Shown here one piece after another: positions 1-64,000 of a stretch of DNA of 64,000 nt. The first letter of the stretch is position 1, and each line of letters starts with the position of its first letter. The position numbers and the translations under genes are program-made. The notes under the pieces were generated by a model. That model ran no database searches. It saw only the letters and a program-made list of their open reading frames with translations, and was not told the origin of the DNA. This DNA is from an uncultured virus (IMG/VR IMGVR_UViG_3300037843_000309) (Duplodnaviria; Heunggongvirae; Uroviricota; Caudoviricetes). The DNA lies in the IMG/VR virus record IMGVR_UViG_3300037843_000309; one strand, given 5' to 3'.

Positions 1-1026
1 ATCACCGACGACGACCTCTACCCGCTTTTCCATGGCAACACGGTCGAGGGGAACGCGCCCATCGATTTCACCCAGGAAGCCAAGATTCGGCTCGCCTACT
101 TCTCTCAAGAAGTGTGGTTCACCTTCAAAGATACGCTGGGGGCACAGCAGGTATGGATTTACGAGCGTGCGCAATCGTGGGTATACGACCGGCCAAAACG
201 CCGCTGGCGCCAGGCGAGTTACCCTTGGGGACCGCTGTGCATTTACCCCATGCCGCTTGAGTTCCAGCAGGGGCAACTGAATGTGGCCGGATCGAGCAAT
301 ATCCTTCTGTTCGGAGGAAATGACGGCAACGTCTACAAACAGGACCCGAACGACGCCACGTTCACCGACAACGGCACGGCGATTTCCTGCCTCATGCGCA
401 CCGGGGCGTTCGATTTCGAGGATCCGCAGCAGTGGAAAGAGTTTGTTTCTGTGGTGCTGGACTACATCGGGAACGGCGCGAGCATCACGCCGACGGCGCT
501 CTACAATGACGAGGCGACCAGCGTCGCGCTCCCGGCGGTGACAGGCGGCGCGAACCGCGCGCAGCAGGACATGACGCTCTCCGACACCTACGCGCGATCG
601 TTCTCCTTCCAGCTTGCGTGGGCGGCGTCGGTTGCGGTGACGATTGAAGGGTTTGAAATCGCGTGGCGCCCGGACGAGATGCCGGTCACGCACACCGAAG
701 TCCCCGCGAACGCCTTCGACATGCCGGGTTACGGCCACCTCTATGACGGCTACATCACTCTGCGCTCGAATGACGTGGTCAATGTGAATTTCTACACCGA
801 GGACCCGAACGGCTACGCGCCAGCACAGATTCAGGTAGCATCGACCGGCGGCCAGCGCCAGCGCATCTACCTGCAATGCGGCCCGAACAAGTCGCGGAAC
901 TTCCGGGTGTCGCTCGATAGCGCCAGCACCACGCCTTTCCGAGTGTACGCGGAGGATAGCTACATCAATATCATGCCGTGGGGAGCAATTACACCGACGC
1001 CGGTTCAGTTGCCGTTCGCGTCGTGA
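1..1026 (+). CDS. Virion structural protein, 5'-truncated (tail tubular/nozzle-like)
   Basis: Frame 1 is open from base 1. Beta-rich sequence with 'LLFGGNDGNVYK' and 'MRTGAFDFEDPQQWKEF' motifs, which recall podovirus tail/head-stabilising proteins. Lies in the structural block. Confidence 0.55.
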   Translation: MTDDDLYPLFHGNTVEGNAPIDFTQEAKIRLAYFSQEVWFTFKDTLGAQQVWIYERAQSWVYDRPKRRWRQASYPWGPLCIYPMPLEFQQGQLNVAGSSNILLFGGNDGNVYKQDPNDATFTDNGTAISCLMRTGAFDFEDPQQWKEFVSVVLDYIGNGASITPTALYNDEATSVALPAVTGGANRAQQDMTLSDTYARSFSFQLAWAASVAVTIEGFEIAWRPDEMPVTHTEVPANAFDMPGYGHLYDGYITLRSNDVVNVNFYTEDPNGYAPAQIQVASTGGQRQRIYLQCGPNKSRNFRVSLDSASTTPFRVYAEDSYINIMPWGAITPTPVQLPFAS

Positions 1027-1045
1027 TTGGGGAAGGAATCTATTT

Positions 1046-1390
1046 ATGTTTGTCGCTGGAGCAACGCGGTTGGTATGGATCTCAAAGAAATATGCGGTCA
1101 AGGTTCCGCGCCCTTCTAGGTGGAGGCTTTTGCTGTGTGGACTGCTGGCCAACATGCAGGAGGTTGAATTTTCTCAAGCAGGGTGGCCAGAGCTTTGTCC
1201 TGTTCTATTTTCGCTTCCGGCTGGCTTACTTGTTGTCATGCCACGTTGCGAGACGTTGGGAAGAGCAATGGGAAGTGTTGAGTTTGAAGCTTTCACAAAA
1301 AAACAAGACTATGTGGTTCCGGTTGAGAACAAGCCTGATTCGTTTGGGTGGTATGAGGGCCAAATCGTGGCGATCGACTATGGATCGTAG
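1046..1390 (+). CDS. Small protein-kinase-like-fold protein (114 aa)
   Basis: Motifs in kinase order: GATRLV, YAVKVP, NMQE, LVVMPR, ENKPDSFG, IDYG. RBS-like GGAAGGA upstream. Confidence 0.5.
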   Translation: MFVAGATRLVWISKKYAVKVPRPSRWRLLLCGLLANMQEVEFSQAGWPELCPVLFSLPAGLLVVMPRCETLGRAMGSVEFEAFTKKQDYVVPVENKPDSFGWYEGQIVAIDYGS

Positions 1391-1414
1391 TACAGGGCCT
1401 GCACTGGAAACTTT

Positions 1415-2629
1415 ATGGCAGTGACGCAACAACCCACTTACGACTTCCCGATGCCGAACTCGACAAGCATCGAGGACAAGAGCGGCAAGAGGCACGTCGT
1501 CACCGACTACACCTCGCTGACCAAAGTCCTTCGGCGCATGCAGCAGGACTTGAACACCCTTTCCGGGCGCAGCAACAACATGAAGGCGCAAGGCCCCACT
1601 GACATGGGAGGGTACCACGTCAAAGGGGCGGTGAATTCGCCTTCGCCCACCTCGGATGAGCTTGTCACCTACGGACTTTTACAGGCAGTTGCTTCTCCGG
1701 CCGCTCTCCGCAAGGCAATTTCGATTCTCGGACAGACCCAACTCAACGTACAAGGGATGCACGGCCTCTTGGCCGACCCGCAAACCCCGCTTTTGACCGT
1801 TCCGGGGAACTCTGGCTCCATAAAGAAATCCTCTGGCTCCATAAAGAAATCCTCTGGCTCCGATCTCGGTAGTTTCGTTGGCCAGATTCAACATCTGACA
1901 GGAATTCTTCAATACTGGAACGGGTCTGCATGGGTTCCCATCACTGCGAATGGGTCACTCGTTTACGGCACGCGTGCGAATACCCCCGCGCAGCCTCAGT
2001 CGGCCTCGATTACCTACTACAACACCGATTTCAACTGGGAATACTACTCGAACGGCGCAAACTGGATATTTGAAGCGGGAATCTGCATTGGTACCGACGC
2101 GAAACGCCTCACCGTCACCCCCGGAACCGGCATCGCCAACTGGTCGCTTGGCAATCCTGGCAACAACTATGTGGTGGGGGACACGGTTACAGGCCCCGGT
2201 GGGTCAACCTTTACTGTCGCCTCCATCACTGGGGCGCTCACCTCTGGACCTATCGCAACACTCACCCCGCTTACCGCAGGAACCGGATGCACGGTTGTAA
2301 ATGGAGCCAGCCTCACCGGCGGCAGCGGCTCGGGCGCAACCATCAACGTGCTCACCCTGTCGGACGATGGCGCCGTGTTCATTACGACCGACACCCTGCA
2401 AATCTGGGCCATCATCGCTGGCGCGTGGGTCAACATCACGCCGAATTATTCTTCAACTCCAGCAGGAACGAGTATACTGTCTTTTATTCCCGGTGTTGAG
2501 GGGGATGCGGGCGTGGCCAACACGGCCTACCTCAATACCGCGAAGTACAATGCCGGGTTTTTGCAGCAGGAGCAATCGGGCGGGTTTGTTCCGACGCCTG
2601 AGACTCCAGACTTTCTGAGAGGGTATTAG
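1415..2629 (+). CDS. Tail fibre/virion protein
   Basis: Gly/Thr-rich. Contains 'LQYWNGSAWVP' and 'NPGNNYVVGDTVT...GGSGSGATINV' motifs typical of tail fibres. Confidence 0.55.
   Translation: MAVTQQPTYDFPMPNSTSIEDKSGKRHVVTDYTSLTKVLRRMQQDLNTLSGRSNNMKAQGPTDMGGYHVKGAVNSPSPTSDELVTYGLLQAVASPAALRKAISILGQTQLNVQGMHGLLADPQTPLLTVPGNSGSIKKSSGSIKKSSGSDLGSFVGQIQHLTGILQYWNGSAWVPITANGSLVYGTRANTPAQPQSASITYYNTDFNWEYYSNGANWIFEAGICIGTDAKRLTVTPGTGIANWSLGNPGNNYVVGDTVTGPGGSTFTVASITGALTSGPIATLTPLTAGTGCTVVNGASLTGGSGSGATINVLTLSDDGAVFITTDTLQIWAIIAGAWVNITPNYSSTPAGTSILSFIPGVEGDAGVANTAYLNTAKYNAGFLQQEQSGGFVPTPETPDFLRGY
1810..1861 (+). repeat. 21-bp tandem duplication (about 2.5 units) encoding SGSIKKS
   Basis: CTCTGGCTCCATAAAGAAATC repeated directly. 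Confidence 0.9.
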
Positions 2630-2631
2630 CC

Positions 2632-3414
2632 ATGCTTTCACCACAAGCGCTGTTTCGCGGTCTTGTTGCCCGCCTGCTTCCGACACGGAACGTCGATTCG
2701 CAATCTTCCGACGTCGCGGCACGCATGGGTCCATACGGCGAAGTGGATGTGCTCTCCTACGTCCGCAAGGCCCATCTGCTCGCTGACGAAGGGAGTTACT
2801 TCGTCACAACCAACGGGCAGGCTGGAATCTCGGCTGGGAACGCCAACAACACTTTCACCGCTACCGCCCCTTTCATGGTTATCGAGAACCTCGATCAAGC
2901 CGGTGGTAAGAGCGTGAACCTGGATTACATCAATCTTATTACCACTGTGGCAGCAAATTCCGCTGCTGGAGCCCTCACTTACATTGGAATCATCGGCATC
3001 ATCGACCAAGGACTCCGGTATACGAGTGGCGGGACGGCCCTCCCCACGCCCGTCTGTCCCAACATGAACATCATCGCAGCGCGATCGGTTACTGCGGCCT
3101 ATTTCGGCGTCATCACCGCGAGCGGCCAAACCGCCTCGGCCCGCCAAGTGTGCGGCATGCGCCTATTCCGTGCGTGCAATAATAACGTCGGAGATGCAGT
3201 GGGGGAGCAGAAGTTCATCAATTTCGGTGGCGTCGAGGGAATCGCTCCAACCTCTTACGGAGGGAACGCGAATGCCGTCAACTGCCTCGAAATTCCGATG
3301 CCTCCGGTCATCATCGGCCCACAGCAAAGCGCCCTGTTCTACCTGTACTCGGCCGGGAACAACACGAACACGCCGGGCAATTTTATTCCCGACATTGGCG
3401 TTTTCGAGAGGTAA
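2632..3414 (+). CDS. Probable virion protein
   Basis: 260-aa beta-rich ORF immediately after the tail-fibre-like gene. Confidence 0.45.
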   Translation: MLSPQALFRGLVARLLPTRNVDSQSSDVAARMGPYGEVDVLSYVRKAHLLADEGSYFVTTNGQAGISAGNANNTFTATAPFMVIENLDQAGGKSVNLDYINLITTVAANSAAGALTYIGIIGIIDQGLRYTSGGTALPTPVCPNMNIIAARSVTAAYFGVITASGQTASARQVCGMRLFRACNNNVGDAVGEQKFINFGGVEGIAPTSYGGNANAVNCLEIPMPPVIIGPQQSALFYLYSAGNNTNTPGNFIPDIGVFER

Positions 3415-3449
3415 TAGTTAGTGCAGGGCCTGCACTGAGAAAAAACTAC

Positions 3450-3478
3450 TTGACACCACACGGTTCCCTCTCTATCCT
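3450..3478 (+). promoter_or_regulatory. sigma70-like promoter
   Basis: TTGACA-17 bp-TATCCT. Confidence 0.6.
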
Positions 3479-3509
3479 TGCTTGACACCAAGTCTTTGGA
3501 GGAATCCCC

Positions 3510-3881
3510 ATGAGACGTCGCGACTTCCTCTGGATGGGAACCTGTGCAGCACTCGCCGCTGTGAGTCCGGTCAAAAAGTATTTCATCGGAAAAATCTGTT
3601 TGCAGGACGAGTTCCGACTTCAGGATCGCATCTTCTTGTGTGGCTCCCCCAAACCCAAAACCCTCTACTGGTCAAAACAAGACGATCCCGATAAGTGGGA
3701 AGGGTTTGTCGACGTGACTTACCGTTTCTATCGAGAATCCGGAGAAGTGTTTTACTCGGTAGAAGGCGGAGAATTCAGGGAGATTCCGAATTTCGCTTGG
3801 CATGGCAAGATTCCATTTGTCGAGATCAAACCGCTCTCCATGTTTCCCTGGCTACAATCTGACGAACGCATTGGCGGGTGA
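3510..3881 (+). CDS. Hypothetical protein with twin-arginine-like N-terminus
   Basis: GGAGG RBS. N-terminus MRRRDFLWMGTCAALAA. Confidence 0.55.
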   Translation: MRRRDFLWMGTCAALAAVSPVKKYFIGKICLQDEFRLQDRIFLCGSPKPKTLYWSKQDDPDKWEGFVDVTYRFYRESGEVFYSVEGGEFREIPNFAWHGKIPFVEIKPLSMFPWLQSDERIGG

Positions 3882-4407
3882 TCCCGAACATGGTGGCTAT
3901 GTCAGTCTTTTGAAGACCTTGCTCGAACAGTCTTCTTATTTCGAGAACTTTTTCCTTGTTGAGTTTAGCGTTATGGTGTTCTTCTCCAAAAAAATGCGGC
4001 GGATCCTTCATCCTTCCCTTGCCCATGGCATCATGGGTATTTGCCTCTGGGGTTCCCTCAAAGAGGTGGTCTGGGCGAGCGCACGGGGGGTTGTCGCATT
4101 TATGGCAGACGAAAAATCCAGGTGTGATTTCTCCGTAGTGGAGTTTATAGGAAAAGACGTGCGCCCTGATGTTGTGCTGGTGACCAACATTGAAAAGACC
4201 GTACCCGCTGCTATCATGTCCACCGATGTAAAGCCAGCAAGGGCCAATCTCCGGGCAATACGGTGGTATAGGGCCGTTCTTGTCTATCTTCTCCCAAAAG
4301 CGTGGAATGATGTTTCTTTCGCCTTGATTAACGTAGCATTTTCGGCACTGACCAGATTTACTGCGTGCACAGTCTGGACAAGTTTGTGGGATAATGAGTT
4401 CGGGCAT
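3826..4407 (-). CDS. HNH homing endonuclease with C-terminal HTH
   Basis: CWLYIG...GYG...RAHVFSY...VCHKCDNPPCARPDHLFEGTPEANTHD, followed by AKLN...HTH tail. Start taken at the ATG at 4407. Confidence 0.85.
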   Translation of the reverse strand: MPELIIPQTCPDCARSKSGQCRKCYVNQGERNIIPRFWEKIDKNGPIPPYCPEIGPCWLYIGGHDSSGYGLFNVGHQHNIRAHVFSYKLHYGEITPGFFVCHKCDNPPCARPDHLFEGTPEANTHDAMGKGRMKDPPHFFGEEHHNAKLNKEKVLEIRRLFEQGLQKTDIATMFGITRQCVRQIVARETWRAV

Positions 4408-4525
4408 GTCGGGTCTCCTCGCGACTCGATTTTGTCTAGGGTGCGGAGGGCATTCATGTGCCTTTCGCACCCGATTATTATAGCACTAATTGCAACATTG
4501 AAAATCACAAAATGGAGGGAATCAG

Positions 4526-5302
4526 GTGGCCCAACGCAAAAGATTATTCACGCTGGATCTTAATGGGACGTACAGTCCTACCATCAAATCGCTCACTTTT
4601 CCACTATTGAAGCGGTATGCTGACCGAATTGGAGCATCGTTTGAGGTCATCACGGAGGACAGGTTTCCAGGATGGCCTGATCGGACAAACAAGTTTTCAA
4701 TCTACGACATGTCCGAGAAAGACGAAGATTGTTGGCATATTTTTTACGATGCCGACACCCTCATCCACCCCGACATGCCGGACATCACCGAACATATTTC
4801 GAAAGACACGGTGCTCCACAACGCGAGTGACTTCGCGAGCCTCCGGTGGAAGTACGATCCCTACTTCTGGAGGGATGGAAGGTCGATAGGTTCTTGCAGT
4901 TGGTATGAGGTCGCCCATTCGTGGTGCCGGGATTTCTGGACGCCTCCGACCATGCAGCAGCATCCATTCGAGAATAGGTTCCTCACACTCGAAGAGATCG
5001 TTTCGCAGATTCGGCCCATCCAGAACGAACTCGTCAACAGGCTTGAGCCTGAGCACTTGATCGACGATTTCAGCTTCTCGCGGAACATTGCCCGGTTCGG
5101 TTTGCACTTCCAGACCATCACGAAGTTGTCGCCCAGGATTCAATGCCCGATGGGCTACCACTGGCATATGTATCTGCTCACCGAGCCGCAAAAGGTCGAG
5201 AAGATGAAGGAGATCGTCCACATTTGGCAAGTTGACGGGAGTGGGCCGTGCCAGAACCCGGGGTGCCCGCGCTGCCGCCCGCAGGGTCAACCGCCGCAGT
5301 AG
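4526..5302 (+). CDS. GT-A fold glycosyltransferase-like protein
   Basis: 'LKRYADRIGASF', 'W...KF' and DxD motif 'IFYDADTLIHPD'. Confidence 0.65.
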   Translation: MAQRKRLFTLDLNGTYSPTIKSLTFPLLKRYADRIGASFEVITEDRFPGWPDRTNKFSIYDMSEKDEDCWHIFYDADTLIHPDMPDITEHISKDTVLHNASDFASLRWKYDPYFWRDGRSIGSCSWYEVAHSWCRDFWTPPTMQQHPFENRFLTLEEIVSQIRPIQNELVNRLEPEHLIDDFSFSRNIARFGLHFQTITKLSPRIQCPMGYHWHMYLLTEPQKVEKMKEIVHIWQVDGSGPCQNPGCPRCRPQGQPPQ

Positions 5303-5358
5303 CGGATTCCCCTTGATTCCCGATTTCCCCCGCGATACTATCGCCCAGAGGTGAGAAT

Positions 5359-5679
5359 ATGCCCGATGATGTCGACACTTCTCAAGACACCAGTAGTGGT
5401 GACAGTGGGAGTTCAGGGATAGCCCAGCGAATCGCCAAGGGGCTTGGCGGGATGAGCCGAAGTTCCAATGACTCGGCGCAGAAAAGCCGCGATTCCGCTG
5501 ACCAGTCGATCGAGGATGTCGGCCGCGCCGCCGAAGGCTTCCGCAACACAGCCGCACAGCGCCTCGGGAGTTTCAAGAAGGGCGGGAAGGTGAAGCGTAC
5601 CGGGACGTATAAACTTCATGCCGGAGAAGAAGTCCTCACGAAGCGCCAAGCCAAGCGCATGAAGTCCAAGCGGGCGTAA
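5359..5679 (+). CDS. Small virion-associated hypothetical protein
   Basis: GAGGTG RBS. Promoter-like TTGATT-17-TACTAT at 5313-5341. Motif FKKGGKVKRTGTYKLHAGEEVL. Confidence 0.55.
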   Translation: MPDDVDTSQDTSSGDSGSSGIAQRIAKGLGGMSRSSNDSAQKSRDSADQSIEDVGRAAEGFRNTAAQRLGSFKKGGKVKRTGTYKLHAGEEVLTKRQAKRMKSKRA

Positions 5680-5751
5680 TGCAGGCCCTGCACTGAAATT
5701 TACCCTTGATTTTGACCTCTCTGCGGTATAGCCTCACGGGGAGGTCTATCT

Positions 5752-6285
5752 ATGTCTCTTTCCGGCGCGGTCAAAGGGAATGCCTATCGGCTTGAGGATG
5801 TGGCGCAGCAAGATATCCTTCCGATGGAGGGTCAACTCGCAGGCATGGGCATGCCTGCCCTCCAGTCGTTGTCCCAATACTACAACCAGATAACTTCATC
5901 CGATCCTGCGATGCGCACGAAGGCGGCTGCGCCCGTCATCGCTCAAGACACCGCACAATCAAATCAAGCCCTCAATCGCATTGCCACCATGCCCCGCGGC
6001 GGGGAGCAAAACGCTTTGCGCGCGGATGTGGTTCAAAAGCAGGCGGGGGATGTGGGAAACACTCTCAACAAGCTGTTCACCGAAGGGCAGACGGCAAAAG
6101 GGGAATTGGGGCAGAAAGAGATCGCTGATGCGCTCACCTCGATTTCCACTTATGGCGACCTCGATTCTGCCGCGGCGCAAATTGAAATGGGGCAAGAGAA
6201 ACTGGATGCCGCCAATTCCAGTTCCCTCTTAGGAGCGCTTGAGCAAGCCGGGCAGATGGCAGCAGAAGCGGCGATGGCAGCGTAG
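5752..6285 (+). CDS. Probable internal virion (ejection) protein
   Basis: Ala/Gln-rich helical ORF with GGAGG RBS. First gene of a small-medium-huge trio typical of podovirus ejection genes. Confidence 0.5.
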   Translation: MSLSGAVKGNAYRLEDVAQQDILPMEGQLAGMGMPALQSLSQYYNQITSSDPAMRTKAAAPVIAQDTAQSNQALNRIATMPRGGEQNALRADVVQKQAGDVGNTLNKLFTEGQTAKGELGQKEIADALTSISTYGDLDSAAAQIEMGQEKLDAANSSSLLGALEQAGQMAAEAAMAA

Positions 6286-6294
6286 GGGAGAAAA

Positions 6295-7068
6295 ATGCCT
6301 GACAACCTTTCAGCCAACCCTTTTCCGAATCCGTATCAACAACCGCCCCAACAGGAAACTTCTCCGCCCGTTGGTGCTGGCGGGAGAACCAATACCCTTA
6401 TGGGTGTGATGGCTCTCTTGAAAGGGGTTCGCAAGGGGTACCAGCAGCGCCAAATCAACCAGTACAACACTCTTGAGTGGGGGTGGCAGGCTGCGCGCAC
6501 GGTGCGGGACAACCTCGTCAACACCATCAAACAAAATCCCGGCGGGGTTCCGACCAAAGAACAGGCAGCGCAACTCGACCAGTACCAGAAGGCGCTCGAC
6601 GAATCGGCTGACAAGCTGCACACGTTCACCATGCCGAAGGCGAGCACGGGGGGTAATGGAAAAAAAGACCCTGCAAAGCAGAAACTCCAAAACGTGGGGA
6701 ACCTGCTCAAGCGCATGTTGCTTGGACCCAAGATATCCTTTCCCCAATTCCCAGGAGGGTCGGTGCCACCGGCAACCGGCGGCGGAACGCCAAATAATCT
6801 CCCCCCTGGGGTAACGCCTTTCTCTCCGGCGCCACCATCGCCGCAAGGCGGAGCGCCTAGTGCAGGATCTGCACAGGTTCCGAGCGCTCCGCCGCCTAAC
6901 ATTCCGCCAACTCCGGTATCAACCGGAGGTCCGCAGGTTGGCGACGTGGTAATCGACCCTGCCACGCAAAAGCAGATGAAGATCACCTCGGTAAATCCGC
7001 CGCAGTGGGAGCCCGCAACTCCTGCGGGACAGGCGGGACAAACTCCCCGTTTTGGGGAACGATTTTGA
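6295..7068 (+). CDS. Probable internal virion protein, Pro-rich
   Basis: Tandem ORF with RBS, Pro-rich linkers. Confidence 0.5.
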   Translation: MPDNLSANPFPNPYQQPPQQETSPPVGAGGRTNTLMGVMALLKGVRKGYQQRQINQYNTLEWGWQAARTVRDNLVNTIKQNPGGVPTKEQAAQLDQYQKALDESADKLHTFTMPKASTGGNGKKDPAKQKLQNVGNLLKRMLLGPKISFPQFPGGSVPPATGGGTPNNLPPGVTPFSPAPPSPQGGAPSAGSAQVPSAPPPNIPPTPVSTGGPQVGDVVIDPATQKQMKITSVNPPQWEPATPAGQAGQTPRFGERF

Positions 7069-7080
7069 CGGCGGAGACTG

Positions 7081-8058
7081 ATGTCAACACCGATTCCATA
7101 CCCTCTTGAGTCGCTGAAAAAAGCTCCGCCGCAACCTGGTGCAACTCCGTCCACCCCCAAGGCCACGCCGAATTCAACTTCCATCCCCGCAAGCGTGTTT
7201 CAGGGTCCGCCAAAGGTGGACGCTCCCGCCAGTGCAGGTGCTGCACCGCCGAAGCAGGCGGAAGCCACAATCCCACCTCCCCCGCCATCGCCGCAGGCGT
7301 ACCCCGGCCTTCCCAAGAACTATCAGGAAGCCTACGAGCGCGAGGGGAAGCTGGACTGGGAAGAACGCCAGCAGCGGCTTGCAACCGGACGCTCCGGGGC
7401 GGAGCGTGAAAGCATTAGCCTTGAAGAGGCGCGCGACACGCAAAAACGTCGTAAGGAAGCGGATGCGGCATACCAAGCCTACAGGGACAACCCAACCGAG
7501 GAAAACTGGAAAGAGGTTGAGCGGGCGGTAAGCGTTGCCTCTGGCAAGTTCATGCCGCGCGGGCCACAGTACAGGCCCAGCAAGTACGAAATCGACCTGC
7601 ATGGCATGGCCGGAGTGCCGGTGGGTATCCCGTACTCGGAAATGAACGATGAGCAAAGACGCAATTACGATATGGCGGCGGCGGTGGGAGCGCGCCAGAA
7701 CCAGCAGAAAATTAAGGATTCCATCCGCCACATGGACGTGTTGATTGCGAATGCCGGTAGTGGTTCGGGGACGAAGGCAGACAAGGAATACCGCTCGTAT
7801 CGTTACCGGGCGCTAAAAACTCGGCTCGCAAGCATCCAATCCGACCTCTATGCGATTCAGAACAGCAAGACGACCGGCGTCGATGACGTAGTGGGGAAGA
7901 TTGCCGAACTCAACGACCAGCGCGAAAAGGTGGAAAAGGAAATCGACGAGATTCAGAATCTCGCGGTGAGTGGGACAGTCCCATCCTCCGCTGGACACGT
8001 ACTGGGAAATAAATATCTTGGGAAGTATGGGGTAGCACCAGCGCCTGAGAAGAAGTAG
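7081..8058 (+). CDS. Probable internal virion protein, coiled-coil
   Basis: Tandem ORF with RBS, Pro-rich N-terminus and coiled-coil C-terminus. Confidence 0.5.
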   Translation: MSTPIPYPLESLKKAPPQPGATPSTPKATPNSTSIPASVFQGPPKVDAPASAGAAPPKQAEATIPPPPPSPQAYPGLPKNYQEAYEREGKLDWEERQQRLATGRSGAERESISLEEARDTQKRRKEADAAYQAYRDNPTEENWKEVERAVSVASGKFMPRGPQYRPSKYEIDLHGMAGVPVGIPYSEMNDEQRRNYDMAAAVGARQNQQKIKDSIRHMDVLIANAGSGSGTKADKEYRSYRYRALKTRLASIQSDLYAIQNSKTTGVDDVVGKIAELNDQREKVEKEIDEIQNLAVSGTVPSSAGHVLGNKYLGKYGVAPAPEKK

Positions 8059-8067
8059 AGAAATAAT

Positions 8068-11000
8068 GTGCCGACCGATACCGCACAGAACCCGATCATC
8101 GACAAGGTTCGCAACGACCCTGAGTTCTATTCGTTGCCCGCTGACGCGCAGCGCCACGTTTGGGGAACCCTCGACCCCGAATTCAAGTCCCTCCCGCTAA
8201 GTGACCAGGACTACGTCCTTCGCCAACTTCAGAGCGATTACTCCACGCGCAGCAGCGCGCGCTCCGCCCTCCTGAAGAAGCAGGGGTACAAACCCGAGCA
8301 AGTCGAAATGCTCATCTCCGGGCGCGACAAGAATGCGCGGCCGGTGGCCCCCGGCGCGAAGCCCAGTGCAGGCCCTGCACCAGCACAGCCTGTCGCGGCG
8401 CATGCGCCCTACATTCCTCCGCCTCCGCCTGTTTCATCCGAACAGCCGTTCCGGATTGGTATGGGGGCTGAGGTTCCTGTCCTTGAGCAGACCTCGCAGG
8501 CGGTACGGCGGGATCAACCAATGATTCCTGCCAGCGAAGCGGTTGCTTCTGCCGGAAAACTCCCCGACTATGCGACTACTCCACTAAAAGCTGTTGTTGG
8601 TATGGGGGGAGGCCTTGCCGACATCGTCAGCACACTCAGTAAACCATCCAATCTAGGGCTCCTAGCCGGAGCCATGATGACACCGTGGACCAGCATTCCG
8701 CGCATCATCAAGATATTGACCTCTCTAGGCTTTTCCTATGTTAATGCCAAGGGTGCGGCTGAAGATTTTGTAAAAGCGTACCAAGCTTACGAGCGTGGGG
8801 ACACACAGGAATTGTCCCGATACGGAACTGCCGGTCTAGTGCAGGCCTTGTTTTCGTATAAGGCCGCCAGTGGAGCCGGAAAAACAACCAAAGAAGCGGT
8901 TGAAGCTGCAAAGCGCGGTGGTGGCGGCGGTGGAGGGAAATCTCCCACCACTCCACCCGGTGGAACCACCCCAATTCTCGACGACATTGTTGCTCAGGAA
9001 GAAGCAAGGCTTCGTTCCGATATTGACAAATTGAAACCAGAAGATCGGTTGCCCGGCATCAACAACATCATCGACCAGACCCAAAAACAGCTTGATGCCG
9101 CAGGGAAGTCTCTGGCGGCCGCCAAATATCGCGCCACCCTGCAAGCAGCAAAGGCTATTGCCGACCAGCTTCTGAAAACCCCCGGGCAATTGAATCCGAA
9201 GGGTGCCGCTGGCAAAGGTGCAGCGGGTGGTGGTGGCGGAGGCGCCGCTCCAAAGGCGGAAGAAACCCCTGAGAAGAAGATCGAGTTTGTCGAAGGCCCC
9301 AACGGAACCTTGCAGATTGTCGAGGTTGAGGTTAAACCCGAAACGGAGGGCGCAAAGACTCCCCCGGGCGCTCCGCCTCCCACGACAAAGACTCCGGTGC
9401 AGGAATTCGACCTCCAAACGCTTGCGGGTCGGCAGCAATTTTTCAACCTGCCACCGGCGCAGGCGGCCAAACTTCCCGATAAGTTCTGGAAAGAGTGGGT
9501 GAAAGGCCAAGTCCCGGGTCATCCCGCGATTGCAGCCGCCACCAAGCTTCGCGAGGAAGCCAAGAAGCCCGCTGGCCCAGCAGGCCCACCCCCGGGCGAA
9601 GCCACACCCGAAGCGATTACCGCCGAGAAGCTCCGCATCTCGACCCTTTTGGATCCCCAAGCGGAAACCAAGGACAGCATCGCCCAGGTACAGGCCATCT
9701 CGAAGCAGGCGCTCACCGACATGGAGAACGCCCGGGCCAAAGGCGACTTCGAGGCGATGGCGAAGCACCAGGCAACCGGGAAAGCGGCAATCGAGGTCAT
9801 TAAGTCCCTGCAAACCCCGGCGGGAAGGCGCAAGCGCGGCGAGAAGCCAAAAACTGAGGCTCCGGCCCCGGCAACCACGCCAACTCCCGAAACGAAGCCT
9901 ACGACCCCTGCTGCGGAAGCGCCAAGGGGTCAGATTTCGACGCAACCGCCCGAGGTGCCACCAACCCCTATACCAGAACCGGCTCCCGCCCCGCCCGAGG
10001 CACCCCCCGAGCGCCGCGGGAAGGGGCGTCCGGACATCGAGGGGATGGCGGATCCCGACCTTCAGGCGTTTGTGACCGGCCTCACGCAGCGCCAGCGCGT
10101 CGGCCCCGCCCTCACCCCCCGGGAAGAGGCGATGCTGGCACAGGGGAAGGCGGAACTGGACAAGCGGGAGAAGGCAGCTCCGCCGGAAGCCCCCGGAATT
10201 GTGTCTCTGCGGGAAAACTCCAAGAAGCACGTTGACGACTTGGCAAAAGAAGGTACGGTCATCCCGTCCAATATCATTGTTGATTCTGTGTGGGGGAGGG
10301 ACAAGAACGGGAAATGGTCGCTTCGGGTATTTGACGAGTCCAGTGACCCGACGTTTGGCCGAGCACTTCCCATTGAAGTTGGCCCCGGCGATGACGTTGC
10401 GGAAATTGTAAAGGCGGCACAGGAAAAACAGCCGAAGGCTCCCTCACCTGCCCCCAGTGCAGGCCCTGCACTGGCTCCGCCCGTCTCACCCGAACCCCCC
10501 GGCGTCTCGCCCAAGCCACCTTCCGTCTCAGGGGGAGGGGGAACCGTCTCACCATTGGCTGACACATCATCTGAGCAGGAACTCCCGGCTCATATACCCG
10601 AAGGGCTACCGCCCACCGGGCCTGCGGCTACCAGTGTGGAAACGAAAGATTCATTGGCTCCGTTTGGCGTTGATGTCGAGGTAAAGTTCCCGCCATCTCA
10701 GGAAACAAGGGGTGGACTCGCTAAAGCGTCACGGAATCCTATCCTGAAAAAGCAGTTCAAGCGGCTTGGAATTACAGGTTTTTCCATCGAAGAACCGTAC
10801 AAATTCGATCTGTCGGAACAGGGGAATATCGAGCGCGGAACGGGTGTTATTCGGTTGAATGCGATAGCTGATGACCCCGAACAGACCCTCGCCCATGAAC
10901 TCGCCCACGACATTTACGAGCGCCTTGACCCGGTGGTACAGGCGCGAATGCGCGACTACATTGAATCCAATCACATCGAAGCGCAACACGCTGGCGGGAT

Positions 11001-14000
11001 GGAAGAGCGCATCGCTGACTATTTCGCTGACGTGATGACGGGGAAGGTTGTCGCTCCGTCGGGGATTGCCGATACGTTTCTTTCGTCTCCACTCAGGCCC
11101 CGCGACAAAAAATCCAAACCCCAGCGCGAAGTGGCCACGCCAGAACCAATTCCAGTTGTGCGGTCATGGGATGAAATCAGGAAGGGTGGCGGGTTCATCA
11201 CGGAATCGGACGATCTTGCGGCAATCACCAAAAAGTATGGCGAACAACCAATCGTCATCAAAGACGTGAACGGGTGGCGGTCGATACTTCCTTCATCCGC
11301 AGCCGCGAAGCTATTAAGCACTTCCGCAGCGGGGTATGTCCGCGCCGTATTCATTCCGGCCGCCACGAATATTGACCCGAAGACGGTGGAAATTGACACG
11401 TCCATACCTGAATTCGGGAAGGCTTTAAAGGAAGCGGCGAAGGCCCTCCCAGCGCATCCCGGTCAAGGCGCTCTCTATTCCGGTTTTGCAGCTTTGGAGA
11501 ACCTCAAGCCACGAGAAACCGTTTCCAACATCATCAAGCAGGGCGTCACCGCAACCGAGTACACTATCCGCATTGGCAAGATGGGGGCGCAAGCCGTCAA
11601 GCAAGCCTTCGACATCGACAAGTACCTGAAATACAAGGGTGAGTTCGGCGGGGACGTGGTTGCCGCCTTCCGCCGCCTCGCCGCCGCACGCAGCTACGCC
11701 CGCTTCTACCGCCCCTTCTGGGAGTTCTTCGGGGGCGGAAACAAACTCACCGAGGAAGAACTCGACCTCACCGGGCGCTACTTCCTGTCGCTCCGCAAGG
11801 CGGAAATGAACGAGCGGGGCATCCCGGCGAATGCCATCCCCGAACTCTCGCCAGAGGATTTGGTTAAGGTCCAATCGAACAAGGCCATCCAGAAGTTCAT
11901 CAAGTTCTACGTCGACAGCATCTACCCCATGGTGGAACAAGACCACATGGAGGCGGGCGTCGAGTGGATGTCGAAGGCGGAGATTTACTTCCCCATCGTG
12001 CGTCGGCGCGTCTCGGAGGATGGCGAAATCGCCTACGCCCCCCTACTGATGCCGTTTGGACTTCCCAAGACGGGCTTCGCGCGCAAGGCCATGGGCGAAG
12101 ACCTGGGGCCCGGGTGGGAACTGGTCACGAACCCCCTCGAAGCGATTGAGGCAGCCGCACAGCGCACCTCACACCTTGCCGCACAGCGCAATCTGGCATC
12201 GACGCTCAAGGGTTCCGGGCGCGCGCTCGTCTCCCACCAGGTTGTACGCCTGTCGCACGCTATCGCGTCGAAAGACCCAGGCTCCGTGCAGCGCGCTATG
12301 AAAGAAATGGGGTTGACCAAGGAGAAGGCGCAGAAGATTTCTCACCTCGTCCAGCGCGGCCACGGCTCGCCGGCGGAAATCGCGGAAGCGCTTCTTGGCG
12401 GATCGACGGTGCAGGTATGGTTTGGGACGCCGATTGACGACTCGAACCGCATCATCGATGGCCACAAGGTCAAGATTGGGTGGATTAAGCTGGGGCGCGA
12501 GATGCGCGACATCTCCCACATGGAGAACGTCTCCCCGGAACTGGCCGAAAAACTCAAGGCCGACGCCTACGAGCGGTTCTTCGAGGAATACGGGCCCAAC
12601 CTCCGCAAGCTGGTGGCGGAGGAGCCGGAAGAAATCCAGCACTTCGTGCGCGCCCCTCTTGGACGTGAATACGTCGACCTCATTTACCCCAAGTGGCAAA
12701 CCTCGCACGATACCGCCCTCAAGGCACTCAAAGGGGACGCCAAGGCGCTTCAGGAGATGCGGTCGGCCGATGTCATGGCGTTCCTGTGGTCAAACATCCG
12801 CAACGTGGCGGTGGGCGCGCGCCTTGCCAGCCCGTCAGCTATCATCTGGCACACCAACCGCCTACTGGGCCTGAGTCTACCGATCGTCGCGGCCAACTCT
12901 CCCAAGGTGGCGCAGAAGGCCGCGGCGGTAATCCCGCTACTCAATCGCTTCAATGCCCTCTACCGAATGAAGGGGATTGCCAAGACCAAGGAAGGCATCG
13001 AGATGTCGAAGCGCCTCGCACGCATCGGTGCGCTCCGCCCCGAAGCCTTCGAGCAGAAGTCGGTCGACGCCTTCCGCCGGATATTCCAAGCCTTCGATAC
13101 GGCGCTGGGTCGGACGGTGGCGGGGATCGCCGGCGGCGTGATGGGGAGTGCATACGGTGGGGGTGGGGCGATTGCCGGCGCGGCGCTTGGCACCATGGCA
13201 CCTCACATCCTCGAATGGCTGGTCAAGATCCTCGACGTCCCGCGGCAATGGATATTCGGGTTCGAGGGACTCGATATGGACGCCCGGGTGTACGCCGGCC
13301 TCTTCGTCGACTGGTGGTACCGCACGCACGACGGGAAGCCCGCCACCGATGACGAACTTGCCACTTTCGCGATGCAGAACTACGGCAACTACATCTCCGC
13401 GATGCAGACGAACGCGGTCAAGTTCCTACGCGAGACAGGCGCTCTCCCGTGGGCATCGTTCCACGCCGGCGCCATCCCGACCGAACTCGCGCACTCGATT
13501 GGCGGCAGTCTGAGAATCCCGAAACGTCCCGCCCCACCCGGTTTGCCTCCTTTCTCCGGCGGTGGTGGAATCCCGAACGAGCCACCTCCGCGCATCCCCT
13601 CCGGACCGGGCGTCAACCAGAAATGGTGGCAGCGGATCGAAACTTGGTGGGTGGCTACACTCGGGTCGCTCCTTGCCGCGGCGGTTCTGAATAAACTCTT
13701 GAATGGCAAATGGTCACACGAAGAGGACGAAGGCCAGCAATTCAAGATCCACATTCCTGTGGGCGACCAGTTGTTGGTCGTGGACGATTCGTTCCTTGCG
13801 CCGGAAACCATGCGGCCGTTCCGCATCTCCGGGGAAAAGGCGCTTACCGAAAGGATTATGGAAGGGGAGAGGGATCCCGACGCTTACATTTCGTCCACCA
13901 TGCGCGATTGGGTCAACTTCACCTTGCAGGAGTCGGCGCAAAGTCCAATATGGAAGCCGGGATTCATCTTCGCCTTCGGCAAAGAGCCGTACCTGCGACA

Positions 14001-14700
14001 GGATTGGTCGCTTGGCTCCGCCGGCGTCGATACAGGCGACCCGCTTCCGCCCCGAGCGCACGCGAAGGCCGCGCTCATCAATACCTGGCCGTTACTCCAA
14101 AGCGCCTTCCCGCGAGGATACAGCAAGGTTCAAGACTTCTACCTCCAAGCAATCCTCGACCAGTTCGGCCAGAGCGGCCGGCTTGTCGACATGGAGGATA
14201 ACGACCGGAATGTCCAGTTCGGTAAGGTCGCTGCGGTGCGGGAAATGGCGAAGGGGGTGGCGCAGGAGATGTTCCACCTGCCCAACGACCAGCGCCGGGC
14301 ACAGTACGATGAGCGGCTTTCGCATGTGCACGCCGACCTCCGGCCAGCCTTTTCCCGGGAAGTGGCTAAGATGCTGGGAGCGTTGTTCTATGGGTTGGCG
14401 GAGGATACCAACGAAACCGACCTCGACGCGAAGATTGCCAGCCGGGAGTCCTACGGACTGTTTCGCCGACTCGCTCGCTACGAAAAGGACTCAGAATCGA
14501 TTCGCAACGACAAGGCATTAACCCACCAGCAGAAGCAGCAGAAGTACCGCGAGAATGACGACAAGATGCAGCGGGACATGGATTTGTTCTTCAAGCAGAC
14601 GGAGGGACTCAGAGCACCTGAGCCTCCGCCAACCGGGGGGAACCCGTTTAACGACCTCATGCACCGCTTGGGGATTGGCCCGCCGGAAGGTAGGATGTAG
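8068..14700 (+). CDS. Giant internal virion/DNA-ejection (polyvalent) protein with zincin motif
   Basis: 2210 aa. Pro/Gly linkers, HELAH...EERIADYF metallopeptidase motif (about 10894-11030), helical C-terminal half. Confidence 0.7.
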   Translation: MPTDTAQNPIIDKVRNDPEFYSLPADAQRHVWGTLDPEFKSLPLSDQDYVLRQLQSDYSTRSSARSALLKKQGYKPEQVEMLISGRDKNARPVAPGAKPSAGPAPAQPVAAHAPYIPPPPPVSSEQPFRIGMGAEVPVLEQTSQAVRRDQPMIPASEAVASAGKLPDYATTPLKAVVGMGGGLADIVSTLSKPSNLGLLAGAMMTPWTSIPRIIKILTSLGFSYVNAKGAAEDFVKAYQAYERGDTQELSRYGTAGLVQALFSYKAASGAGKTTKEAVEAAKRGGGGGGGKSPTTPPGGTTPILDDIVAQEEARLRSDIDKLKPEDRLPGINNIIDQTQKQLDAAGKSLAAAKYRATLQAAKAIADQLLKTPGQLNPKGAAGKGAAGGGGGGAAPKAEETPEKKIEFVEGPNGTLQIVEVEVKPETEGAKTPPGAPPPTTKTPVQEFDLQTLAGRQQFFNLPPAQAAKLPDKFWKEWVKGQVPGHPAIAAATKLREEAKKPAGPAGPPPGEATPEAITAEKLRISTLLDPQAETKDSIAQVQAISKQALTDMENARAKGDFEAMAKHQATGKAAIEVIKSLQTPAGRRKRGEKPKTEAPAPATTPTPETKPTTPAAEAPRGQISTQPPEVPPTPIPEPAPAPPEAPPERRGKGRPDIEGMADPDLQAFVTGLTQRQRVGPALTPREEAMLAQGKAELDKREKAAPPEAPGIVSLRENSKKHVDDLAKEGTVIPSNIIVDSVWGRDKNGKWSLRVFDESSDPTFGRALPIEVGPGDDVAEIVKAAQEKQPKAPSPAPSAGPALAPPVSPEPPGVSPKPPSVSGGGGTVSPLADTSSEQELPAHIPEGLPPTGPAATSVETKDSLAPFGVDVEVKFPPSQETRGGLAKASRNPILKKQFKRLGITGFSIEEPYKFDLSEQGNIERGTGVIRLNAIADDPEQTLAHELAHDIYERLDPVVQARMRDYIESNHIEAQHAGGMEERIADYFADVMTGKVVAPSGIADTFLSSPLRPRDKKSKPQREVATPEPIPVVRSWDEIRKGGGFITESDDLAAITKKYGEQPIVIKDVNGWRSILPSSAAAKLLSTSAAGYVRAVFIPAATNIDPKTVEIDTSIPEFGKALKEAAKALPAHPGQGALYSGFAALENLKPRETVSNIIKQGVTATEYTIRIGKMGAQAVKQAFDIDKYLKYKGEFGGDVVAAFRRLAAARSYARFYRPFWEFFGGGNKLTEEELDLTGRYFLSLRKAEMNERGIPANAIPELSPEDLVKVQSNKAIQKFIKFYVDSIYPMVEQDHMEAGVEWMSKAEIYFPIVRRRVSEDGEIAYAPLLMPFGLPKTGFARKAMGEDLGPGWELVTNPLEAIEAAAQRTSHLAAQRNLASTLKGSGRALVSHQVVRLSHAIASKDPGSVQRAMKEMGLTKEKAQKISHLVQRGHGSPAEIAEALLGGSTVQVWFGTPIDDSNRIIDGHKVKIGWIKLGREMRDISHMENVSPELAEKLKADAYERFFEEYGPNLRKLVAEEPEEIQHFVRAPLGREYVDLIYPKWQTSHDTALKALKGDAKALQEMRSADVMAFLWSNIRNVAVGARLASPSAIIWHTNRLLGLSLPIVAANSPKVAQKAAAVIPLLNRFNALYRMKGIAKTKEGIEMSKRLARIGALRPEAFEQKSVDAFRRIFQAFDTALGRTVAGIAGGVMGSAYGGGGAIAGAALGTMAPHILEWLVKILDVPRQWIFGFEGLDMDARVYAGLFVDWWYRTHDGKPATDDELATFAMQNYGNYISAMQTNAVKFLRETGALPWASFHAGAIPTELAHSIGGSLRIPKRPAPPGLPPFSGGGGIPNEPPPRIPSGPGVNQKWWQRIETWWVATLGSLLAAAVLNKLLNGKWSHEEDEGQQFKIHIPVGDQLLVVDDSFLAPETMRPFRISGEKALTERIMEGERDPDAYISSTMRDWVNFTLQESAQSPIWKPGFIFAFGKEPYLRQDWSLGSAGVDTGDPLPPRAHAKAALINTWPLLQSAFPRGYSKVQDFYLQAILDQFGQSGRLVDMEDNDRNVQFGKVAAVREMAKGVAQEMFHLPNDQRRAQYDERLSHVHADLRPAFSREVAKMLGALFYGLAEDTNETDLDAKIASRESYGLFRRLARYEKDSESIRNDKALTHQQKQQKYRENDDKMQRDMDLFFKQTEGLRAPEPPPTGGNPFNDLMHRLGIGPPEGRM

Positions 14701-14734
14701 CGCCAGTGCAGGCCCTGCACTGGAAAAAATCCAC

Positions 14735-14763
14735 TTGACATCACATTCCAATGATTTTACATT
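14735..14763 (+). promoter_or_regulatory. sigma70-like promoter
   Basis: TTGACA-17 bp-TACATT. Confidence 0.55.
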
Positions 14764-14769
14764 GTGAGA

Positions 14770-14925
14770 ATGAACTGCGTCTTGTGCGGACGGGAAACCG
14801 AGCGGTGGGATGACGAGGGGCGCTGCCCCCTGTGCTCGCCGTACCGGCCTGCCGCGATGGAGTCAGTATACGAGATGCTTCCGCCCCCGGCACCGGTGCC
14901 CGATCCTCAACCCTTGGCGGCATAG
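14770..14925 (+). CDS. Small Zn-finger protein (51 aa), probably leaderless
   Basis: MNCVLCG...RCPLCSP. ATG lies 7 nt after the -10 box. Below the ORF-track length cutoff. Confidence 0.5.
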   Translation: MNCVLCGRETERWDDEGRCPLCSPYRPAAMESVYEMLPPPAPVPDPQPLAA

Positions 14926-14929
14926 ACTT

Positions 14930-15175
14930 CTATACTTTCGGGTTCGTCCGCCTTCTCATCATCATCCAAGCCCTGCGAGCATCCCCCATCCGATGGATCT
15001 TGCTCCTGGTAATGGTTAGTTCAAGCCAATCCATGGGGGCCATCTTTGTCCTACGCTCCCAGAATGGATAGCTCGCCGCCAAGAACGCCACCAGCATGAC
15101 CGTGAACGCTACGTCCGGCATACCTAACAGCCCCGTGGTCGCAAGGCCGATGAGGGTTACGAAGGTGGATTCCAT
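14930..15175 (-). CDS. Small membrane protein
   Basis: Two hydrophobic segments. AGGAG RBS. Confidence 0.45.
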   Translation of the reverse strand: MESTFVTLIGLATTGLLGMPDVAFTVMLVAFLAASYPFWERRTKMAPMDWLELTITRSKIHRMGDARRAWMMMRRRTNPKV

Positions 15176-15449
15176 GCTGGCTCCTGAACTGGTGCGAGGA
15201 TTCGACTATCAATGATGTCCCCAAATCCTTTGACTTGGCCAAGGCATAGGGGGCAAAAGCAACCTTCAAGGTTCTGAGTCTTGCCATCGACAACGGCGAT
15301 AATCCGATGTCCATTACCGCAAGAGAACGCGCCTTCGTTGTCGCTCATTTACTTTTGCCTTTCCCCAGATTCTTGATTTTGAGTCATGTCCTGGCGGCAA
15401 ATGACGTAGGCCCGATGTTCCGCACGGATGCTTCTCTCGCCCCGAGGGG

Positions 15450-15731
15450 CTACTTGGAAAGTTCTTCGTATGGAACAATCTCCCAATCTTCCGAGAGAAT
15501 GTCCGGCTGATTCGCTAACCACCCCGGTTGGTGTTTTCCTTGAGCGTTGAACATGCAAATGCACGGCCCGTATTCACGCCTCTGTACCCGGAAAATTCCC
15601 GCAGCTTTGACGTTTGGAATTTCGTAGGACAACTGATCTTCTAGGTAGATGTGCATATTCTTGCCGTTCCACCCAGCCCTCCGCACACATTTTCCAGCCT
15701 TTAACGCTCTAATCGCATCTCCAAAATCCAT
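15450..15731 (-). CDS. DUF2829-family protein (Tad2-like anti-defence sponge)
   Basis: MDFGDAIRALKAGKCVRRAGWNGKNM...GWLANQPDILSEDWEIV signature. GAGGAGG RBS. Confidence 0.8.
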   Translation of the reverse strand: MDFGDAIRALKAGKCVRRAGWNGKNMHIYLEDQLSYEIPNVKAAGIFRVQRREYGPCICMFNAQGKHQPGWLANQPDILSEDWEIVPYEELSK

Positions 15732-16056
15732 GTTTCCTCCTCTCGCCGTCCGCCCGTCGCGGACTGGCATCTTGCTGAACTGGTGCCGCCTCGCCACAAC
15801 GCCTCTAAGCACCCTATGAGTCCTCGGTGTCGGCTCCGGTGTGCGATATGAGCAGCATCGCGGCTCGGCGGCATAACTTGTGTGGGTTAATTAAACGGCT
15901 CTCGCTACCCCGCCCTCACGAGCCTCGTTAATCTGAGCAAGGCCCCATTGGACTGCACCACTCATAGTTAAACTGAGGAGTAGTCCAACTAGGTAAAGCC
16001 GTGCTCGGAATCTGTTTGTCAAGTGGCTTCACCCCCCTTCCTTCGCTGGTTGCGGC

Positions 16057-16332
16057 TTACTTGCCAAACTTCTCCGCCTCCGCCCGAAGCTGGGAGAGGC
16101 GCTCACAACCCGGGTCGCCCCACCCATCCTCAAAGTTTAGGCACTCATGGCAGACCGCTTGATGCTCTTCAATTCGCGCCCTTACTGCCGCTTCCGCCAT
16201 GCGCTCCTGCATCGAGGCGATAGCGGCATCCCAGCCTATACGTCTTTGCTTTGACCAATGACGGTCTTTAACCGTATAATCTTTGTCCTTGAGATATCGT
16301 TTCTCCCACTCCTCAAAACTCGCCATGTTCAC
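16057..16332 (-). CDS. Hypothetical protein
   Basis: ORF with GAGG RBS after the primase gene. Confidence 0.5.
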   Translation of the reverse strand: MNMASFEEWEKRYLKDKDYTVKDRHWSKQRRIGWDAAIASMQERMAEAAVRARIEEHQAVCHECLNFEDGWGDPGCERLSQLRAEAEKFGK

Positions 16333-16365
16333 CTCATCCTCAGTGCAGGTCCTGCACTGGCTCTG

Positions 16366-18021
16366 CTACGCGAGCCCCCCTCGCGTTCGCGCCTTCTTAA
16401 TCGGCGGATCGTCGACCACGATAACCGTTTCGGGCAGCGTATCGTCGGAACGAATCGAAAAATAGACCCGGTTCGGCGCACTCGCCGCCTTCAACTCGAA
16501 CTCCGCCCAGCGGCTTGGGTCGTCAGTGTTGTCGCTGACCCGATGAAGCCCAATTACCCATTCCACCCATCCGGCAAGTGCGCCGGCGCCGCGGATGCGC
16601 TGCGTCAGACGGCCATTCTTTGCGTCCTTGTTGAAATGGTGAAGAACGCAGATGGAGCATTTTACTTCGGTGCTGATGAGGTTTGCGTGGTCAAGTACCT
16701 TCCGCATTTCCGTGTTGTCGTTCTCGTCGGCGCTGTGCAGGATGTTCAGCACGTCAAGGATCACGAAGTCAGGTTTGAGCGCCTTGAGCGCTGACATCAT
16801 CTCGGCGAGCTGCTCGGGAACATCCAGCTTAAACTGTGGGCTCTGGTCTTTTGAGTTCACGTACAGCCGGTCATCCACCATCGCTTCGGTGGCGTTCCTG
16901 CCCTCAAGGAGCCGGCGCAAGCGCCACTTGGTGAGCGCGGGATTGTCCTCGCGGGTGATGAGAGCCACCTTGGTTTTCTCGTTCACTTGGAATCCCAGCC
17001 ACGGCTGGGCAAGGCAGAGCGCGAGAGCCATGTCCACCGCGAGCCACGACTTTGAACCTTTTGGGTCGGAGACGATGAATCCATTTGCTCCCTTCTGTAC
17101 CAACCCCTCAACAAGCCACTCGATTTCAAGAGAGGCCTTCCGCAAAAATTCGGAGGCCGAGACGATGAGTTCACTCTTTTTGGGAACCCAGAGCGGAGCC
17201 TTTTGGATTTCCTCGATCAAGTCATTCGCCCCGTGCGCTTCGAGGTAATCCGAGATGTCCCCCTTCGGTGGCAGACCCGGTAACTCTACCACCTTCACGC
17301 TTGCGGCGTAATCGTAAACCGAAGCCGCAACGGTCGCCGCATGGTGACGGCCGGGATCGTCAAAGTCGGGAAATATCGCTACGTCCTTGCCGGCGAAGTA
17401 ACGGGAGTAGAGGGGGTCCCAATGCCCGGCGCCGTCAAAGTTGGTCGTCGCCATAATGCGAGAAAACCGTGACTCATCAAGGCTCGAAAGTGCCAGCCGA
17501 TTGACGTTGTCGGCATCCTTTTCGCCCTCCGTCACTATCACTTGATTTGCCGTGATGAGCGCTTGCAGGTTGTACAGTGGCTTCCTCACTTTTCCGAGGT
17601 TGTAAACCCATTCACCGTTCTCTCCAATTTTCCGCTGGCTGAAGCGCTTTCCCGGGAACCGCATCTTCTGGAAAAGCAGTTTCCCATGCTCATCGGTGTA
17701 GGGGTAAATCGCTTCGGGCTCCGTGTCCTGGTCAAGACTTCCAGTAAACTCAAGTCCCAGCGTCTCGTGAATAGCGGCGAGCGCGTCGGTACGAGACAAC
17801 CCCCCGTTGAACTTCTGCTCAAAGTCGATCAATCCGCCTTTTCCGCACCCGGTAAAGCAGTTCCAGACTCCTTTTGATAAATCGATCGAAAGCGATGGTT
17901 TCTTATCCTGGTGGAAGGGACAGCGCACCACCTGCTTGACAGACTCCCCCCGGAACTGCGCGCCGAGGCGCTGCTCGAAATAGTTGCGGATTTCCGCCGG
18001 GGTTAGGTCTGAAATTCTCAT
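16366..18021 (-). CDS. Primase-helicase (CHC2 Zn finger, TOPRIM, AAA_25/RepA-like helicase)
   Basis: CPFHQDKKPS...C..GC; TEGEKD; PDFDDPG; Walker A-like SDPKGSKS; VILD; LHHFNK; RGAGAL. Confidence 0.9.
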   Translation of the reverse strand: MRISDLTPAEIRNYFEQRLGAQFRGESVKQVVRCPFHQDKKPSLSIDLSKGVWNCFTGCGKGGLIDFEQKFNGGLSRTDALAAIHETLGLEFTGSLDQDTEPEAIYPYTDEHGKLLFQKMRFPGKRFSQRKIGENGEWVYNLGKVRKPLYNLQALITANQVIVTEGEKDADNVNRLALSSLDESRFSRIMATTNFDGAGHWDPLYSRYFAGKDVAIFPDFDDPGRHHAATVAASVYDYAASVKVVELPGLPPKGDISDYLEAHGANDLIEEIQKAPLWVPKKSELIVSASEFLRKASLEIEWLVEGLVQKGANGFIVSDPKGSKSWLAVDMALALCLAQPWLGFQVNEKTKVALITREDNPALTKWRLRRLLEGRNATEAMVDDRLYVNSKDQSPQFKLDVPEQLAEMMSALKALKPDFVILDVLNILHSADENDNTEMRKVLDHANLISTEVKCSICVLHHFNKDAKNGRLTQRIRGAGALAGWVEWVIGLHRVSDNTDDPSRWAEFELKAASAPNRVYFSIRSDDTLPETVIVVDDPPIKKARTRGGLA

Positions 18022-18130
18022 GCGCTCCTAATCCACTTCCACTTTTTGAATACCCACTGGACAAAATTAAACCGCAAGTCTGACCACGTTCCGCTAATTC
18101 CAAGGCGAACCAAAACTGTCTTGACCTTAC

Positions 18131-19156
18131 TCACTGGTACGCCTCCGCCAGCCAGCGCTCGAACTTTTCCGTCGATTCAAATACCGCCTCCAGCGTAAGG
18201 CGTTTTGGAACCTGCTTCTTCGCGTGGGATTCAGCACACGCCTCGATTGCCGCGCACACAACCTGGTAGGCGTTCTCAGGGGTACCCCCCTCCGCCTTGG
18301 CAATAGCCTCATCCCACCGAACCGAAAGCATGTGGCGGCGATCCTCAGTCAGCATACAAAGGCTTTCCTTCTGTCCACTGATTTCGATGTATGCTTGATG
18401 CATCCGCGTCGTCTCTTCCCGGTGGTTGAATGCCGGGCCCGTGGCATGCTCCCAGTACCGATCGCGCAGATACTTCTCAGGACTCGGCACGTACTTCCCT
18501 CCCTCTTTTTTCCATTCAGGGGATTGTATCGCCACCGACAGGTGACGGATTATGGCTACCTTCGTCTGGTCATCCCTGATTTCGTGCCAGAGATCCCGGG
18601 CAGCACGCTCATGCTTCCACATCCGATGGTCGGGGTAGAAGGATCTGAAAGTTCCAAAGTCGTATTTCGGAAGAGAAGGAACGGCCCCGCCGGCCAGAGG
18701 CGATGTGGTGTCAAGTGACTCCGGTTCCACTTTTCCTGTTCCACTTTCCTGTTCCACTTCCTTATATGTACCACGCGAAATGTCCTCTTTTACCTCTCGA
18801 AATGTCCCCTTTTCCGTTTCAGGATGTCCCCTTTTTGTATTACTGATAGGGGACGCCATGTCCTCTTTTGTGGTGTCAAGCCAAGGGAAGGAATAACCGC
18901 TTAGATTTCCTCGACCTAGACCAGTTTCGGTCTTTATTACCCCCTTACTTTCGAGGGACTCAAGACACCTGCGGAGGTGTCGGACGGAAAGTAGGGATTC
19001 TTGGGATAGGTTCTTTTGGGACACGAATACTGACTCTTGGTGGGTTGTGTGTTGGTCAGCCATTACCATGAGAAGTAACTTTTCGGTTCGGGTTATTTTT
19101 TCACCATTCGGACAAGTGTTGATGTCTTTGGCGAAGCTGGTAGCTTTCCACGACAT
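18131..19156 (-). CDS. Phage replication initiator (N-terminal wHTH, lambda O/DnaD-like organisation)
   Basis: EKLLLMVMAD...SQKNLSQESLLSVRHLRRCLESLESKGVI; C-terminal F...YP...W...GGKYVPSPEKYL motif; internal iterons. Confidence 0.75.
   Translation of the reverse strand: MSWKATSFAKDINTCPNGEKITRTEKLLLMVMADQHTTHQESVFVSQKNLSQESLLSVRHLRRCLESLESKGVIKTETGLGRGNLSGYSFPWLDTTKEDMASPISNTKRGHPETEKGTFREVKEDISRGTYKEVEQESGTGKVEPESLDTTSPLAGGAVPSLPKYDFGTFRSFYPDHRMWKHERAARDLWHEIRDDQTKVAIIRHLSVAIQSPEWKKEGGKYVPSPEKYLRDRYWEHATGPAFNHREETTRMHQAYIEISGQKESLCMLTEDRRHMLSVRWDEAIAKAEGGTPENAYQVVCAAIEACAESHAKKQVPKRLTLEAVFESTEKFERWLAEAYQ
18724..18870. repeat. Probable replication origin iterons inside the initiator gene
   Basis: ATGTCCYCTTTT at 18780, 18802, 18824 and 18858 (spacing 22, 22, 34 bp), plus three GTTCCACTT repeats at 18724-18762. 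Confidence 0.65.
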
Positions 19157-19352
19157 GAGGTCTACTCCATCAGAAAGATGGTCAGTGGGTCAATTGGAAA
19201 GGGGTTTTTGAACCTTTCCGCAGTGAGAGTTGAAGGGGGGAGCTGCGGACTCCCCCCTATCAATCCCAAAAAGGCCCAGAGGCCATCGACGTGGACTGGC
19301 CAGAACACGTCGACACGGAAATCCTAAATCCATTCGCATGGCGTGTCAACCC

Positions 19353-19679
19353 CTATTTCAAAGTCCAGTACGGGCACGCCCGGCAGCACCCGTTGAAGTC
19401 GGCAATGATCCGCCCAATACCTTCCGCGCCCTTGACCCCCAGCTTCCCTAACTCGTTCTGGGGCTCCGCCAAGAGGTCGGGGCAGGTGCAAAAGTAGACG
19501 AACGAGGCGTCGCCGCCCACCTCCCGCACCACCTTCTGGTTCTCTTGCCCCGGGATCTCGATGTCGGACTTCCCCATGATGCGGTCGCGGAAGGGTACCG
19601 CGGTTTGGAAGTCTCCCCACTTGCACTTGGAGGCGGAGTTAGCGTCCCGCAGCTTCCCTTTGAGCCATTTGATTTCCAT
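19353..19679 (-). CDS. Hypothetical Cys-containing protein
   Basis: ORF MEIKWLKGKL... in the co-oriented operon. Confidence 0.45.
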   Translation of the reverse strand: MEIKWLKGKLRDANSASKCKWGDFQTAVPFRDRIMGKSDIEIPGQENQKVVREVGGDASFVYFCTCPDLLAEPQNELGKLGVKGAEGIGRIIADFNGCCRACPYWTLK

Positions 19680-19681
19680 GG

Positions 19682-20026
19682 TTACGCCCCGTTTTCGTCT
19701 TTTGCCTTCATGCGCCACATCTTCGGTAAGAGGGTTGCCAGCGCTTTGTGGGCACATTTCGGGCTGCAACAAATCTTCCGACCGCCTTCTTTGCTTTCGG
19801 AATCTTCGAGTTCTTCGATAAAGCCACCCTTACCGATTTCGATTTTGATGTCGAAGGCGTACTCGGGTTTTACGGGATAGTCGACGATGAGAACATCCTC
19901 AACCGTGATGTCGTCGGGCCTTCTCTTGCCATGCTTTAATGCTCTACCACGGATGATCTGGCCTTTGACGGGAATCTTCTTCCCGCATTGGCCGCACTTC
20001 AACTTCACTGAAACCTCTACTCCCAT
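19682..20026 (-). CDS. Zn-ribbon hypothetical protein
   Basis: CGQCG ... CCSPKC. GAGGGA RBS. Confidence 0.5.
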   Translation of the reverse strand: MGVEVSVKLKCGQCGKKIPVKGQIIRGRALKHGKRRPDDITVEDVLIVDYPVKPEYAFDIKIEIGKGGFIEELEDSESKEGGRKICCSPKCAHKALATLLPKMWRMKAKDENGA

Positions 20027-20039
20027 GGTTCCCTCCCTC

Positions 20040-21908
20040 TCAGTGCAGCACCTGCACCGACGTTGGGCCGGTGATGGAACCCGATTCCATCCAGAACAAC
20101 CCACAGTCAGCCGGTAGCTTTGCGATCATCTCCGGTGCCGGCGGTTTGTCGATGGTGCGGCACACGATGACTTGGCACCCGGACGCCCCCAGCATCTTCT
20201 GGATGGCGGAGCGGTTTGGATCGTCAAGCCGGTTCGAGTCGTCAACCGCGAACAGCTTGAACCCCGTCGCCTTCGCCGCGGCGATGCGGAGCGCGGCATC
20301 GAATACCAGCTTCTGGCCACTCGACAGGCGCCGCGCGGTGACGCCTGACACTCGAAGCGAGTACGGCGCCGGGGTGAACTCGACGTTCGCCATCCCAAAC
20401 TTGTCGAGGATCGCCTTCATTTCCGACAGGAACTCGTCCCCACCGCGCTTCAGGATGTCCTGTTTCAGCGCGACGAGCGCTGCTACCGCCGCCTGCTGCA
20501 ATTCGATGGCTTGGCGCTTTCCGTCCACCTGGGCCACCTTGATGCTGTGCTGGGCGACAGCCTGCTTCGCCGTGTCGGCGTTCGCGATGATGGTTTGCAA
20601 CTCGGAAATCTTGTCCTGAGACTTACCGACTTCGGCAGGGTCTCCCGCTTCCACTGGAGCCGCGACAATCTTGTCGAGTTCGGCTTGCGCTTCCGCCACA
20701 TCCGACTCATAAGCCTGTGCCTTCAGCGCATCCCGTTTTTCGGCTTCTGCTGTGTCCAAACTCTTTTGGATTTCCTCTGACTCTGTGTAAAGCTCCTTGA
20801 TTCGGGCGTTGATGGAGTCGAGGTTTTTCTGGTGCGCTTGCATTTTGTCCTGGTGGCCCTTGGCTCGGTTCCGTAGCAGGGTTCCCATTCGGCTCTTGTC
20901 GCGAGGGGTGAGGGGGCATTCAAACTCCTTCACAACCCCACACTCCGAACCCATACCAGAGGATGTATCAGCGAGGGAGCCGTCTTCAGCCGCAGCATCT
21001 CGCTCTGCCCTCACAGAGGCTTCGGCTTGGGAGCGAAAAGCCTTCGCCTCTTCGAGTAACTTGGTGTTTTCCTTTTCGCTCTCCCCCAAGGAGTCGATGT
21101 CAGCGAGAATTTCGGGCATAGGGCGGCATTGCGGATTTGGTCGCGCCTTTAATTCATCGAGGATGCGCTGCGCCCCGGAGAGTGTTCGCTCATACCCCTG
21201 CCGCAAGGTCTGCGCCTCGATTTGCTTCTTGTGCAGGGCCTGCACTGTGGCAAGGTCGGCGCGCGCCTGCGCCACGTCGGGTACCCGCTCGGGCGCGTTG
21301 CGGATGGCCTCTTCGAGGTCGGCCACTTCCCGGTTCAAGTCCCGAATCGTTACGTCCTTGATGCGCTTAATGTGGGCGTCGATGTCGGCGGTGGAGTTGA
21401 TTTCGGTGATGTTGACGGCGCTGCACGCCTCGGGCACCTTGATGGTCGGCGGGCGCATGAGGCGAAGCATGACCTGGACTTGCTCAGGTTCTTCGCGTTC
21501 AAGTATGTTCTTTGGGTCCATTTGGGCAAGAACGGTTTCCGGATTGGCGTGCAGCGCCCGGAGCAAGACCTCTTGGGCAGCGGCCACGTTGGTTGGAGCG
21601 TTCTCAAAAGCGATCCGCTGGCTCGCCTTGGCGGAGATCTCACGGGTGACTTTGAGCGCTTCCGTCATCCGGTCATTGTCGAATGTAGCCACAATGGTCG
21701 CAGACGGCTTCCCCACCGTGATGTCGTCCTTAATCCCCACCCCCCGGGCGTCGGTGTAGCGGTTGCGGCCGATGAGGAGCGTGACGATGGCGTCGGGGAC
21801 GGATGACTTCCCGCTCCCGGGCTCTCCAAAGAAAAAATTGACGCGCTTCAGAATAATTTCGGTCGCATGATGCGACCTCCAGTTTTTCAACGTAATCGAA
21901 CTCATCAT
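20040..21908 (-). CDS. Rad50/SbcC-like ABC ATPase
   Basis: ITLKNWRSH, Walker A GEPGSGKS, long coiled coil with central Cys pair, signature LSSGQ, Walker B/D-loop FAVDDSNRLD. Confidence 0.85.
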   Translation of the reverse strand: MMSSITLKNWRSHHATEIILKRVNFFFGEPGSGKSSVPDAIVTLLIGRNRYTDARGVGIKDDITVGKPSATIVATFDNDRMTEALKVTREISAKASQRIAFENAPTNVAAAQEVLLRALHANPETVLAQMDPKNILEREEPEQVQVMLRLMRPPTIKVPEACSAVNITEINSTADIDAHIKRIKDVTIRDLNREVADLEEAIRNAPERVPDVAQARADLATVQALHKKQIEAQTLRQGYERTLSGAQRILDELKARPNPQCRPMPEILADIDSLGESEKENTKLLEEAKAFRSQAEASVRAERDAAAEDGSLADTSSGMGSECGVVKEFECPLTPRDKSRMGTLLRNRAKGHQDKMQAHQKNLDSINARIKELYTESEEIQKSLDTAEAEKRDALKAQAYESDVAEAQAELDKIVAAPVEAGDPAEVGKSQDKISELQTIIANADTAKQAVAQHSIKVAQVDGKRQAIELQQAAVAALVALKQDILKRGGDEFLSEMKAILDKFGMANVEFTPAPYSLRVSGVTARRLSSGQKLVFDAALRIAAAKATGFKLFAVDDSNRLDDPNRSAIQKMLGASGCQVIVCRTIDKPPAPEMIAKLPADCGLFWMESGSITGPTSVQVLH

Positions 21909-21922
21909 TGGGTTCCTCCCTT

Positions 21923-22099
21923 TCAGTTTTCTTCGATTTCTTCCCAGTCTTGGTCGTCGATGCCTTTGTACCCTTCACAGGATGGGTCCAGGAAATGGTT
22001 GCAGTCTTGGGCCTCTTTGCTGTCATCCGAAAATAAAATGTCGTCGTTGTCGCCGTTGCAGTAACAGGTAATCCCGCAATCAGGGCAGCTATGAGCCAT
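21923..22099 (-). CDS. Small Cys-rich acidic protein
   Basis: MAHSCPDCGITCYCNGD... with GAGGGAG RBS. Confidence 0.45.
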   Translation of the reverse strand: MAHSCPDCGITCYCNGDNDDILFSDDSKEAQDCNHFLDPSCEGYKGIDDQDWEEIEEN

Positions 22100-22300
22100 G
22101 CGATTTCTCCCTCGTGCGAACACATCCGATACTTTCGTGCTTTTCCCGGCATTCAGGATTTTCACATATGTAAATTGAGAGATGGTCGTAAACAAGGCAG
22201 AAGGGGCATCGATACGTCGTCTTTTTCTTGCATCCCACGCATATCGCCATCTTCGATTTCATCCCGCCCCTCCCTCCCTTTTCTCAGTGCAGGTCATGCA

Positions 22301-22513
22301 CTAGCAGCGTCCGTTTGATCTTTCCCAATCGTCGCTGCGCAGTATTTCCCGCACTTCTTCGTATTTTTCCATAACATAAAAACCTTCCGATTCGGGCCAA
22401 TTTTTCATATAGATGGTTGTGTTCCATGCAAGATTCCGAGCGGGAGAAATTGCCGCCACGGCGTCAGAGGCTACTGAAATTTTTTGTTTATGATAATTCG
22501 TGAATTCAACCAT
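22301..22513 (-). CDS. Hypothetical protein
   Basis: MVEFTNYHKQ..., translationally coupled to the upstream gene. Confidence 0.45.
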   Translation of the reverse strand: MVEFTNYHKQKISVASDAVAAISPARNLAWNTTIYMKNWPESEGFYVMEKYEEVREILRSDDWERSNGRC

Positions 22514-22839
22514 TATCCCATCCCCCTCACCCGGACCAGCACTCCCTGCTCCTCCATCTGGTCCATGACGATGCAGTTCCAGCCATCTTCCCCAACCTTT
22601 GACAGCAGCAGGGCGATGTTGTCGAGGTCGACGCCGGCTTCGCCGCACTTCACAATGACTTCCCGGCAATCCCGAAACATCTTCGCGACCGTTTCGGGTT
22701 CGTGCAGCGCCGCGTGCTCGAGTCCCTCGGTCAGCGCATCCACCCCAACCGAGCTTCGCCACTGGCACACCATACAGCCGAACCGCGCGTCATGGGCGGC
22801 AGCCGGGTTGACGATGAAGGCGGTTGGAAGTCTGTTCAT
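22513..22839 (-). CDS. Hypothetical protein (C2H2-like motif)
   Basis: CMVC...HAALHE. Overlapping start/stop with its neighbours. Confidence 0.45.
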   Translation of the reverse strand: MNRLPTAFIVNPAAAHDARFGCMVCQWRSSVGVDALTEGLEHAALHEPETVAKMFRDCREVIVKCGEAGVDLDNIALLLSKVGEDGWNCIVMDQMEEQGVLVRVRGMG

Positions 22840-23909
22840 AGGTCGCTGTAAGCGTCGGGCTCCTGAGTTTCTTTTCCTGCTGATTCCTTGAATGGAGCGC
22901 TTCCCGGTTCAATCTCTGATACGGAAGGCTCCCCATTGACAAAGTTAACCACCTTGACGTTGCGATCCTCTGGTGCAGGGCCTGCACTGCACGACTTCTC
23001 GGTTTCGGCCAGGAACTCGTCAACCGACCCACCGCGAGAAGTGAACTCTGCCATCGCAGCGGCCAGTGTATTTTTGGGGACCCCCAAACTATTGACGCAG
23101 TGGAGGAACTTATAGGTCTGGTTGGGTGACAGGGTTTCCACGACTGGCTTCTCCTTGACCTCTTGGACGGATTGCGGAGCCTGCTGCGCCATCTGGTTCG
23201 TGGATGCGGGTAGCGCCTCGCGAGCAGGCGTCACGTCGATCGCCTCGCGCACCTCGTCCTCCCAAATCCCCCCGCCGAAGTGCATCCGCACAAGCTCCTT
23301 ACACGTCTGCTTCCAGAGCATGTGGGAGGGCATCTTGACCCAGAGGGATTCGGAACTGTCGGGGTATCGAGCCCAGTCGCGGTACCGGAGCGTCCGACTG
23401 ACGCGCTTCCCGGGCGCCCCTTCCTTCCCCGGCTTGAGCATAACCGACACCGTGCAGGTCAAGTCCCAGTCAATTACTGGGATGACGTCGGTAGGCTTCG
23501 CCTTCGTGAAAAACGGCGGATTGTCGGCCTCGTAGCGCTGCCCATCCCCACCAATCCAATAATGCTCTTCCGTCCCCGACTCGACGCGCGGATGCGAGTC
23601 CATGAGGTAGAGCGCCGCGTCCATCTTGAAGCACACCGAAGGCCCGGTAATCCCCTTCTGGCGCTGCTTCTCGGTCGCCGGGATCAGGCAAAACCAGTTC
23701 CCCATGGGCGGTAGCCCCATCATCTTCGCCTGCCCCATCACGTACAGGACATCGTAGATTTCAACGTCGGAACTGCCCCGCGCCAGGCTTCGGTGGGCGG
23801 CTTTCAGTATCAGAATCGGAATCTCCCACTGCTGGCAAAGGTCGCGCAGGTCTTGCTCTGTTATTGTGAGCTTTTCCTTCTTCTCCACTAATTGTGACTT
23901 GTCGTCCAT
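22836..23909 (-). CDS. Bet/RecT-like single-strand annealing recombinase
   Basis: MGLPPM..., CTVSV, 'SLWVKMPSHMLWKQT...HFGG' resembling the conserved W..P..ML.K motif of Bet. Lies near the Rad50-like and MBL genes. Confidence 0.65.
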   Translation of the reverse strand: MDDKSQLVEKKEKLTITEQDLRDLCQQWEIPILILKAAHRSLARGSSDVEIYDVLYVMGQAKMMGLPPMGNWFCLIPATEKQRQKGITGPSVCFKMDAALYLMDSHPRVESGTEEHYWIGGDGQRYEADNPPFFTKAKPTDVIPVIDWDLTCTVSVMLKPGKEGAPGKRVSRTLRYRDWARYPDSSESLWVKMPSHMLWKQTCKELVRMHFGGGIWEDEVREAIDVTPAREALPASTNQMAQQAPQSVQEVKEKPVVETLSPNQTYKFLHCVNSLGVPKNTLAAAMAEFTSRGGSVDEFLAETEKSCSAGPAPEDRNVKVVNFVNGEPSVSEIEPGSAPFKESAGKETQEPDAYSDL

Positions 23910-24147
23910 ATTCGGTTCCCTCCAGTGCTAGGCTGCGTCCGCGGTCGCCGTCAGCAAAAAATTCGCTGTCCGGATGGCGTCGGAAGTATTCCCTCAGAGC
24001 GGCGCGGACAATATCGGAAAACGTCCATCGGTGTACCGGGTCGCGAGCCTGCTTCGCCCGGGCGATAGCGTCAAGATGGTCGGAAAAGGCGGTAGGCAGG
24101 AGTATCGTCCGCCGCTTACCGGGATTCGGGTTTCGCTTCCTTCCCAT
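23761..24147 (-). CDS. Ribbon-helix-helix DNA-binding protein
   Basis: RRTILLPTAFSDHLDAIA...TFSDIVRAALREY. GAGG RBS and TTGACA promoter upstream. The 3' part overlaps the recombinase gene. Confidence 0.6.
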   Translation of the reverse strand: MGRKRNPNPGKRRTILLPTAFSDHLDAIARAKQARDPVHRWTFSDIVRAALREYFRRHPDSEFFADGDRGRSLALEGTEYGRQVTISGEEGKAHNNRARPARPLPAVGDSDSDTESRPPKPGAGQFRR

Positions 24148-24546
24148 GTTTCCTCACTTATCGGAAGTTATCTTACGCTTTCATACCGCTTTGTCAAGAC
24201 TTATTTTTTCGGAGTTCATGCTGGTGGCTATGAGTCTCCGCGCTCACCCCCGCAAGGTTGTCTTGGGCGTGCGTCCCCCCGGCGGAGCGCTTGATGAGAT
24301 GGTGTCCCTGGAGCGGCTTGACTTCTCCGGTGTTGGCATCCCGATGGCCTTGGGTGGAGGCGACATTTCGGGCTTGGAGTGCCAGAACCCGCTGTGAGGC
24401 TTTGTCAAGTAGCCTCTTTTCATCCCTGCCGTTAAAGAGCAGGAGGTTGTTGTCAAACCTGACCTCGACGTTACACTCGCGGAGCCCCTTCCAGTGCAGC
24501 ACCTGCACTGACACCCCCGGGTGTTTCCGCTCAAAGGTGGATTTGG

Positions 24547-25467
24547 TCACGGCTCCTCCGGTATCGCCTGCGGCACCGGCGACACAGACTCCCACGGTAT
24601 TTTGAATTCTTTGCAAATGTCCTGCATGATTGCGTGCTTCAAATCGATCGTGAACTTCCCGAAGTCCTGCCGCATCGTCACCTTCGCCTTGAGGCTGGCG
24701 GTGTATTCGAGAAGTCGGTACCATGCGTGTTGCTGCGCGTTCGCGAAGCCAGCGAGCCGCGCGTGCTCTTGGGCGTTCTCATGCTCCCGCTCCTGGCGGT
24801 ACGCCATCACCATGAGGTGGAGGATTTCGGCGTCCGACGGCCCATCGCCAAACTCGACTTGGCGCCCATAGTTCAGGTCGTCCATGAGGTCGAGGACTGA
24901 TTCTTCAGGTCCATTGACTTTGTAGGTTCGGCCTGGGCCTGGTGCGTGACTTGGGTTCCCCTTGAACAACCTCCGATCCACTTCTAGGCGGACGTTATCG
25001 GCAGTGTTTTTTTCTGCGTATTCGAGCAGTTCGGTTGAAATCTCGTTTTTTGCTTCGGCCATGGGAAGAAGCGCCTTACACTTCTCGATGCGAAGCTCAA
25101 CGACTTTCGATTGGCCGATAAGAGGAACCACTTTCCGCCCGATGCGAGCATAATAAAATCCGGTGCTAACCTTTCCAGCGGTTCGCATGGATTCCCGCAG
25201 CGGCTCCATGCGGTTCAGCCACCATTGGCTGTACTGAAAGAATCCTCCGATGGCTGTCCCGACGGGTTTGGACTGAAACCTTTCGTACATCTCTCCGCAC
25301 AAGACTGAAAGCTTTGCAAGAGCCTCGCCACTGTCGATATTTCTAACTACCTGCTCATTGACAATGGTTTTAACTTCCTCGTCCAGTTCTTTTTCGTCCG
25401 CCGGAGCCATCCATTGGGTAGCCTTGGTTAACTCTCCGAAGGACTCATAATTTTGTTTGTCATTCAT
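24547..25467 (-). CDS. Hypothetical protein
   Basis: Roughly 306-aa ORF whose ATG overlaps the stop of the Mom-like gene. Confidence 0.55.
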   Translation of the reverse strand: MNDKQNYESFGELTKATQWMAPADEKELDEEVKTIVNEQVVRNIDSGEALAKLSVLCGEMYERFQSKPVGTAIGGFFQYSQWWLNRMEPLRESMRTAGKVSTGFYYARIGRKVVPLIGQSKVVELRIEKCKALLPMAEAKNEISTELLEYAEKNTADNVRLEVDRRLFKGNPSHAPGPGRTYKVNGPEESVLDLMDDLNYGRQVEFGDGPSDAEILHLMVMAYRQEREHENAQEHARLAGFANAQQHAWYRLLEYTASLKAKVTMRQDFGKFTIDLKHAIMQDICKEFKIPWESVSPVPQAIPEEP

Positions 25468-26069
25468 CGAAGCGCCTTTTCCCATCTGACTTTTACCGAA
25501 GAAATTGCCTCTGGTCCGTTTATGTTTTTGGCCTTTCCCCCCTTTCGCGAGTAGCTGTTTCCTTTATTCGAGGTGTTTCCTACCGTCCATCCTGCTGCCT
25601 TGTAGATGGTTCCTTTGTGAACTTCCGTGTCTTGGTACGAGATTATTCTTTCTCGATCAGGATGATGCTTCCTGAAATACCTGACGATCCAAGCCAAAAA
25701 CTGGGAAGCTCCATTTCTCGGCATCTCTGGCGCGCATGCTAATCGGCATAACTCAATCCAGTGGCGCGGAAGGTATAGGCTCGACGGGCGTCGGCAGATT
25801 GCTACTGCGTAAGAAATATCTCCACTGCGGGCATGAAAGGAAAATTCAATACCTACGTTCGGCATTAAAGGCAGTCTGCTGTGCCAAAGCTTATTGAGGT
25901 ATATGGCGAACGGGATGCGACAAGGCTCATATACCAAGTCCTCAAGTTGGAGCGTGGAGGCTGGACTCGAACCACCCCCTTCCGCCTGGAAAAGCGGATG
26001 TGCCACCCGGCCACCTTCCACGCCAGTAACAGGAAGAAACGCTCTAATTCTTGGGCTCGTTCCTTTCAT
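25464..26069 (-). CDS. mom: Mom-family (GNAT-fold) adenine-modification enzyme
   Basis: WHSRLP...IELCRLAC...PRNGASQFLA...IISYQDTEVHKGTIYKAAGW...KVRW matches the Mom/XF1762-like signature. ATGA overlap with the upstream small ORF. Confidence 0.8.
   Translation of the reverse strand: MKGTSPRIRAFLPVTGVEGGRVAHPLFQAEGGGSSPASTLQLEDLVYEPCRIPFAIYLNKLWHSRLPLMPNVGIEFSFHARSGDISYAVAICRRPSSLYLPRHWIELCRLACAPEMPRNGASQFLAWIVRYFRKHHPDRERIISYQDTEVHKGTIYKAAGWTVGNTSNKGNSYSRKGGKAKNINGPEAISSVKVRWEKALR
25948..26023 (-). ncRNA. tRNA-Gly(TCC)-like cloverleaf embedded in the mom-like CDS
   Basis: Perfect 7-bp acceptor stem GCGTGGA/TCCACGC, discriminator T and CCA. Anticodon stem TCCGC/GCGGA around TTTTCCAG. T-loop TTCGAGT. 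Confidence 0.7.
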
Positions 26070-26194
26070 GTACGGCACGCCATCTCCTCCTCGGACGTGA
26101 GGTTGCGAATCACCTGCTCGGCCACGATGCGCTTGACCTCGCGGTCGATGGCGGCAGGGTCGAGCGTCGACAATTCCTGGTGCAGGTGCTGCAC
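26066..26194 (-). CDS. Small hypothetical protein (42 aa)
   Basis: GTG start lies inside a palindrome copy, with a GGGAG RBS. Stop overlaps the mom-like ATG. Confidence 0.4.
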   Translation of the reverse strand: MQHLHQELSTLDPAAIDREVKRIVAEQVIRNLTSEEEMACRT

Positions 26195-26197
26195 TGG

Positions 26198-27007
26198 CTA
26201 CTCCCTCGGGAATTCTTGGATTCTCAAATCTTCCGGCCATTCAGCGGGATTCATTCGCTTGTCGGGGTGTCCCCCTAACTGTTTCAGAAAGAACTTCGCG
26301 TAGCATCGGCGGCAATCATCCCGAACACGGCGAGCCCATTCAATATCGAAGGGTCTGAAACGGGTTCCAGACTCTCCGCCACCAATGACCCAGTCGAGGT
26401 AGGGTGGCGGGTTGACTGGCAACCCTTGACACCCGCACTCAAATCCACTGCAACACTTTTCGGCCATATACAGGGAGAAATCGACGTACCCGAGCGCTGG
26501 CTCCCAACTCACGGCATGGATAGTCGCGGGTACAGCCATCAGCTTTTCGAGCCTCCACAAATACTCTTTGGATTCAACTGTGGTCATCAGCCACACATTT
26601 GCGCGCGGATGGTCGATCCACCACGAGGGCAACATACGCGAGTAGTTTCCGGGGCGCTTAGAGAGCAACATCCATATCAGATGGGGAGTTTCCTCCACCA
26701 GCTTCCAAAGCCGTTCTCGCGACTCGTCAAGGTCGCGGCGATCTTCGAGGATGTCGCACATCGAACCGCAGAAAACCTTTACCGATGCCCCCCCTACCTT
26801 CTTCACTCGGTCATTCCAGCGCCGGGGCTCGTTCCAGTGTTTTTCGTCAAAGAATCGGCGCGGAGATTCCTTCCCCCAGATATCCAAGGCAAGTCGATTA
26901 GCGAACCCTTCCGCGTAGCAGTGGTCACACCCGGGCGATACGTTCGTGCAACCCCACCAAGGGTTAAAGGTTGCGTCAGTCCAAGAAATCTTAGATTTTT
27001 CTGCCAT
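26198..27007 (-). CDS. DUF5131 (phage Gp37/Gp68, radical-SAM-like) protein
   Basis: SKISWTDATFNPWWGCTNVSPGCDHCYAE...VFCGSMCD...SWEPALG...DWVIGGGESG...FFLKQLGG. Confidence 0.9.
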   Translation of the reverse strand: MAEKSKISWTDATFNPWWGCTNVSPGCDHCYAEGFANRLALDIWGKESPRRFFDEKHWNEPRRWNDRVKKVGGASVKVFCGSMCDILEDRRDLDESRERLWKLVEETPHLIWMLLSKRPGNYSRMLPSWWIDHPRANVWLMTTVESKEYLWRLEKLMAVPATIHAVSWEPALGYVDFSLYMAEKCCSGFECGCQGLPVNPPPYLDWVIGGGESGTRFRPFDIEWARRVRDDCRRCYAKFFLKQLGGHPDKRMNPAEWPEDLRIQEFPRE

Positions 27008-27011
27008 ATTT

Positions 27012-27200
27012 TTAAGGCACCTTCTCCACGTAGATTCGTTCCAGGATTTCCTTCTGCTTGTCGCTCAACCACTGGCGGCGATCCCACTGGTCGGAAATGT
27101 CCTCGATGAACTGGCATTCCCAATCGGTCAGGCGCTCAGTGTTGTCGGCGCATGCCGAAATGACTTCGCCAATGCGGTTTGGGTCAAGCGTGTTGCTCAT
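27012..27200 (-). CDS. Hypothetical protein
   Basis: MSNTLDP...LTDWECQFIEDI...LSDKQ, a small-protein motif common in phages. Confidence 0.5.
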   Translation of the reverse strand: MSNTLDPNRIGEVISACADNTERLTDWECQFIEDISDQWDRRQWLSDKQKEILERIYVEKVP

Positions 27201-27427
27201 AGTTTCGGTGTTCCTGCGGCGGCATGGGGCTTGCAGTAGTCGAGGTTGTCTCCGACGCGAGTCGCGCAGTCGCGGCACTGCCAGCGGTCACAGGTCTGCA
27301 TCCGCCCGTTGCGCCTCACAGGGTAGTCGCATTGGATTGTCCCCGGCTTCCCGCAGGACTCGCAAGGCTTCGCTCGACTCGGCCCACGGCTACAGATAAT
27401 CATTCCGTTCCGGTGTTCGCAGGGCAC
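27197..27427 (-). CDS. Cys-rich Zn-finger protein
   Basis: CESCG...QCDYP...TCDR..C..C...DYC..H. Confidence 0.55.
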   Translation of the reverse strand: MPCEHRNGMIICSRGPSRAKPCESCGKPGTIQCDYPVRRNGRMQTCDRWQCRDCATRVGDNLDYCKPHAAAGTPKL

Positions 27428-28222
27428 TTAGACCTCCATCACAAGCGGAAATTCCGACCACGCGCAAACCGTCTTCACGTTCCCCCGGCCATTGAGTCCC
27501 CGTTTTGCCGCAGCGAGCGCCAAGGGTACCAAATTATTGGCCCGGCTCATGTGGATGAGCGCGACCGTATGCAGGTTCGGCCACTCCTGGGACGCGAGGA
27601 ACGCCTCGATGTCGTTATTGGATAAATGTCCATACCCAGCCATCAGGCGTTTCTTCAGCTTTTCGTGGTACTCCTCATTTTCGGCCATCATGGCGACGGA
27701 GTAGTTGGCCTCGATGGCGAGGACGTGGCAGGGCTTCGCGTATTCCCTGATTTCGTCCGTGATACCTCCCAAGTCGGTGAGAATACAAACCTTCCTTGAT
27801 TCGGGAGTGAAGTCGTGCTCTGCGGTGCTGGCGGTTGATATTCGGAACCCTACCGACCCTTGAGTGTGGGCTACCGGAATACTCTGGACGTAAAACCCCC
27901 ATTCGGGAAGGTGGAATCCCTGTCCCACATCGAACACCCGCACATCCCACGGCTTCACCTTGTCTTTGAGCGCCTGCCAACAATCCTTCGAGCAGAAGAT
28001 GGGGCAGTGCCAGTAGCGCGAGGCTTCCTCGGCAAATCCCGCGTGGTCGAGGTGGTCGTGGCTAAGCAGGATGCCGTCGGGCTTCAGCATGCAGCGCGCC
28101 GCGCTCTTGAGCGCGAGCATCCGGCGCATCGGGATCCCCGCCTCCACCACCAGGCAGTGCTTCTCCGTCCACACCAGAGAGGCGTTACCGCTTGAGCCGG
28201 AGGCGAGGATGGCGTATTTCAT
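27428..28222 (-). CDS. MBL-fold metallo-hydrolase (YycJ/WalJ-like nuclease)
   Basis: LASGSSGN, SHDHLDH, TDLG, IEANY, GHLSN, HMSRANN. Confidence 0.9.
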   Translation of the reverse strand: MKYAILASGSSGNASLVWTEKHCLVVEAGIPMRRMLALKSAARCMLKPDGILLSHDHLDHAGFAEEASRYWHCPIFCSKDCWQALKDKVKPWDVRVFDVGQGFHLPEWGFYVQSIPVAHTQGSVGFRISTASTAEHDFTPESRKVCILTDLGGITDEIREYAKPCHVLAIEANYSVAMMAENEEYHEKLKKRLMAGYGHLSNNDIEAFLASQEWPNLHTVALIHMSRANNLVPLALAAAKRGLNGRGNVKTVCAWSEFPLVMEV

Positions 28223-28466
28223 CAGAAGTATCTTTCCTTGACCCCAACAGCTTCCGAGACCAGCGATCGGAGGTGAGCGCGGTGTAGTGATTTCCCATAT
28301 TCGTGCTCAAATCCCTTGTTTTTCTTGGTCATCCTGAAACAGTTTTCCCATCCACACGCGCAATTTGACCAAATGGTTTTTCCTACTACGCAGATTCCGC
28401 AATAGGTGTGCGTGTCGATGGCACTCATAACCTTATCCCGAATTTTTGAGGGCGTAAGCCTTTTTT

Positions 28467-28781
28467 TCATTCCCCCTCCGCCAGCCACTCGGCTATCTTT
28501 CTGGCGACGTGGCGGTCGTGGGCATCGTGATAGTGCTCTGCCCATTTAACTTCGATGTCCTGTCCACAAACGCATCCGATAACGTCACCGTGAGGCTCGC
28601 TGGAATGGTGCTTTGCCAGCACCTCCGCAATGCCATGGGTCATCCGCTCAATCTCGGCCCCCGCCAGTGCAGGCCCTGCACTGGGTTTCACGTCCGTCCT
28701 GCCGTTGACGTAGTCGAGTTCTTCTTTGGTTGGTGGCTTGAGCATCTGCTTCAAACCATCCAGAAAGTCGGCTTCCATCAT
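28467..28781 (-). CDS. Hypothetical protein
   Basis: Coupled small ORF. Contains an in-frame palindrome copy (SAGPAL). Confidence 0.45.
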   Translation of the reverse strand: MMEADFLDGLKQMLKPPTKEELDYVNGRTDVKPSAGPALAGAEIERMTHGIAEVLAKHHSSEPHGDVIGCVCGQDIEVKWAEHYHDAHDRHVARKIAEWLAEGE

Positions 28782-28977
28782 CCCCTCCTAGCTTTTTGAA
28801 GTGCTTCGCAGATGATTTTCCAGCATTTCGGGCAGTAGTCCTCGTCTGGAATGATTACGTCAAGCGAGACGCTCCCAGAAATAGTGCTGGTGTGAACGTG
28901 TTTCCAGAAGGTTCCCGTCTCGGTTTCCTCCCCGCAGCCATTGCAAATGGTTGTTGGCTTTCTCCCCTTTGCCACTT

Positions 28978-30690
28978 TTACACCCTCCTTGGCGGGCGTC
29001 CCGCCAGCACCTCAACCATATCGCGGAATCGGTCAATCATTTCCCGATCCTCGCGGTCGTGCCACACCAGGGGTTCGATGACCCCTGCCTTCTCGTACAT
29101 CAAGGTGGCTTGCGCCAAGTCCATCGACTTCCGCGCGAGCAGCGTCATACAGTGGATATTCGACCGTTGCAGGTTGTCGGCGCGTATCGCGGCGCGGTCC
29201 CGCGCCTGCTTCCAATCCTCCGGCACATAGGGAATCGACACGAAAATGACAGTGGACGCGGCGGTGAGCGTCACCCCGTAGTAGCCGGCGGGAGAGCACA
29301 GGCAGACGCGCTTTTCAGGGTTCGATTGGAAATCGGCCGCGGCGGCGTACTTCTCGGCGGCGTCCATCTGTCCCTCGATGATGACGCTCGACTTCAGATA
29401 CTTCGCCTGGATGCGGTAGAGTGGTTCGAGGTAATCGCAGAACACCACCACCTTCAGGTCCTCGCCCAGTGACTGCTCGACCTGCTCGAGCGCCCCCTCA
29501 ACCTTGCCAATGGCGCCAAGCTGGTGCAGGTGCCCACGGAAACCCAGAATCTGGCCCCCAAGCTGGATGCGCTCCTCCTCGTCCTTGGTCTTAGCGAAGC
29601 GTTCCTTCAGCGCGAACATCTCGCGCAATGCGGCGTTGTATTCGGCCCGGTTCGACAGGTCCATTAGCGGGAAGGAATAGGTGATGGGCGGGATCTCGCC
29701 AAACACATCCTTCTTGCGCCGGCCGATAGAGAACTGATTGAGGATCTCGGCCAGTTCTTCCTGATTCGATGCGCCGTCGAAGTTCCATATTTTCTTCTTC
29801 TTGGCGCCTTGCGGACCCTTAACCCAAATCTCCTCCTGAAACCCATTGCAGTATCGGATGAGCCACCGGAAGGCTTGCTCCTTGCGGAGCTTCCCAAGAA
29901 TCTGGAAGATAGGCGCGAGTTCCTTCGGGCGGTTCCGCACCGGGCTCCCTGTCTCGCAGTGGGCCTTCCGGATGGTCGTTCCGATCTCGATGGCGGCATC
30001 CCCGCGGAGCGACGAGGAGCCCGACTTCGCGTAATGCGCCTCGGAGAAGATGACGCAGGCGAACCCGTGCGCGAGGATTTGGGCCTTCCTGTGATGCAAA
30101 ATATCCCAATTCAAAATACAAAAGTCCACTCCCGCTGGCGCGAAGTCGCCTTCCCGGCCCTCGATGACGGCGGTGGTCGCCCCCGGCATCGCCTTCAAGA
30201 TTTCGTCTCGATAAAAATACTTCGTCGTGCTGGGGCAAACCACGAGGCATCCGTGCAGCGGTTGGGCCCCGAATGTTCGGCTTTCGAGCCGCGGCATGGC
30301 CCATCCGATGGCTTGCCGAGTTTTCCCGAGCCCTGGTTCATCGCGGTTCAGGCATGTGTCCAGTTGCCGCAGGAAGGCGATCCCGGCCCTTTGGTACGGA
30401 AACAAACTGCACGCCATGTCGGATGGGTGAGGCGCGTCGGGAAGCGCGCGCGCAACCTCTAATTCTTGGCGTTTCGCCCGGTACGGCGATAGTGACGGGT
30501 CAATCCATGCTGTCGGGAAAGCCTCGAAAACTCTTTCGGCGTATTCTTTTGGGACCAGCCAGCGCGCCCCGCCTTCCTTGGTGAATCGGCGCCCAGGCAG
30601 GTTCGAGGCAATCTTATAGGCGTACTCGTTCCACGTGAAACGTATGGCGATCTGGTCCCCTTCGAGGCTCAACTGGACTGGGGTTGACAT
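28978..30690 (-). CDS. SNF2-family (HARP/SMARCAL1-like) helicase
   Basis: LFPYQ..G, DEPGLGKT, LVVCP, SEAH, TGSPVRN, KVVVF, GVTLTAA, QARDR. Confidence 0.85.
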   Translation of the reverse strand: MSTPVQLSLEGDQIAIRFTWNEYAYKIASNLPGRRFTKEGGARWLVPKEYAERVFEAFPTAWIDPSLSPYRAKRQELEVARALPDAPHPSDMACSLFPYQRAGIAFLRQLDTCLNRDEPGLGKTRQAIGWAMPRLESRTFGAQPLHGCLVVCPSTTKYFYRDEILKAMPGATTAVIEGREGDFAPAGVDFCILNWDILHHRKAQILAHGFACVIFSEAHYAKSGSSSLRGDAAIEIGTTIRKAHCETGSPVRNRPKELAPIFQILGKLRKEQAFRWLIRYCNGFQEEIWVKGPQGAKKKKIWNFDGASNQEELAEILNQFSIGRRKKDVFGEIPPITYSFPLMDLSNRAEYNAALREMFALKERFAKTKDEEERIQLGGQILGFRGHLHQLGAIGKVEGALEQVEQSLGEDLKVVVFCDYLEPLYRIQAKYLKSSVIIEGQMDAAEKYAAAADFQSNPEKRVCLCSPAGYYGVTLTAASTVIFVSIPYVPEDWKQARDRAAIRADNLQRSNIHCMTLLARKSMDLAQATLMYEKAGVIEPLVWHDREDREMIDRFRDMVEVLAGRPPRRV

Positions 30691-31318
30691 TAGTGTGCCT
30701 CCAACCAACGCAGCCACATTGCAAGCAAAGACATCGCGGTCACGAGAACACCGATACAGAAGGCTCCGGTGAGAAAGTACGCGACGACCATAAGCCCAAC
30801 CTCTCCAAAGCTTTCTCCGCTTCGATGCCGTCTTCTCATCAGCGCGCCTCCATCATAGCGAACATCCGTTTCAATTCAGGCAACCCCTTTTCCCTCTGAC
30901 AGTTACGGCAGAAACCGGTGCGATTCCCGATCTTGATGTTGGCGTCGCAACGCCGGCACTTGTCGTCGCTCAACCGCGGCCCTCCGCGCTTTGCTCCCCA
31001 GGTGGCGAAGTCCTTGGTGCCATGCTTGGCGCGTTGCGCCGCGGCCCCCAGCTTCCCGCGTTCTTGCCGGCTCATGGTCATGGGTGGCCAACTAGGTACG
31101 CGAGGATTCCCCCGATGATCGACAGCAGGATGATGACGATACCCATGTTGCGCATAAACCAATCATCTCCGCAGTCGGAGGCAACAAAACAGCCGCAGAG
31201 CATAGTCAACAGGAAGATCGCAAAAAAAGGTATCCAAACGGGGTCCGACTGCGGTGCAAACATGGTTTCCCTCCCACTTGACTCAAGTAGCAATTTCTAC
31301 TCGCATTTGACACCATTG

Positions 31319-31717
31319 TCAAGTGCTTTCGTTTTGGTAGTCGCCTGAATAACGGTGGTTCATAATAAAGTTACCGCGCGACACTTTCTTTTTGGCTGTT
31401 TCTCCCCTCTCGAATCGCTTTATCCAGTTACAGTTAGCGCAAAGAAGTTGGTACTTCCCGGTGGTATTGTGGAGAGCACTAAAGAGGAAAGCACCTTGTC
31501 CCCACTTGTCTATTTCTTTTCGTCCTCCACCCCTAACGTGGTCAATTTGAAGGGCTCTATAGTCAGTGCACCCCATCGTTCCGTCCTCGTTTAGCCACCG
31601 ACATTTTGGGTTGTTGCACCTGCGCCCGAATTTATCGAGAATCTTTTCCCTTAAGCTGTGGTGGCGCTGAAGCGCGACCCGCGCCACCACTTTTACAAGA
31701 AATTCCTTTTTCTTCAC
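31319..31717 (-). CDS. HNH-like nuclease
   Basis: CNNPKC...LQIDHVRGGG...YQLLCANCNWIK. Confidence 0.7.
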   Translation of the reverse strand: MKKKEFLVKVVARVALQRHHSLREKILDKFGRRCNNPKCRWLNEDGTMGCTDYRALQIDHVRGGGRKEIDKWGQGAFLFSALHNTTGKYQLLCANCNWIKRFERGETAKKKVSRGNFIMNHRYSGDYQNEST

Positions 31718-31907
31718 ATCAATATCACGGAATTCGTCTGTTTTTTAGATTTCAGGAGAGCGCCTTCCCCTTGGTCGCCCAGGTCTTCCAGTGGATTGGT
31801 CGAGTTTGGCCATTATCTCAACGCGGGTTAGTGGTAAAGGTATTGGCCATCCCCCTGGCTTGTTCGTTTTACTCATTTGTTGGCCCTCGCCTTCTCGATC
31901 TTGTCGA

Positions 31908-33329
31908 TTAGCCACCGTTCGAGGCGGTCGTCGATTGGGAAGTATCATCAGGCTGAACGGGCTGGTTCGCGCCTTGAGCACCACGATTCCGCAGCGCTCC
32001 AACCATTCGACCGAACTCGCTCCGTCTTTTTTGGTCGGCCCATTCTGCTTTAGACCATCTTGCCATTGACGCTTTTCTGGCCAATTGCTTCCGCTCTTCT
32101 GATGTCTTTGGTAGATGGGTTTTTCTTCTATATTTTTGTGTATATTCCGCGTTTTTGATGCTGTTGTGTTTCTTGCACATGGTGCCAGTGAGATACCCAA
32201 AGACGTGCCGCTTCAATCTTACGGGCTCCTCGCATCCAGGAATTCGGCAGTGCGTTGGGTGAAGTCGCGACAGTTTATGGCGGAAAATCGCTGAGTTGAT
32301 AGCCCCGGTCTTAACTCCAAAGAAATCAGCGATTTCTTGCCGCGACAACCATTCGACCTTATTTAGTTCAGCCAGCTTTTCAGGGTCAACCTTTCGTCTC
32401 TGGTTGGCCGCATACACCAAGGCGCAGGTTGGGCTACAATAAGTAGCTTTTTCCTTGATTTTCCCGCCGCAGTTCGGGCATCTGTCAGCGGCCAATAATG
32501 TCTGTTCAATTTTTGATTCAAGTCGCCTTACTCTATCAAAAACTTTTTCTAGAGCGGCCTTTCTCTTTCTCTCCTTTGCTGTTTCATGGTGGATTATCGG
32601 GGCTTCCCTTACGTCGTCCAGGCTAAGAATTAAAGCTTCAGTTTCCTTCGAGGAAAGCTGTTGTGGAATTTCGGCATCGATAGGGCCGTTCTTCGTTGAA
32701 GCCTCAGCAGCCAAACCCTCTAACTTGTCGAGTGTTTTAAGGAAGGGAGAAAGTTTCTCGACTCGCCTTACTGTAGGGTTAGGTGCGGGAGGCGTGAAGG
32801 CACACTCACGTTGTAACTCTGCGACGAGAACCCTATGCTTAAAATGGGAGGGAGTCTCATCTTTTTCCATCAAGATACCGAGTATTTCGGCCAGCCGATT
32901 GATGCTGACAGGCTTTCCAAGTCCGTCAAAGGGCTTTATTTGCCTCAATTTTCGACGAATAAGCTTGTCACATAAAAGACCATCTTCGGCAAGCGTTCGG
33001 GGTTCCTCTGGTTTCTCGATTAGCTTTGGGTCTGCCTGAGACAAAATAAGTTTCTCAAAGAGTTCTGATACCTTGCACCTAAAGACCAAGGCGTCATGCT
33101 CGAACCTTGCTCCATCTAACTTCTTGATGCGTTGCCAACGTGCGAGCGTTTCATGCGTGATGCCGATTTCTCCGCGAAGCGTTTGAATGTCCTCGCCCCT
33201 GCGGTATCTTTGGTAATAAAAGCTTGCCTCGCGGTAGCAAGAATCCGGCTCGTCAGCCTCCGACTCGGTCAGTGGGGGACGGTAGGTTATGGGATACGCT
33301 TGAATATATTCGCGCGGGCGCTTTTTCAT
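31908..33329 (-). CDS. Hypothetical DNA-binding protein (Zn-finger and HTH motifs)
   Basis: CPNCG...YCSPTC; LSRQEIADFFGV; CRIPGC...CKKH. Visibly AT-richer than its flanks. Confidence 0.55.
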   Translation of the reverse strand: MKKRPREYIQAYPITYRPPLTESEADEPDSCYREASFYYQRYRRGEDIQTLRGEIGITHETLARWQRIKKLDGARFEHDALVFRCKVSELFEKLILSQADPKLIEKPEEPRTLAEDGLLCDKLIRRKLRQIKPFDGLGKPVSINRLAEILGILMEKDETPSHFKHRVLVAELQRECAFTPPAPNPTVRRVEKLSPFLKTLDKLEGLAAEASTKNGPIDAEIPQQLSSKETEALILSLDDVREAPIIHHETAKERKRKAALEKVFDRVRRLESKIEQTLLAADRCPNCGGKIKEKATYCSPTCALVYAANQRRKVDPEKLAELNKVEWLSRQEIADFFGVKTGAINSAIFRHKLSRLHPTHCRIPGCEEPVRLKRHVFGYLTGTMCKKHNSIKNAEYTQKYRRKTHLPKTSEERKQLARKASMARWSKAEWADQKRRSEFGRMVGALRNRGAQGANQPVQPDDTSQSTTASNGG

Positions 33330-33842
33330 CTCAATGTCCTTTTCTGTGCATGACCTGCACTAGCATTTCGGCTCATGGCCCGTCAGGCTAACCCATTCGA
33401 TCCGCTTGAAGTCGGTGAGGTACCAGTCGCCAAGGGCAATCTTCGCCGCAGCGAGTGGGACGATTTGGTAGCCTGGGCGCCAGCGCCGGCGGATGACGCA
33501 GAGTGTAACCGGGTGGTCGTGCTGGCGCGAGACTTCCATAAGCGTTTCGGCCATCGCGATAGCGGCTTCTTTGTTGCTGGGGTAGGTCATGGGGTTTTGC
33601 CTTCGGCGCGCTCAATGGCAAGCTTCGCCTTTTCGATGGCGTCCCGCACCGGCTTTTTGTCCTCTTCGCCAGCTTCCTTCTCAAAACTGAGAAGGCACGC
33701 AATCAAAACCGTTTTGGCGTCTTTCAGCGCAACAACCAATTCTGGAACGATTTCGTGTTTACGCAAAGCCTCGCGGCGTTCCTCCCAGTAGAGGGACTCG
33801 CTAAGAGCGGCTTGAAATCTCACACTGTGAAGTGCGACACAA

Positions 33843-34061
33843 TCACACATGGTGTTTTCCCTTCTCCGCGCGGCGGGCGCGGTCGGCCAACTTAAATCCA
33901 AGGTCCATGATGGCATCGTAAGGAATATCGACGCCAAGTCTCTTCCCTTTCAGCTTGGCGGTGAGCGTGAAGGCGTGGAGGTCAATGATGATGGGGCGTC
34001 CGCGCTGGACGCAGGATGTTTCATAACGCTTCCGGGTTTTGGCTTGCGCCAAGGTTGTCAT
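33843..34061 (-). CDS. Small basic hypothetical protein
   Basis: GGAGG RBS, part of a run of small early ORFs. Confidence 0.45.
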   Translation of the reverse strand: MTTLAQAKTRKRYETSCVQRGRPIIIDLHAFTLTAKLKGKRLGVDIPYDAIMDLGFKLADRARRAEKGKHHV

Positions 34062-34252
34062 GGTTTTTCCTCCACAATAAAAGGTCCGTTGTGGACTATC
34101 ACTTGATGGCCCGGAAATCCGACTACATTCAAACCGACGTGCAAGCTAAGAGCCTCCCGCAGCTTGTGCTCTAAGTCGTCTACATTCGGAGCAGAAATGG
34201 AAAACTGGACTTTGAAATCCTTCATTCGTGGCATTTTTCCTCCTCGATTCTT

Positions 34253-34327
34253 TGGTGGGGATGGAGGGGTTCTAACCCTCAGCCTATCCGTTAAGAGCGG
34301 ATTGCTCTCCCTTAGAGCTACACCCCC
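34253..34327 (-). tRNA. tRNA-Lys (anticodon CTT), atypical T-loop
   Basis: GGGGGTG TA GCTC-TAAGGGA-GAGC A ATCCG-CTCTTAA-CGGAT AGGCT GAGGG-TTAGAAC-CCCTC CATCCCC A CCA. All four stems pair and CCA is encoded. Confidence 0.85.
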
Positions 34328-34334
34328 ACAAACT

Positions 34335-34988
34335 CTACGCTTCCAGCAACATCAGGTCCAGACGGTTCAGGCTTTCGCGCATCGAATTGTTTGCTTCTTT
34401 CACGATGCGGGCGTAGTTCGGTTCCGGTGCCCCTAGCGCCTCGGCTTGCCAGATGGCGCGGAGCCGATCCGCGAACGCTTGCGCCACTCCGTAATTTGAG
34501 AACGGCACATTCAGGCAGCGGCCGACGAGGCGGCGCTCAAGATTTTCAATACAGTTGGTGGTGAGAATCCAAATTACATTGGGCTCGTCCCCAGCTTCCG
34601 AGTGTCCGCCGATAGCGGCGTGAAGTCCGGTCGTGCCGTCGATATTGGAAAGCATGGCAACTTGGGCGGTGCTGGATGCCTGGTCAAACTCATCGGCCAG
34701 CGCAACCCAGAACTTCCCAACGGGCGGGTGGTAGTCGTGAACTTCGCGGGTGATCTCGCGCACACGGTCTACCGTGAACTCGCCAGCGGGAATGTGAATC
34801 AGGCTTCCGGGCAGCTCCGCGGCAAAGGCGAGTCCCATCGCAGTTTTGCCTACGCCAGTCGGCCCCTCGCACAGCAAGGCGCACGGGCGCGGGCGTCGGA
34901 GGAGATTCGAGAATATGCGCTTGGGCTTGTCGAGTCCCACAAAGGCCGAAATCGTGGTAGGACGATATTTCTGTTCAAGTCGCTGCAT
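34335..34988 (-). CDS. Clamp-loader-like (DnaX/RFC) AAA+ ATPase
   Basis: [44 protein letters not shown]. Confidence 0.8.
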
Positions 34989-35788
34989 TAGATTTCCCCT
35001 TCCCATAAAACCTTGGCATCCTTGCCGCCATGAATACGCCACTTATTTCCGTCGTAACTGGGTACAAGGCCATGCTTCCAAAGGTAGACGCAAGACTCAA
35101 ATGGGTAGCCGTCTCCCGCGATCTTATCCGTATACTTCCACGCCCTGCGTGGAAGCACGAAAAATGATCCAATATAAGCCCGGACCGAAGCCCAGACCGA
35201 AGCCCCGACCGAATCCCGGACCGAAGCCCCGACCGAATCCCCGACCGAAGCCCAGACCGAATCCCCGACCGAAGCCCAGACCGAATCCCCGACCGAAGCC
35301 CCGACCGAAGCCCCGACCGAAGCCCCGACCGAAGCCCGGACCGAAGCCCCGACCGAAGCCCGGACCGAAGCCCGGACCGAAGCCCCGACCGAAGCCCGGA
35401 CCGAAGCCCATTGCTTCAATGCGGTCAGTTGCTTTTTTGTGATTTTCTTGGGCGGTTTGAGCGAGAACGGATGTACGATGGGCTTGCGAACGATGAGCCG
35501 ATTTAATTGGCGCTTCCATTGGGCATGAGCCTTCCATGCGGCCTTCTCGTCAAGCGGCGTCCACCATTCCGGCGTGATGCTCTGGTCGATCTTAAACACC
35601 CATTTGTCAGGGTGTAGGTAATTGCCATTGGCGGGGGTGATCTCGATAGCGGCGAAGTGCATCTCTTTCGGATCGGCGGTCGTATCGCGCAAGCCGAATT
35701 GCTCAACCAGGTCGCTGTGCGAGTCCACGGCGAACTTCCACTTCACTTCGCCTGACTTCAAAACCAAACACGAAAATGCTTTGCACAT
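34988..35788 (-). CDS. Hypothetical protein with tetrapeptide repeat tract
   Basis: MCKAFSCLV...DSHS..., then 19 x (A/D)SV(G/R/W). GGAGGG RBS and promoter upstream. Confidence 0.7.
35180..35407 (-). repeat. 12-bp minisatellite, 19 units
   Basis: Unit G(C/A)TTCGGTC(C/G/T)GG on the - strand, 228 bp. Confidence 0.95.
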
Positions 35789-35809
35789 ATCCTTTTCCCT
35801 CCGGCGCTG

Positions 35810-35837
35810 ATTCTATCCCTCTGGTACTTGGTGTCAA
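35810..35837 (-). promoter_or_regulatory. sigma70-like promoter
   Basis: TTGACA-16 bp-TAGAAT on the - strand. Confidence 0.5.
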
Positions 35838-36068
35838 GTGTTAATTCGAGTTTTCCACAACTTTTTCAGTACAGGTCCTGCACTGGCTTACAACTTGAGC
35901 CGGCCTTGCGGTTCCGGGTTAAACAAATTGTCCTGTTTCGCCGGCTTCAACGGTGCCGGCGGGCGGGTGCCGAAGGCGAGGCGAGGCGCTTCGCCCTCGG
36001 CGTCCTGGCGTTTCTGCTGCTCCTCCGACTCGAAATCATCAAGGTCATCGAAAAGCATGAATCCCTCC

Positions 36069-36497
36069 TCAGTGTTTCGGTGGTTTGTGGATTGGCGCGG
36101 GTGCGGTTGGCAGGTCGCGGATCTCGCGCAGGTTCGATGCAATGCCGGTTCCCGATGCCTGAAAAGAATAGGCAAAGGGTGCCAGCCAAAACCGGTTAAA
36201 CCGCTTCGACTTCCTCATCTCGTAGGCGGAAACGTCCAGCCCGATGGAGATAGGAATCAGTGTCAACGACATCCGGGCGGTGCCTGGGTGCGGTCCGAGC
36301 AGCGGGTTCGCCTCGGCGGACGCAGGATTGGTAGCCTGGACGCGCTGGCGGGTGTAAATGTCGATGGCGTTGCCGACGATCCCCGCGGCAGCGAGGCTCA
36401 AAAATTTCTTGTCCAGCGGTCGCGGCTTGGGTGGTTGCTGGCCGAAGGCGGAGCCCACGGCCAGCAGGGAAGCGAGAATCATGGGTGTGATCTTCAT
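36069..36497 (-). CDS. Secreted/membrane hypothetical protein
   Basis: Signal-peptide-like MKITPMILASLLAVGSAFG; EANPLLG motif. Confidence 0.5.
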   Translation of the reverse strand: MKITPMILASLLAVGSAFGQQPPKPRPLDKKFLSLAAAGIVGNAIDIYTRQRVQATNPASAEANPLLGPHPGTARMSLTLIPISIGLDVSAYEMRKSKRFNRFWLAPFAYSFQASGTGIASNLREIRDLPTAPAPIHKPPKH

Positions 36498-36507
36498 GGC
36501 GAACCCC

Positions 36508-36693
36508 CTACGGTTTGATGTAAGCGTTGAGCCCGATGATGACGGGCTTGCCGTTGACCTGGGCGCCGGAAGGCGTATTCCCGTGGGTGGAAGCGACAAC
36601 CAAGGTCTTGCCGGTCGCGCTGGGTGTGGGTGTAGGGTTCATGTCGATTTCGATTTTCAACTTTCCCCCTTCGATTTTTGCGGTCATGCTCAT
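36508..36693 (-). CDS. Small conserved-looking hypothetical protein
   Basis: PSATGKTLVVASTHGN...IGLNAY. AGGAG RBS. Confidence 0.6.
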   Translation of the reverse strand: MSMTAKIEGGKLKIEIDMNPTPTPSATGKTLVVASTHGNTPSGAQVNGKPVIIGLNAYIKP

Positions 36694-36741
36694 GGTGGCG
36701 GATCTCCTTTTCGGTTTAGGGCGCTGTGCGCCGGTTTTGGG

Positions 36742-37113
36742 TTAATAGGTGCGCTTGCTGGCGTTGTGGATTGCCTTGCCAATTGTTGCGCAGGTGTTCT
36801 CAAGCTGGAATCTGTCCGAGTTTTTGATTGACTTCGGGAAGTATCGGCGTGCAGTTTCAATCAGTTTTGCCGCATACTCCAAAGCCTTAAGCATTTCCGG
36901 CGCAGCTTTCAGCAGGTGCATAACCTCGTTGTCGAGGCGGATCGCCTTCCCACTGTTGCCGGTGGGACTGGGATCCTGGTAGTTGACGTAAAGAACGATC
37001 TCCTTCGGCAGCCCACGGACATACTTGTTATGCTCGGTAGGCTTGAAGGTGGAGTCGTCAAACTCAACTGCGATATTCCGGTTATGGTCCGGGTGATCTC
37101 GAAATTTCATCAT
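36742..37113 (-). CDS. Hypothetical protein
   Basis: GAGGAGGG RBS. 'LLKAAPEMLKAL' motif common in phage early proteins. Confidence 0.55.
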   Translation of the reverse strand: MMKFRDHPDHNRNIAVEFDDSTFKPTEHNKYVRGLPKEIVLYVNYQDPSPTGNSGKAIRLDNEVMHLLKAAPEMLKALEYAAKLIETARRYFPKSIKNSDRFQLENTCATIGKAIHNASKRTY

Positions 37114-37519
37114 GGCGTTAGCCCTCCTCGTCTAAGCGGTCCCGGGAATGTCCGGGTGAGTGCATGGCCTGCACTGGCGTCGGCACTCCCAGCACGGCTC
37201 AGAATGTGTTAATGGCTACGCCAAACCCCAGCACGGTCCGCAGGTCACTCCCCAGCGACTCATAACCGGAAGAGAGGCATTCCCTCTTGGCGTTGATCCG
37301 GTATCCCAAAACGTTGTGAAGGTGCATCGAAATCCACGTTGGGCGGTTTTGGGAAATCTCGAAAACGTCGTAATACCGTCCGTTGGTCCCTCGCCAGCGG
37401 TAAACGTGGATAACCCCAGTCCCACCCTTCAGCGGGTTCAAAACCTTGTCCAGAAATTCAAGCGAAGTGCGCTTCCGTCCGGCGCGTTGTCCGGCAGCTT
37501 CTTGTTGCGGTGTCATGGT

Positions 37520-38041
37520 TCAATCCTCCTCGGGTAACATGATCGTGATGACAGGCTCCGGGGTGTCTCCGGGCCCGCACACGGCTTTGAGTGTTATGGT
37601 TTCCTGGCAGGCGCGATTGATGCGCTTGCCCTTTATCCGTACCCAGTTCCGCACACTCACCTTGAAATAAAGCAACTCTCCCCCGCGTTTCGCGGCCAAT
37701 TTGAACATATAAAGCACATCCCAAAGTCGGCCGCTAAGGTCCTGGCAGGGCGGCAGCGGTTCGTCAAGAGCCTGGACGGTGCGGGAGAACGCTGCAATGG
37801 TCATGGCCACGGGATACTTGATTCCCACTTCCTTGAGAATTTGCAGGTTCGGACGGAAGGTAAAAGACGGGTCAGTAAGGTCAACCAAAACTCCGTCCTC
37901 GATAGCTTGGGCGCGGCTGTAACTCGAAATGATGTCGGCATCCGTCCAGAATGGCGGTTCGGGATCTCCGCAGGCTTCCCCTCGCGCGCCTTCATCGGTC
38001 TGCCAGAATCGCGGGTCAGTCGGTAGCAATTCGTTTCCCAT
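37520..38041 (-). CDS. DUF6573-like protein
   Basis: ISSYSRAQAIEDGVLVDL...GRLWDVL...GPGDTPEPVITIMLPEED. Confidence 0.7.
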   Translation of the reverse strand: MGNELLPTDPRFWQTDEGARGEACGDPEPPFWTDADIISSYSRAQAIEDGVLVDLTDPSFTFRPNLQILKEVGIKYPVAMTIAAFSRTVQALDEPLPPCQDLSGRLWDVLYMFKLAAKRGGELLYFKVSVRNWVRIKGKRINRACQETITLKAVCGPGDTPEPVITIMLPEED

Positions 38042-38559
38042 CGGTTTCTGTCTCCTCTCGGTCGTTGGCTGCTGCTGATTTGGCGTCAGGCGGCAGCGGT
38101 TTGGCGTGCAAGGTGCATGGGCATCCGTTGTACCCTGGCCGGAGCTTCATATCGCCTAACAGGTCGTCAATGCAGGTCATCGGTGTAACTCCGTGCCGGC
38201 TTGTCGGCTAGATTGCTGTGAGCACTGGCAAATAACGGCCAGCTTCGCGGATGATACGCGCGTACTGGTCGTAAGGGATATTGCAGGTAATCGAAAAACC
38301 GGAATTCTGCCACGGCGCCGGCAGGTCGTAGCTTGTGGCCTTCATGCTTCCGGGTTTGTGGTAAACGTAAAGATCCTCCCATCGGCCTTGCCGGCTCATT
38401 TCGCGGGCTTCCTTTTCGGCGTCATGGGCTGCTCTTTCAACCATTGTCGAGAATTCGACTTCCCACGGTTTCGGCATCTTACTATCCTCCTCGGCGGTAG
38501 CCGTCACATCTAACTCACTCCCGCCCACGCCAAGAGGAGCCGGACGCGGGCGGCAGGGG

Positions 38560-39327
38560 TTAGGCGAGTACAGGCGCCAGCACGCAACGGGAAAGCAAAT
38601 AACTCCCATCGGCGGGCGGGTAGCTCTCGGCGGTAACAAAATGCTCCTTGTGGTCGGCGGTCGTGACTTTGACTTGCCCATCGTGGCCCGGTTCGACTGT
38701 GCTTCCCCAGATTCCGATTGCCGAAATAATGAAGTCGGGATCATGTGCAGCTCGGCGGCGGTCGCGGTCCTGGGAGTCAAGGAACTTGGCGTATCCGTCC
38801 GGGTCCGGTTCGATTCCCCTGTTAATCAGGTACTGTGCGTCCCACATTGAAATAGTGTGGAGGAGTCGCGCGTCGGCAACTAACTCCTGGTCGGACAATT
38901 CCAGCTTCGCCTTGAGCGCAGCCACGCGGCGAGGAGCCTGGTCAACCATTTCGGGATAGTTCCCCGCAGGTCGTTCGATAATCCGTTGCCAGTCCTTCAG
39001 GTCCTGCTCACGACTGGCGCGAAGCCACTGGGGACACTCGAAAAACGGGATTGCGTACTTGCAATCCTCCTCGTAAGCGTACCAGAACACCCCGGAGTAA
39101 TTGCAGAGCATACCCTCGTTGCGTGCTTCGGCGGTGAGCGAAACCTCGGCCACTTCGGAATGAACCATTAACCCACCGTGGCCCGGAGTCGAAACCCAAT
39201 AGACGCCATCAGCGAGCCGTTCACGGGTTTGGATGTTGTCCCACGGGCTGTAAGTCGGACTCGGATATTTTGCTTTTTCTCTCACTAGATTCCCTCCCTC
39301 GTCAGATTGCCAGTGCAGGTGCTGCAC
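38560..39327 (-). CDS. DUF7007-like protein
   Basis: SPW..Q...ADGVYWVSTPGHGG...YEEDC. The true start may be the GTG near 39285. Confidence 0.6.
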   Translation of the reverse strand: MQHLHWQSDEGGNLVREKAKYPSPTYSPWDNIQTRERLADGVYWVSTPGHGGLMVHSEVAEVSLTAEARNEGMLCNYSGVFWYAYEEDCKYAIPFFECPQWLRASREQDLKDWQRIIERPAGNYPEMVDQAPRRVAALKAKLELSDQELVADARLLHTISMWDAQYLINRGIEPDPDGYAKFLDSQDRDRRRAAHDPDFIISAIGIWGSTVEPGHDGQVKVTTADHKEHFVTAESYPPADGSYLLSRCVLAPVLA

Positions 39328-40308
39328 TGGGATTTCTAAACCCTCACGTCATCCCCCGCTGTCTCAGGTCGGAGGATGATGCCGGGGTTTAGCCCGGATC
39401 CATAACACCACCTCCCTTCAGTACGGATCGAACCCGCAAGCCTCAGCGCAACGGTCCTCGTAAGCACGGTTCCCACACTCACGATCCTCGGCACTGGCAT
39501 TGTCCGAGCGGTCGAAGCAATCCTGACACCAGACAATCCACCGGCGCCCGGCGCGCTCGATGTGGCCTTCACCAGCCTTAACCGATTCCCCGCAAGAGTT
39601 ACACTTACCCGGATACCTATTTGCCATGATTCCCCCTCCTTTGAAGTTCTTTCAGTTTCCACTCAGCGTCTTCCCGGCGGTCGTAGTCGATACATGGAAC
39701 AGAAACAAGCCACGGCTCGCGCTCAGTCTTCCGTTAAACAACACGGTAAATCGTTTTCCCCCAGCAATCCAACTCCCGCACTTCCCGTTGCATAACTTCC
39801 CCCTTCTTAGTAGTATCCGTACCAATTCTCTGCACTCGGCGCAGCCAGATTCACAGAGCACGACAAGTCGGTTCCTATCTCCAATCCGTAGCTCGCCTCG
39901 TTACACAGGTCTCGTGTCCGCATTCCCGATTCAAACACCGAACCTTCAACCTGATAGCTTCGGCAACCTCGGCGCGCTTTGGCACGACGCAAGGCCACGG
40001 GTCTCCCAGCGACACAAACTTCTCGCCTATCTTCGCGTAAACCCATGTGTACGTTACCGTTCCGTACCGTCTCCGCTCGTAACTCAATTCCGGTAACTCG
40101 ATTGTCGCCGTTTTCGGTGCGCTCATTATATTCCCCTCTCTGATGGCTTTGGACGGTCGTGGAACGCTGGTCAAACCTCCGCGACTTCTCTCCACCAACC
40201 TCAACGTGTTGACTAGTAGCCACTTGCAGGCAGGTGGGGGAAGGCTGTTCCTTCCCCCTTCTGGTGGCAGGATGTTGAGGTGTGATGTAGTGGGCGTCCA
40301 TGGGTGTG

Positions 40309-40337
40309 AGTCTACGCCTGTTAATGGCTATTGTCAA
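40309..40337 (-). promoter_or_regulatory. Leftward early promoter
   Basis: TTGACA-17 bp-TAGACT on the - strand, heading the 25-kb leftward block. Confidence 0.6.
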
Positions 40338-40455
40338 GTGTTTTCTTTGGGGGTGATGAAGATATCTGTGGATAACTCACGGAAGGCGCATGGATAGCGG
40401 CTCCAGTCGAGGCCCGATTTCGGTAGTGCAGAGCCTGCACTGGCGGTAATCTCCC

Positions 40456-40516
40456 TTGACACCGTAGTACAACCGTAGTACAGTTTTCGGTGTTTCGTAG
40501 TACGTCCAGTAGTACA
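40456..40516 (+). promoter_or_regulatory. Rightward promoter overlapped by four GTAGTAC repeats (probable operator)
   Basis: TTGACA-17 bp-TACAGT. GTAGTAC at about 40464, 40475, 40497 and 40509, directly upstream of an RHH gene. Confidence 0.65.
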
Positions 40517-40533
40517 GGCTTGGAGGTGGATGA

Positions 40534-40950
40534 ATGGCGAAGGATAAGGTGTTGCAGTTCCGGGTGAGTGAGGTGCAGAGGGCAATCATCGTGTCGAACG
40601 CCAAGAGGGAAGGAGTATTGCTTTCCGACTTCCTTCTGAAGCGGGCCCTTGCTGGCGAGGTGCAAGTGGTGTCCCAATCGGTTCCAGATCGTGATCCAAA
40701 CCCGCAGGAGGCAGTATCAGCGCCAATCCCGGCGGCTCCGGCCGTCAATGTTCCTGGCATCATGCCCAGCGCCTACAACTGGTCGAAGCCGGAACTGTAC
40801 GAGCTGAAGGACCACGGCGAGAAGTGGAAGATAGTCCGGCACATCGAGCGCGGAGGATTCTTCCTCATTTGGGGGTTCAAGCAGTCCTTGCGGTTTGACT
40901 CCCTGGAGCAGGCTCAGGCTTACGTGGAAGAGAACTGGTCACAGGCTTAG
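40534..40950 (+). CDS. Ribbon-helix-helix (MobC/DUF1778-like) regulator
   Basis: KDKVLQFRVSEVQRAIIVSNAKREGVLLSDFLLKRAL. GGAGG RBS. Confidence 0.7.
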   Translation: MAKDKVLQFRVSEVQRAIIVSNAKREGVLLSDFLLKRALAGEVQVVSQSVPDRDPNPQEAVSAPIPAAPAVNVPGIMPSAYNWSKPELYELKDHGEKWKIVRHIERGGFFLIWGFKQSLRFDSLEQAQAYVEENWSQA

Positions 40951-40958
40951 GAGGGTTT

Positions 40959-41186
40959 ATGGCAGACAAGATATTCAGCAGCGCCACAGCTCCGCATGAG
41001 TCGGTCTGGTACGACAGATACGTGGCGTCCAAGGCGGGAAACCGCAAGTGGTGCCACGGCGACAAGACCATAACGCGAACCATATCGGACGGAAAAACGG
41101 TCAAGTGTCCCAGGTGCGACGGAACCGGAGACGAGCCAGACTTCGGGCCAGGCGGCGTGATGATGGTTCCCAATCACAACGCTTGA
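40959..41186 (+). CDS. Small Zn-ribbon protein
   Basis: KWCHG...CPRCDGTG. AGGAGG RBS. Confidence 0.5.
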   Translation: MADKIFSSATAPHESVWYDRYVASKAGNRKWCHGDKTITRTISDGKTVKCPRCDGTGDEPDFGPGGVMMVPNHNA

Positions 41187-41628
41187 CTCCCGCGGACCTC
41201 GGCGGTAGCATCGACCTTGCCGGGACGACCTGCCTTGTGGGGTGGTTGCCCGTTGACCTTTCCCCTCCTCCGTGCAACCTGTCAAGGTGGGAATCCCGGC
41301 GCGATTCGCGCTTGACTTCCCCCGATTCGCGGAGCATACTCCAACCCAAAGCAGACCGGTTCGAGGTGGCCTCGCCACCCATAGCCAAACGATAAACGTC
41401 TGATTCCCCCTTCCTCCCCCCTCGAGGCGCCGAACCGGCGCGCCTGGGGACAAGAGGATGCGCGGATGAAGGGCCTCCCCCCCGCGTTTTGGTTCCGCGA
41501 ATTGAACACGCTTGGCCCTAGCGGGCTGTCTGACGTTAAGAATCAATAATATATAAAAAATCAAGTATTTTCCGACTTGACACCAGAAACCCCTTTACAA
41601 ATTATAATATCGGATTATCATACCCCTT

Positions 41629-42372
41629 ATGGAAGAATGGCGAAAGATACCGGGGTACCCAGAATTTTACGAGGTATCGAATTGTGGGAATGTTCGGACG
41701 TGGCACCGGCATGGAACGAGCAAGTTGCCCCTTGATGAGCCGAGGTTAAAGTCGACACACCCAGATCAAAATGGGTATCGCGTGGTGAAGTTGTTTGTCA
41801 ACAAAAAGCGTGGGTATCACAAGGTGGGTAAATTGGTGTTGCTAGCGTTCGACGGACCCTGTCCGGAAGGATGCGAGATGTCGCACCTGTATGGGAAGGA
41901 TGACGAAAGGGTGGAGGCGCTGGTATGGGAGACACCAGAACAGAACCGGGAGCGGGAAGAGATGTGGCCGCGGCCGGGGAATTATGTGAACAGGCATCCC
42001 CTGAAAAAAATGAAAGTGGTGAGGCCAAGCGGAGAGGCTGAAAGGGAAAGAAGGAAGCGGCTGAAAGAGGCAGGATTGTGTCTGAGGTGTAGGAAGACAA
42101 GGAATTTGTATGCCAATTACTGTGATGTCTGCCAAGGAAAATTCAACGAGTACCAGAGGAAGAAGTCTGGGGGATCGGCATGGAAGCCTGGAAGTAGGGG
42201 TCGAGTTCCAAAGAGTTTTACGGGGAGCCACGTTACGCCGGCGCAGGCTGAGGCGCTGAAGTTGAAGGGTCGGGGTTTGAGTTACGCGCAGATTGCCGTG
42301 CGGCTCGGAATCAGTGAGGCGGCGGTTACCGACCGGGTGTATAAAGGGAGGAAGAATCAAAGGAGGGTATGA
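41629..42372 (+). CDS. NUMOD4/HNH-type endonuclease-like protein with C-terminal HTH
   Basis: EEWRKIPGYP.FYEVSNCGNVR (NUMOD4), degenerate HNH, GLSYAQIAVRLGIS. Confidence 0.75.
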   Translation: MEEWRKIPGYPEFYEVSNCGNVRTWHRHGTSKLPLDEPRLKSTHPDQNGYRVVKLFVNKKRGYHKVGKLVLLAFDGPCPEGCEMSHLYGKDDERVEALVWETPEQNREREEMWPRPGNYVNRHPLKKMKVVRPSGEAERERRKRLKEAGLCLRCRKTRNLYANYCDVCQGKFNEYQRKKSGGSAWKPGSRGRVPKSFTGSHVTPAQAEALKLKGRGLSYAQIAVRLGISEAAVTDRVYKGRKNQRRV

Positions 42373-42612
42373 TGCGAGAGCAATTCGAGTTGACGTGCAG
42401 GGGGTGCGGGAAGGTGACGGGGCACCGGCAGGTAGGGCATTTCGTGTCGGACGATCGGCACGATGCGAAGCTGGTGTACGGGTGCGAGGAGTGTGGGGTG
42501 GAGCGCGTGTGGGGGAGTGTGACGCTGTCGGAATTGAAGTTCGCGGAGCGGTTCATGCTGGGCCCGAAGGTGGAGCGGGTGGAGGGGTGGGAGTGGCTGA
42601 AGGAGGTGGGGT

Positions 42613-43668
42613 ATGCGGCAGCGGTGTGATGTGGCGCGGACGCCGGGGTGGGAGCGTCGGTTGTGGGAAAAGATTGCCGGCCCGCGGGTGGAGGTGGCGC
42701 CGGGCGAAGCGCGTGTCAGGGACGTCAACCGGGAGATGGTGGACCGGATGAAGATCTGGACGCCGGAGGGGTTGGTGGGACCGTGGACGTCAGATGAAGG
42801 TTGGGAGTGGGTACTTGACCAGGCGATTGAGAAGAGTTACTTTGCGTCGGCGCCACTGGATCTGAGCGGGTTGAACGAGTGGCTGGCCGCTCCGACCTAC
42901 CCATCGCTTGGCGGGATCAACAGTTCTATCCCATCACCCATTACAATGAAGCCTTGGAGCGTCGGCCTGTCTTCCCTGAACACGGCGATGATGTCATACA
43001 TTTATGGGGTTTTTAACCAGGCCTCGATGTACCCCAGGCCCACCATCGAAACCGAAGCCGAAATCCGCCGGCTGGAAGAAGAGAGGATCAGGAAGCGGGA
43101 AGAGGCGAAAGCGAAGTTCGATGCCGACGTGCTAGCGGCTAGGGAGTGGCCAGCGACGGAGGTTCCACGTGAAACCGTCGACCGGAAGTCGCCGGATTAT
43201 ACCGAGTGCCTGACGGGGTGGCGAACGTGGAAGGTGGAGGGAGGCAGGCTGAGTTCATCGGGAGTGGACTACGCCTGGTGCCCGGGGATCGCCATCCCAG
43301 CGGAGTGCAAACACGATTGGGGAGATAAGCACGACGCCCCGGTCAAGGATTGCGATTGTGGATACTACAGTTTCAAGACGCGAGAATTTATGGCGGGCTC
43401 GGTGCGCGAGATTCACGACATATTTGAAGCGTCCACCCTGGAAGAAGGCATGGGTATCGCTTTCGGCCCGGTGTACGTTTGGGGGCGTGTGGTTGAATGC
43501 GAAAACGGCTGGCGCAGCGAGTACGCCTATCCCAAAGAGATTTGGAGTTTCAACCCGGAGCATGTGAAGCTCGCGGCGCTGTACCGCGTCCCGTTCAAAA
43601 CGCCTCCATGCAAACTCGCGGTGCGCCATTCCTATGCCATAAAGAAACTACTTGACACCACATTCTGA
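42613..43668 (+). CDS. Hypothetical phage protein
   Basis: C-terminal TGWRTW...C....H.AP..C.CG.YS...WGRVVE...GWR motif. Start uncertain. Confidence 0.55.
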   Translation: MRQRCDVARTPGWERRLWEKIAGPRVEVAPGEARVRDVNREMVDRMKIWTPEGLVGPWTSDEGWEWVLDQAIEKSYFASAPLDLSGLNEWLAAPTYPSLGGINSSIPSPITMKPWSVGLSSLNTAMMSYIYGVFNQASMYPRPTIETEAEIRRLEEERIRKREEAKAKFDADVLAAREWPATEVPRETVDRKSPDYTECLTGWRTWKVEGGRLSSSGVDYAWCPGIAIPAECKHDWGDKHDAPVKDCDCGYYSFKTREFMAGSVREIHDIFEASTLEEGMGIAFGPVYVWGRVVECENGWRSEYAYPKEIWSFNPEHVKLAALYRVPFKTPPCKLAVRHSYAIKKLLDTTF

Positions 43669-43680
43669 TGGGTAGATACT
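43652..43680 (+). promoter_or_regulatory. sigma70-like promoter
   Basis: TTGACA-17 bp-GATACT. Confidence 0.55.
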
Positions 43681-45459
43681 CGGTTCGCGAGTGGGAGGGG
43701 ACGATGCAACTGGTCATTCACAATCTCAGGGAAAAGCAGATTTCGACGTCTCGTGGCCCATCGACTGTCGTGTCGTTCAAGAGCGGAGACATCTGGTATA
43801 GCGCATTCAAAGGGAGTTGGAACGCGGACTGGGCGGACGGGTTGGAGTTGGAGATACCCGACGATCGCATTAAGGTGACGACGAAGGGCGAGTACACCAA
43901 CCACAACATCCAAGCGCCACCGAAGGCGGAGCAGGACCTGAAGAAAAAACAGGAGATGGACCTGATTCTCAAGGGGATTGCGGAAATCTGGAAGGACGTC
44001 CAGCTCATCAAGCAGAAACTCGGCATCCCGTTGGTGACGAAATGACATTTTTAGGAGTTTGGCGGGTGTCGTTCAATACGCGCGCCGACGCCCCACTCGT
44101 CTGGTCGGTCTACCAGATGGGAACGAAGCGCGAGTTCATGGTGAAAGAAGTGGTGCTGGTGGGGGTGAACGCGCTCGCACTCTACCGCCCGGAGGCCGAC
44201 AACATCTCGGAGCCTCGGGCGTTCATCGAGGGGTACGGCCGCGTCACAATAGATAATGATATGGCCACAATTTGGCAGGCGGGAGGGTGAGATGTACCGA
44301 ATCACCGTAAACACTTTGGGGCCAGCGGCTTTGCACGAATTCACGGTAGATACCTACTCCAACGGATACCACAACTCGCTTACGATGCGGTCCTGGGAGG
44401 ACGTCGACCTCGTCATCCACGAATTCAACCCCCGCCATATAATAAAGGTTACGTACCGCCGATTGCCGGAGAAGCCCGATGCCACTCACTCTGGATGACC
44501 TCAACCGGCTGACGTTCAAGTACTTAGGCCGGAACATGAAGGTTAGGCGCCGTAAGTTCGAGAGCCACCGCCACTACTGTTTCCGGGTGAGCGCGGCGAT
44601 TTTTCAGAAATACCTCGACGACTCTGACAGCGGCGTGAAACTACTTAGTCAAAGGAAGAAGCGATAATGGCTGAACCCGACCCTGTCCCCACCGACCAAC
44701 TCTGCCCCGGGATCCGCGTCAAGCTGACGCAGGCGACCGCCTGCTCGCGCTTTCCAGAATCTCTTCACGGGTACCAAGAGTTCGACTCGGCGCGCCTGCC
44801 GCTTTCCGACCGCCACGCCATGCTGACGGCCTACTTCGAGGTGGTAGCCCCCGGAGAAATTGGGACGATAGTCGGCGTCCACAAATGGCCCGACCGGGTC
44901 GATTACCTGGTCGAGTACCCGAACGGACTTGCGTCCGTCGTCCCGCCCGAAGCGGTCGAGTTCCACGATTACGGAAACCTGATCCTTATCCGCATGCCAC
45001 CGGAGGGACTATGAATACCGAAAAGCCAAAATCGTTTTTCCAGACCCTTGTTGAAAACGCCAAAGAACGGCTCAAGAAGTTCAAGTTTGCCAACCCAATC
45101 GAAGCCTCCGCCGCAGCACTGGCGGTAGTGGAACAGGAAGCACGCCAGCTTCGGGCGCAGCACCTGCGCGGCTCGATGATGAAGAACCACATCCGCCGGC
45201 AGCGCGCCAAGACCCGCATGGAGCGCCGGAGCCGGGCAATCAACTTCGCGAAAGCGAGGGGGTGAGCATGAAAGCTGTATTCAGGAAGTGGAATGCCGAC
45301 ACCGGCGACCCCTGGCTCGTCATGGAAGATCAAGGCCAAATCATCGGCCTGAATGTCGAAGAGGCAAGGACGCTGGCGCTTGAAATCGTGGCGCGGACGT
45401 GGCACCAAGACATCGCCAGAGAGTTCCTCGAAAAAGCGCGCGCAGCTTCAAAATAACAC

Positions 45460-45488
45460 TTGACACCAAGTAATCGCGAGTCCATACT
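45460..45488 (+). promoter_or_regulatory. sigma70-like promoter heading the sugar-biosynthesis operon
   Basis: TTGACA-17 bp-CATACT. Confidence 0.6.
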
Positions 45489-45510
45489 ACTCGACGAAAA
45501 GGGGTGACCC

Positions 45511-46071
45511 ATGGGAAAAAAGAAAGTCAACTTCCGCTTGATTGTCCAGCCCGATGAACCCTACGAAGTCCTGCGAGAGGCGCTCAAATTCCACGACGAC
45601 CTGCGCGGATGCCAAATCGCCATGGCGTGGCGCATGCGCACCAAGGAAGATGTGGATGGACGCATTGTGCTCGGGAAGTGCGTCAAGGTTTCCGACCTCC
45701 AAAAGGAGTTCGCGGCCTTCGACTTCGTCATTGTGTTGAACCAAGAGTATTATTACTCATTCTCTGACGTTCAAAAACTTGCATTAGTAGACCATGAACT
45801 AATGCACGCGGCTCCCGCCATTGACGAGGAAACCGGCGATCAGGTTCATGACGAGCGCGGCAGGAAATGCTGGCGCATCCGTAAGCACGACCTCGAAGAG
45901 TTCTGCGATGTGGTCAGTCGCCATGGACTCTACAAGCGCGACCTTGAACGCTTCGCGGCGGTGGTTCGTGCCGCATCGAAGCAGACCGCCACTCTCTTTG
46001 ACAAGAAACCGGAAGAGTCTCCGGTATCGAAGCCCACCATCCAAGAGGAAGCCAAGGGGCCGATTCAGTAG
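45511..46071 (+). CDS. Phage putative metallopeptidase
   Basis: LGKCVK...DFVIVLN...ALVDHELMH...IRKHDLEEF..VV.RHG. Confidence 0.8.
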   Translation: MGKKKVNFRLIVQPDEPYEVLREALKFHDDLRGCQIAMAWRMRTKEDVDGRIVLGKCVKVSDLQKEFAAFDFVIVLNQEYYYSFSDVQKLALVDHELMHAAPAIDEETGDQVHDERGRKCWRIRKHDLEEFCDVVSRHGLYKRDLERFAAVVRAASKQTATLFDKKPEESPVSKPTIQEEAKGPIQ

Positions 46072-46096
46072 TGCAGCACCTGCACTGGGAGGGGCG

Positions 46097-46309
46097 ATGA
46101 CACCAGGAAGCTGGGCAATAAAATTTATTGCCGACATCCTTCGAGAGTCACGTCGAGATCGAGACGGACAATACAGGGCGTCTATCGACGTGTATAAGAG
46201 AACCGCTATCCGTCATTTCGGGAAGGAAGTTAAAAGTCTTGAGCGGAAGATGGTTCGAACCTATCAACAAGGGAGAGCATCCGGGTGGGCTGACCGGTCA
46301 AGAATATGA
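46097..46309 (+). CDS. Small hypothetical protein
   Basis: GGAGG RBS directly after a palindrome copy. ATGA overlap with the next gene. Confidence 0.45.
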   Translation: MTPGSWAIKFIADILRESRRDRDGQYRASIDVYKRTAIRHFGKEVKSLERKMVRTYQQGRASGWADRSRI

Positions 46310-47073
46310 CAGAACCAAAAATCTCGTTGATTCACACCACGGTCAGGCCGGAGCGCTACTTCCGCATGGCGGAGTGTTGGGCGCGGCGAGCCGATAACCC
46401 CTCGATCGTCGAGCATTGCTTCACCTACGTCCCTTCGGCGTTTGAGGGGGTTGAGGTGAAGAGTCCCTTCGCAAACTTCCTGCACGCTCCCGACCGCGAG
46501 CCGGGAGACCCTGTTCGGCCATCGCTTGTGCAGGCGACCAATAAGGCGGCGGGGTTCTCGACGGGGAAATTCCTTGTCCTCACCTGCGACGACCTTTTCC
46601 CGCCCAAGCACTGGGATACCGACGTGCTCGCGGCGATTGGCGACCTCGATCAACCCAAAGTGTTGTGGGTGCGCAACGTGGCCTACGTCCCTCAGGGGTA
46701 CGTGACGCTGTGGCACCACCTCATCTGCCAGCCCATGATGACACGCTCCTACTACCAGCGCTACGGGTACTTCGTCCCCCCTTGGTACCTTGCCCGCTAC
46801 ACCGACATGGAGTTTACGGTGCAGGCGCAGCGCGACAATGTTATCGTTGACATGCGGGAGAAGTTGCTTTTCGAGCATCAGGACTCTCACCCGGCCTATG
46901 AGCCCGACGACACGTACCGCGAAGCGTGGGCGCAGCGCGTGAAGCCACAGGACGAGTTCGATTGCTCGACGTACCATGCTCGGGCGGCGAAGAATTTTCC
47001 GAGGGAGTGGCCAATCCCAACGCTAGCAGGGTTCGATGTCAGTGCAGCACCTGCACAGGAGGTGAAGGCGTGA
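46306..47073 (+). CDS. GT2-like glycosyltransferase
   Basis: KISLIHTT.RP, ATNKAA...G.FLVLTCDDLFPP..WD, Y.DME, FEH..HP. Confidence 0.75.
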   Translation: MTEPKISLIHTTVRPERYFRMAECWARRADNPSIVEHCFTYVPSAFEGVEVKSPFANFLHAPDREPGDPVRPSLVQATNKAAGFSTGKFLVLTCDDLFPPKHWDTDVLAAIGDLDQPKVLWVRNVAYVPQGYVTLWHHLICQPMMTRSYYQRYGYFVPPWYLARYTDMEFTVQAQRDNVIVDMREKLLFEHQDSHPAYEPDDTYREAWAQRVKPQDEFDCSTYHARAAKNFPREWPIPTLAGFDVSAAPAQEVKA

Positions 47074-47519
47074 GAATTTACGTGGCTAGTTCATGGCGAA
47101 ACACCTTCCAACCTTCGGTTGTCGCGGCGTTGCGCTACGACGGACATGAGGTTTACGACTTCATGGATTCCGAGGGTTTCCATTGGACAGAGGTTGACCC
47201 CGACTGGAAGGCTTGGCCCAGCGACATTTCCAAGTACCTTTCGGGATTGAGCCATCCATGCGCCGAGCGGGGATTCGATCGCGACATGACCGCGCTTCGA
47301 GAGTGTGAGGCGTGCGTCTACGTGATGCCTTGCGGGGTTTCGGCAAGTTGGGAAGCGGGATGGGCGAAGGGCGCGGGAAAGCCAGTCTTCGTTTACGTTC
47401 CGGGATTGCGTGAACCCGACCTCATGGTGAAGATGGCAGACCTCGTTACCAATGACCTAAGCATTATCCGTGAACTCCTGAAATTCAATTCAGTTCCTGC
47501 ACAGACGGAGACAAAATGA
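47070..47519 (+). CDS. Nucleoside 2-deoxyribosyltransferase/NMP glycosylase-like protein
   Basis: RIYVASSWRN...GHEVYDF...GFDRDMTAL...PCGVSASWEAGWA.G.GKPV. GTG start after an AGGAGG RBS. Confidence 0.7.
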   Translation: MRIYVASSWRNTFQPSVVAALRYDGHEVYDFMDSEGFHWTEVDPDWKAWPSDISKYLSGLSHPCAERGFDRDMTALRECEACVYVMPCGVSASWEAGWAKGAGKPVFVYVPGLREPDLMVKMADLVTNDLSIIRELLKFNSVPAQTETK

Positions 47520-48400
47520 CTCAAGACGAAATCCTCAATCTCAAGCGCAAGGCGAACTGGGTGCGGCGCACGGTACTCGACATGGCGGTGCGCGCACAGT
47601 CGGGCCACGTCACCACAGCGTTCTCGCTGACCGAGATGTTTGTAGCGCTCTACCACGGCATCCTGCGTTTCGACCCGAAAGACGTCAAATGGCCGGGCCG
47701 CGACCGCTTCATCCTGTCCGAGGGGCAGGCGGGGATCGGCCTCTACCCGGTGCTGGCGGACGCGGGATTCTTTCCGGTGGATGAACTCAAGAACTTTGTG
47801 CAAGAAGGAAGCCACCTGGGGGTACATGCGGAACCGCAGATTCCCGGCATCCAGGTGCTTACCGGGTCGCTTGGCCATGGCCTCCCCATCGCGACCGGGA
47901 TGGCGGATGCGGGGAAGGTGGACGGAGCCGACTGGATGGTGTTATGTCTGGTGGGCGACGGCGAGTTGTGCGAGGGGTCGAATTGGGAGGCGCTCATCAC
48001 GGCATCGACGCTCCGCCTCAACAACCTCGTCGTCATCGTCAACCGTAATCACCAGTTCACGATTGGGTTCAACGACCGGCGGGAGACGCAGCGGGATGTG
48101 TACCTCGACCCGATTCCCGATAAGTTTCGGTCTTTCGGGTTCGACGTGTATCGAATCGACGGCCACAACTTCGAGGAAATCGACCAAGCGTTTGGCAACA
48201 TCCGTGAAGTTTCCGCCCACGCCGCAAGGCCCCTCTGCATCATCGCGGAAACCGAAAAAGGTCACGGCGCAGTCGGCATCGCAGGCCAGCGCATGTGGCA
48301 CTACCGGGTTCCGGCGGGGGACGATTTGAAGCGGATTATGGACGGGCTTGACGCCGAGGCGGTCGAACTGGGGTGTGCAGCACCTGCACTGGAGAGATGA
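47516..48400 (+). CDS. Transketolase-like TPP enzyme, N-terminal subunit
   Basis: SGH, RDRFILSEG, TGSLGHGL, TPP motif GDGELCEGSNWEA...N, IDGHN, TEKGHG. Confidence 0.9.
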   Translation: MTQDEILNLKRKANWVRRTVLDMAVRAQSGHVTTAFSLTEMFVALYHGILRFDPKDVKWPGRDRFILSEGQAGIGLYPVLADAGFFPVDELKNFVQEGSHLGVHAEPQIPGIQVLTGSLGHGLPIATGMADAGKVDGADWMVLCLVGDGELCEGSNWEALITASTLRLNNLVVIVNRNHQFTIGFNDRRETQRDVYLDPIPDKFRSFGFDVYRIDGHNFEEIDQAFGNIREVSAHAARPLCIIAETEKGHGAVGIAGQRMWHYRVPAGDDLKRIMDGLDAEAVELGCAAPALER

Positions 48401-48603
48401 TGAGCTTCAAAATCCAAGTTGTTAAGAAGAACGGAAAAGTTGATTTCGTCTTTCAGGGAGACAAGTTGGCGGTGTTCCGAACCCGTAAAAAGGCAGAGGA
48501 GCAAGCCGAATTCCTTCGCATGGGAGTAGGAGACGAGTACCAGAGCATCAGCGTCCTCCGCTGCCCACCCTATCAGGCCGACAGAGGTGGAAATGACAAC
48601 TGA
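48397..48603 (+). CDS. Small hypothetical protein between the transketolase halves
   Basis: ATGA overlap. GGAGA RBS follows a palindrome copy. Confidence 0.5.
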   Translation: MMSFKIQVVKKNGKVDFVFQGDKLAVFRTRKKAEEQAEFLRMGVGDEYQSISVLRCPPYQADRGGNDN

Positions 48604-49543
48604 GACCCAAGCAACCCCCTTCATCATGGGCATGCGCGACGCCTACTTCACCAAGCTCTACGAGATTTTCCAGTCCGACAAGAAGTGTGTGTTGCTGAGT
48701 GCAGACGACGGCGCTCCCACTATGGACCCAATTTCCGCGCTTCCCAACCAATTCCGCAACGTCGGCATCGCGGAAGAACAGATGATTGGGATGGCCTGCG
48801 GCCTCGCGCTCGAAGGGAGGAAGGTGTGGGTCTACGCCATCAACCCCTTCATCGTGTTTCGGGCTCTCGAATTCCTGAAACTCGATATGTGCGCCATGAA
48901 CCTACCCATCACCGCCATCGGCGTGGGGGCGGGCTTCGCCTACGACATCATGGGGCCGACACACCATTCGGTTGGTTCGATCCCGTGTTTAAGGTCGTGG
49001 CCGAACCTCACCATCTATAGTGTTGCGGACAGCGACACCGCCGCACTGATCCCCGAACTGAATTACGAGCGTGGGGGGCCGCAATACGTCCTGATGGACA
49101 GGGTTCCCCTGCCCGCCCTCTACCCGCCGCGGCGCCCAAGTTTCCGGCATGGGTTTGGGGTGGTGGGGGTGGGAACGGATGGGTACATAATCGCGCACGG
49201 CATCATGGTGCATCAGGCTATCAAGGTGGCGGCGGCGCTCGGGAAAAAGGGAATCTCGCTTGGCGTCATCGACCTGTTCCGCATCAAGCCGGTTGAGTCC
49301 AAACTCCTGATGGATATTCTCCACCATGGGCGTGTCGCCGTTACCCTCGAAGAGGAATACGTGAATGGCGGGGTTGGCAGCATCGTGGCGGAAATCTTTG
49401 CGGACGAGGGGTCGCGGCTTCGCCTGCTTCGCATCGGCCATCCCGACAGGTTCGTGTTCGACATGGGGGGGCGCGAAGCGATTTGGCGGCGAAACGGGCT
49501 TGACGTCGAATCCGTCGAAAAGAGGATTCTCGAATGGCTATAG
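48587..49543 (+). CDS. Transketolase-like TPP enzyme, C-terminal subunit
   Basis: MRDAY, LSAD, NVGIAEEQMIGMACGLA, GPTHH, TLEE...GGVGS. Confidence 0.9.
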   Translation: MEMTTETQATPFIMGMRDAYFTKLYEIFQSDKKCVLLSADDGAPTMDPISALPNQFRNVGIAEEQMIGMACGLALEGRKVWVYAINPFIVFRALEFLKLDMCAMNLPITAIGVGAGFAYDIMGPTHHSVGSIPCLRSWPNLTIYSVADSDTAALIPELNYERGGPQYVLMDRVPLPALYPPRRPSFRHGFGVVGVGTDGYIIAHGIMVHQAIKVAAALGKKGISLGVIDLFRIKPVESKLLMDILHHGRVAVTLEEEYVNGGVGSIVAEIFADEGSRLRLLRIGHPDRFVFDMGGREAIWRRNGLDVESVEKRILEWL

Positions 49544-49678
49544 TAAAGAAAAAGAAGAATAGTAGGTACGAAAGTATTATCAATGGAATGGTTGGGAGTA
49601 TTGTCGATCACGTCTTGCGCCTTCCCCATAAACAGCAAAGACTGATAATGCGAAGACTCAGAAAGTTCAAGGTTGGAA

Positions 49679-50281
49679 ATGATAAATGAGGCGGTCATCC
49701 TGTGCGGGGGACTGGGCACGCGGCTGCGAAGCGTCGTATCCGACCGTCCGAAGTGCATGGCGGAAGTGGCGGGGAAGCCATTTCTTGAGCACGTCGTTGG
49801 GCATCTTCGCGGGCAGGGGATTTCGAGGGTTCTGTTCTGTATCGGGTATATGGGGAGTGACATCTACAAGCACTTCGGCTGGATAGGGGAAGGGATGGAA
49901 TTCGATTACTCTATCGAAGAATCCCTCATGGGAACCGGGGGGGGGTTACGGCATGCTTTTCCCGACATCCAATCCAATACAGTCTTAGTTCTAAATGGCG
50001 ACACGTATTGCGAATTCAGCCTAGAAGTCCTCGAATACTGGCACTTGAAATGGAATGCTTTCACTACCCGCGTAATGTACGAAGGTCTGAGCGCCGGGGT
50101 TTATCTCATGCAGCGGAGAATCATCGAGATGATCCCGCAGGGACGACCTGTGTCTCTGGAAAAGGAATTCCTGCCATCGTTTTTCGTCCACCAAGTTCAC
50201 ACTGCGATGCCATTCCTCGACATCGGAACGCCAGAGCGCTACGCAGCGGCAGAAGAATTTCTAGTGCAGCACCTGCACTAA
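49679..50281 (+). CDS. hddC: Sugar-1-phosphate nucleotidyltransferase (HddC-like)
   Basis: AVILCGGLGTRLRSVVSDRPKCMA.V.GKPFL, GTGG, LNGDTY, SLEKE, FLDIGTPE.Y. Confidence 0.8.
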   Translation: MINEAVILCGGLGTRLRSVVSDRPKCMAEVAGKPFLEHVVGHLRGQGISRVLFCIGYMGSDIYKHFGWIGEGMEFDYSIEESLMGTGGGLRHAFPDIQSNTVLVLNGDTYCEFSLEVLEYWHLKWNAFTTRVMYEGLSAGVYLMQRRIIEMIPQGRPVSLEKEFLPSFFVHQVHTAMPFLDIGTPERYAAAEEFLVQHLH

Positions 50282-50288
50282 GGGAAGA

Positions 50289-51275
50289 TTGATGCGAGTT
50301 CTCATCACAGGCATCACGGGAATGGTCGGAAGCCACTTGGCCGACTACATCCTCGCGAATCACAAGGCGGTGGATGTTCATGGGTTGATTCGCTGGCGCA
50401 GCCCACTCGACAACATCCGTCACATTCAAGGACGCATCTCCCTCCACCAGGCCGAACTCCGCGACCTAAACTCGCTCATCGTCCTGCTTCGGAAGGTAAA
50501 GCCCGAATGGATTTTCCACCTCGCCTCGCAGTCCCAGGTGGATGCGAGTTTTCTCGCGCCCGCCGACACGATTCACACCAACGTCATCGGCACCGTCAAC
50601 CTGCTCGATGCGATCGGAATTGCAGGAATAGACCCAAAAGTCCACGTTTGCAGTTCGTCGGAAGTTTACGGGCAGGTGAGCGAGAACGAAATTCCGATTC
50701 GGGAGACAAACCCCTTCCGGCCGGCGAGTCCCTATGCGGTGTCAAAGGTGGGTGAGGACATGGCCGCGTACCAGTATTTTCTCTCCTACGGGATCCAGAC
50801 GGTCAGAACGCGGATGTTTACGCACACCGGCCCGCGCCGCGGCGACTTCTTTGCCGAAAGCGCTTTCGCCAAGCAGATTGCGCAAATCGAGGCAGGACTC
50901 GAGTCCAACCCTGTCATGGTCGGAAATCTTGACAGCGTGCGTACGTTCTGCGACGTGCGGGACGCGGTGAGGGCATACTGGATGCTCATGGAGAAGTGCC
51001 CGGCGGGAGAGGTTTACAATATCGGTGGGACCCGCACAATGACGGTGGGAGAGATGCTGGAGATTTTTAAGGGGATGGCAAGGGTCAAGATCACCCATAA
51101 GGTCAGCGCTGGCTTGCTTCGCGCATCTGACGTCACCCTGCAAATTCCTGATACATCGAAGTTTCAGTCGGTTACGGGATGGGAACCAGAAATCCCGCTT
51201 GAGACAACGCTTCGCGATCTGATGAACTATCACAGGGACAAGATTCGCGCCGAAGGAGTTTCTGGAAACGCATAG
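50289..51275 (+). CDS. GDP-sugar 4,6-dehydratase (Gmd/GDP-heptose dehydratase-like SDR)
   Basis: LITGITGMVGSHL, HLASQS, SSSEVYG, PASPYAVSK, FTHTGPRRG, GNLDSVRT. Confidence 0.9.
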   Translation: MMRVLITGITGMVGSHLADYILANHKAVDVHGLIRWRSPLDNIRHIQGRISLHQAELRDLNSLIVLLRKVKPEWIFHLASQSQVDASFLAPADTIHTNVIGTVNLLDAIGIAGIDPKVHVCSSSEVYGQVSENEIPIRETNPFRPASPYAVSKVGEDMAAYQYFLSYGIQTVRTRMFTHTGPRRGDFFAESAFAKQIAQIEAGLESNPVMVGNLDSVRTFCDVRDAVRAYWMLMEKCPAGEVYNIGGTRTMTVGEMLEIFKGMARVKITHKVSAGLLRASDVTLQIPDTSKFQSVTGWEPEIPLETTLRDLMNYHRDKIRAEGVSGNA

Positions 51276-51302
51276 TGCAGGTCCTGCACTGAGGGGGAAA
51301 CG

Positions 51303-51698
51303 ATGGGTGAAATTAAGTATCCTATCACAGTGAAGAAGATTGACCGGAAACAGTGACTTCAGACAAGTTACCGAACCCCTGGTACATGGGTTGCGGTACG
51401 CCCCTGCGATAACGACTGCAAAGGAAAGACGTTTCTCGGCGTCTACCTTGGCGACCTCCAACTTGACGTTTCAATCCTGTACTGGCCAAAAACGAAAGTC
51501 CTTGATGTTCTCCCCTTCCAGAACCCCGCTATCTACGTTCCAGACCTGAAGCGCGTTGTTTGGGGTTGCGGGTCATGGTGGGGAGAAATAAAAGACCCCG
51601 AGGGGCTAAAGCAAATCACCGATGCCGACATTCAGAACGTGTGGTACGTTAGGGCGATAAAAGAACTCTCAGAGAAAAAGGGAGCGGAAAAAAAGTGA
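51303..51698 (+). pseudogene. Conserved-looking phage gene interrupted by an in-frame TGA at codon 18
   Basis: RBS GAGGGGG and ATG at 51303, TGA at 51354-51356. The frame then continues WVAVRPC...KTFLGVYLGD...NPAIYVP.L...SWWGEI...ITDADIQNVWYV to a stop overlapping the next start. Confidence 0.65.
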
Positions 51699-52705
51699 TT
51701 ATTACTCGCACCCCATTTCGCATCTCGTTCGTTGGTGGAGGGACGGACTATCCGGCATGGTACCTCGAGCACGGCGGAGCGGTGCTCGGAACCACCATCA
51801 ACAAGTACTGCTACATCAACTGCCGGTACCTTCCCCCGTTCTTTGGGTACAGGTTCCACATCGTGTGGTCGAAGAACGAGGTTTGCAGCACGGTCGATCA
51901 AATTACCCACCCGGCGGTGCGCGAGGCGTTGCGCTTCATGGGAATTGAGCGCGGGGTCGAGATTCACCACGATGGCGACTTGCCGGCGAGGAGCGGGATC
52001 GGTTCGAGTTCCGCCTTCACCGTGGGGTTGCTGAATGCTCTCTACGGCCTAAAAGGCCAAATCGCTACGCCGCGGCAACTGGCGATGGACGGAATCCACA
52101 TCGAGCGCGATTTGCTCAAGGAGTCGGTCGGGTCGCAAGACCAGGTGTCGGTCGCCTACGGCGGACTCAACAAAATCGTGTTCGCTCCGAGCGGGGAAGT
52201 CAGCGTGCAGCCGATTACGCTTACGCACGCGCGCCGGGAAGAATTTGAGAGCCACCTGCTGCTGCTCTACACCGGGATCGACCGCACGGCGTCGGACGTC
52301 GCCAAAGGGTACGAGTTCAAGGATAGCGATATGCAGGAACTTCGCAAGCTGGTAGATGAGGCGGTTTACGTTCTTTGCGAAGGGGACCTTCTGGACTTCG
52401 GATGGTTGCTTAGTCGGGGGTGGGAGATAAAGCGGAGCATGAGTAAGGCAGTTTCCAACCCCCAGGTCGAAGAGATGTATTCCGAAGCCATTCGCGCCGG
52501 AGCCTTTGGCGGGAAGCTGATTGGCGCGGGCGGAGGCGGGTTCATGTTGCTGTTCGCGAAGCCTGCCGACCAGAAGCGGATTCTGTTTCGGCTCAACAAG
52601 CTGGTGCATGTGCCGTTCAAATTCGAGTACGCTGGAAGCCAAACCATTTTTTTCGAGCCGGAAGAGGACTTTTCCAGTGCAGGTGCTGCACTAGGAGATA
52701 AATGA
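51695..52705 (+). CDS. hddA: GHMP sugar kinase, heptose-7-phosphate kinase-like
   Basis: IITRTPFRISFVGGGTD, DLPARSGIGSSSAF, GSQDQ..AYGG, GGKLIGAGGGGF. Confidence 0.85.
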   Translation: MIITRTPFRISFVGGGTDYPAWYLEHGGAVLGTTINKYCYINCRYLPPFFGYRFHIVWSKNEVCSTVDQITHPAVREALRFMGIERGVEIHHDGDLPARSGIGSSSAFTVGLLNALYGLKGQIATPRQLAMDGIHIERDLLKESVGSQDQVSVAYGGLNKIVFAPSGEVSVQPITLTHARREEFESHLLLLYTGIDRTASDVAKGYEFKDSDMQELRKLVDEAVYVLCEGDLLDFGWLLSRGWEIKRSMSKAVSNPQVEEMYSEAIRAGAFGGKLIGAGGGGFMLLFAKPADQKRILFRLNKLVHVPFKFEYAGSQTIFFEPEEDFSSAGAALGDK

Positions 52706-53397
52706 AACCCTACTACGACCATGCCGGGATTACGATTTACCACGGGGATGCGCGCGAGATACTCTCGCAGCTCGAGGCGCAGCCTGACACCTGTATCGTT
52801 GACCCTGTGTGGCCTAACAGCGTATTCCCCTCCGTTCAAGACCCATGGAAGCTATTTTCCGAGATTTGTGCGCAGCTCGAGGTGCAGAGAATTGTGGTTC
52901 ATCTCGGATGTTGCAGCGACCCTAGATTCTTGGCGGGTGTCCCCTCACGCTTTGAATACCTGAGAACGTGCTGGCTCCGATACGCAAGGCCATCATATCG
53001 CGGAAGAATCCTTGTCGGCTCTGACGTGGCTTATGCCTTTGGTGCTCCGCCTCCGTCCAGAGAGGGAAGGCATGTTCTATCAGGGGAATTTTGCGCTCGG
53101 AACAATAGTACCAAATTACAGCACGTCGGAAAGGGTGAGGGACAATCCGACCCCGAAGAATACGCCTCTTTACCTCATCCGGCTCCAAGGAGATTAGAGC
53201 ATCTTCAATTCTTGGTTAAGGTATTCGCGGAATCAGGAGTAATTGACCCATGCGCCGGAACTGGAACGACCCTTGAAGCCGCAAAGGGTTTAGGATTGCC
53301 AGCCATCGGTATCGAAATCGAGGAACGCTACTGCGAGATTGCGGCAAAGCGCCTGAGTCAAGAGGTTCTGGACTTTGCGGGGACCACCCATGATTAA
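52702..53397 (+). CDS. DNA amino-methyltransferase (beta class), atypical motif IV
   Basis: MKPYY..GITIYHGDAREIL, IVDPVW in place of DPPY, IDPCAGTGTT...AIGIEIEERYCEIAAKRL. Confidence 0.8.
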   Translation: MKPYYDHAGITIYHGDAREILSQLEAQPDTCIVDPVWPNSVFPSVQDPWKLFSEICAQLEVQRIVVHLGCCSDPRFLAGVPSRFEYLRTCWLRYARPSYRGRILVGSDVAYAFGAPPPSREGRHVLSGEFCARNNSTKLQHVGKGEGQSDPEEYASLPHPAPRRLEHLQFLVKVFAESGVIDPCAGTGTTLEAAKGLGLPAIGIEIEERYCEIAAKRLSQEVLDFAGTTHD

Positions 53398-53890
53398 AAC
53401 CATCATCACCGACCTTGGCGGGGTACTGCTCATCAAGCCCGACATCCATGAGGACTTCCGGGGCCAGTACGTCGAGACGTACAATGCGAAAGTCTACGGG
53501 GATCAAGGTATCGACGTCGACTTCGTCCAGGACGACATTTCCACCTCGACTCGCGGGGTGCTGCGCGGCATCCACGGGGACTACCTGACGTGGAAGCTGA
53601 TTTCGTGCCTCGAAGGGCGGCTCTATCTGGTGGTGGCCGATTGCCGGAAGGAATCGTTCGGGCGGTGGGACTCGTTCGTGTTGACCGAGTCGAATCACCA
53701 TCAGGTGCTGGTGCCACCGGGATACGGCAACGCCCACCTCGCGCTCACCGAGCGCGTCATCTTCCACTATAAGCAGTCGACGTATTACGACCGCAGTCGG
53801 CAGTTCACGTATCGGTGGGACGACCCACGATTCAAGATTGCGTGGCCGATTTCAAACCCGATTCTTTCGGAGAGGGATGCAAAGGGATGA
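53390..53890 (+). CDS. RmlC-like NDP-4-keto-sugar 3,5-epimerase
   Basis: HEDFRGQYVETY, FVQDDIS.S.RGVLRGIH, VPPGYGNAH, YKQS.YY, WDDP...WP...LSERD. Confidence 0.9.
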   Translation: MIKTIITDLGGVLLIKPDIHEDFRGQYVETYNAKVYGDQGIDVDFVQDDISTSTRGVLRGIHGDYLTWKLISCLEGRLYLVVADCRKESFGRWDSFVLTESNHHQVLVPPGYGNAHLALTERVIFHYKQSTYYDRSRQFTYRWDDPRFKIAWPISNPILSERDAKG

Positions 53891-55404
53891 ATACGGATCT
53901 GGTCATCATCAACCCGCCGAACCGCCAAGCCATCTATCAGGTTCTCGCGGACAAGTTCGCCGCGATTGAGCCGCCGGTGTGGGCCGGGTTGCTCGCGACG
54001 TTCATTCGGCGGCGGGGATTCTCGGTCGAGGTCATCGACGCCGAAGCGGAGGACTTGTCGGCGCAGCAGGTTGCCGAAATCGTGGTGAGGTGGAAACCAA
54101 CCCTCACAGTTGTCGTGGCCTACGGCCACCAACCATCGGCTTCGACACAGACCATGCCGGGGGCGGGACAAGTCTGCAATGCGCTGAAAGCGATGAATCC
54201 CGACCTCAAGGTGATGCTTCTAGGCGGTCATGTGGCGGCTCTGCCGGAGCGGACGCTGCGGGAAGAGATGGTGGACTTCGTTTGCACGGGCGAGGGGCCG
54301 TATACGGTACTTGACCTCCTTCAAGCCCTCCAAGGTGGACATCGAAACTCGTTCATTGGGGTTCGCGACCTTTGCTACGGTGAAAACGTCGGAATCTGGA
54401 AAAGCAATTCCGCCCCGCTCGTCAAAGACCTCGACGCCGACATGCCCGGAGTCGCGTGGGATCTGCTCCCCATGGCGAAGTATCGCGCCTACAACTGGCT
54501 GTGCTATGGGTACGACACCCGCCAACCCTACGCGGCGCTCTATACCACCCTCGGGTGCCCCTACCGCTGCACGTTCTGCTGCATCCAGGCGCCGTTCAAG
54601 GGGGGAGAGGCGGCGATGGGGCTCCGCCCGGAATCGAACAGTTACCGATTCTGGAGCGCGAAATCGGTGCTCGACCAAATCGGGATCCTCGTCGAGTGCT
54701 ACGGGGTACACCACCTGAAGATTGCCGACGAGATGTTTGTGCTGAATCCCCGGCACGTCACGGCGATTTGCGATGGCATCATCGAGCGCGGGTACAAGCT
54801 GAACATCTGGGCGTATGCCAGGGTGGATACAATTAAGGGTCCCGGGATGCTGATAAAACTCAAGGAAGCTGGCTTCAACTGGCTCTGCTTCGGCATTGAA
54901 TCGGCCAGCGCGCGGGTTCGCGGTGATGTGGACAAGGACTTTAAGGAAGATGAGATGTACCAGACGCTCTCGATGGTTCGGGCCGCAGGCATCAATATCG
55001 CTGGCAACTTCATGTTCGGGTTGCCCGAAGACGATATGTCCACCATGCAGGAAACGCTCGGCTTGGCGCTCGATTTGAACTGCGAGTACACGAACTTTTA
55101 CTCCGCCATGGCCTACCCTGGTTCGGAACTCTACCGTACGGCGCTGGCGAACGGCTGGGCGCTGCCGAAGAGTTGGTCGGGGTACTCGCAGCACAGCGTT
55201 GACACTCTTCCCCTTCCGACCAAGTACCTGACGGCGGCGGAGGTGTTGCGCTTCCGCGACCACGCATGGAAAATCTGTTTCAGCAACCCCCGGCACCTCG
55301 ACATGCTCGCAGCGAAGTTCGGAGAGGCCACGGCGGAGCATGTTCGAGAGATGGCCAAAAACAAGCTGGTCAGAGAGATACTGGAGAACCCGTGCCGGCC
55401 CTGA
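53887..55404 (+). CDS. B12-binding radical SAM enzyme
   Basis: N-terminal cobalamin-binding region (EPPVW...LLGGH), GCPYRCTFC, FGIES, FMFGLP, YPGS.LY. Confidence 0.9.
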   Translation: MNTDLVIINPPNRQAIYQVLADKFAAIEPPVWAGLLATFIRRRGFSVEVIDAEAEDLSAQQVAEIVVRWKPTLTVVVAYGHQPSASTQTMPGAGQVCNALKAMNPDLKVMLLGGHVAALPERTLREEMVDFVCTGEGPYTVLDLLQALQGGHRNSFIGVRDLCYGENVGIWKSNSAPLVKDLDADMPGVAWDLLPMAKYRAYNWLCYGYDTRQPYAALYTTLGCPYRCTFCCIQAPFKGGEAAMGLRPESNSYRFWSAKSVLDQIGILVECYGVHHLKIADEMFVLNPRHVTAICDGIIERGYKLNIWAYARVDTIKGPGMLIKLKEAGFNWLCFGIESASARVRGDVDKDFKEDEMYQTLSMVRAAGINIAGNFMFGLPEDDMSTMQETLGLALDLNCEYTNFYSAMAYPGSELYRTALANGWALPKSWSGYSQHSVDTLPLPTKYLTAAEVLRFRDHAWKICFSNPRHLDMLAAKFGEATAEHVREMAKNKLVREILENPCRP

Positions 55405-56309
55405 CGCCATTTGAATTCGAGGTCGTATTTGGAGAAGCGCTTGCCAAGCTGGCGCGGAAGCTAATCGAAGAGTACGGGTTCGAGTATACTTTGATCGAAA
55501 AGGAAGAGAGTGATGCTTGGATTCATCAGGAATTCCGACATTTAGAGGACGACATTATCCCAACGGCTGGCGAACACAGACTGGCTAAGTGGGAGGACGG
55601 CTGGAAAGAGAATTTGGAGGCCTTCAAGGCAAACCCGGATCCCGCCTCGCTCATTCCCCAATATTTCTATAAGGATAGGGTCAATCGGTGGAGAGGGGAG
55701 TTGATTCGCCCGGCCAAAGTTCTTTTTGAGTACCACGCCCTGTGCGCTATCGAGGACTGGATTTTCGGGAAGTATCTGTGTGATGTGGATTCGATTTACG
55801 AGTTCGGGTGTGGGACGGGACACAACCTCCTGCGGGCAAATCGACAAAATCCCAAAGCGTGGCTGTGGGGACTCGACTGGACGGAAACCTCATGGAAGAT
55901 TATTGAGGAAATGGTCGTGGCAAGGTTTTTGGATGGGGCTTGCGGTGGAAAGTTCGATTTCTTCGCTCCCGATCCCCACCTCCGATTGTCGCCAAATAGC
56001 GGCGTCTACACCGTCGCGGCATTGGAGCAGGTGGGGACGCGCTTCGCCCCGTTCGTCGAGTGGCTCATCGCGCAGCGCCCCAAGGTTTGCGTCCACATCG
56101 AGCCCATCATTGAACTTTTGGACGAGCGGAACTTGCTCGATCGCCTGACGATGGCCTACATGAAGAAGCGGAACTACCTTTCGGGATTCCTCCCCTACCT
56201 GCAAGAGCAGGAGAAGAAGGAGAGGATCGTGATTCACAAGGCGCAGCGCACGCACATCGGGGGCCTGTTTACGGAGAGCAATTCGGTGGTGGTGTGGTCG
56301 CCGCGGTAG
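55392..56309 (+). CDS. Class I SAM-dependent methyltransferase
   Basis: IYEFGCGTGHNL, GLDW, FDFF.P, ALEQ, HIEP. Confidence 0.8.
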   Translation: MPALTPFEFEVVFGEALAKLARKLIEEYGFEYTLIEKEESDAWIHQEFRHLEDDIIPTAGEHRLAKWEDGWKENLEAFKANPDPASLIPQYFYKDRVNRWRGELIRPAKVLFEYHALCAIEDWIFGKYLCDVDSIYEFGCGTGHNLLRANRQNPKAWLWGLDWTETSWKIIEEMVVARFLDGACGGKFDFFAPDPHLRLSPNSGVYTVAALEQVGTRFAPFVEWLIAQRPKVCVHIEPIIELLDERNLLDRLTMAYMKKRNYLSGFLPYLQEQEKKERIVIHKAQRTHIGGLFTESNSVVVWSPR

Positions 56310-56336
56310 TGCAGGACATGCACTGAGGAAATAGGA

Positions 56337-56795
56337 ATGAAAGCAACAATCACAGACAAGCCGACTTGGTGGACATCGGACTACTGGGAAACACCCCCTG
56401 AATTCGTTGCCAATCTTGAGCGCGAGTTCGGGAAGTTCGACCTCGATCCCTGTTGCATCGCAGAAACGGCTAAGGCTCCAAAGTTTTATACTGAAAAAGA
56501 AAATGGGCTCTCGAAACCATGGAAGGGGAAGGTTTTCTTAAATCCCCCCTACAGCAAACCGGGCCCGTGGCTTTTCAAGTATCTTCGGGAGATAGAGTGT
56601 GGAAATTCCAGTCTCGTCGTGGCGCTAATACCTCCATCGGTTGATACCAAGTGGTTCCACGAATTTGTTAAGGAACGAGCAGAGATACGCTTCGTTCGCG
56701 GAAGAATCCGATTCCTTGGATGGATGCACACTCCCATCGGATCTCCAAAGCAGGGAAATATATTGGCAATTTACAGGAAGAACGGATTCAGATGA
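56337..56795 (+). CDS. Phage DNA N6-adenine methyltransferase (phage Dam family)
   Basis: WETPP, FDLDPC, GL...W.G.VFLNPPYS, DTKWFH, IRFVRGRI.F. Confidence 0.9.
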   Translation: MKATITDKPTWWTSDYWETPPEFVANLEREFGKFDLDPCCIAETAKAPKFYTEKENGLSKPWKGKVFLNPPYSKPGPWLFKYLREIECGNSSLVVALIPPSVDTKWFHEFVKERAEIRFVRGRIRFLGWMHTPIGSPKQGNILAIYRKNGFR

Positions 56796-58771
56796 AAACA
56801 GTCGGCTTGGTTCAAATCAACAACTCGTTTAGCGGGCAGAGCTACTTCCCCTACTCCGTCGGGGTGTTGCAGGCTTATGCCCAGAGGCACCTGCCGAACC
56901 CGGGCGACTTCAAGTTCCTCATCCCCATCTTCGAGCGCATCCCGGTGGAGAAGGCGGTCGAGCACCTGGCGCCGGCTGACATCGTGGGATTCAGCGCCTA
57001 CGTGTGGAATTTCCGGTTGTCTCTCGCCATCGCGCGCGAACTCAAGCGGCTCCGACCAGAAACCCTCATCGTGTTTGGCGGCCCCCAGGTGCCGAACTAT
57101 CCCGACAAGTTTATGGCGGAGAATCCTTTCGTGGACGTGGTGGTGCATAGCGAAGGGGAAAAGCCGTTCACTCAGATACTTGAAAACCTTGAAACTCGGG
57201 ATTGGAACGGTATCCCCTCGCTGAGTTATCGTGGCGCCGGAGGGTTGGTTCAAACCCCTCGCGTCGAGCGCATGCGGGATCTCGACAGCGTCCCCTCCCC
57301 CTACCTCGAAGGGACGTTCGACCCGCTCATGGAATCGCTTCCCGGCCGGAAGTGGATTGTGATTTGGGAGACGAATCGCGGATGCCCGTTTGGCTGCACG
57401 TTCTGCGACTGGGGCAGCAACATGCTCGCGAAGATCGGGAAATGGGGCTTGGAGCGCCTCAAAGCGGAAGTTGATTGGTTCGCGGAAAAGAAGATTTTCT
57501 ACGTGTTCAATGCCGACGCGAATTTCGGCATCCTGCCGCGCGACCTTGAAATCGCGGAGTACTTTGTCGCCACAAAGAAGCGGACGGATTACCCCTCGAA
57601 ATTCTCCGTCCAGAACACCAAGAGCACCACGCGGGACGCGATGGAAAAGTCGTGGCGCGTACAGAAAGTTCTTTCGGATGGGGGACTCAACCAGGGCGTG
57701 GTCGTGTCGATGCAGTCGCTTCACCCGCCGACCCTTGCCGCCATCAAGCGCGACAACATGAAGCCGGAATTCTTCAAGGAGATTCAGGAGCGCTTCACGA
57801 AGGGTGGGGTTGAGACGATGTCTGACCTCATCCTGGGATTGCCGGAAGAAACCTACGACTCGTTTGTGCGGGGGGTATCGAGCCTCATCGAGGGCGGGCA
57901 GCACAACCGCATCCAGTTCCAGAACCTATCGATCTTGCCGAACGCGGAGATGGGGGACCCGGCCTATCAGGAGCGGTACGGGATGGAGATGGTGACGTCC
58001 CGTATCGTCAATATCCACGGGTCAAAGGCTCAGGACGACGAGGTTCCCGAGATACAGCAACTGGTAATCGCGACCAAGGCGATGCCCCGCGCCGACTGGG
58101 TAAGGACGCGGGCGTTCGCGTGGTGGGTGAGCCTGCTGCACTTCGACAAGGTGCTTCAGGAGCCTCTGGTGCTGTGCCATGAATTTACGAGGCTTCCATA
58201 CCATATCCTCATTGAACTTTTCTCTGAGGAAGGAACTTTCCCGGAGTCAAGATTCCCTGAGATCGGTCGCCTGCGAAGGTTCTTCAGGGACAAGGCGCGT
58301 GACATCCAGAACGGCGGAGAGGAGTACTGCCACTCGAAAGACTGGCTCGATATTTGGTGGCCAGCCGATGAGTACGCGCTCATCCAAATGACTGTGGATG
58401 AAAGGCTTGGGGAGTTTTATGGGGAAGCGGAGAGAATTCTTTCCGCCGTTTGCTGCCATGGATTCCTTCGACCAAAATTCATTTCTGATTCCGTATTTCT
58501 GAGTCAGTCACTCCTAAAGCGTCCGTTCCAAACGGACGACTTAACCATCGTGCTTTCGTTGAGCGTGAGAGAACTTCACCGCATGGCCGTCGAGGGGAAG
58601 AGAGTTACGTTGCACACTGGTCAGTTCACCTACCGCATCGACCGCACCTCGGAGCGGTGGGACACATGGAATGACTGGTTCGAGCGCGTCATCTGGTGGG
58701 GAAACAAGCGAGGGGCGTATCAGTATAGTGCAGCACCTGCACTGGAGGTTGACCATGGCAACAATTCCTAA
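56792..58771 (+). CDS. B12-binding radical SAM enzyme
   Basis: PYSVGVL, GFSAYVWN, VFGGPQ, ETNRGCPFGCTFCDWG, DANFG, LILGLPEET. Confidence 0.9.
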   Translation: MKTVGLVQINNSFSGQSYFPYSVGVLQAYAQRHLPNPGDFKFLIPIFERIPVEKAVEHLAPADIVGFSAYVWNFRLSLAIARELKRLRPETLIVFGGPQVPNYPDKFMAENPFVDVVVHSEGEKPFTQILENLETRDWNGIPSLSYRGAGGLVQTPRVERMRDLDSVPSPYLEGTFDPLMESLPGRKWIVIWETNRGCPFGCTFCDWGSNMLAKIGKWGLERLKAEVDWFAEKKIFYVFNADANFGILPRDLEIAEYFVATKKRTDYPSKFSVQNTKSTTRDAMEKSWRVQKVLSDGGLNQGVVVSMQSLHPPTLAAIKRDNMKPEFFKEIQERFTKGGVETMSDLILGLPEETYDSFVRGVSSLIEGGQHNRIQFQNLSILPNAEMGDPAYQERYGMEMVTSRIVNIHGSKAQDDEVPEIQQLVIATKAMPRADWVRTRAFAWWVSLLHFDKVLQEPLVLCHEFTRLPYHILIELFSEEGTFPESRFPEIGRLRRFFRDKARDIQNGGEEYCHSKDWLDIWWPADEYALIQMTVDERLGEFYGEAERILSAVCCHGFLRPKFISDSVFLSQSLLKRPFQTDDLTIVLSLSVRELHRMAVEGKRVTLHTGQFTYRIDRTSERWDTWNDWFERVIWWGNKRGAYQYSAAPALEVDHGNNS

Positions 58772-58918
58772 CACTCCGCCGCCGGCGGAGCCGGAAGATT
58801 ACCGGAATTGTCTTCTGATGCGCTGCGAGTTCTGCGACTTCTACTGCAAGCGCAGCGAGCCGGAGGAGATGGAGAAACACCAAATCGAACACTTCGAGGG
58901 GCCGGAAGAAAAAACCAC

Positions 58919-58947
58919 TTGACACCAAATTGGTGCGGGTGGATACT
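58919..58947 (+). promoter_or_regulatory. sigma70-like promoter
   Basis: TTGACA-17 bp-GATACT. Confidence 0.55.
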
Positions 58948-58968
58948 CCGTAGCCAGAGGGAGGGAGC

Positions 58969-59307
58969 ATGCGAAAGCGCTGGGCGCGAGCCGTCGACAA
59001 GTTCAAGCACATCTTCTGCGCCGTTTTCGGACACTCAAACCTTGTCGTCATCTGCGCTCAGTTCCATGTCTGCCAAAGGTGTAATGAAGTTCTTGGCGAC
59101 TACGCAAACTGCTACCGGAATTCTCTTGCGGTGGAAATAAACTGCGACTGTCTTCGTTCCCGCTTAAATTGGGAACGCGCCACCTGGGTCGATAAGTTCA
59201 TGGCCCGAAAACCGGAATGGCTTGGATACCCAGAAGCCAATTCCTATAACGCAGAACAGCGGAGAATGAGGGACGAGATCGGAGTTCCTGTGTGGGTGCG
59301 TAAATGA
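58969..59307 (+). CDS. Hypothetical Cys-rich protein
   Basis: GAGGGAG RBS. C.VFGH...CQRC...LGD. Confidence 0.5.
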   Translation: MRKRWARAVDKFKHIFCAVFGHSNLVVICAQFHVCQRCNEVLGDYANCYRNSLAVEINCDCLRSRLNWERATWVDKFMARKPEWLGYPEANSYNAEQRRMRDEIGVPVWVRK

Positions 59308-59916
59308 AAAAGATTGGACGTCCACTACGCGAAATCACCGTCGAGCCGCTGGAGATGCCGGCGCCGCTACGAAGAGAGGTTCCCGATGCCGAACCCCAAC
59401 GAGTCGATAGTCCTCAGACGCCCCAAACGGTACCGGAAACCACGCCGCAACGCACTGCAAAAGTTGACGGGGAACCGCGCTCGCCTGGCATTCCAGTACC
59501 GGGTGATGCGGGAGTGTATTGCGGACCTGTTCATGGGTGGGATTCTCGAAAGACCCGTTGCGTCGAAGACTATTTCCGGGATTGATGAGTTGTACCGTCT
59601 GGAAGTGAAGGCGATAGATCAACGGGAAGAGTACCAGTCCCGGGTCCGAGCGATTCGCGGGTACGTCGAGGCGTCAGAGCGGGAGCAGCCGTTCGAGCCG
59701 GTTAGCAGTTTGCTTGAGGAATACAATGAGCGATGACATTCATGTAATCCGAGGGGTGGCGCGCGAACTCTCATCGGGGAACATCGCGAACGTCTACAAG
59801 GCGCACGACCGCATTGCGTCGGCCCTCAATTTCGCCGCCGATTCCATCGAGCGCCTCGAACATGAAGTTGCGGAACTCAAGAAGGGTAGTGCAGCACCTG
59901 CACTGAAAGGGAAACC

Positions 59917-60129
59917 ATGACCCAGAACGACGTGAAAGAGATGTTCAAGTACCACCCGGCGAACGCCGACCAGACCCAGAAGTACGAGAAGATCCGGAAG
60001 GCGGGCGAGGAACTCGCCATGGCCATCCTCGACTCTACCCCGCCGCGGTGCGAACAGGACGATGCGATAAACCATGTGCTGCACGCGGTGATGGCGGCGA
60101 ACGCCGCGATTGCGAGATACGGGAAATGA
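59917..60129 (+). CDS. Acb2/Tad1-like helical hairpin protein (candidate immune-signal sponge)
   Basis: FKYHPA...Q..KYEKIR...LA..I....P...E...AI......VMAANAAIAR pattern. Confidence 0.6.
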   Translation: MTQNDVKEMFKYHPANADQTQKYEKIRKAGEELAMAILDSTPPRCEQDDAINHVLHAVMAANAAIARYGK

Positions 60130-60473
60130 CAGTTACGATCCCATGGATACCGCCGACGCTCAATAAGACCTTGCGTATGCACTGGTCGAAGCGTCGGAAA
60201 CTTACTGAAACAGCATCAATTTATCTCGTAGGATGCGGACTTCGTCCTCGCACAGATGATTGTTTCAGGAAGGCCATGGTGACGATTCAGATGTTCCGTA
60301 AGAATCCCACTGACCGGGATGGAGCGCAAGGAGCGTGCAAGCCAATTTTTGATGCCATCACGCGCCTTGGATACACCAAAGACGATTCAGAAAGATGGAT
60401 GGAGCAAAACGTTCTTCCGGTAAAGGTTGACCGCAAGAACCCGCGAACCGAAATCACGATTGAGTATGTTTGA
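60126..60473 (+). CDS. RusA-like Holliday junction resolvase
   Basis: IPWIPPTLN...HW..R, D.D.....KPIFDA...G...DDS, PRTEITI. Confidence 0.7.
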   Translation: MTVTIPWIPPTLNKTLRMHWSKRRKLTETASIYLVGCGLRPRTDDCFRKAMVTIQMFRKNPTDRDGAQGACKPIFDAITRLGYTKDDSERWMEQNVLPVKVDRKNPRTEITIEYV

Positions 60474-60511
60474 CCCGCCCGTCGGCGGAATCTGAATTGA
60501 AGGAGAAGACA

Positions 60512-61027
60512 ATGAAAAGATATTTCGCAGCCTTATTTCTTGCCGCAGCGCTGGCCCTTGGCGTTGCCTGCGCAACCCCCACTTGGGTCACAACGGCCAT
60601 TGGCATCGCCCAAGCCGTGGTTCCCATTGCAGGTTCAATTGTGGACATTATTGACCCGGCACTTGCTCCTGCGGTTACGCTGGTGGAAAACGGATTCAGT
60701 GCGTTGGTCAACGTACTCAATTCCTACAAAGCTTCGCCCACAACTACCAACTTGCAGGCGGTCCAGGCGGCTCTTGCGGCAGTGAACGCCAACATCAAGC
60801 AACTGGAAACGTCGGCTGCCATCAAGAACCCTAAGACGGATGCGCAGATCGAGGGGATCATCCAGCTTCTATCGCAGGCGGTGACGGAGATTGCCGGGCT
60901 CGTTCCGGCTTCCGTGGCGGTGAAGGCGAAGGTGTCTGCGACCGGCGCCAAGGGTTTGACTGGTGATGATTTTAAGAAACAGTACAACGCCATCACGCAT
61001 GGCGATCCTCGATTCAAACCCATGTAG
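60512..61027 (+). CDS. Predicted lipoprotein (possible lysis module)
   Basis: MKRYFAALFLAAALALGVA-C lipobox-like sequence. AGGAG RBS. Confidence 0.55.
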   Translation: MKRYFAALFLAAALALGVACATPTWVTTAIGIAQAVVPIAGSIVDIIDPALAPAVTLVENGFSALVNVLNSYKASPTTTNLQAVQAALAAVNANIKQLETSAAIKNPKTDAQIEGIIQLLSQAVTEIAGLVPASVAVKAKVSATGAKGLTGDDFKKQYNAITHGDPRFKPM

Positions 61028-61030
61028 GAG

Positions 61031-62707
61031 GTGCCTGTGTTCGGACTGCCCGATATGAACGTCGAACGCGCGGCTGTTGCCAAGTATCAATCGGCAATGG
61101 CCGCGCTGGGTCCTGCTCCGGTTCCCATGACGATTGAGTATGCCTGGGCATGGATGGCCATTAAGGACCAGTTTCTTGCTGATGTCGGGGCAGGATTCCC
61201 GAAGCAGCAGGGGAAGCTGGGCAAGAAGGCGGCGAAGCGCGACCCCCGCAACCTTCGCATGGCGCGCTATGTCAACATTTCTACCATCCCTGAACCTCCA
61301 GCTATCGTGGACAATGCTCGCGGCATCAAGGATTGGGGGATGATGAAAAACGATTTGTTAGGGTGCTGCACGATCGCGGCCCTTGGCCATGCCTTCCAGA
61401 CGGCGGTAATTTCCCATATCGACCAAGGCTCTCCGGTGGGAGTAGACCCACCCGACGATGTGATTATTGAGAGTAAGTATGAGCAGTGGTGTGGGTACAA
61501 CCCTTCCGACCCATCGACCGACCAGGGTGGTGTTATGGGGGACGTACTCAATTCTCTCCGCGCTTCTGAGTTTGCAAATCGGAAGATCAAAGCCTTTGTG
61601 AGCGTCGACCCCACCGACCTTCATATGCTCCAAATCGCCTGCTGGCTGTTCAACGGCCTCTATGCCGGTGTGCAAATGCCGATTGCGTGGCAGGGAGAGC
61701 AGGTTTGGGATGCGGCACGGGGAGAGGACGGGTACCCAGGTTCGTGGGGAGGTCACTGCCTAGCACCAGGGACGAGAGTATTGACCAGCGATCTTCGTTG
61801 GCAACCAATCGAAAGCATCAGTATTGGCCAGGAACTCTTAGGGTTTACTGAGAACACCATAAAGAACAGGAGGTGGTATTGCCCATCTACTGTCATACAA
61901 ACTTCTGAACTTGATCTTCCTTGCTATGATTTGGAATTCTCGGACGGAACAAAAGTAAGGTGTTCTAGTGACCATATGTGGCTTCGTGGATATCCCTGCG
62001 GAGAATCCGCAAAGTGGATCAAAACGGAAGACATGGTGGTTGATGGTCGAAGGGTAAGCCACATATGCAAGCCTCTTGAGACATGGCCGAATACAAACTC
62101 ATGGGCTCTGGGTTACTTGGCTGCCGCCTTTGATGGAGAGGGATACCTTGCCAGGTCCAGGAATCGTCTTCATAAATTAGGATTCTGCCAGAGAAATAAC
62201 GAGATGTTGTCTACTGTCGAAAGTAGCTTGAGGTCCCTTGGATTTAAATTCAGAAAAGGAAGGCAAAGGAAAAACGGGATTGGAAAACAGGACTGCGTTT
62301 ACATTAACGTGCAAAGAAAGGCCCAGATGGTTAGACTCCTTGGGCAGTCCAGGCCACCCCGATTGCTTTCCAAATTTGACCCACTAATGCTTCGCATGAT
62401 GGACTCTCCGGTAAAGGTTAAATTGGTATCTAAAAGAGAATGTGGCGTCCAACGTGTTATCGCTCTCGGAACCAGCACAAGAACTTTTATTGCCGAGGGG
62501 TTGGCATCCCACAACTGCATCTGGATACCCAAGAGCCAGCCAGGGAGCAAGAATCCAATCTCGTGGGGGAGCAACTACACGATTACGGATGACGGTTTCT
62601 CCTACGTGGATGAGGTTTTCGCTCTACTGATGGAGGACGAGATTCCGCCCAAGGGATTCGATTTCGATATGTTGCTTTCGGATCTCGCGGTCGTTACGGT
62701 AAGATAA
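61031..62707 (+). CDS. Papain-like (C1) cysteine peptidase containing an intein
   Basis: WGMMKNDLLGCCTIAA (catalytic Cys), DQGG, GGH (catalytic His), ISWG after the insertion. Confidence 0.75.
   Translation: MPVFGLPDMNVERAAVAKYQSAMAALGPAPVPMTIEYAWAWMAIKDQFLADVGAGFPKQQGKLGKKAAKRDPRNLRMARYVNISTIPEPPAIVDNARGIKDWGMMKNDLLGCCTIAALGHAFQTAVISHIDQGSPVGVDPPDDVIIESKYEQWCGYNPSDPSTDQGGVMGDVLNSLRASEFANRKIKAFVSVDPTDLHMLQIACWLFNGLYAGVQMPIAWQGEQVWDAARGEDGYPGSWGGHCLAPGTRVLTSDLRWQPIESISIGQELLGFTENTIKNRRWYCPSTVIQTSELDLPCYDLEFSDGTKVRCSSDHMWLRGYPCGESAKWIKTEDMVVDGRRVSHICKPLETWPNTNSWALGYLAAAFDGEGYLARSRNRLHKLGFCQRNNEMLSTVESSLRSLGFKFRKGRQRKNGIGKQDCVYINVQRKAQMVRLLGQSRPPRLLSKFDPLMLRMMDSPVKVKLVSKRECGVQRVIALGTSTRTFIAEGLASHNCIWIPKSQPGSKNPISWGSNYTITDDGFSYVDEVFALLMEDEIPPKGFDFDMLLSDLAVVTVR
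61757..62515 (+). mobile_element. Intein (253 aa) with LAGLIDADG-type endonuclease motif
   Basis: Block A CLAPGTRVL, block B CSSDHMWL, GYLAAAFDGEG, block F/G TRTFIAEGLASHN followed by +1 Cys. AT-richer than the exteins. Confidence 0.92.
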
Positions 62708-62792
62708 CCCCTGCGCCTCCGGTCAGTCGCGGAGCGGGGTTGGGTGGTTGCCGGACCTGATGTTCCAACCCTGCGCGTATTAAGGAGAAGCC

Positions 62793-62993
62793 ATGAAGTT
62801 CCTTGGGGATAGAATCCAGATGACGCTGCGGTACCCGGTTGGACTCAAGGAAACCCTTGAGCGCCGCGCCGCAGCGATGGGCATCAGCGCGAATGAGTTG
62901 ATTTGCAGTGACGTGGAGCGCGGGAACAAGAACTTCGAGCGCCAGAACGGCGGAGAGGCGGTGAAGAGTGGAAGTCGCAAAACTCATAACTGA
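62793..62993 (+). CDS. Arc/RHH-like DNA-binding protein
   Basis: MTLRYPVGLKETLERRAAAMGISANELI. AAGGAG RBS. Confidence 0.65.
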   Translation: MKFLGDRIQMTLRYPVGLKETLERRAAAMGISANELICSDVERGNKNFERQNGGEAVKSGSRKTHN

Positions 62994-63459
62994 GATCGTT
63001 ATCTGTCTCGCTCTGGTGGTTATCGGCGGGGGGCTGCTGGGGACGGTGGTTTGGCTGACGCTCCGCCTGAAAGAGGCGATTGAGGCGCTCACCGCCATCT
63101 GCGAACTCTTTGAGAAGGTCATTGACAACGAAGCGGCAGTTGCGGCGAGCGCCGATGAGATGGCGGCGGCGGTAGGGGGGTTCAAGGCGACCGTTTCCGA
63201 GGATCTCAAGGCGGTGAAAGAGGCTGAGATGGCCCTCATTCGCATTGTGGCGAGCAATATCGTCACCCTCAAGGGGTTGTCGAATGTGGTGTCGGTGTTC
63301 GAGAAGAACCTGCTGGATGCCATCCCGAACCGGGAGAAGAAGAACTACGACGTGTCGCCGGAGATTGCGGGACTCAGCAAAGAACAACAAGAGGAACTCG
63401 AAGCGGCCGAAGTGTTGAGGGTGCAGACGGCGCGCGCCCCGGAGATCATCGCGACGTAG
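62968..63459 (+). CDS. Membrane-anchored coiled-coil protein
   Basis: N-terminal TM segment followed by helical repeats. Confidence 0.55.
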   Translation: MEVAKLITEIVICLALVVIGGGLLGTVVWLTLRLKEAIEALTAICELFEKVIDNEAAVAASADEMAAAVGGFKATVSEDLKAVKEAEMALIRIVASNIVTLKGLSNVVSVFEKNLLDAIPNREKKNYDVSPEIAGLSKEQQEELEAAEVLRVQTARAPEIIAT

Positions 63460-63468
63460 GAGGTTACT

Positions 63469-63876
63469 GTGGAAAAAGGCAGGCGAGGTTTTCTAAAATG
63501 GCTAGGGGTTGGTGGGGTAGCGGGAGCGGCATCAATTCTCCCGACTGGTGCAGTTCAACCTCAAGAGAAAGAGAAAATTTTCCTCAAGCATGTCTGCGAT
63601 TGCGGAAAAGAAATTGAGATTGAGGTTCCAAGTATTGAAGGAACAGAGGTCTACCTTTCCTGCGGTTCGTGCGGGCGCGCTCATTCCCTTCTATGGTCGG
63701 AGGGGGTGTTCAAGAACAGGCTCCAGTATTCAGGGGACACCTACGACACAAGTTGGATAACGCCTCTTGGCTCGGAGTGGAAAAACCTTCCCACCGTCGA
63801 AGCGTCGCCCAAAGAATTGGGTGTTGGGAAATGCCTTCGGTTCGATCCGGAAACAGGCAAGGAATCGGAAAGATGA
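63469..63876 (+). CDS. Twin-arginine-like N-terminus plus Zn-ribbon protein
   Basis: GRRGFLKWLGVGGVAGAA; CDCG...CGSCG. AGGAGG RBS. Confidence 0.55.
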   Translation: MEKGRRGFLKWLGVGGVAGAASILPTGAVQPQEKEKIFLKHVCDCGKEIEIEVPSIEGTEVYLSCGSCGRAHSLLWSEGVFKNRLQYSGDTYDTSWITPLGSEWKNLPTVEASPKELGVGKCLRFDPETGKESER

Positions 63877-64000
63877 AGCACATCTCATGGCTGGAAGCTG
63901 CGCGCGACGTTGACTGTATTGCCTGCCGGGTTAATGGGCGAAGCGGGGTCATGGTGCGGGAGTTCTCGAAACCCTCGCATCCATCCGAGTGCAGGGGCTG

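Follow-up and report, generated by a model that had tools for sequence, protein, structure and literature searches.

Described repeat systems and the phage palindrome

The closest systems in print are the repeats of cluster O mycobacteriophages, the KorB protein of plasmid RK2 with its operator OB, and the stoperators of cluster A mycobacteriophages and phage R4. According to the accessible part of the cluster O report, the 17-bp repeat TGTTCGG-N3-CCGAACA occurs in 34 intergenic and coding copies, is absent from the host, belongs to phages without an integrase and has an unexplained function; a dimeric reader was predicted, control of transcription initiation was considered unlikely, and no lysogens were recovered (PMC4351075). 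KorB, as presented in the available portion of its report, is a CTP clamp which slides and needs KorA, and its 16-bp operator is used for silencing both close to promoters and at a distance (PMC11790492). Stoperators, in the available text of two papers, are spread over the genome in more than 20 copies, located at promoters and gene junctions, and have been proposed to silence the genome as a whole; they are asymmetric, oriented with transcription, bound by a monomer and found in integrating phages (PMC9283540, PMC10276819).

Here, we analyzed a stretch of 64,000 nucleotides (the window) from a 94-kb record that is probably a podovirus of Acidobacteriota. The initial annotation had listed 30 complete copies of a palindrome in the window (23 exact and seven with one mismatch), and our count returned the same copies at the same positions. 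Chance level is indeed far below one, as 100 shuffles of the window gave a mean of 0.10 and a maximum of 1. With a site defined as GTGCAG-N3-CTGCAC with at most one mismatch, the whole record of 94,272 bp holds 41 sites (32 exact, nine with one mismatch); the record contains in full the copy that the window truncates (63989-64003), and ten further sites follow, the last at 91573. Contigs from two other runs span sites 16343, 22287, 22973 and 26180 with zero letter differences among the matches listed, and the related contig L290 keeps a site at the same place as in the window. Thus, the motif is not an assembly artefact.

The spacer is strictly 3 nt (every other spacer from 0 to 8 nt gave 0-2 sites each), with an outer A in 36 and an outer T in 34 of the 41 sites. 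The bias toward G-N-C spacers was confirmed (25/41), the asymmetric CAC/GTG spacers are split 9 vs 4 between strands with no significant bias (p=0.27), and one tolerated substitution accounts for six of the nine mismatched sites. Past 2-3 bp, the flanks of the 41 sites are unrelated to one another. The centers, the tolerated substitution and the lack of strand bias uphold the earlier view that a symmetric protein reads the dyad on double-stranded DNA, while the readers named with it are less well supported. It is very improbable that the sites act as RNA or single-stranded DNA hairpins (in processing, pausing or as N4-like promoters) or serve in recombination or restriction. A location after a stop and ahead of the next RBS is indeed common; however, a G-N-C spacer extends the dyad to a 1-nt center, so that neither these sites nor the spacerless dyads of relatives (GTCCAAATTTGGAC) can close a loop, and strand bias and related flanks are both missing. 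The palindrome contains the BsgI and AlwNI recognition sequences, but apart from the array CAG-N3-CTG is no more frequent than expected (19 vs 19.3). Recombination would fit the cluster O repeats that flank some indels in the accessible text (PMC4351075), but no recombinase was found among the 135 ORFs of the phage. A REP/RAYT or other mobile palindrome was also considered and rejected on the unrelated flanks and the lack of a transposase among these ORFs.

Integrase and ParA were likewise not found among the 135 ORFs by Pfam, in a scan that left out one tail-region ORF and covered another in part, nor were integrase or parAB found by PHROGs (106). The initial annotation called the system undescribed, which overstates the case as far as the pattern goes, given that the cluster O layout is very similar: in both cases a 17-bp 7-3-7 dyad occurs in at least 30 copies, intergenic and coding, in the absence of integrase and parAB. 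The sequence and host are different, and in the accessible text the cluster O repeats are denser at one genome end and not tied to starts (PMC4351075). A printed account of the link to a reader family was not found.

Placement of the sites relative to genes

The sites within the window are as follows.

1389..1405, GTACAG variant, overlaps the stop of ORF 1046-1390, ahead of start 1415
3420..3436, core end 14 bp upstream of TTGACA (-35-like) at 3450
5678..5694, ATGCAG variant, overlaps stop 5679, then promoter-like sequence
6859..6875, within ORF 6295-7068, Pro-rich linker (SAGSAQ)
7231..7247, within ORF 7081-8058, Pro-rich linker (SAGAAP)
8365..8381, within the 2210-aa ORF (SAGPAP)
10456..10472, within the 2210-aa ORF (SAGPAL)
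14705..14721, follows stop 14700, core end 14 bp upstream of TTGACA at 14735
16342..16358, junction 3' of the primase/helicase gene
20042..20058, final codons of the SMC/Rad50-like gene (VQVLH, stop)
21230..21246, within the SMC/Rad50-like gene (VQALH)
22286..22302, ATGCAC variant, gene junction
22972..22988, within the RecT-like gene
24493..24509, within the small HNH-like gene (VQVLH), exact in L290
26179..26195, putative original start codon of the reader gene
28666..28682, within ORF 28467-28778 (SAGPAL)
33345..33361, GTGCAT variant, gene junction
35868..35884, GTACAG variant, after stop 35888, TTGACA 39 nt from the center, minus strand
37159..37175, GTGCAT variant, intergenic
39312..39328, at the DUF7007 ORF start or upstream of it
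40425..40441, divergent control region, core end 15 bp upstream of TTGACA at 40456
46070..46086, overlaps stop 46071
47041..47057, final codons of the ORF ending at 47073, next RBS downstream
48374..48390, final codons of the transketolase N-half gene, next RBS downstream
50263..50279, final codons (VQHLH, stop), next RBS downstream
51274..51290, overlaps stop 51275
52676..52692, final codons of the GHMP kinase gene, next RBS downstream
56308..56324, ATGCAC variant, overlaps stop 56309, ahead of the Dam gene RBS
58727..58743, final codons of the radical SAM gene, next RBS downstream
59888..59904, final codons, ahead of the Acb2/Tad1-like gene RBS
63988..64000, runs over the window end, full in the genome

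The proposed concentration at gene ends was confirmed: for 22 of the 41 centers a stop is found no more than 30 bp away, compared with a mean of 3.8 and a maximum of 13 under the null, in placement statistics that rest on our own crude gene calls. In addition, 14 sites are located 17-25 nt upstream of a start, against a null rate of 1.3%, and deep coding positions are depleted (14 observed, 34 expected); some sites fall in linker codons of proteins. Proximity to promoters holds at four of the five positions named before (3421, 5679, 14706 and 40426) and also at 72211, and is weaker at 35869, with its TTGACA 39 nt off. In those five sites TTGAC lies 20-26 nt from the center (p=9e-4); the majority of sites are away from promoters. 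With 41 sites, 22 near stops and five before -35 boxes, the array resembles the stoperators. It differs from them in that the site is a dyad without orientation bias and the predicted fold of the candidate reader is ParB-like. A monomeric HTH repressor with a stoperator domain is not among the fold matches listed, although such a listing would not necessarily show one.

A candidate reader of the palindrome

The features relevant to a reader are listed below.

23761..24147, minus strand, RHH-like ORF named in the initial annotation, rival reader, counterpart in L290
24194..24550, minus strand, small HNH-like gene, next after the reader gene in this phage, G019, G020 and G021
24547..25467, minus strand, candidate reader of 306 aa, predicted ParB/KorB-type DNA-binding domain
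25464..26078, minus strand, Mom-family gene, flanked by the reader gene and the duplicate of its 5' end
26066..26194, minus strand, 42-codon duplicate of the reader N-terminus, begins inside site 26180 (VQHLHQ...)
40463..40503, plus strand, direct repeat CGTAGTAC in three copies, covering the RHH 40534 promoter
40534..40950, plus strand, NikA-like RHH ORF, rival reader
62793..62993, plus strand, Arc-like RHH ORF, rival reader

The best candidate is likely ORF 24547-25467, and not one of the RHH proteins named at first; that the reader belongs to the family of this ORF seems to us fairly probable. The protein is predicted to combine a ParB/KorB-type DNA-binding domain (approximately aa 22-170; model pLDDT 95.7) with an RHH-like segment (approximately aa 175-231), of which aa 181-231 resemble the TraM RHH (Z 6.0, rmsd 2.3 over 48). 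Four of the five top structural matches of the model are ParB-family DNA-binding domains (ParB, Spo0J, KorB; Z 5.4-6.8, rmsd 2.5-3.8, 87-97 residues), including 6s6h (Z 6.8, rmsd 3.1 over 95), 1vz0 (Z 6.5, rmsd 2.5 over 87) and KorB (8qa8, Z 5.6; 1r71, Z 5.4); VirB, SopB and P1 ParB rank lower. These Z scores are middling, and Foldseek with the model returned nothing at E<=0.001. The part aligned with Spo0J 104-208 starts after only about 22 residues, a CTPase clamp domain is absent, and ParBc matched neither the protein nor the 148 family members. Pfam gave no match for the window's protein and a weak one to DUF3102 (PF11300) in 7 of the 148 members (best E 4e-4); DUF3102 proteins are also present among the weak viral fold matches, and none of three papers listed as mentioning DUF3102 addresses its function, judging by title and abstract.

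ParB/Spo0J with parS, SopB and VirB share the DNA-binding fold with the candidate, and their palindromic targets of 14-16 bp vary with the helix residues; the phage differs in having no CTPase domain and no ParA, and its sites are dispersed with no centromere cluster. Noc likewise has a ParB-type DNA-binding fold and a palindromic target. The P22 Mnt operator and the conserved inverted repeats of phiC31, the latter in many intergenic copies, are palindromic repressor operators of similar length, but their readers are not known to be related. KorB shares the ParB-type DNA-binding domain, and the five sites before -35 boxes resemble the proximal KorB operators of the accessible text (PMC11790492), whereas the candidate lacks an N-terminal CTPase domain and the phage sites recur every 2.3 kb. 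As for the cluster O phage Corndog, gp122 matched the family weakly and in its N-terminal part only (probability 25, E 8e-4), and gp90 did not match (probability 1; 29.7 of 69.8 kb examined).

The window's protein is recovered by a deep family profile (E 7e-22), and its group matches that of the relatives in a profile-profile comparison (probability 87.7, E 3.4e-6); the gene keeps its small HNH neighbor in the window phage, G019, G020 and G021. Homologues with 55-63% identity start with MQHLH, MQDMH or VHDLH, i.e., with the site in frame, as read from the protein sequences alone. The duplicate of the 5' end (E 5e-4 and E 8e-7 in two comparisons) suggests that the Mom-family gene was inserted between the reader gene and its original 5' end, and that site 26180 would be the original start codon. 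In L290, whose reader is 58% identical, an exact site is found at the same place; this contig breaks off 12 letters into a site, toward the end of its RecT-like homologue.

Helix residues follow the type of box, as R-x-A-x-Y occurs with TGCA boxes in both lineages and R-[STA]-x-[WYV] with TCCA/GTCC boxes. The recognition helix of the window's copy reads V-S-T-G-F-Y-Y vs R-R-Q-A-F-Y-Y in four close homologues, its conserved Arg is missing only there (1 of 15 aligned rows), and its branch is longer (0.47 vs 0.11-0.18). We somewhat favor the view that this copy still binds the palindrome. The window's sites are strongly conserved despite the diverged helix.

Sixteen of 26 related records carry their own palindrome of 12-16 bp, judged by a count that exceeds the Markov maximum by 2 or more. 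The variants are record-specific and change fast between relatives. The test was passed by 8/10 relatives with the reader gene and also by 8/16 records in which it was not detected, most of them fragments. The gene is present without a detectable array in G024 and with only a 10-bp palindrome in G023, and 6-7 sites but no reader gene were found in G027, a complete record; in G011, G018 and G020 the gene is 2.7-4.2 kb from the nearest site. In a blind test, all six cultured phages selected solely for encoding a reader homologue, which form one clade unrelated to the window phage, contained arrays: 35 sites in 96.5 kb in DLP5 and 9-15 sites in 50 kb in each of the other five, with null maxima of 4-6. 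A site lies 75-144 bp ahead of the reader gene in four of them. Among 16 controls without the gene, one had a strong array and four had marginal ones (Fisher p 0.015 at the preset threshold, 2e-4 at a stricter one picked afterwards); with records limited to 60 kb, 7/11 gene-bearing ones pass, six at the strict threshold. Since the cultured phages are a single clade, these are two lineages rather than 17 independent cases. A different palindrome occurs 25 times in control G002, which has no reader gene, thus arrays have other readers as well. The cultured phages, with a related protein and arrays, make the reader idea testable.

The core, TGCA-N5-TGCA, places two TGCA boxes within 13 bp, as in CopG/Arc-type RHH operators, and CopG, in the accessible text, binds a 13-bp element covering two TGCA motifs (PMC3413123). 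One of the RHH proteins (24147, 40534 or 62793) might read the site in this way, although we give this a small probability. It would agree with the L290 counterpart of ORF 24147, the diverged ParB-like copy and site 40426 ahead of the RHH 40534 promoter. However, RHH 40534 has tandem CGTAGTAC repeats over its own promoter, likely its own operator and separate from the palindrome lattice, and no relative of it was detected in motif-bearing records. The three RHH ORFs gave no BLASTP match in 26-28 relatives, where short proteins are easily missed, ORF 24147 had no Pfam match at E<=1, and the blind test tracked the ParB-like gene. A host reader, also proposed initially, has very little probability in our view. 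It could draw on the divergence of the phage's own candidate and on a single intergenic copy in one Terriglobia contig (L090), but no GTDB contig has more than one stretch of the exact 18-mer, the 29 single matches are at chance level, the Terriglobia genome of L090 has 2 exact sites in 8.7 Mb (the true host is not among the genomes compared), and related phages use different sites.

Spacing of the sites and possible roles

We place slightly less than even confidence in our leading reading, that the 41 palindromes are docking sites for a clamp-less ParB/KorB-type protein silencing the integrase-less genome. Given a reader from the family of ORF 24547-25467, repression or roadblock is the rather more probable main role. 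A phage-encoded ParB/KorB-type HTH protein without a CTP clamp would bind the sites as a fixed dimer, docking statically across the whole genome, and the bound dimers would repress promoters and block transcriptional read-through genome-wide; the site at the reader gene's own start would provide autoregulation. In this way the reader would coat the viral DNA and, probably, keep it quiet. We infer the binding, the dimer state, the autoregulation and the function. A non-sliding ParB needs loading by many fixed sites, which would account for the conservation of density rather than position. A site with dyad symmetry would affect transcription whichever way it runs, as keeping an extrachromosomal genome quiet requires.

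The spacing is more even than chance (CV 0.60 vs 0.96 for the junction-constrained null, p=1e-4), with 0.26-0.63 sites/kb across all five functional blocks and one site per 2.3 kb on average; CV was below 1 in 17/17 records tested, with p<0.05 in 7. Such coverage, coding sites included, also speaks for a structural role, in which the same reader would compact, bridge or anchor phage DNA and the promoter-proximal sites would be secondary. We regard this as unlikely, and no less so its variants, segregation of a plasmid-like prophage or organization of replicating DNA. The predicted ParB-family fold with its long N-terminal helix and RHH-like segment would suit it, as would the turnover of site positions (boundaries shared with the window phage in 4/7 cases in G008 and 1/7 in three more distant records, background 0.23) and the phagemid state of DLP5 (PMC5834331). 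However, the missing CTPase domain and ParA (none among the 135 ORFs) and the five sites at a fixed distance before -35 boxes argue against it, and the site at the reader gene's own start points to a regulator.

The largest gap between sites is 6.3 kb (null median 9.5 kb, p=0.02), and this selection on the maximum gap would agree with a protective role: dimers of the same reader, bound at intervals of a few kb, would stall host enzymes that scan DNA (type I/III restriction motors, SMC-type defenses, exonucleases) or mark the DNA as self, a reading to which we give a small probability. The fast change of the site sequence between relatives and the other anti-defense and DNA-modification genes of the phage fit it, but a non-specific coat would serve equally well, any packaging of the reader protein is itself conjectural, as is the role as a whole, and the placement at promoters and start codons is left unexplained. 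Within the genome, the sites are placed in neutral spots.

Distribution of the palindrome in the phage genome

The dispersed palindrome GTGCAG-N3-CTGCAC described in the initial annotation is real: the window holds 30 copies at no more than one mismatch, 23 of them exact, where 0.10 would be expected. The whole 94,272-bp record, whose first 266 bases recur at its end with 2 mismatches, holds 41 at the same tolerance, and the array uses a spacer of 3 nt only. An assembly artefact is countered by contigs of two other peat-metagenome runs, which cover four of the sites with zero differing letters; a third run may be where this DNA itself was sequenced. Off the array, lone half-sites occur in the whole record at about twice the Markov expectation (GTGCAG/CTGCAC, 36 against 17.8 and 21 against 12.6); these are perhaps decayed or weak sites.

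The proposed concentration at gene junctions was borne out on our own gene calls, by which 22 of the 41 sites have a stop codon no more than 30 bp away (null 3.8) and 14 of 41 stand directly upstream of an RBS. The claim that several sites precede promoters stood for 5 of the 41, each followed by TTGAC at a fixed distance of 20-26 nt (promoters being matches to our own TTGAC-type pattern). Fourteen sites lie deep inside genes, often at SAGPAL-type codons of proline-rich linkers. Since the spacing is evener than chance (CV 0.60 vs 0.96, p=1e-4) under a null with the junction preference built in, and all functional blocks of the genome carry sites, we read the pattern as selection for coverage in which the cheapest positions are used.

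The centre is G-N-C in 25 of 41 sites, one recurrent substitution makes up 6 of the 9 mismatches, and strand bias is not significant. These properties favour, as had been argued before, recognition by a symmetric protein on double-stranded DNA rather than a hairpin, and we regard hairpins or recombination sites as very improbable.

Related records and the candidate reader family

A capsid alignment led to 80 IMG/VR loci, from which 26 records of 28 handles were examined (G017 and G028 were left out; 20 of 21.5 kb of G032 were covered). In 16 of the 26, a dispersed palindrome exceeded the Markov maximum by 2 or more, several of the 16 being near-duplicates, and the array of one record, G022 (GCCGGC), is probably compositional. 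The words differ from record to record: GTGCAG-N2-CTGCAC, GTCCAAATTTGGAC, GTCCATATATGGAC, GTCCAACAGTTGGAC, GTAAACCNGGTTTAC, CGTCTCTATAGAGACG, ACTCCTATATAGGAGT and others. Site positions are shared with the nearest relative at 4 of 7 boundaries and further out at 1 of 7, against a background of 0.23. In the closest capsid relative, G006 (L192-L193), sites of two spacer classes occur together (GTGCA-N4-TGCAC and GTGCATTTACTGCAC), possibly a transition state. A second, asymmetric repeated word occurs in G013/G014 (L217-L220, L280-L283; GTTGCAGACTA, 8-10 times) and in G027 (L252-L257; CTAACATTCCC, 15 times); these are possibly phage promoters.

The exact site word is multi-copy in no other contig scanned of IMG/VR or GTDB. 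The scans returned 71 stretches in IMG/VR, each on a different contig, and 29 in GTDB, and five of these records, when inspected, held 1-2 sites each. Both counts are at chance level, so that a shared viral word and a known host motif were rejected. A single intergenic copy lies in a Terriglobia genome bin (L090 202-219), possibly also by chance. Because the word is phage-specific and fast-changing, the comparison suggests a phage-encoded reader; reading by a host protein has, in our estimate, a very slim chance.

The candidate is a predicted ParB/KorB-type DNA-binding protein from a helix-turn-helix family of 240-275 aa, present in 10 of 26 relatives.

Features of the reader locus (window positions)
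24547-25467, minus strand: candidate reader gene
25464-26194: Mom-family gene and 42-codon duplicate, separating the reader gene from its site

In 3 relatives a small HNH gene follows the family gene directly, and the candidate occupies the corresponding slot in the window; the HNH cluster itself was rejected as a co-travelling gene, as it mixes unrelated HNH proteins. Profile comparison of the window protein's group with the relatives' group gave probability 87.7 and E 3.4e-6, and a 148-row family profile scores the window protein at E 7e-22. The family extends to 4,073 clusters at 50% identity (E<=0.001), with a weak DUF3102 match in 7 of 148 members. Single-protein searches for relatives gave no matches. 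The domain model of the candidate is confident (pLDDT 95.7) and finds its best structural matches in the DNA-binding domains of ParB, Spo0J and KorB, at middling Z of 5.4-6.8; the segment after this domain resembles RHH. The protein leaves no space for a CTPase domain. Foldseek of both models against the PDB gave no match at E<=0.001, a viral structure library weak rows only, and a PDB sequence search with the deep family profile nothing below E 0.09.

Four homologues (55-63% identity), known from the protein alone, start MQHLH, MQDMH, VHDLH or MH, which would be the site read in frame. Loci of close homologues were found neither by peptide patterns nor in viral contigs; a metagenome search gave one 2.2-kb contig. 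In the window, a 5'-end duplicate of the reader gene begins inside site 26180, and between the duplicate and the full ORF lies the Mom gene, whose insertion apparently split off the reader's 5' end. A related contig (L290) encodes one close homologue, and its HNH gene has the site, letter for letter, at the corresponding position.

Several observations speak against this reader. The window protein reads VSTGFYY where homologues read RRQAFYY, so that a conserved Arg is missing, and its branch is longer; its binding may differ, or it may have been in decay since the Mom gene was inserted. One relative (G024) has the gene and no array, while the complete record G027 has an array and no gene. Among these capsid relatives, many of them fragments, the palindrome test is passed by 8 of the 10 in which the gene was detected and by 8 of the 16 in which it was not.

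The rival readers in the window are ribbon-helix-helix (RHH) proteins. The TGCA-N5-TGCA core also fits CopG-type RHH binding (PMC3413123), and the RHH ORF at 24147 accompanies the locus in L290. However, the RHH gene at 40534 has repeats of its own, and it was found in 0 of 28 records in a search run without a positive control. We consider it improbable that an RHH protein reads the sites.

Feature at the RHH gene (window positions)
40337-40534: divergent promoters upstream of the RHH gene, with three CGTAGTAC repeats and a single lattice site; resembles an autoregulatory switch in its own right

Arrays in cultured phages and the proposed role

Searched by tblastn against cultured phages, the window protein, the G025 homologue and family member P0200 gave no match, and two other members, P0220 and P0274, found homologues in 49 and 36 records. 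Six cultured phages of five host genera were chosen by homologue before their DNA was inspected, and in every one of them dyads with TGCA or GCA boxes are dispersed: 35 in the 96.5 kb of DLP5 and 9-15 in 50 kb of each of the other five, with null maxima of 4-6. In 4 of 6 a site lies 75-144 bp upstream of the homologue gene. Sixteen (of 24) viral records without the gene, mostly 40-60 kb of each, served as controls; one of them had a strong array and four had marginal ones. By the 60-kb maximum per record, 13 of 17 gene-bearing records and 5 of 16 controls pass the scripted threshold (p=0.015); a stricter threshold, chosen afterwards, gives 12 of 17 against 1 of 16 (p=2e-4). One control, G002 (L299-L301), lacks any family member, yet TTTCAC-N3-GTGAAA dyads are dispersed over its 60 kb in 25 copies, which shows that arrays have other readers as well. 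As the six phages form a single siphovirus clade, only two lineages are compared; in both, recognition-helix residues track the box type, over few independent cases. The DLP5 array appears so far unreported: its 14-mer is absent from the literature searched, the DLP5 announcement (PMC5834331) does not mention it, and neither do the portions of the DLP3 paper (PMC7326821) returned by a term search.

Static docking with repression and roadblock is, in our view, the likeliest role of array and reader, at a little under an even chance. The reader would sit statically on its sites, repressing promoters and roadblocking transcription. KorB is a CTP clamp whose sliding brings it to remote promoters (PMC11790492). 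Since the candidate has no sliding-clamp domain, it would need many fixed sites, which would fit the conserved density and mobile positions of the arrays. The placement of sites ahead of -35 boxes and at the reader gene's own start would suit a regulator; early and late blocks are covered alike, which would suit whole-genome quieting. For the same reader, a structural role is unlikely and a protective one finds little favour with us.

The system belongs to neither of two known types. It would work like KorB/OB, but there is no CTPase or ParA here. Other points of comparison are Noc within the ParB group, and the phiC31 CIR and the Mnt operator of P22, which are palindromic repressor operators of similar length; the site itself includes recognition sequences of BsgI and AlwNI. 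It would also work like stoperators (PMC9283540, PMC10276819), but no asymmetric oriented site occurs here. The pattern cannot be called undescribed, as the initial annotation had it: the 17-bp repeats of cluster O mycobacteriophages such as Corndog, the closest pattern, are in print, described as of unknown function (PMC4351075). Corndog gp122 (L291 28943-29665), whose gene comes right after a cluster O repeat, has a weak match to the N-terminal part of the family and is a weak lead to the reader of those repeats; Corndog gp90 is not a homologue and was rejected. A pairing of such an array with a CTPase-less ParB-like protein was not found in the literature searched (main texts without supplements, few subscription journals).

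Dispersed palindromic phage arrays, as in cluster O, had been seen and left unexplained; what is new is a named candidate reader family, whose presence predicted arrays in six cultured phages, and the old pattern can now be tested at the bench in RcZahn, RHph_TM16 and DLP5. Rather doubtfully, we propose a joint reading as a widespread, unrecognised form of genome labelling: a clamp-less ParB would coat its own genome every few kb, its helix changing with the phage-specific palindrome, as a symmetric silencing and self-recognition code for integrase-less phages. It would explain plasmid-like persistence, as in DLP5, which persists as a phagemid (PMC5834331), and its protein may be the missing cluster O reader. 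If true, it would add a non-sliding branch to the ParB family and a second way for phages to silence a whole genome, and would provide natural helix/operator pairs for the study of specificity change.

Other features of the genome

Pfam and PHROGs scans describe a tailed phage. Its portal is P22-like and its adaptors are of SU10 type; it has very large ORFs without annotation, a replication block running leftward, and a cluster for the modification of sugars and DNA. Among 135 ORFs the scans gave no integrase, ParA or transposase. The host phylum is probably Acidobacteriota, because 6 of 9 GTDB loci with capsid relatives lie in Acidobacteriota bins. Rfam and ARAGORN scans found nothing beyond one tRNA. 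The 247-aa ORF downstream of the large terminase groups with relatives' terminases, and the terminase is possibly split in two.

Further features (window positions unless stated)
8068-14700: ORF of 2210 aa, unmatched in Pfam and PHROGs, with two sites in its linkers; by position, probably an ejection protein
15450-15812: Tad2-like anti-defence gene
34253-34327: tRNA-Lys(CTT), by Rfam and ARAGORN
46306-58771: gene cluster that could modify DNA or virion (glycosyltransferase-like, nucleoside deoxyribosyltransferase, split transketolase, nucleotidyltransferase, GDP-mannose dehydratase, GHMP kinase, N6/N4 methylase, sugar epimerase, two B12 radical SAM, Dam)
59917-60129: Acb2/Tad1-like anti-defence gene
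L001 2677-5865 (genome 65677-68865): large terminase ORF, then the 247-aa ORF, with site 68094 between

Follow-up and report, generated by a model that had tools for sequence, protein, structure and literature searches.

The window analyzed in this study, a 64,000-nucleotide (64-kb) stretch of DNA from an uncultured virus, carries 76 bases within a Mom-family gene that genuinely belong to a conserved family of RNAs, tRNA-Gly-like but deformed, which is physically tied to Mom genes. Forty distinct copies of the element were found embedded in related Mom genes. The best reading of this family, to which we give slightly better than an even chance on the sequences at hand, is that of a glycine donor that is non-ribosomal and encoded together with Mom. 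The gene and its neighbors are as follows:

24547..25485, minus strand: 312-aa ORF immediately downstream of mom, without a Pfam family; its N-terminus is the apparent full-length counterpart of the 42-aa ORF
25464..26069, minus strand: Mom-family ORF, read from ATG 26069, 201 aa plus stop (ORF list and Pfam)
25539..25769, minus strand: match region of Pfam PF25680 (Mom), profile positions 65-141 of 202
26066..26194, minus strand: 42-aa ORF immediately upstream of mom (BLASTP)

A preliminary description of this DNA had placed a tRNA-Gly-like cloverleaf within the 5' part of a Mom-family coding sequence, and both parts of that description were borne out. The bases from 26023 to 25948 on the minus strand read exactly as given there, and the surrounding ORF matches PF25680 with 49.8 bits, the curated cut-off being 27.1 (E 4.3e-13, with the profile covered in part), its reading frame still being open as far as 26240. 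Codons 16-41 of the ORF (bases 47-122 from ATG 26069) coincide with the element. Alternative starts are present at GTG 26021, GTG 26006, and TTG 25937, and all possible starts lie upstream of or within the element, with the sole exception of TTG 25937, which is poorly placed. The ATG at 26069 overlaps the TGA stop of the preceding 42-aa ORF, which looks like an N-terminal remnant of the 312-aa gene downstream of mom, as judged from 47% identity over 34 aa with the N-terminus of that protein (BLASTP, E 1e-7 in a single comparison). A scan of positions 25200-27300 returned 0 promoter-like and 0 terminator-like sites, which says nothing on a separate transcript, and GenBank phages queried at the DNA level with the mom region gave no match. 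The four sequencing runs in which the stretch occurs are DNA from peat metagenomes.

The Mom proteins of the window and of phage Mu belong to one family, PF25680, and the match of the former to the Mu Mom chain 8bv8_A is weak (phmmer, E 0.098). In this weak alignment, R, S, and D of the window's protein stand opposite Mu R111, S124, and D149, and E stands opposite Mu R151, with an inferred numbering offset of 10 and with S124 being A in the crystal. These four residues are reported to be essential in Mu Mom (Silva et al., 2026, Nat Commun 17:4787, PMC13219725; 2023 preprint 10.1101/2023.03.24.534169).

The element itself is made up of the following parts, RNA position i corresponding to window coordinate 26024 - i:

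25948..26023, minus strand: tRNA-Gly-like RNA element, 76 nt (Mom-embedded deformed tRNA; sequence and covariance model R2)
26017..26023, minus strand: 5' strand of the acceptor stem, GCGUGGA, holding the GlyRS identity bases G1, C2, and G3 (sequence)
25986..25993, minus strand: 8-nt anticodon loop UUUUCCAG, with UUCC at 25988-25991
25959..25976, minus strand: T arm GGUGG-UUCGAGU-CCA[G]CC, 5 pairs with a single bulged G at 25961
25948..25958, minus strand: 3' strand of the acceptor stem, UCCACGC, followed by U73 (25951) and the encoded CCA (25948-25950) (sequence)

In the window copy, all 7 acceptor pairs form (GCGUGGA / UCCACGC), as do 3 of 4 pairs in the D stem and 5 of 5 in the anticodon stem, where an extra U.G pairing between the end bases of the loop UUUUCCAG is possible and would make a 6-bp stem with a 6-nt loop. 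The bulge of the T stem is on its 3' strand, between pairs 51-63 and 50-64, and the pair beside it has changed from C-G to U-A. The T loop is UUCGAGU, without the staphylococcal TGC/TGT hallmark. The bacterial tRNA-Gly identity set, named in the preliminary description and matching the published one, consists of G1-C72, C2-G71, G3-C70, U73, C35, and C36 (PMC9976931, Table 1), and every member of it is present here, the call of C35 and C36 presupposing that the UCC inside the 8-nt loop is the anticodon. The window copy is atypical in having G and not A as the bulged base, a D stem of 3 pairs, and a more stable alternative fold, the cloverleaf having a calculated energy of -25.7 kcal/mol against -33.8 for the alternative and thus being 8.1 kcal/mol less stable.

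Conventional tRNA finders do not recover this element, which differs from a canonical tRNA in its anticodon loop of 8 nt instead of 7 nt and its interrupted T stem. ARAGORN called no tRNA at 26023..25948, its sole call in the 64-kb window being a tRNA-Lys at 34253-34327, and no Rfam model attained its gathering score on the element; the best match in the Rfam clan was tRNA-Sec, whose 26.8 bits (E 0.007) fall short of the gathering score of 47. With RF00005, the tRNA-Lys of the window scored 64 bits and 6 relatives of the element 28.7-47.2 bits, the window element falling below threshold. For many relatives, ARAGORN returned "tRNA-???". Covariance model R2 was built from 19 relatives with the window's sequence left out. 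Run over the whole 64-kb window, R2 matched 26023..25948 on the minus strand exactly, with 72.0 bits (E 2.5e-16), and the runner-up reached 10.2 bits (E 2.2). Model R1, the seed of which includes the window itself, gave the element 81.1 bits.

The linkage of the element to Mom was observed from both directions. Starting from the protein, a tRNA or tRNA-like gene was called by ARAGORN at the Mom start in 6 of the 9 first relatives, and a search of 94 sources with R1 produced 51 matches, 50 of them at the Mom start. Starting from the RNA, the bulged T-arm pattern was found in at least 120 IMG/VR stretches, and 74 of the 80 that were examined have it within or beside a Mom gene: 63 in frame at the 5' end of the Mom ORF, 9 in frame at its 3' end, and 2 free-standing directly 5' of the Mom ATG, these last having been retrieved by a pattern that itself required the bulge. 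Pfam identified Mom in 15/15 sampled 5' loci, 8/8 3' loci, and 2/2 free ones. The same T-arm pattern minus the bulge occurred only twice, neither time in a full tRNA or beside Mom. Two element-bearing MAGs have host tRNAGly genes without the bulge and without an encoded CCA, and none of these host genes scored above 46 bits, whereas the embedded copies reached 82.7 and 73.9 bits.

The codon register is constant in 40 of 41 distinct copies, G1 being the second base of a codon, and the window agrees. Among the 58 distinct 5'-embedded loci, 42 have an upstream in-frame ATG, and for 35 of these the distance from it to G1 is 1-13 nt; in the window, this distance is 46 nt. At locus L006, a Shine-Dalgarno sequence and ATG immediately upstream sit one base out of the mom frame. 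A start codon 3' of the element was considered as the general case and is ruled out by the start counts, with 20 of the 38 evaluable loci of the first set having no in-frame ATG, GTG, or TTG between the element and the WHS motif and 18 of the 58 loci of the second set having no start within 15 codons past the element. An attP or integration-site reading is likewise ruled out: covariation extends to the 5' halves of the copies, which are full length and are located in mom and not beside an integrase. Loci L155 and L174 have the sole copies that are reduced to 3' halves.

The RNA structure is expendable in many lineages of the window's Mom subfamily, with 29 of 70 distinct Mom genes showing a decayed fold. 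The mom region of Mu gave no match to R1 (best 7.7 bits). A tblastn search found Mom homologues in 277 cultured-phage records, and four of these (Microbacterium phage Lifes, Aeromonas phage AsSzw2, Halovirus HGTV-1, and Exiguobacterium phage vB_EauM-23), searched with R1 with its filters off, returned nothing above 9.6 bits. Nothing convincing was found in cultured phages with a 36-nt T-arm query, and a 221-nt query recovered only generic tRNA-Ala similarity in T5-like phages.

Where the fold is kept, it is the RNA that is under selection. In a gapless MAFFT alignment of 16 copies, 98.3% of the cells expected to pair do so, against 77.9% after shuffling and 39-51% when the alignment is slid; 15 of the 22 pairs show changes on both sides, and the observed score was attained by 0 of 500 shuffles. 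The result was repeated on model-fitted alignments with 41 and 67 distinct rows. All 6 pairs of the anticodon arm covary, as do the pair closing the loop (UA 11, CG 4, and UG 1 in the alignment of 16) and, across the family, the pairs flanking the T-stem bulge. The mom homologues preserve pairing by compensatory changes, so that the homologue check set by the preliminary description goes in its favor, and in 15-18 of the 22 pairs these double changes alter the encoded amino acids. Entropy at the three codon positions is 0.85/0.98/1.02 in the element and 1.37/1.04/1.74 in the next 53 nt. Nucleotide variation in the element tracks RNA structure and not codon position, and the cloverleaf is selected at the RNA level.

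These observations bear directly on the possibility that the element is a fossil, a tRNA gene overprinted by the mom ORF of which only the N-terminal peptide is conserved and the RNA is functionless. Mom homologues without the fold do keep (D/P)LF...P.SP(K/R)(E/Q)L, with its spacing to the WHSRLP motif unchanged, and since the LF motif persists in such N-termini, the conservation of UUCC may be partly protein-level. A 20-residue N-terminal deletion also lowers the activity of Mu Mom, despite the region being unstructured (PMC13219725). The encoded peptide, however, looks like a passenger, because the Pfam Mom domain, beginning at residue 27-33, does not include it and because AlphaFold2 predicts it to be disordered, with residues 1-38 at pLDDT 45-62 and the core at >90. 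Together with the amino-acid-altering double changes, third codon positions that are no freer than the others, and the presence of the same RNA at either end of mom and free-standing, this makes the fossil explanation already hard to hold, and we regard it as very improbable.

The family retains the bacterial GlyRS identity set and deviates from decoding tRNAs in the anticodon loop and the T stem. Pairs 1-72, 2-71, and 3-70 are GCG/CGC in 38 of 40 copies. The retention of U73, CCA, and the NCC anticodon, which the preliminary description had proposed as a check, was observed in 35/40, 37/40, and 40/40 copies (C35C36), respectively, and in a second set CC is present in 52/52, 8/8, and 4/4. Base 34 in that set is variable (U, C, or A, with A among the 3'-embedded copies) and the loop ranges from 5 to 11 nt. 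With CC fixed whilst base 34 and loop size vary, this is the pattern expected for charging and not for decoding. The anticodon loop has 8 nt in 32 of 40 copies, the canonical 7 nt with UCC in 7, and 11 nt in 1, and the T stem has a one-base bulge in all 40, the base being A in 39 and G in the window. The bulge presumably falls among the base pairs whose sequence sets the binding of EF-Tu, and its presence hints at weak EF-Tu-GTP binding. It could also be a frozen accident, since gaining or losing a single base here would put mom out of frame.

Phage-encoded tRNAs are common, and the element might be an ordinary tRNA-Gly used in translation, refilling a glycine-tRNA pool drained by Mom or replacing a host tRNA lost to defense nucleases, with the overlap with mom merely reflecting a compact genome. 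The copies with a canonical loop and anticodon UCC, several of which are called as tRNA-Gly by ARAGORN, are consistent with this. The 8-nt loops with pairing ends, the single 11-nt loop, the bulge found in every copy, and the A at position 34 of some 3'-embedded copies are not, and neither are the RF00005 scores of the relatives and of the window element, which are set against the 64 bits of the tRNA-Lys. A decoding role of any kind would also leave the tie of 74/80 signature matches to Mom unexplained, and this explanation is considered improbable. Suppressors of the sufD type have 8-nt anticodon loops, so the same majority loop size could instead point to a +1 frameshift-suppressor tRNA decoding a four-base codon (GGAA or similar), as might the out-of-frame start at L006. 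The end bases of the loop covary, however, leaving a 6-nt loop, and loops of 5, 7, and 11 nt occur within the same family. The bulge also presumably occupies that portion of the T stem on whose sequence the binding of EF-Tu depends (PMC3239215). We find a suppressor role barely credible.

Glycine carried by tRNA is the known substrate of Mom in Mu, where the enzyme transfers glycine from Gly-tRNAGly and rejects Gly-tRNAAla (PMC13219725). This published finding confirms what the preliminary description had given as the donor of Mom. Mu relies on host tRNAs, all three isoacceptors of which work, it regulates mom through Com, and no embedded element was found in it. None of the terms "adjacent," "neighbor," "upstream," "phage-encoded tRNA," and "genomic context" occurs in the main texts of PMC13219725 and the preprint.

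A parallel for a dedicated donor, as suggested in the preliminary description, comes from staphylococci, and it proved closer than was claimed. The non-proteogenic tRNAGly NP1-3 of S. aureus and S. epidermidis are glycine donors for FmhB, FemA, and FemB; they are extra tRNAs of the tRNAGly(UCC) type that are charged by the normal GlyRS, bound poorly by EF-Tu and the ribosome, and dedicated to a tRNA-dependent aminoacyl transferase, and they have an extended anticodon stem and a small loop (PMC7826273). Their T loop has TGC or TGT for TTC, a replacement shared by 10 (TGC) and 1 (TGT) of the 40 copies here, about a quarter of the family having TGC, and across the family the T-loop and D-loop sequences change together (GG with TTC 19, AG with TGC 10, GG with TGC 0). 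NP1-3 differ in being free-standing bacterial chromosomal genes outside the transferase gene and in serving a peptidoglycan precursor and not DNA as the acceptor, and the portions of PMC7826273 drawn on here describe no T-stem bulge. Donor function has been shown at the bench for NP1-3, whereas for the Mom-embedded element it is inferred.

An embedded pseudo-tRNA in mom homologues has itself been known since 2011, and the proposed functional link to Mom chemistry is unpublished. McMurdie et al. (2011, BMC Genomics 12:287, PMC3146451) described a 76-bp tRNA-Gly-like "pseudo-tRNA" within the first 150 bp of the mom homologue carried by ssrA genomic islands of Dehalococcoides. The length of 76 nt, the location in the 5' part of a Mom homologue, and the tRNA-Gly-like fold are common to it and the window element, its anticodon "DCC" (base 34 variable, CC fixed) is like that of the family, and annotation pipelines mislabel or miss both (PMC3146451). 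In the sections of that paper drawn on here, it was seen as a primer target and a curiosity within an integrative island, and no function was assigned; the dependence of Mom on tRNA had yet to be discovered. The window differs in coming from an uncultured peat phage, with a divergent Mom subfamily (WHSRLP...SYQDTEVH), an element that begins 46 nt after the ATG, and a bulged G. The equation of the family with the published element rests on 3 of 151 sampled Chloroflexota genomes (G011, G024, and G036; 1.4-1.5 Mb), all of them small, in which 76-nt matches were found in Mom ORFs, with the codon register shared and the T stem likewise bulged by an A. No link between the 2011 pseudo-tRNA and the 2023/2026 Gly-tRNAGly finding was found in the literature searched, the supplement of PMC13219725 being covered in part.

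Under the donor reading, the element would be transcribed within the mom message and would fold, after which host RNase P may cut its 5' end, with the 3' end being trimmed to the CCA. Host GlyRS would then charge the RNA with glycine, which presumes tolerance of the 6/8-nt loop and the bulged T stem. Because of these same two features, the charged RNA would be bound poorly by EF-Tu and the ribosome and would therefore be reserved to Mom, acting as the enzyme's own source of glycyl groups when phage DNA is modified at N6 of adenine. As the start usually lies 1-13 nt before G1, folding and excision on the one hand and translation on the other should be mutually exclusive for the same mRNA, and this exclusion could hold Mom low relative to its donor.

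The same proximity of the start to the element fits a cis-acting tRNA mimic, a fold that stays in the mom mRNA, controls its expression, and never donates glycine, whether by blocking initiation near the start, by recruiting RNase P to destroy the message, or by binding Mom or GlyRS for feedback. A folded acceptor stem should hinder initiation in the 35/42 loci with a close ATG. tRNA-like operators are known, for example that of thrS, a tRNA mimic within a longer transcript, and a tRNA-like structure, mascRNA, is cut from MALAT1 by RNase P. To our knowledge, the thrS and MALAT1 folds are untranslated, lack a full identity set and CCA for a co-encoded enzyme, and are not substrates of such an enzyme. 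Mu Mom is toxic and tightly regulated, with Com unlocking a hairpin at the mom start (PMC3378877, PMC6483171). However, the 9/80 3'-embedded copies and the 2 free upstream copies are unable to gate initiation in this way, and these copies favor the donor, without proving it, over an autoregulatory mimic. Covariation of 6/6 anticodon-arm pairs and the retention of C35C36 and U73 would be needless if only the acceptor end were read, and CCA is encoded in 37/40 copies, whereas it is missing from the host tRNA genes examined. We consider a mimic unlikely.

Several observations run counter to a donor. Since Mu Mom accepts all three host tRNAGly isoacceptors, a private donor is chemically unnecessary (PMC13219725), and Mu itself lacks the element (best 7.7 bits). 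The fold has decayed in 29/70 Mom genes, the element is absent from the four cultured phages checked, and excising a 5'-embedded copy would part the start codon from the remaining mom. A fuller form of the donor reading, put forward tentatively and at somewhat less than an even chance from the arrangement of the sequences, is that of a dual-coding gene. The first or last ∼26 codons of Mom would also encode the enzyme's orthogonal, non-ribosomal glycine carrier, each transcript would be either translated or cut, and the phage would in this way set the ratio of enzyme to donor and supply an EF-Tu-proof Gly-tRNA in any host.

An element of this kind is missed by gene callers and tRNA finders alike. 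If the donor reading is true, a complete tRNA can be encoded in frame within a protein gene, at either end, and the family would offer engineers a natural tRNA scaffold that is charged by GlyRS and ignored by the ribosome, synthetase identity being kept and decoding features lost. It would also rank as the first tRNA dedicated to aminoacyl donation in nucleic-acid modification, and the principle of the non-proteogenic tRNA, known only from staphylococcal cell-wall synthesis, would reach phage DNA hypermodification. For the phages themselves, it would explain how thousands of adenines can be glycylated late in infection without competing with EF-Tu for Gly-tRNAGly.

The 76-nt tRNA-Gly-like cloverleaf at 26023..25948(-) is one copy of a conserved, structured RNA that is tied to Mom (PF25680, the phage enzyme family that modifies DNA adenine) and is written into the Mom ORF. 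These bases read exactly as in the preliminary description, and direct reading gave seven acceptor pairs, three of four D-stem pairs, five anticodon-stem pairs, an 8-nt anticodon loop (UUUUCCAG), a T arm of GGUGG-UUCGAGU-CCA[G]CC with a single bulged base at 25961, and a 3′ end of U73 followed by an encoded CCA. The element was not called by ARAGORN, whose sole call in the window was a tRNA-Lys at 34253-34327, and its Rfam match, to tRNA-Sec, was below threshold (26.8 bits, E 0.007, vs. 64 bits for the true tRNA-Lys). Folded alone, the cloverleaf reached -25.7 kcal/mol vs. -33.8 kcal/mol for the preferred other structure. The decisive check of family membership was a covariance model built from 19 relatives with the window left out, which, searched against the whole 64 kb, matched exactly the 76 bases (72.0 bits, E 2.5e-16; runner-up 10.2 bits). 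With its G bulge, 3-pair D stem and competing fold, the window copy is among the least canonical of the family.

Relatives of the window Mom were found on nine viral contigs (34–48% identity), and on six of these the Mom start carries an ARAGORN call (tRNA or 'tRNA-???'). A profile search added the best 80 of 181 relatives as viral loci, plus a further 10 from genomes. A covariance model with the window in its seed gave 51 matches in 94 sources, 50 at the Mom start and one distal, representing 41 distinct sequences of 76 nt except for one of 79 nt (locus L018) and the distal copy of 74 nt (locus L067); carriers include one Bacteroidota MAG and one Solirubrobacterales MAG. The Mom frame is stop-free through 40/41 distinct copies in a single register, with G1 as second codon base, and the other two frames are stop-free in 8/41 and 3/41 only. 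A +1 change in the D loop together with a -1 change in the anticodon loop sets two sequence classes apart, and the sole length variant is +3, so that the indels keep the Mom frame. An in-frame ATG precedes the element in 36/40 copies, A76 and the WHS motif (of WHSRLP, which marks the window's Mom subfamily) are 53 nt apart in 36/38 (62 nt in L011 and in the window), and no start codon lies between element and motif in 20 of the 38 evaluable loci. At locus L006 (~2884-2910), a good SD and ATG just upstream of the element are one base out of the mom frame, and the sole in-frame ATG falls within the D loop. The distal L067 copy, at 722-795(+), is a second bulged tRNA-like sequence ~570 nt upstream of Mom ORF 1369-2118; this copy, which is without CCA and has an unusual T loop, shares bases with the 3′ end of ORF 437-823, and the N-terminal copy of that Mom gene is itself decayed.

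Across 40 distinct copies, pairs 1-3/70-72 are GCG/CGC in 38, the discriminator is U73 in 35 and A73 in five, CCA is encoded in 37, and the anticodon loop contains CC in all. The preliminary description had named G1-C72, C2-G71, G3-C70, U73 and C35C36 as bacterial glycine identity elements, in agreement with Table 1 of PMC9976931; the window copy has all of them and the family keeps the set. The anticodon loop is of 8 nt in 32/40, 7 nt in 7/40 and 11 nt in 1/40, and the T stem is bulged in every copy, by A in 39 and by G in the window. The T-loop triplet is TTC in 25, TGC in 10 and another in five, and the D loop tracks it (GG/TTC 19, AG/TGC 10, GG/TGC 0), a pattern suggesting that the 18-55 elbow contact covaries. 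In staphylococci, the non-proteogenic tRNAGly genes, whose products bind EF-Tu poorly and are preferred by Fem transferases, have TGC or TGT replacing TTC as their hallmark (PMC7826273); the T-loop TGC is shared with 10/40 embedded copies.

Selection was evident at the RNA level. In a gapless MAFFT alignment of 16 copies, standard pairs filled 98.3% of cells, compared with 77.9% when shuffled and 39–51% when slid. Stem covariation among Mom homologues, proposed earlier as a check, was found, with pairing kept through both-sided changes in 15/22 pairs and the observed score reached by 0/500 shuffles; model-fitted alignments concur, with the caveat that they are fitted to the model. All six pairs of the anticodon arm covary, the sixth being formed by the two end bases of the loop (UA 11, CG 4, UG 1), which lengthens the stem to 6 bp and leaves 6 nt of the nominal '8-nt loop'. 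The cloverleaf is approximately the minimum-energy fold in 22/41 copies. Entropy by codon position is flat within the element (0.85/0.98/1.02) and takes the form typical of coding sequence over the following 53 nt (1.37/1.04/1.74).

A survey that began from the signature itself (T arm and acceptor with the bulge) found at least 120 IMG/VR stretches, from contigs that partly overlap the earlier Mom-first set, and 80 loci were fetched.

Position of the element at the 80 loci fetched from at least 120 stretches
In frame, 5′ end of Mom ORF: 63 of 80 (WHS subfamily, to which the window's Mom belongs, 27; other subfamilies, more similar to Mu Mom, 36)
In frame, 3′ end of Mom ORF: 9 of 80 (Pfam Mom in 8/8 tested)
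Free, immediately upstream of the Mom ATG: 2 of 80 (L110, L177; Pfam Mom in 2/2)
Next to another GNAT: 2 of 80 (L102, L152; one Acetyltransf_1)
3′ half alone, by a DNA methylase or TET-associated glycosyltransferase: 2 of 80 (L155, L174)
Configuration not assigned: 2 of 80

At the 5′ loci, Mom was detected in 15/15 sampled (E 1e-10 to 1e-39), its domain beginning at residue 27-33, directly after 26 element-encoded codons; an in-frame ATG lies ahead of the element in 42/58 distinct cases, 1-13 nt before G1 in 35 of these 42. At the 3′ loci, the Mom profile stops ~30-45 residues ahead of the stop codon, and the loop of these copies is of 7 nt and contains CCC, ACC or UCC, with positions 32 and 38 forming a Watson-Crick pair. 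A bulge-free version of the pattern occurred only twice, both times as a fragment and neither adjoining Mom. Two loci, L102 and L152, carry full-length copies of the RNA beside GNAT genes that are homologous to each other and are not Pfam Mom; that of L102 matches Acetyltransf_1 (E 6e-6), and the shorter homologue at L152 no Pfam family. L155 and L174 (pattern at 601-629) hold only the bulged T arm, acceptor 3′ strand and CCA, with no 5′ half, beside an N6/N4 DNA methylase and a TET-associated glycosyltransferase, respectively, in place of Mom; these half-elements could be remnants after a swap of modification module.

In the window, ORF 25464..26240(-) matches Pfam Mom (E 4.3e-13, profile positions 65-141). 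Its match to the solved chain of Mu Mom is weak (E 0.098), and places R, S and D opposite Mu R111, S124 and D149, and E opposite R151, the Mu numbering being inferred, partly via the paper's residue names. The likeliest start is ATG 26069, from which the protein has 201 aa and the element spans codons 16-41; other candidates lie within the element (GTG 26021, GTG 26006), and the sole one downstream is TTG 25937, whose GAGGA is at a distance of one base. ATG 26069 overlaps the TGA of the first of two flanking ORFs:

26066-26194, minus strand: 42-aa ORF directly upstream of mom
24547-25485, minus strand: 312-aa ORF directly downstream of mom

Since the 42-aa ORF resembles the N-terminus of the 312-aa ORF (47% identity over 34 aa), the element-plus-mom unit has a gene remnant on one side and the full copy of that gene on the other, as though mom had entered as a cassette. 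The window looks like an uncultured phage, encoding a primase-helicase, SNF2 helicase, Tad2-like protein, DUF5131, Dam and N6/N4 methylases; at E 1e-5, neither GlyRS nor a CCA-adding enzyme was found. The sequencing runs containing its DNA are peat metagenomes. The Tad2-like (Thoeris anti-defence 2) domain protein (PF11195, 15453-15812(-), E 7.6e-23) shows that the phage has further counter-defence genes besides mom. A block at 47516-58768(+) carries split transketolase-like genes, an NTP transferase, a GDP-mannose-dehydratase-like epimerase, a GHMP kinase, an N6/N4 DNA methylase, Dam and two B12-binding radical SAM proteins, and may be a second, sugar-based DNA-modification pathway. The 2210-aa ORF at 8068-14697(+) is without a Pfam family at E 1e-5.

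The subfamily of the window's Mom comprised 70 distinct cores, 41 with the element and 29 without. The Mom tree requires at least nine presence/absence changes, two of them forced by well-supported branches; carriers fall on either side of the midpoint root of the tree without outgroup, and the window sits on a long branch of unsure placement. Non-carriers often retain a decayed trace, as a (D/P)LF...P.SP(K/R)(E/Q)L peptide and sometimes an intact anticodon hairpin. This distribution fits an old element that would have decayed repeatedly, and shows it to be dispensable in some lineages. Residues ~25-50 of Mu Mom (L100, the Mu mom region, 1108-1800), ...GSKELRVETIS...KHYSRR, line up loosely with ...SPKEL...WHSR of carriers and ex-carriers; Mu mom might descend from an element-bearing ancestor, the residues being too few for judgement. 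AlphaFold2, using a 40-sequence alignment, predicted a confident GNAT core (pLDDT >90) and N-terminal 38 residues without secondary structure (pLDDT 45-62). In the two MAGs, the embedded copies scored 82.7 and 73.9 bits, the next matches, including host tRNAGly, scored ≤46 bits, and the host tRNAGly genes lack both the bulge and an encoded CCA.

Gly-tRNAGly as the Mom donor, put forward in the preliminary description, is in print for Mu Mom, which transfers glycine onto adenine N6, accepting all three E. coli isoacceptors and rejecting Gly-tRNAAla (PMC13219725); a linked tRNA gene is mentioned neither in the main text of that paper nor in the 2023 preprint. A 76-bp tRNA-Gly-like locus was described in the first 150 bp of a Dehalococcoides ssrA-island mom homologue (McMurdie et al., 2011; PMC3146451), usually labelled a pseudo-tRNA, with an apparent anticodon DCC and no function proposed in that description. 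Of 151 Chloroflexota genomes sampled, three of small size had 76-nt matches inside Mom ORFs, identical to the family in register and bulged A. Literature searches found no publication linking the mom pseudo-tRNA with the use of Gly-tRNAGly by Mom.

From these comparisons, we infer that the element would be cut out, aminoacylated by GlyRS, passed over by the translation machinery and put to use by Mom. A purely cis-acting mimic is the alternative reading, and for the 5′ copies the fold adjoining the start codon should compete with initiation; the two readings are compatible there. The role as glycine donor is favoured because the element also occurs at the mom 3′ end and free-standing, and because the family preserves its anticodon arm and C35C36 as base 34 and the size of the loop vary.
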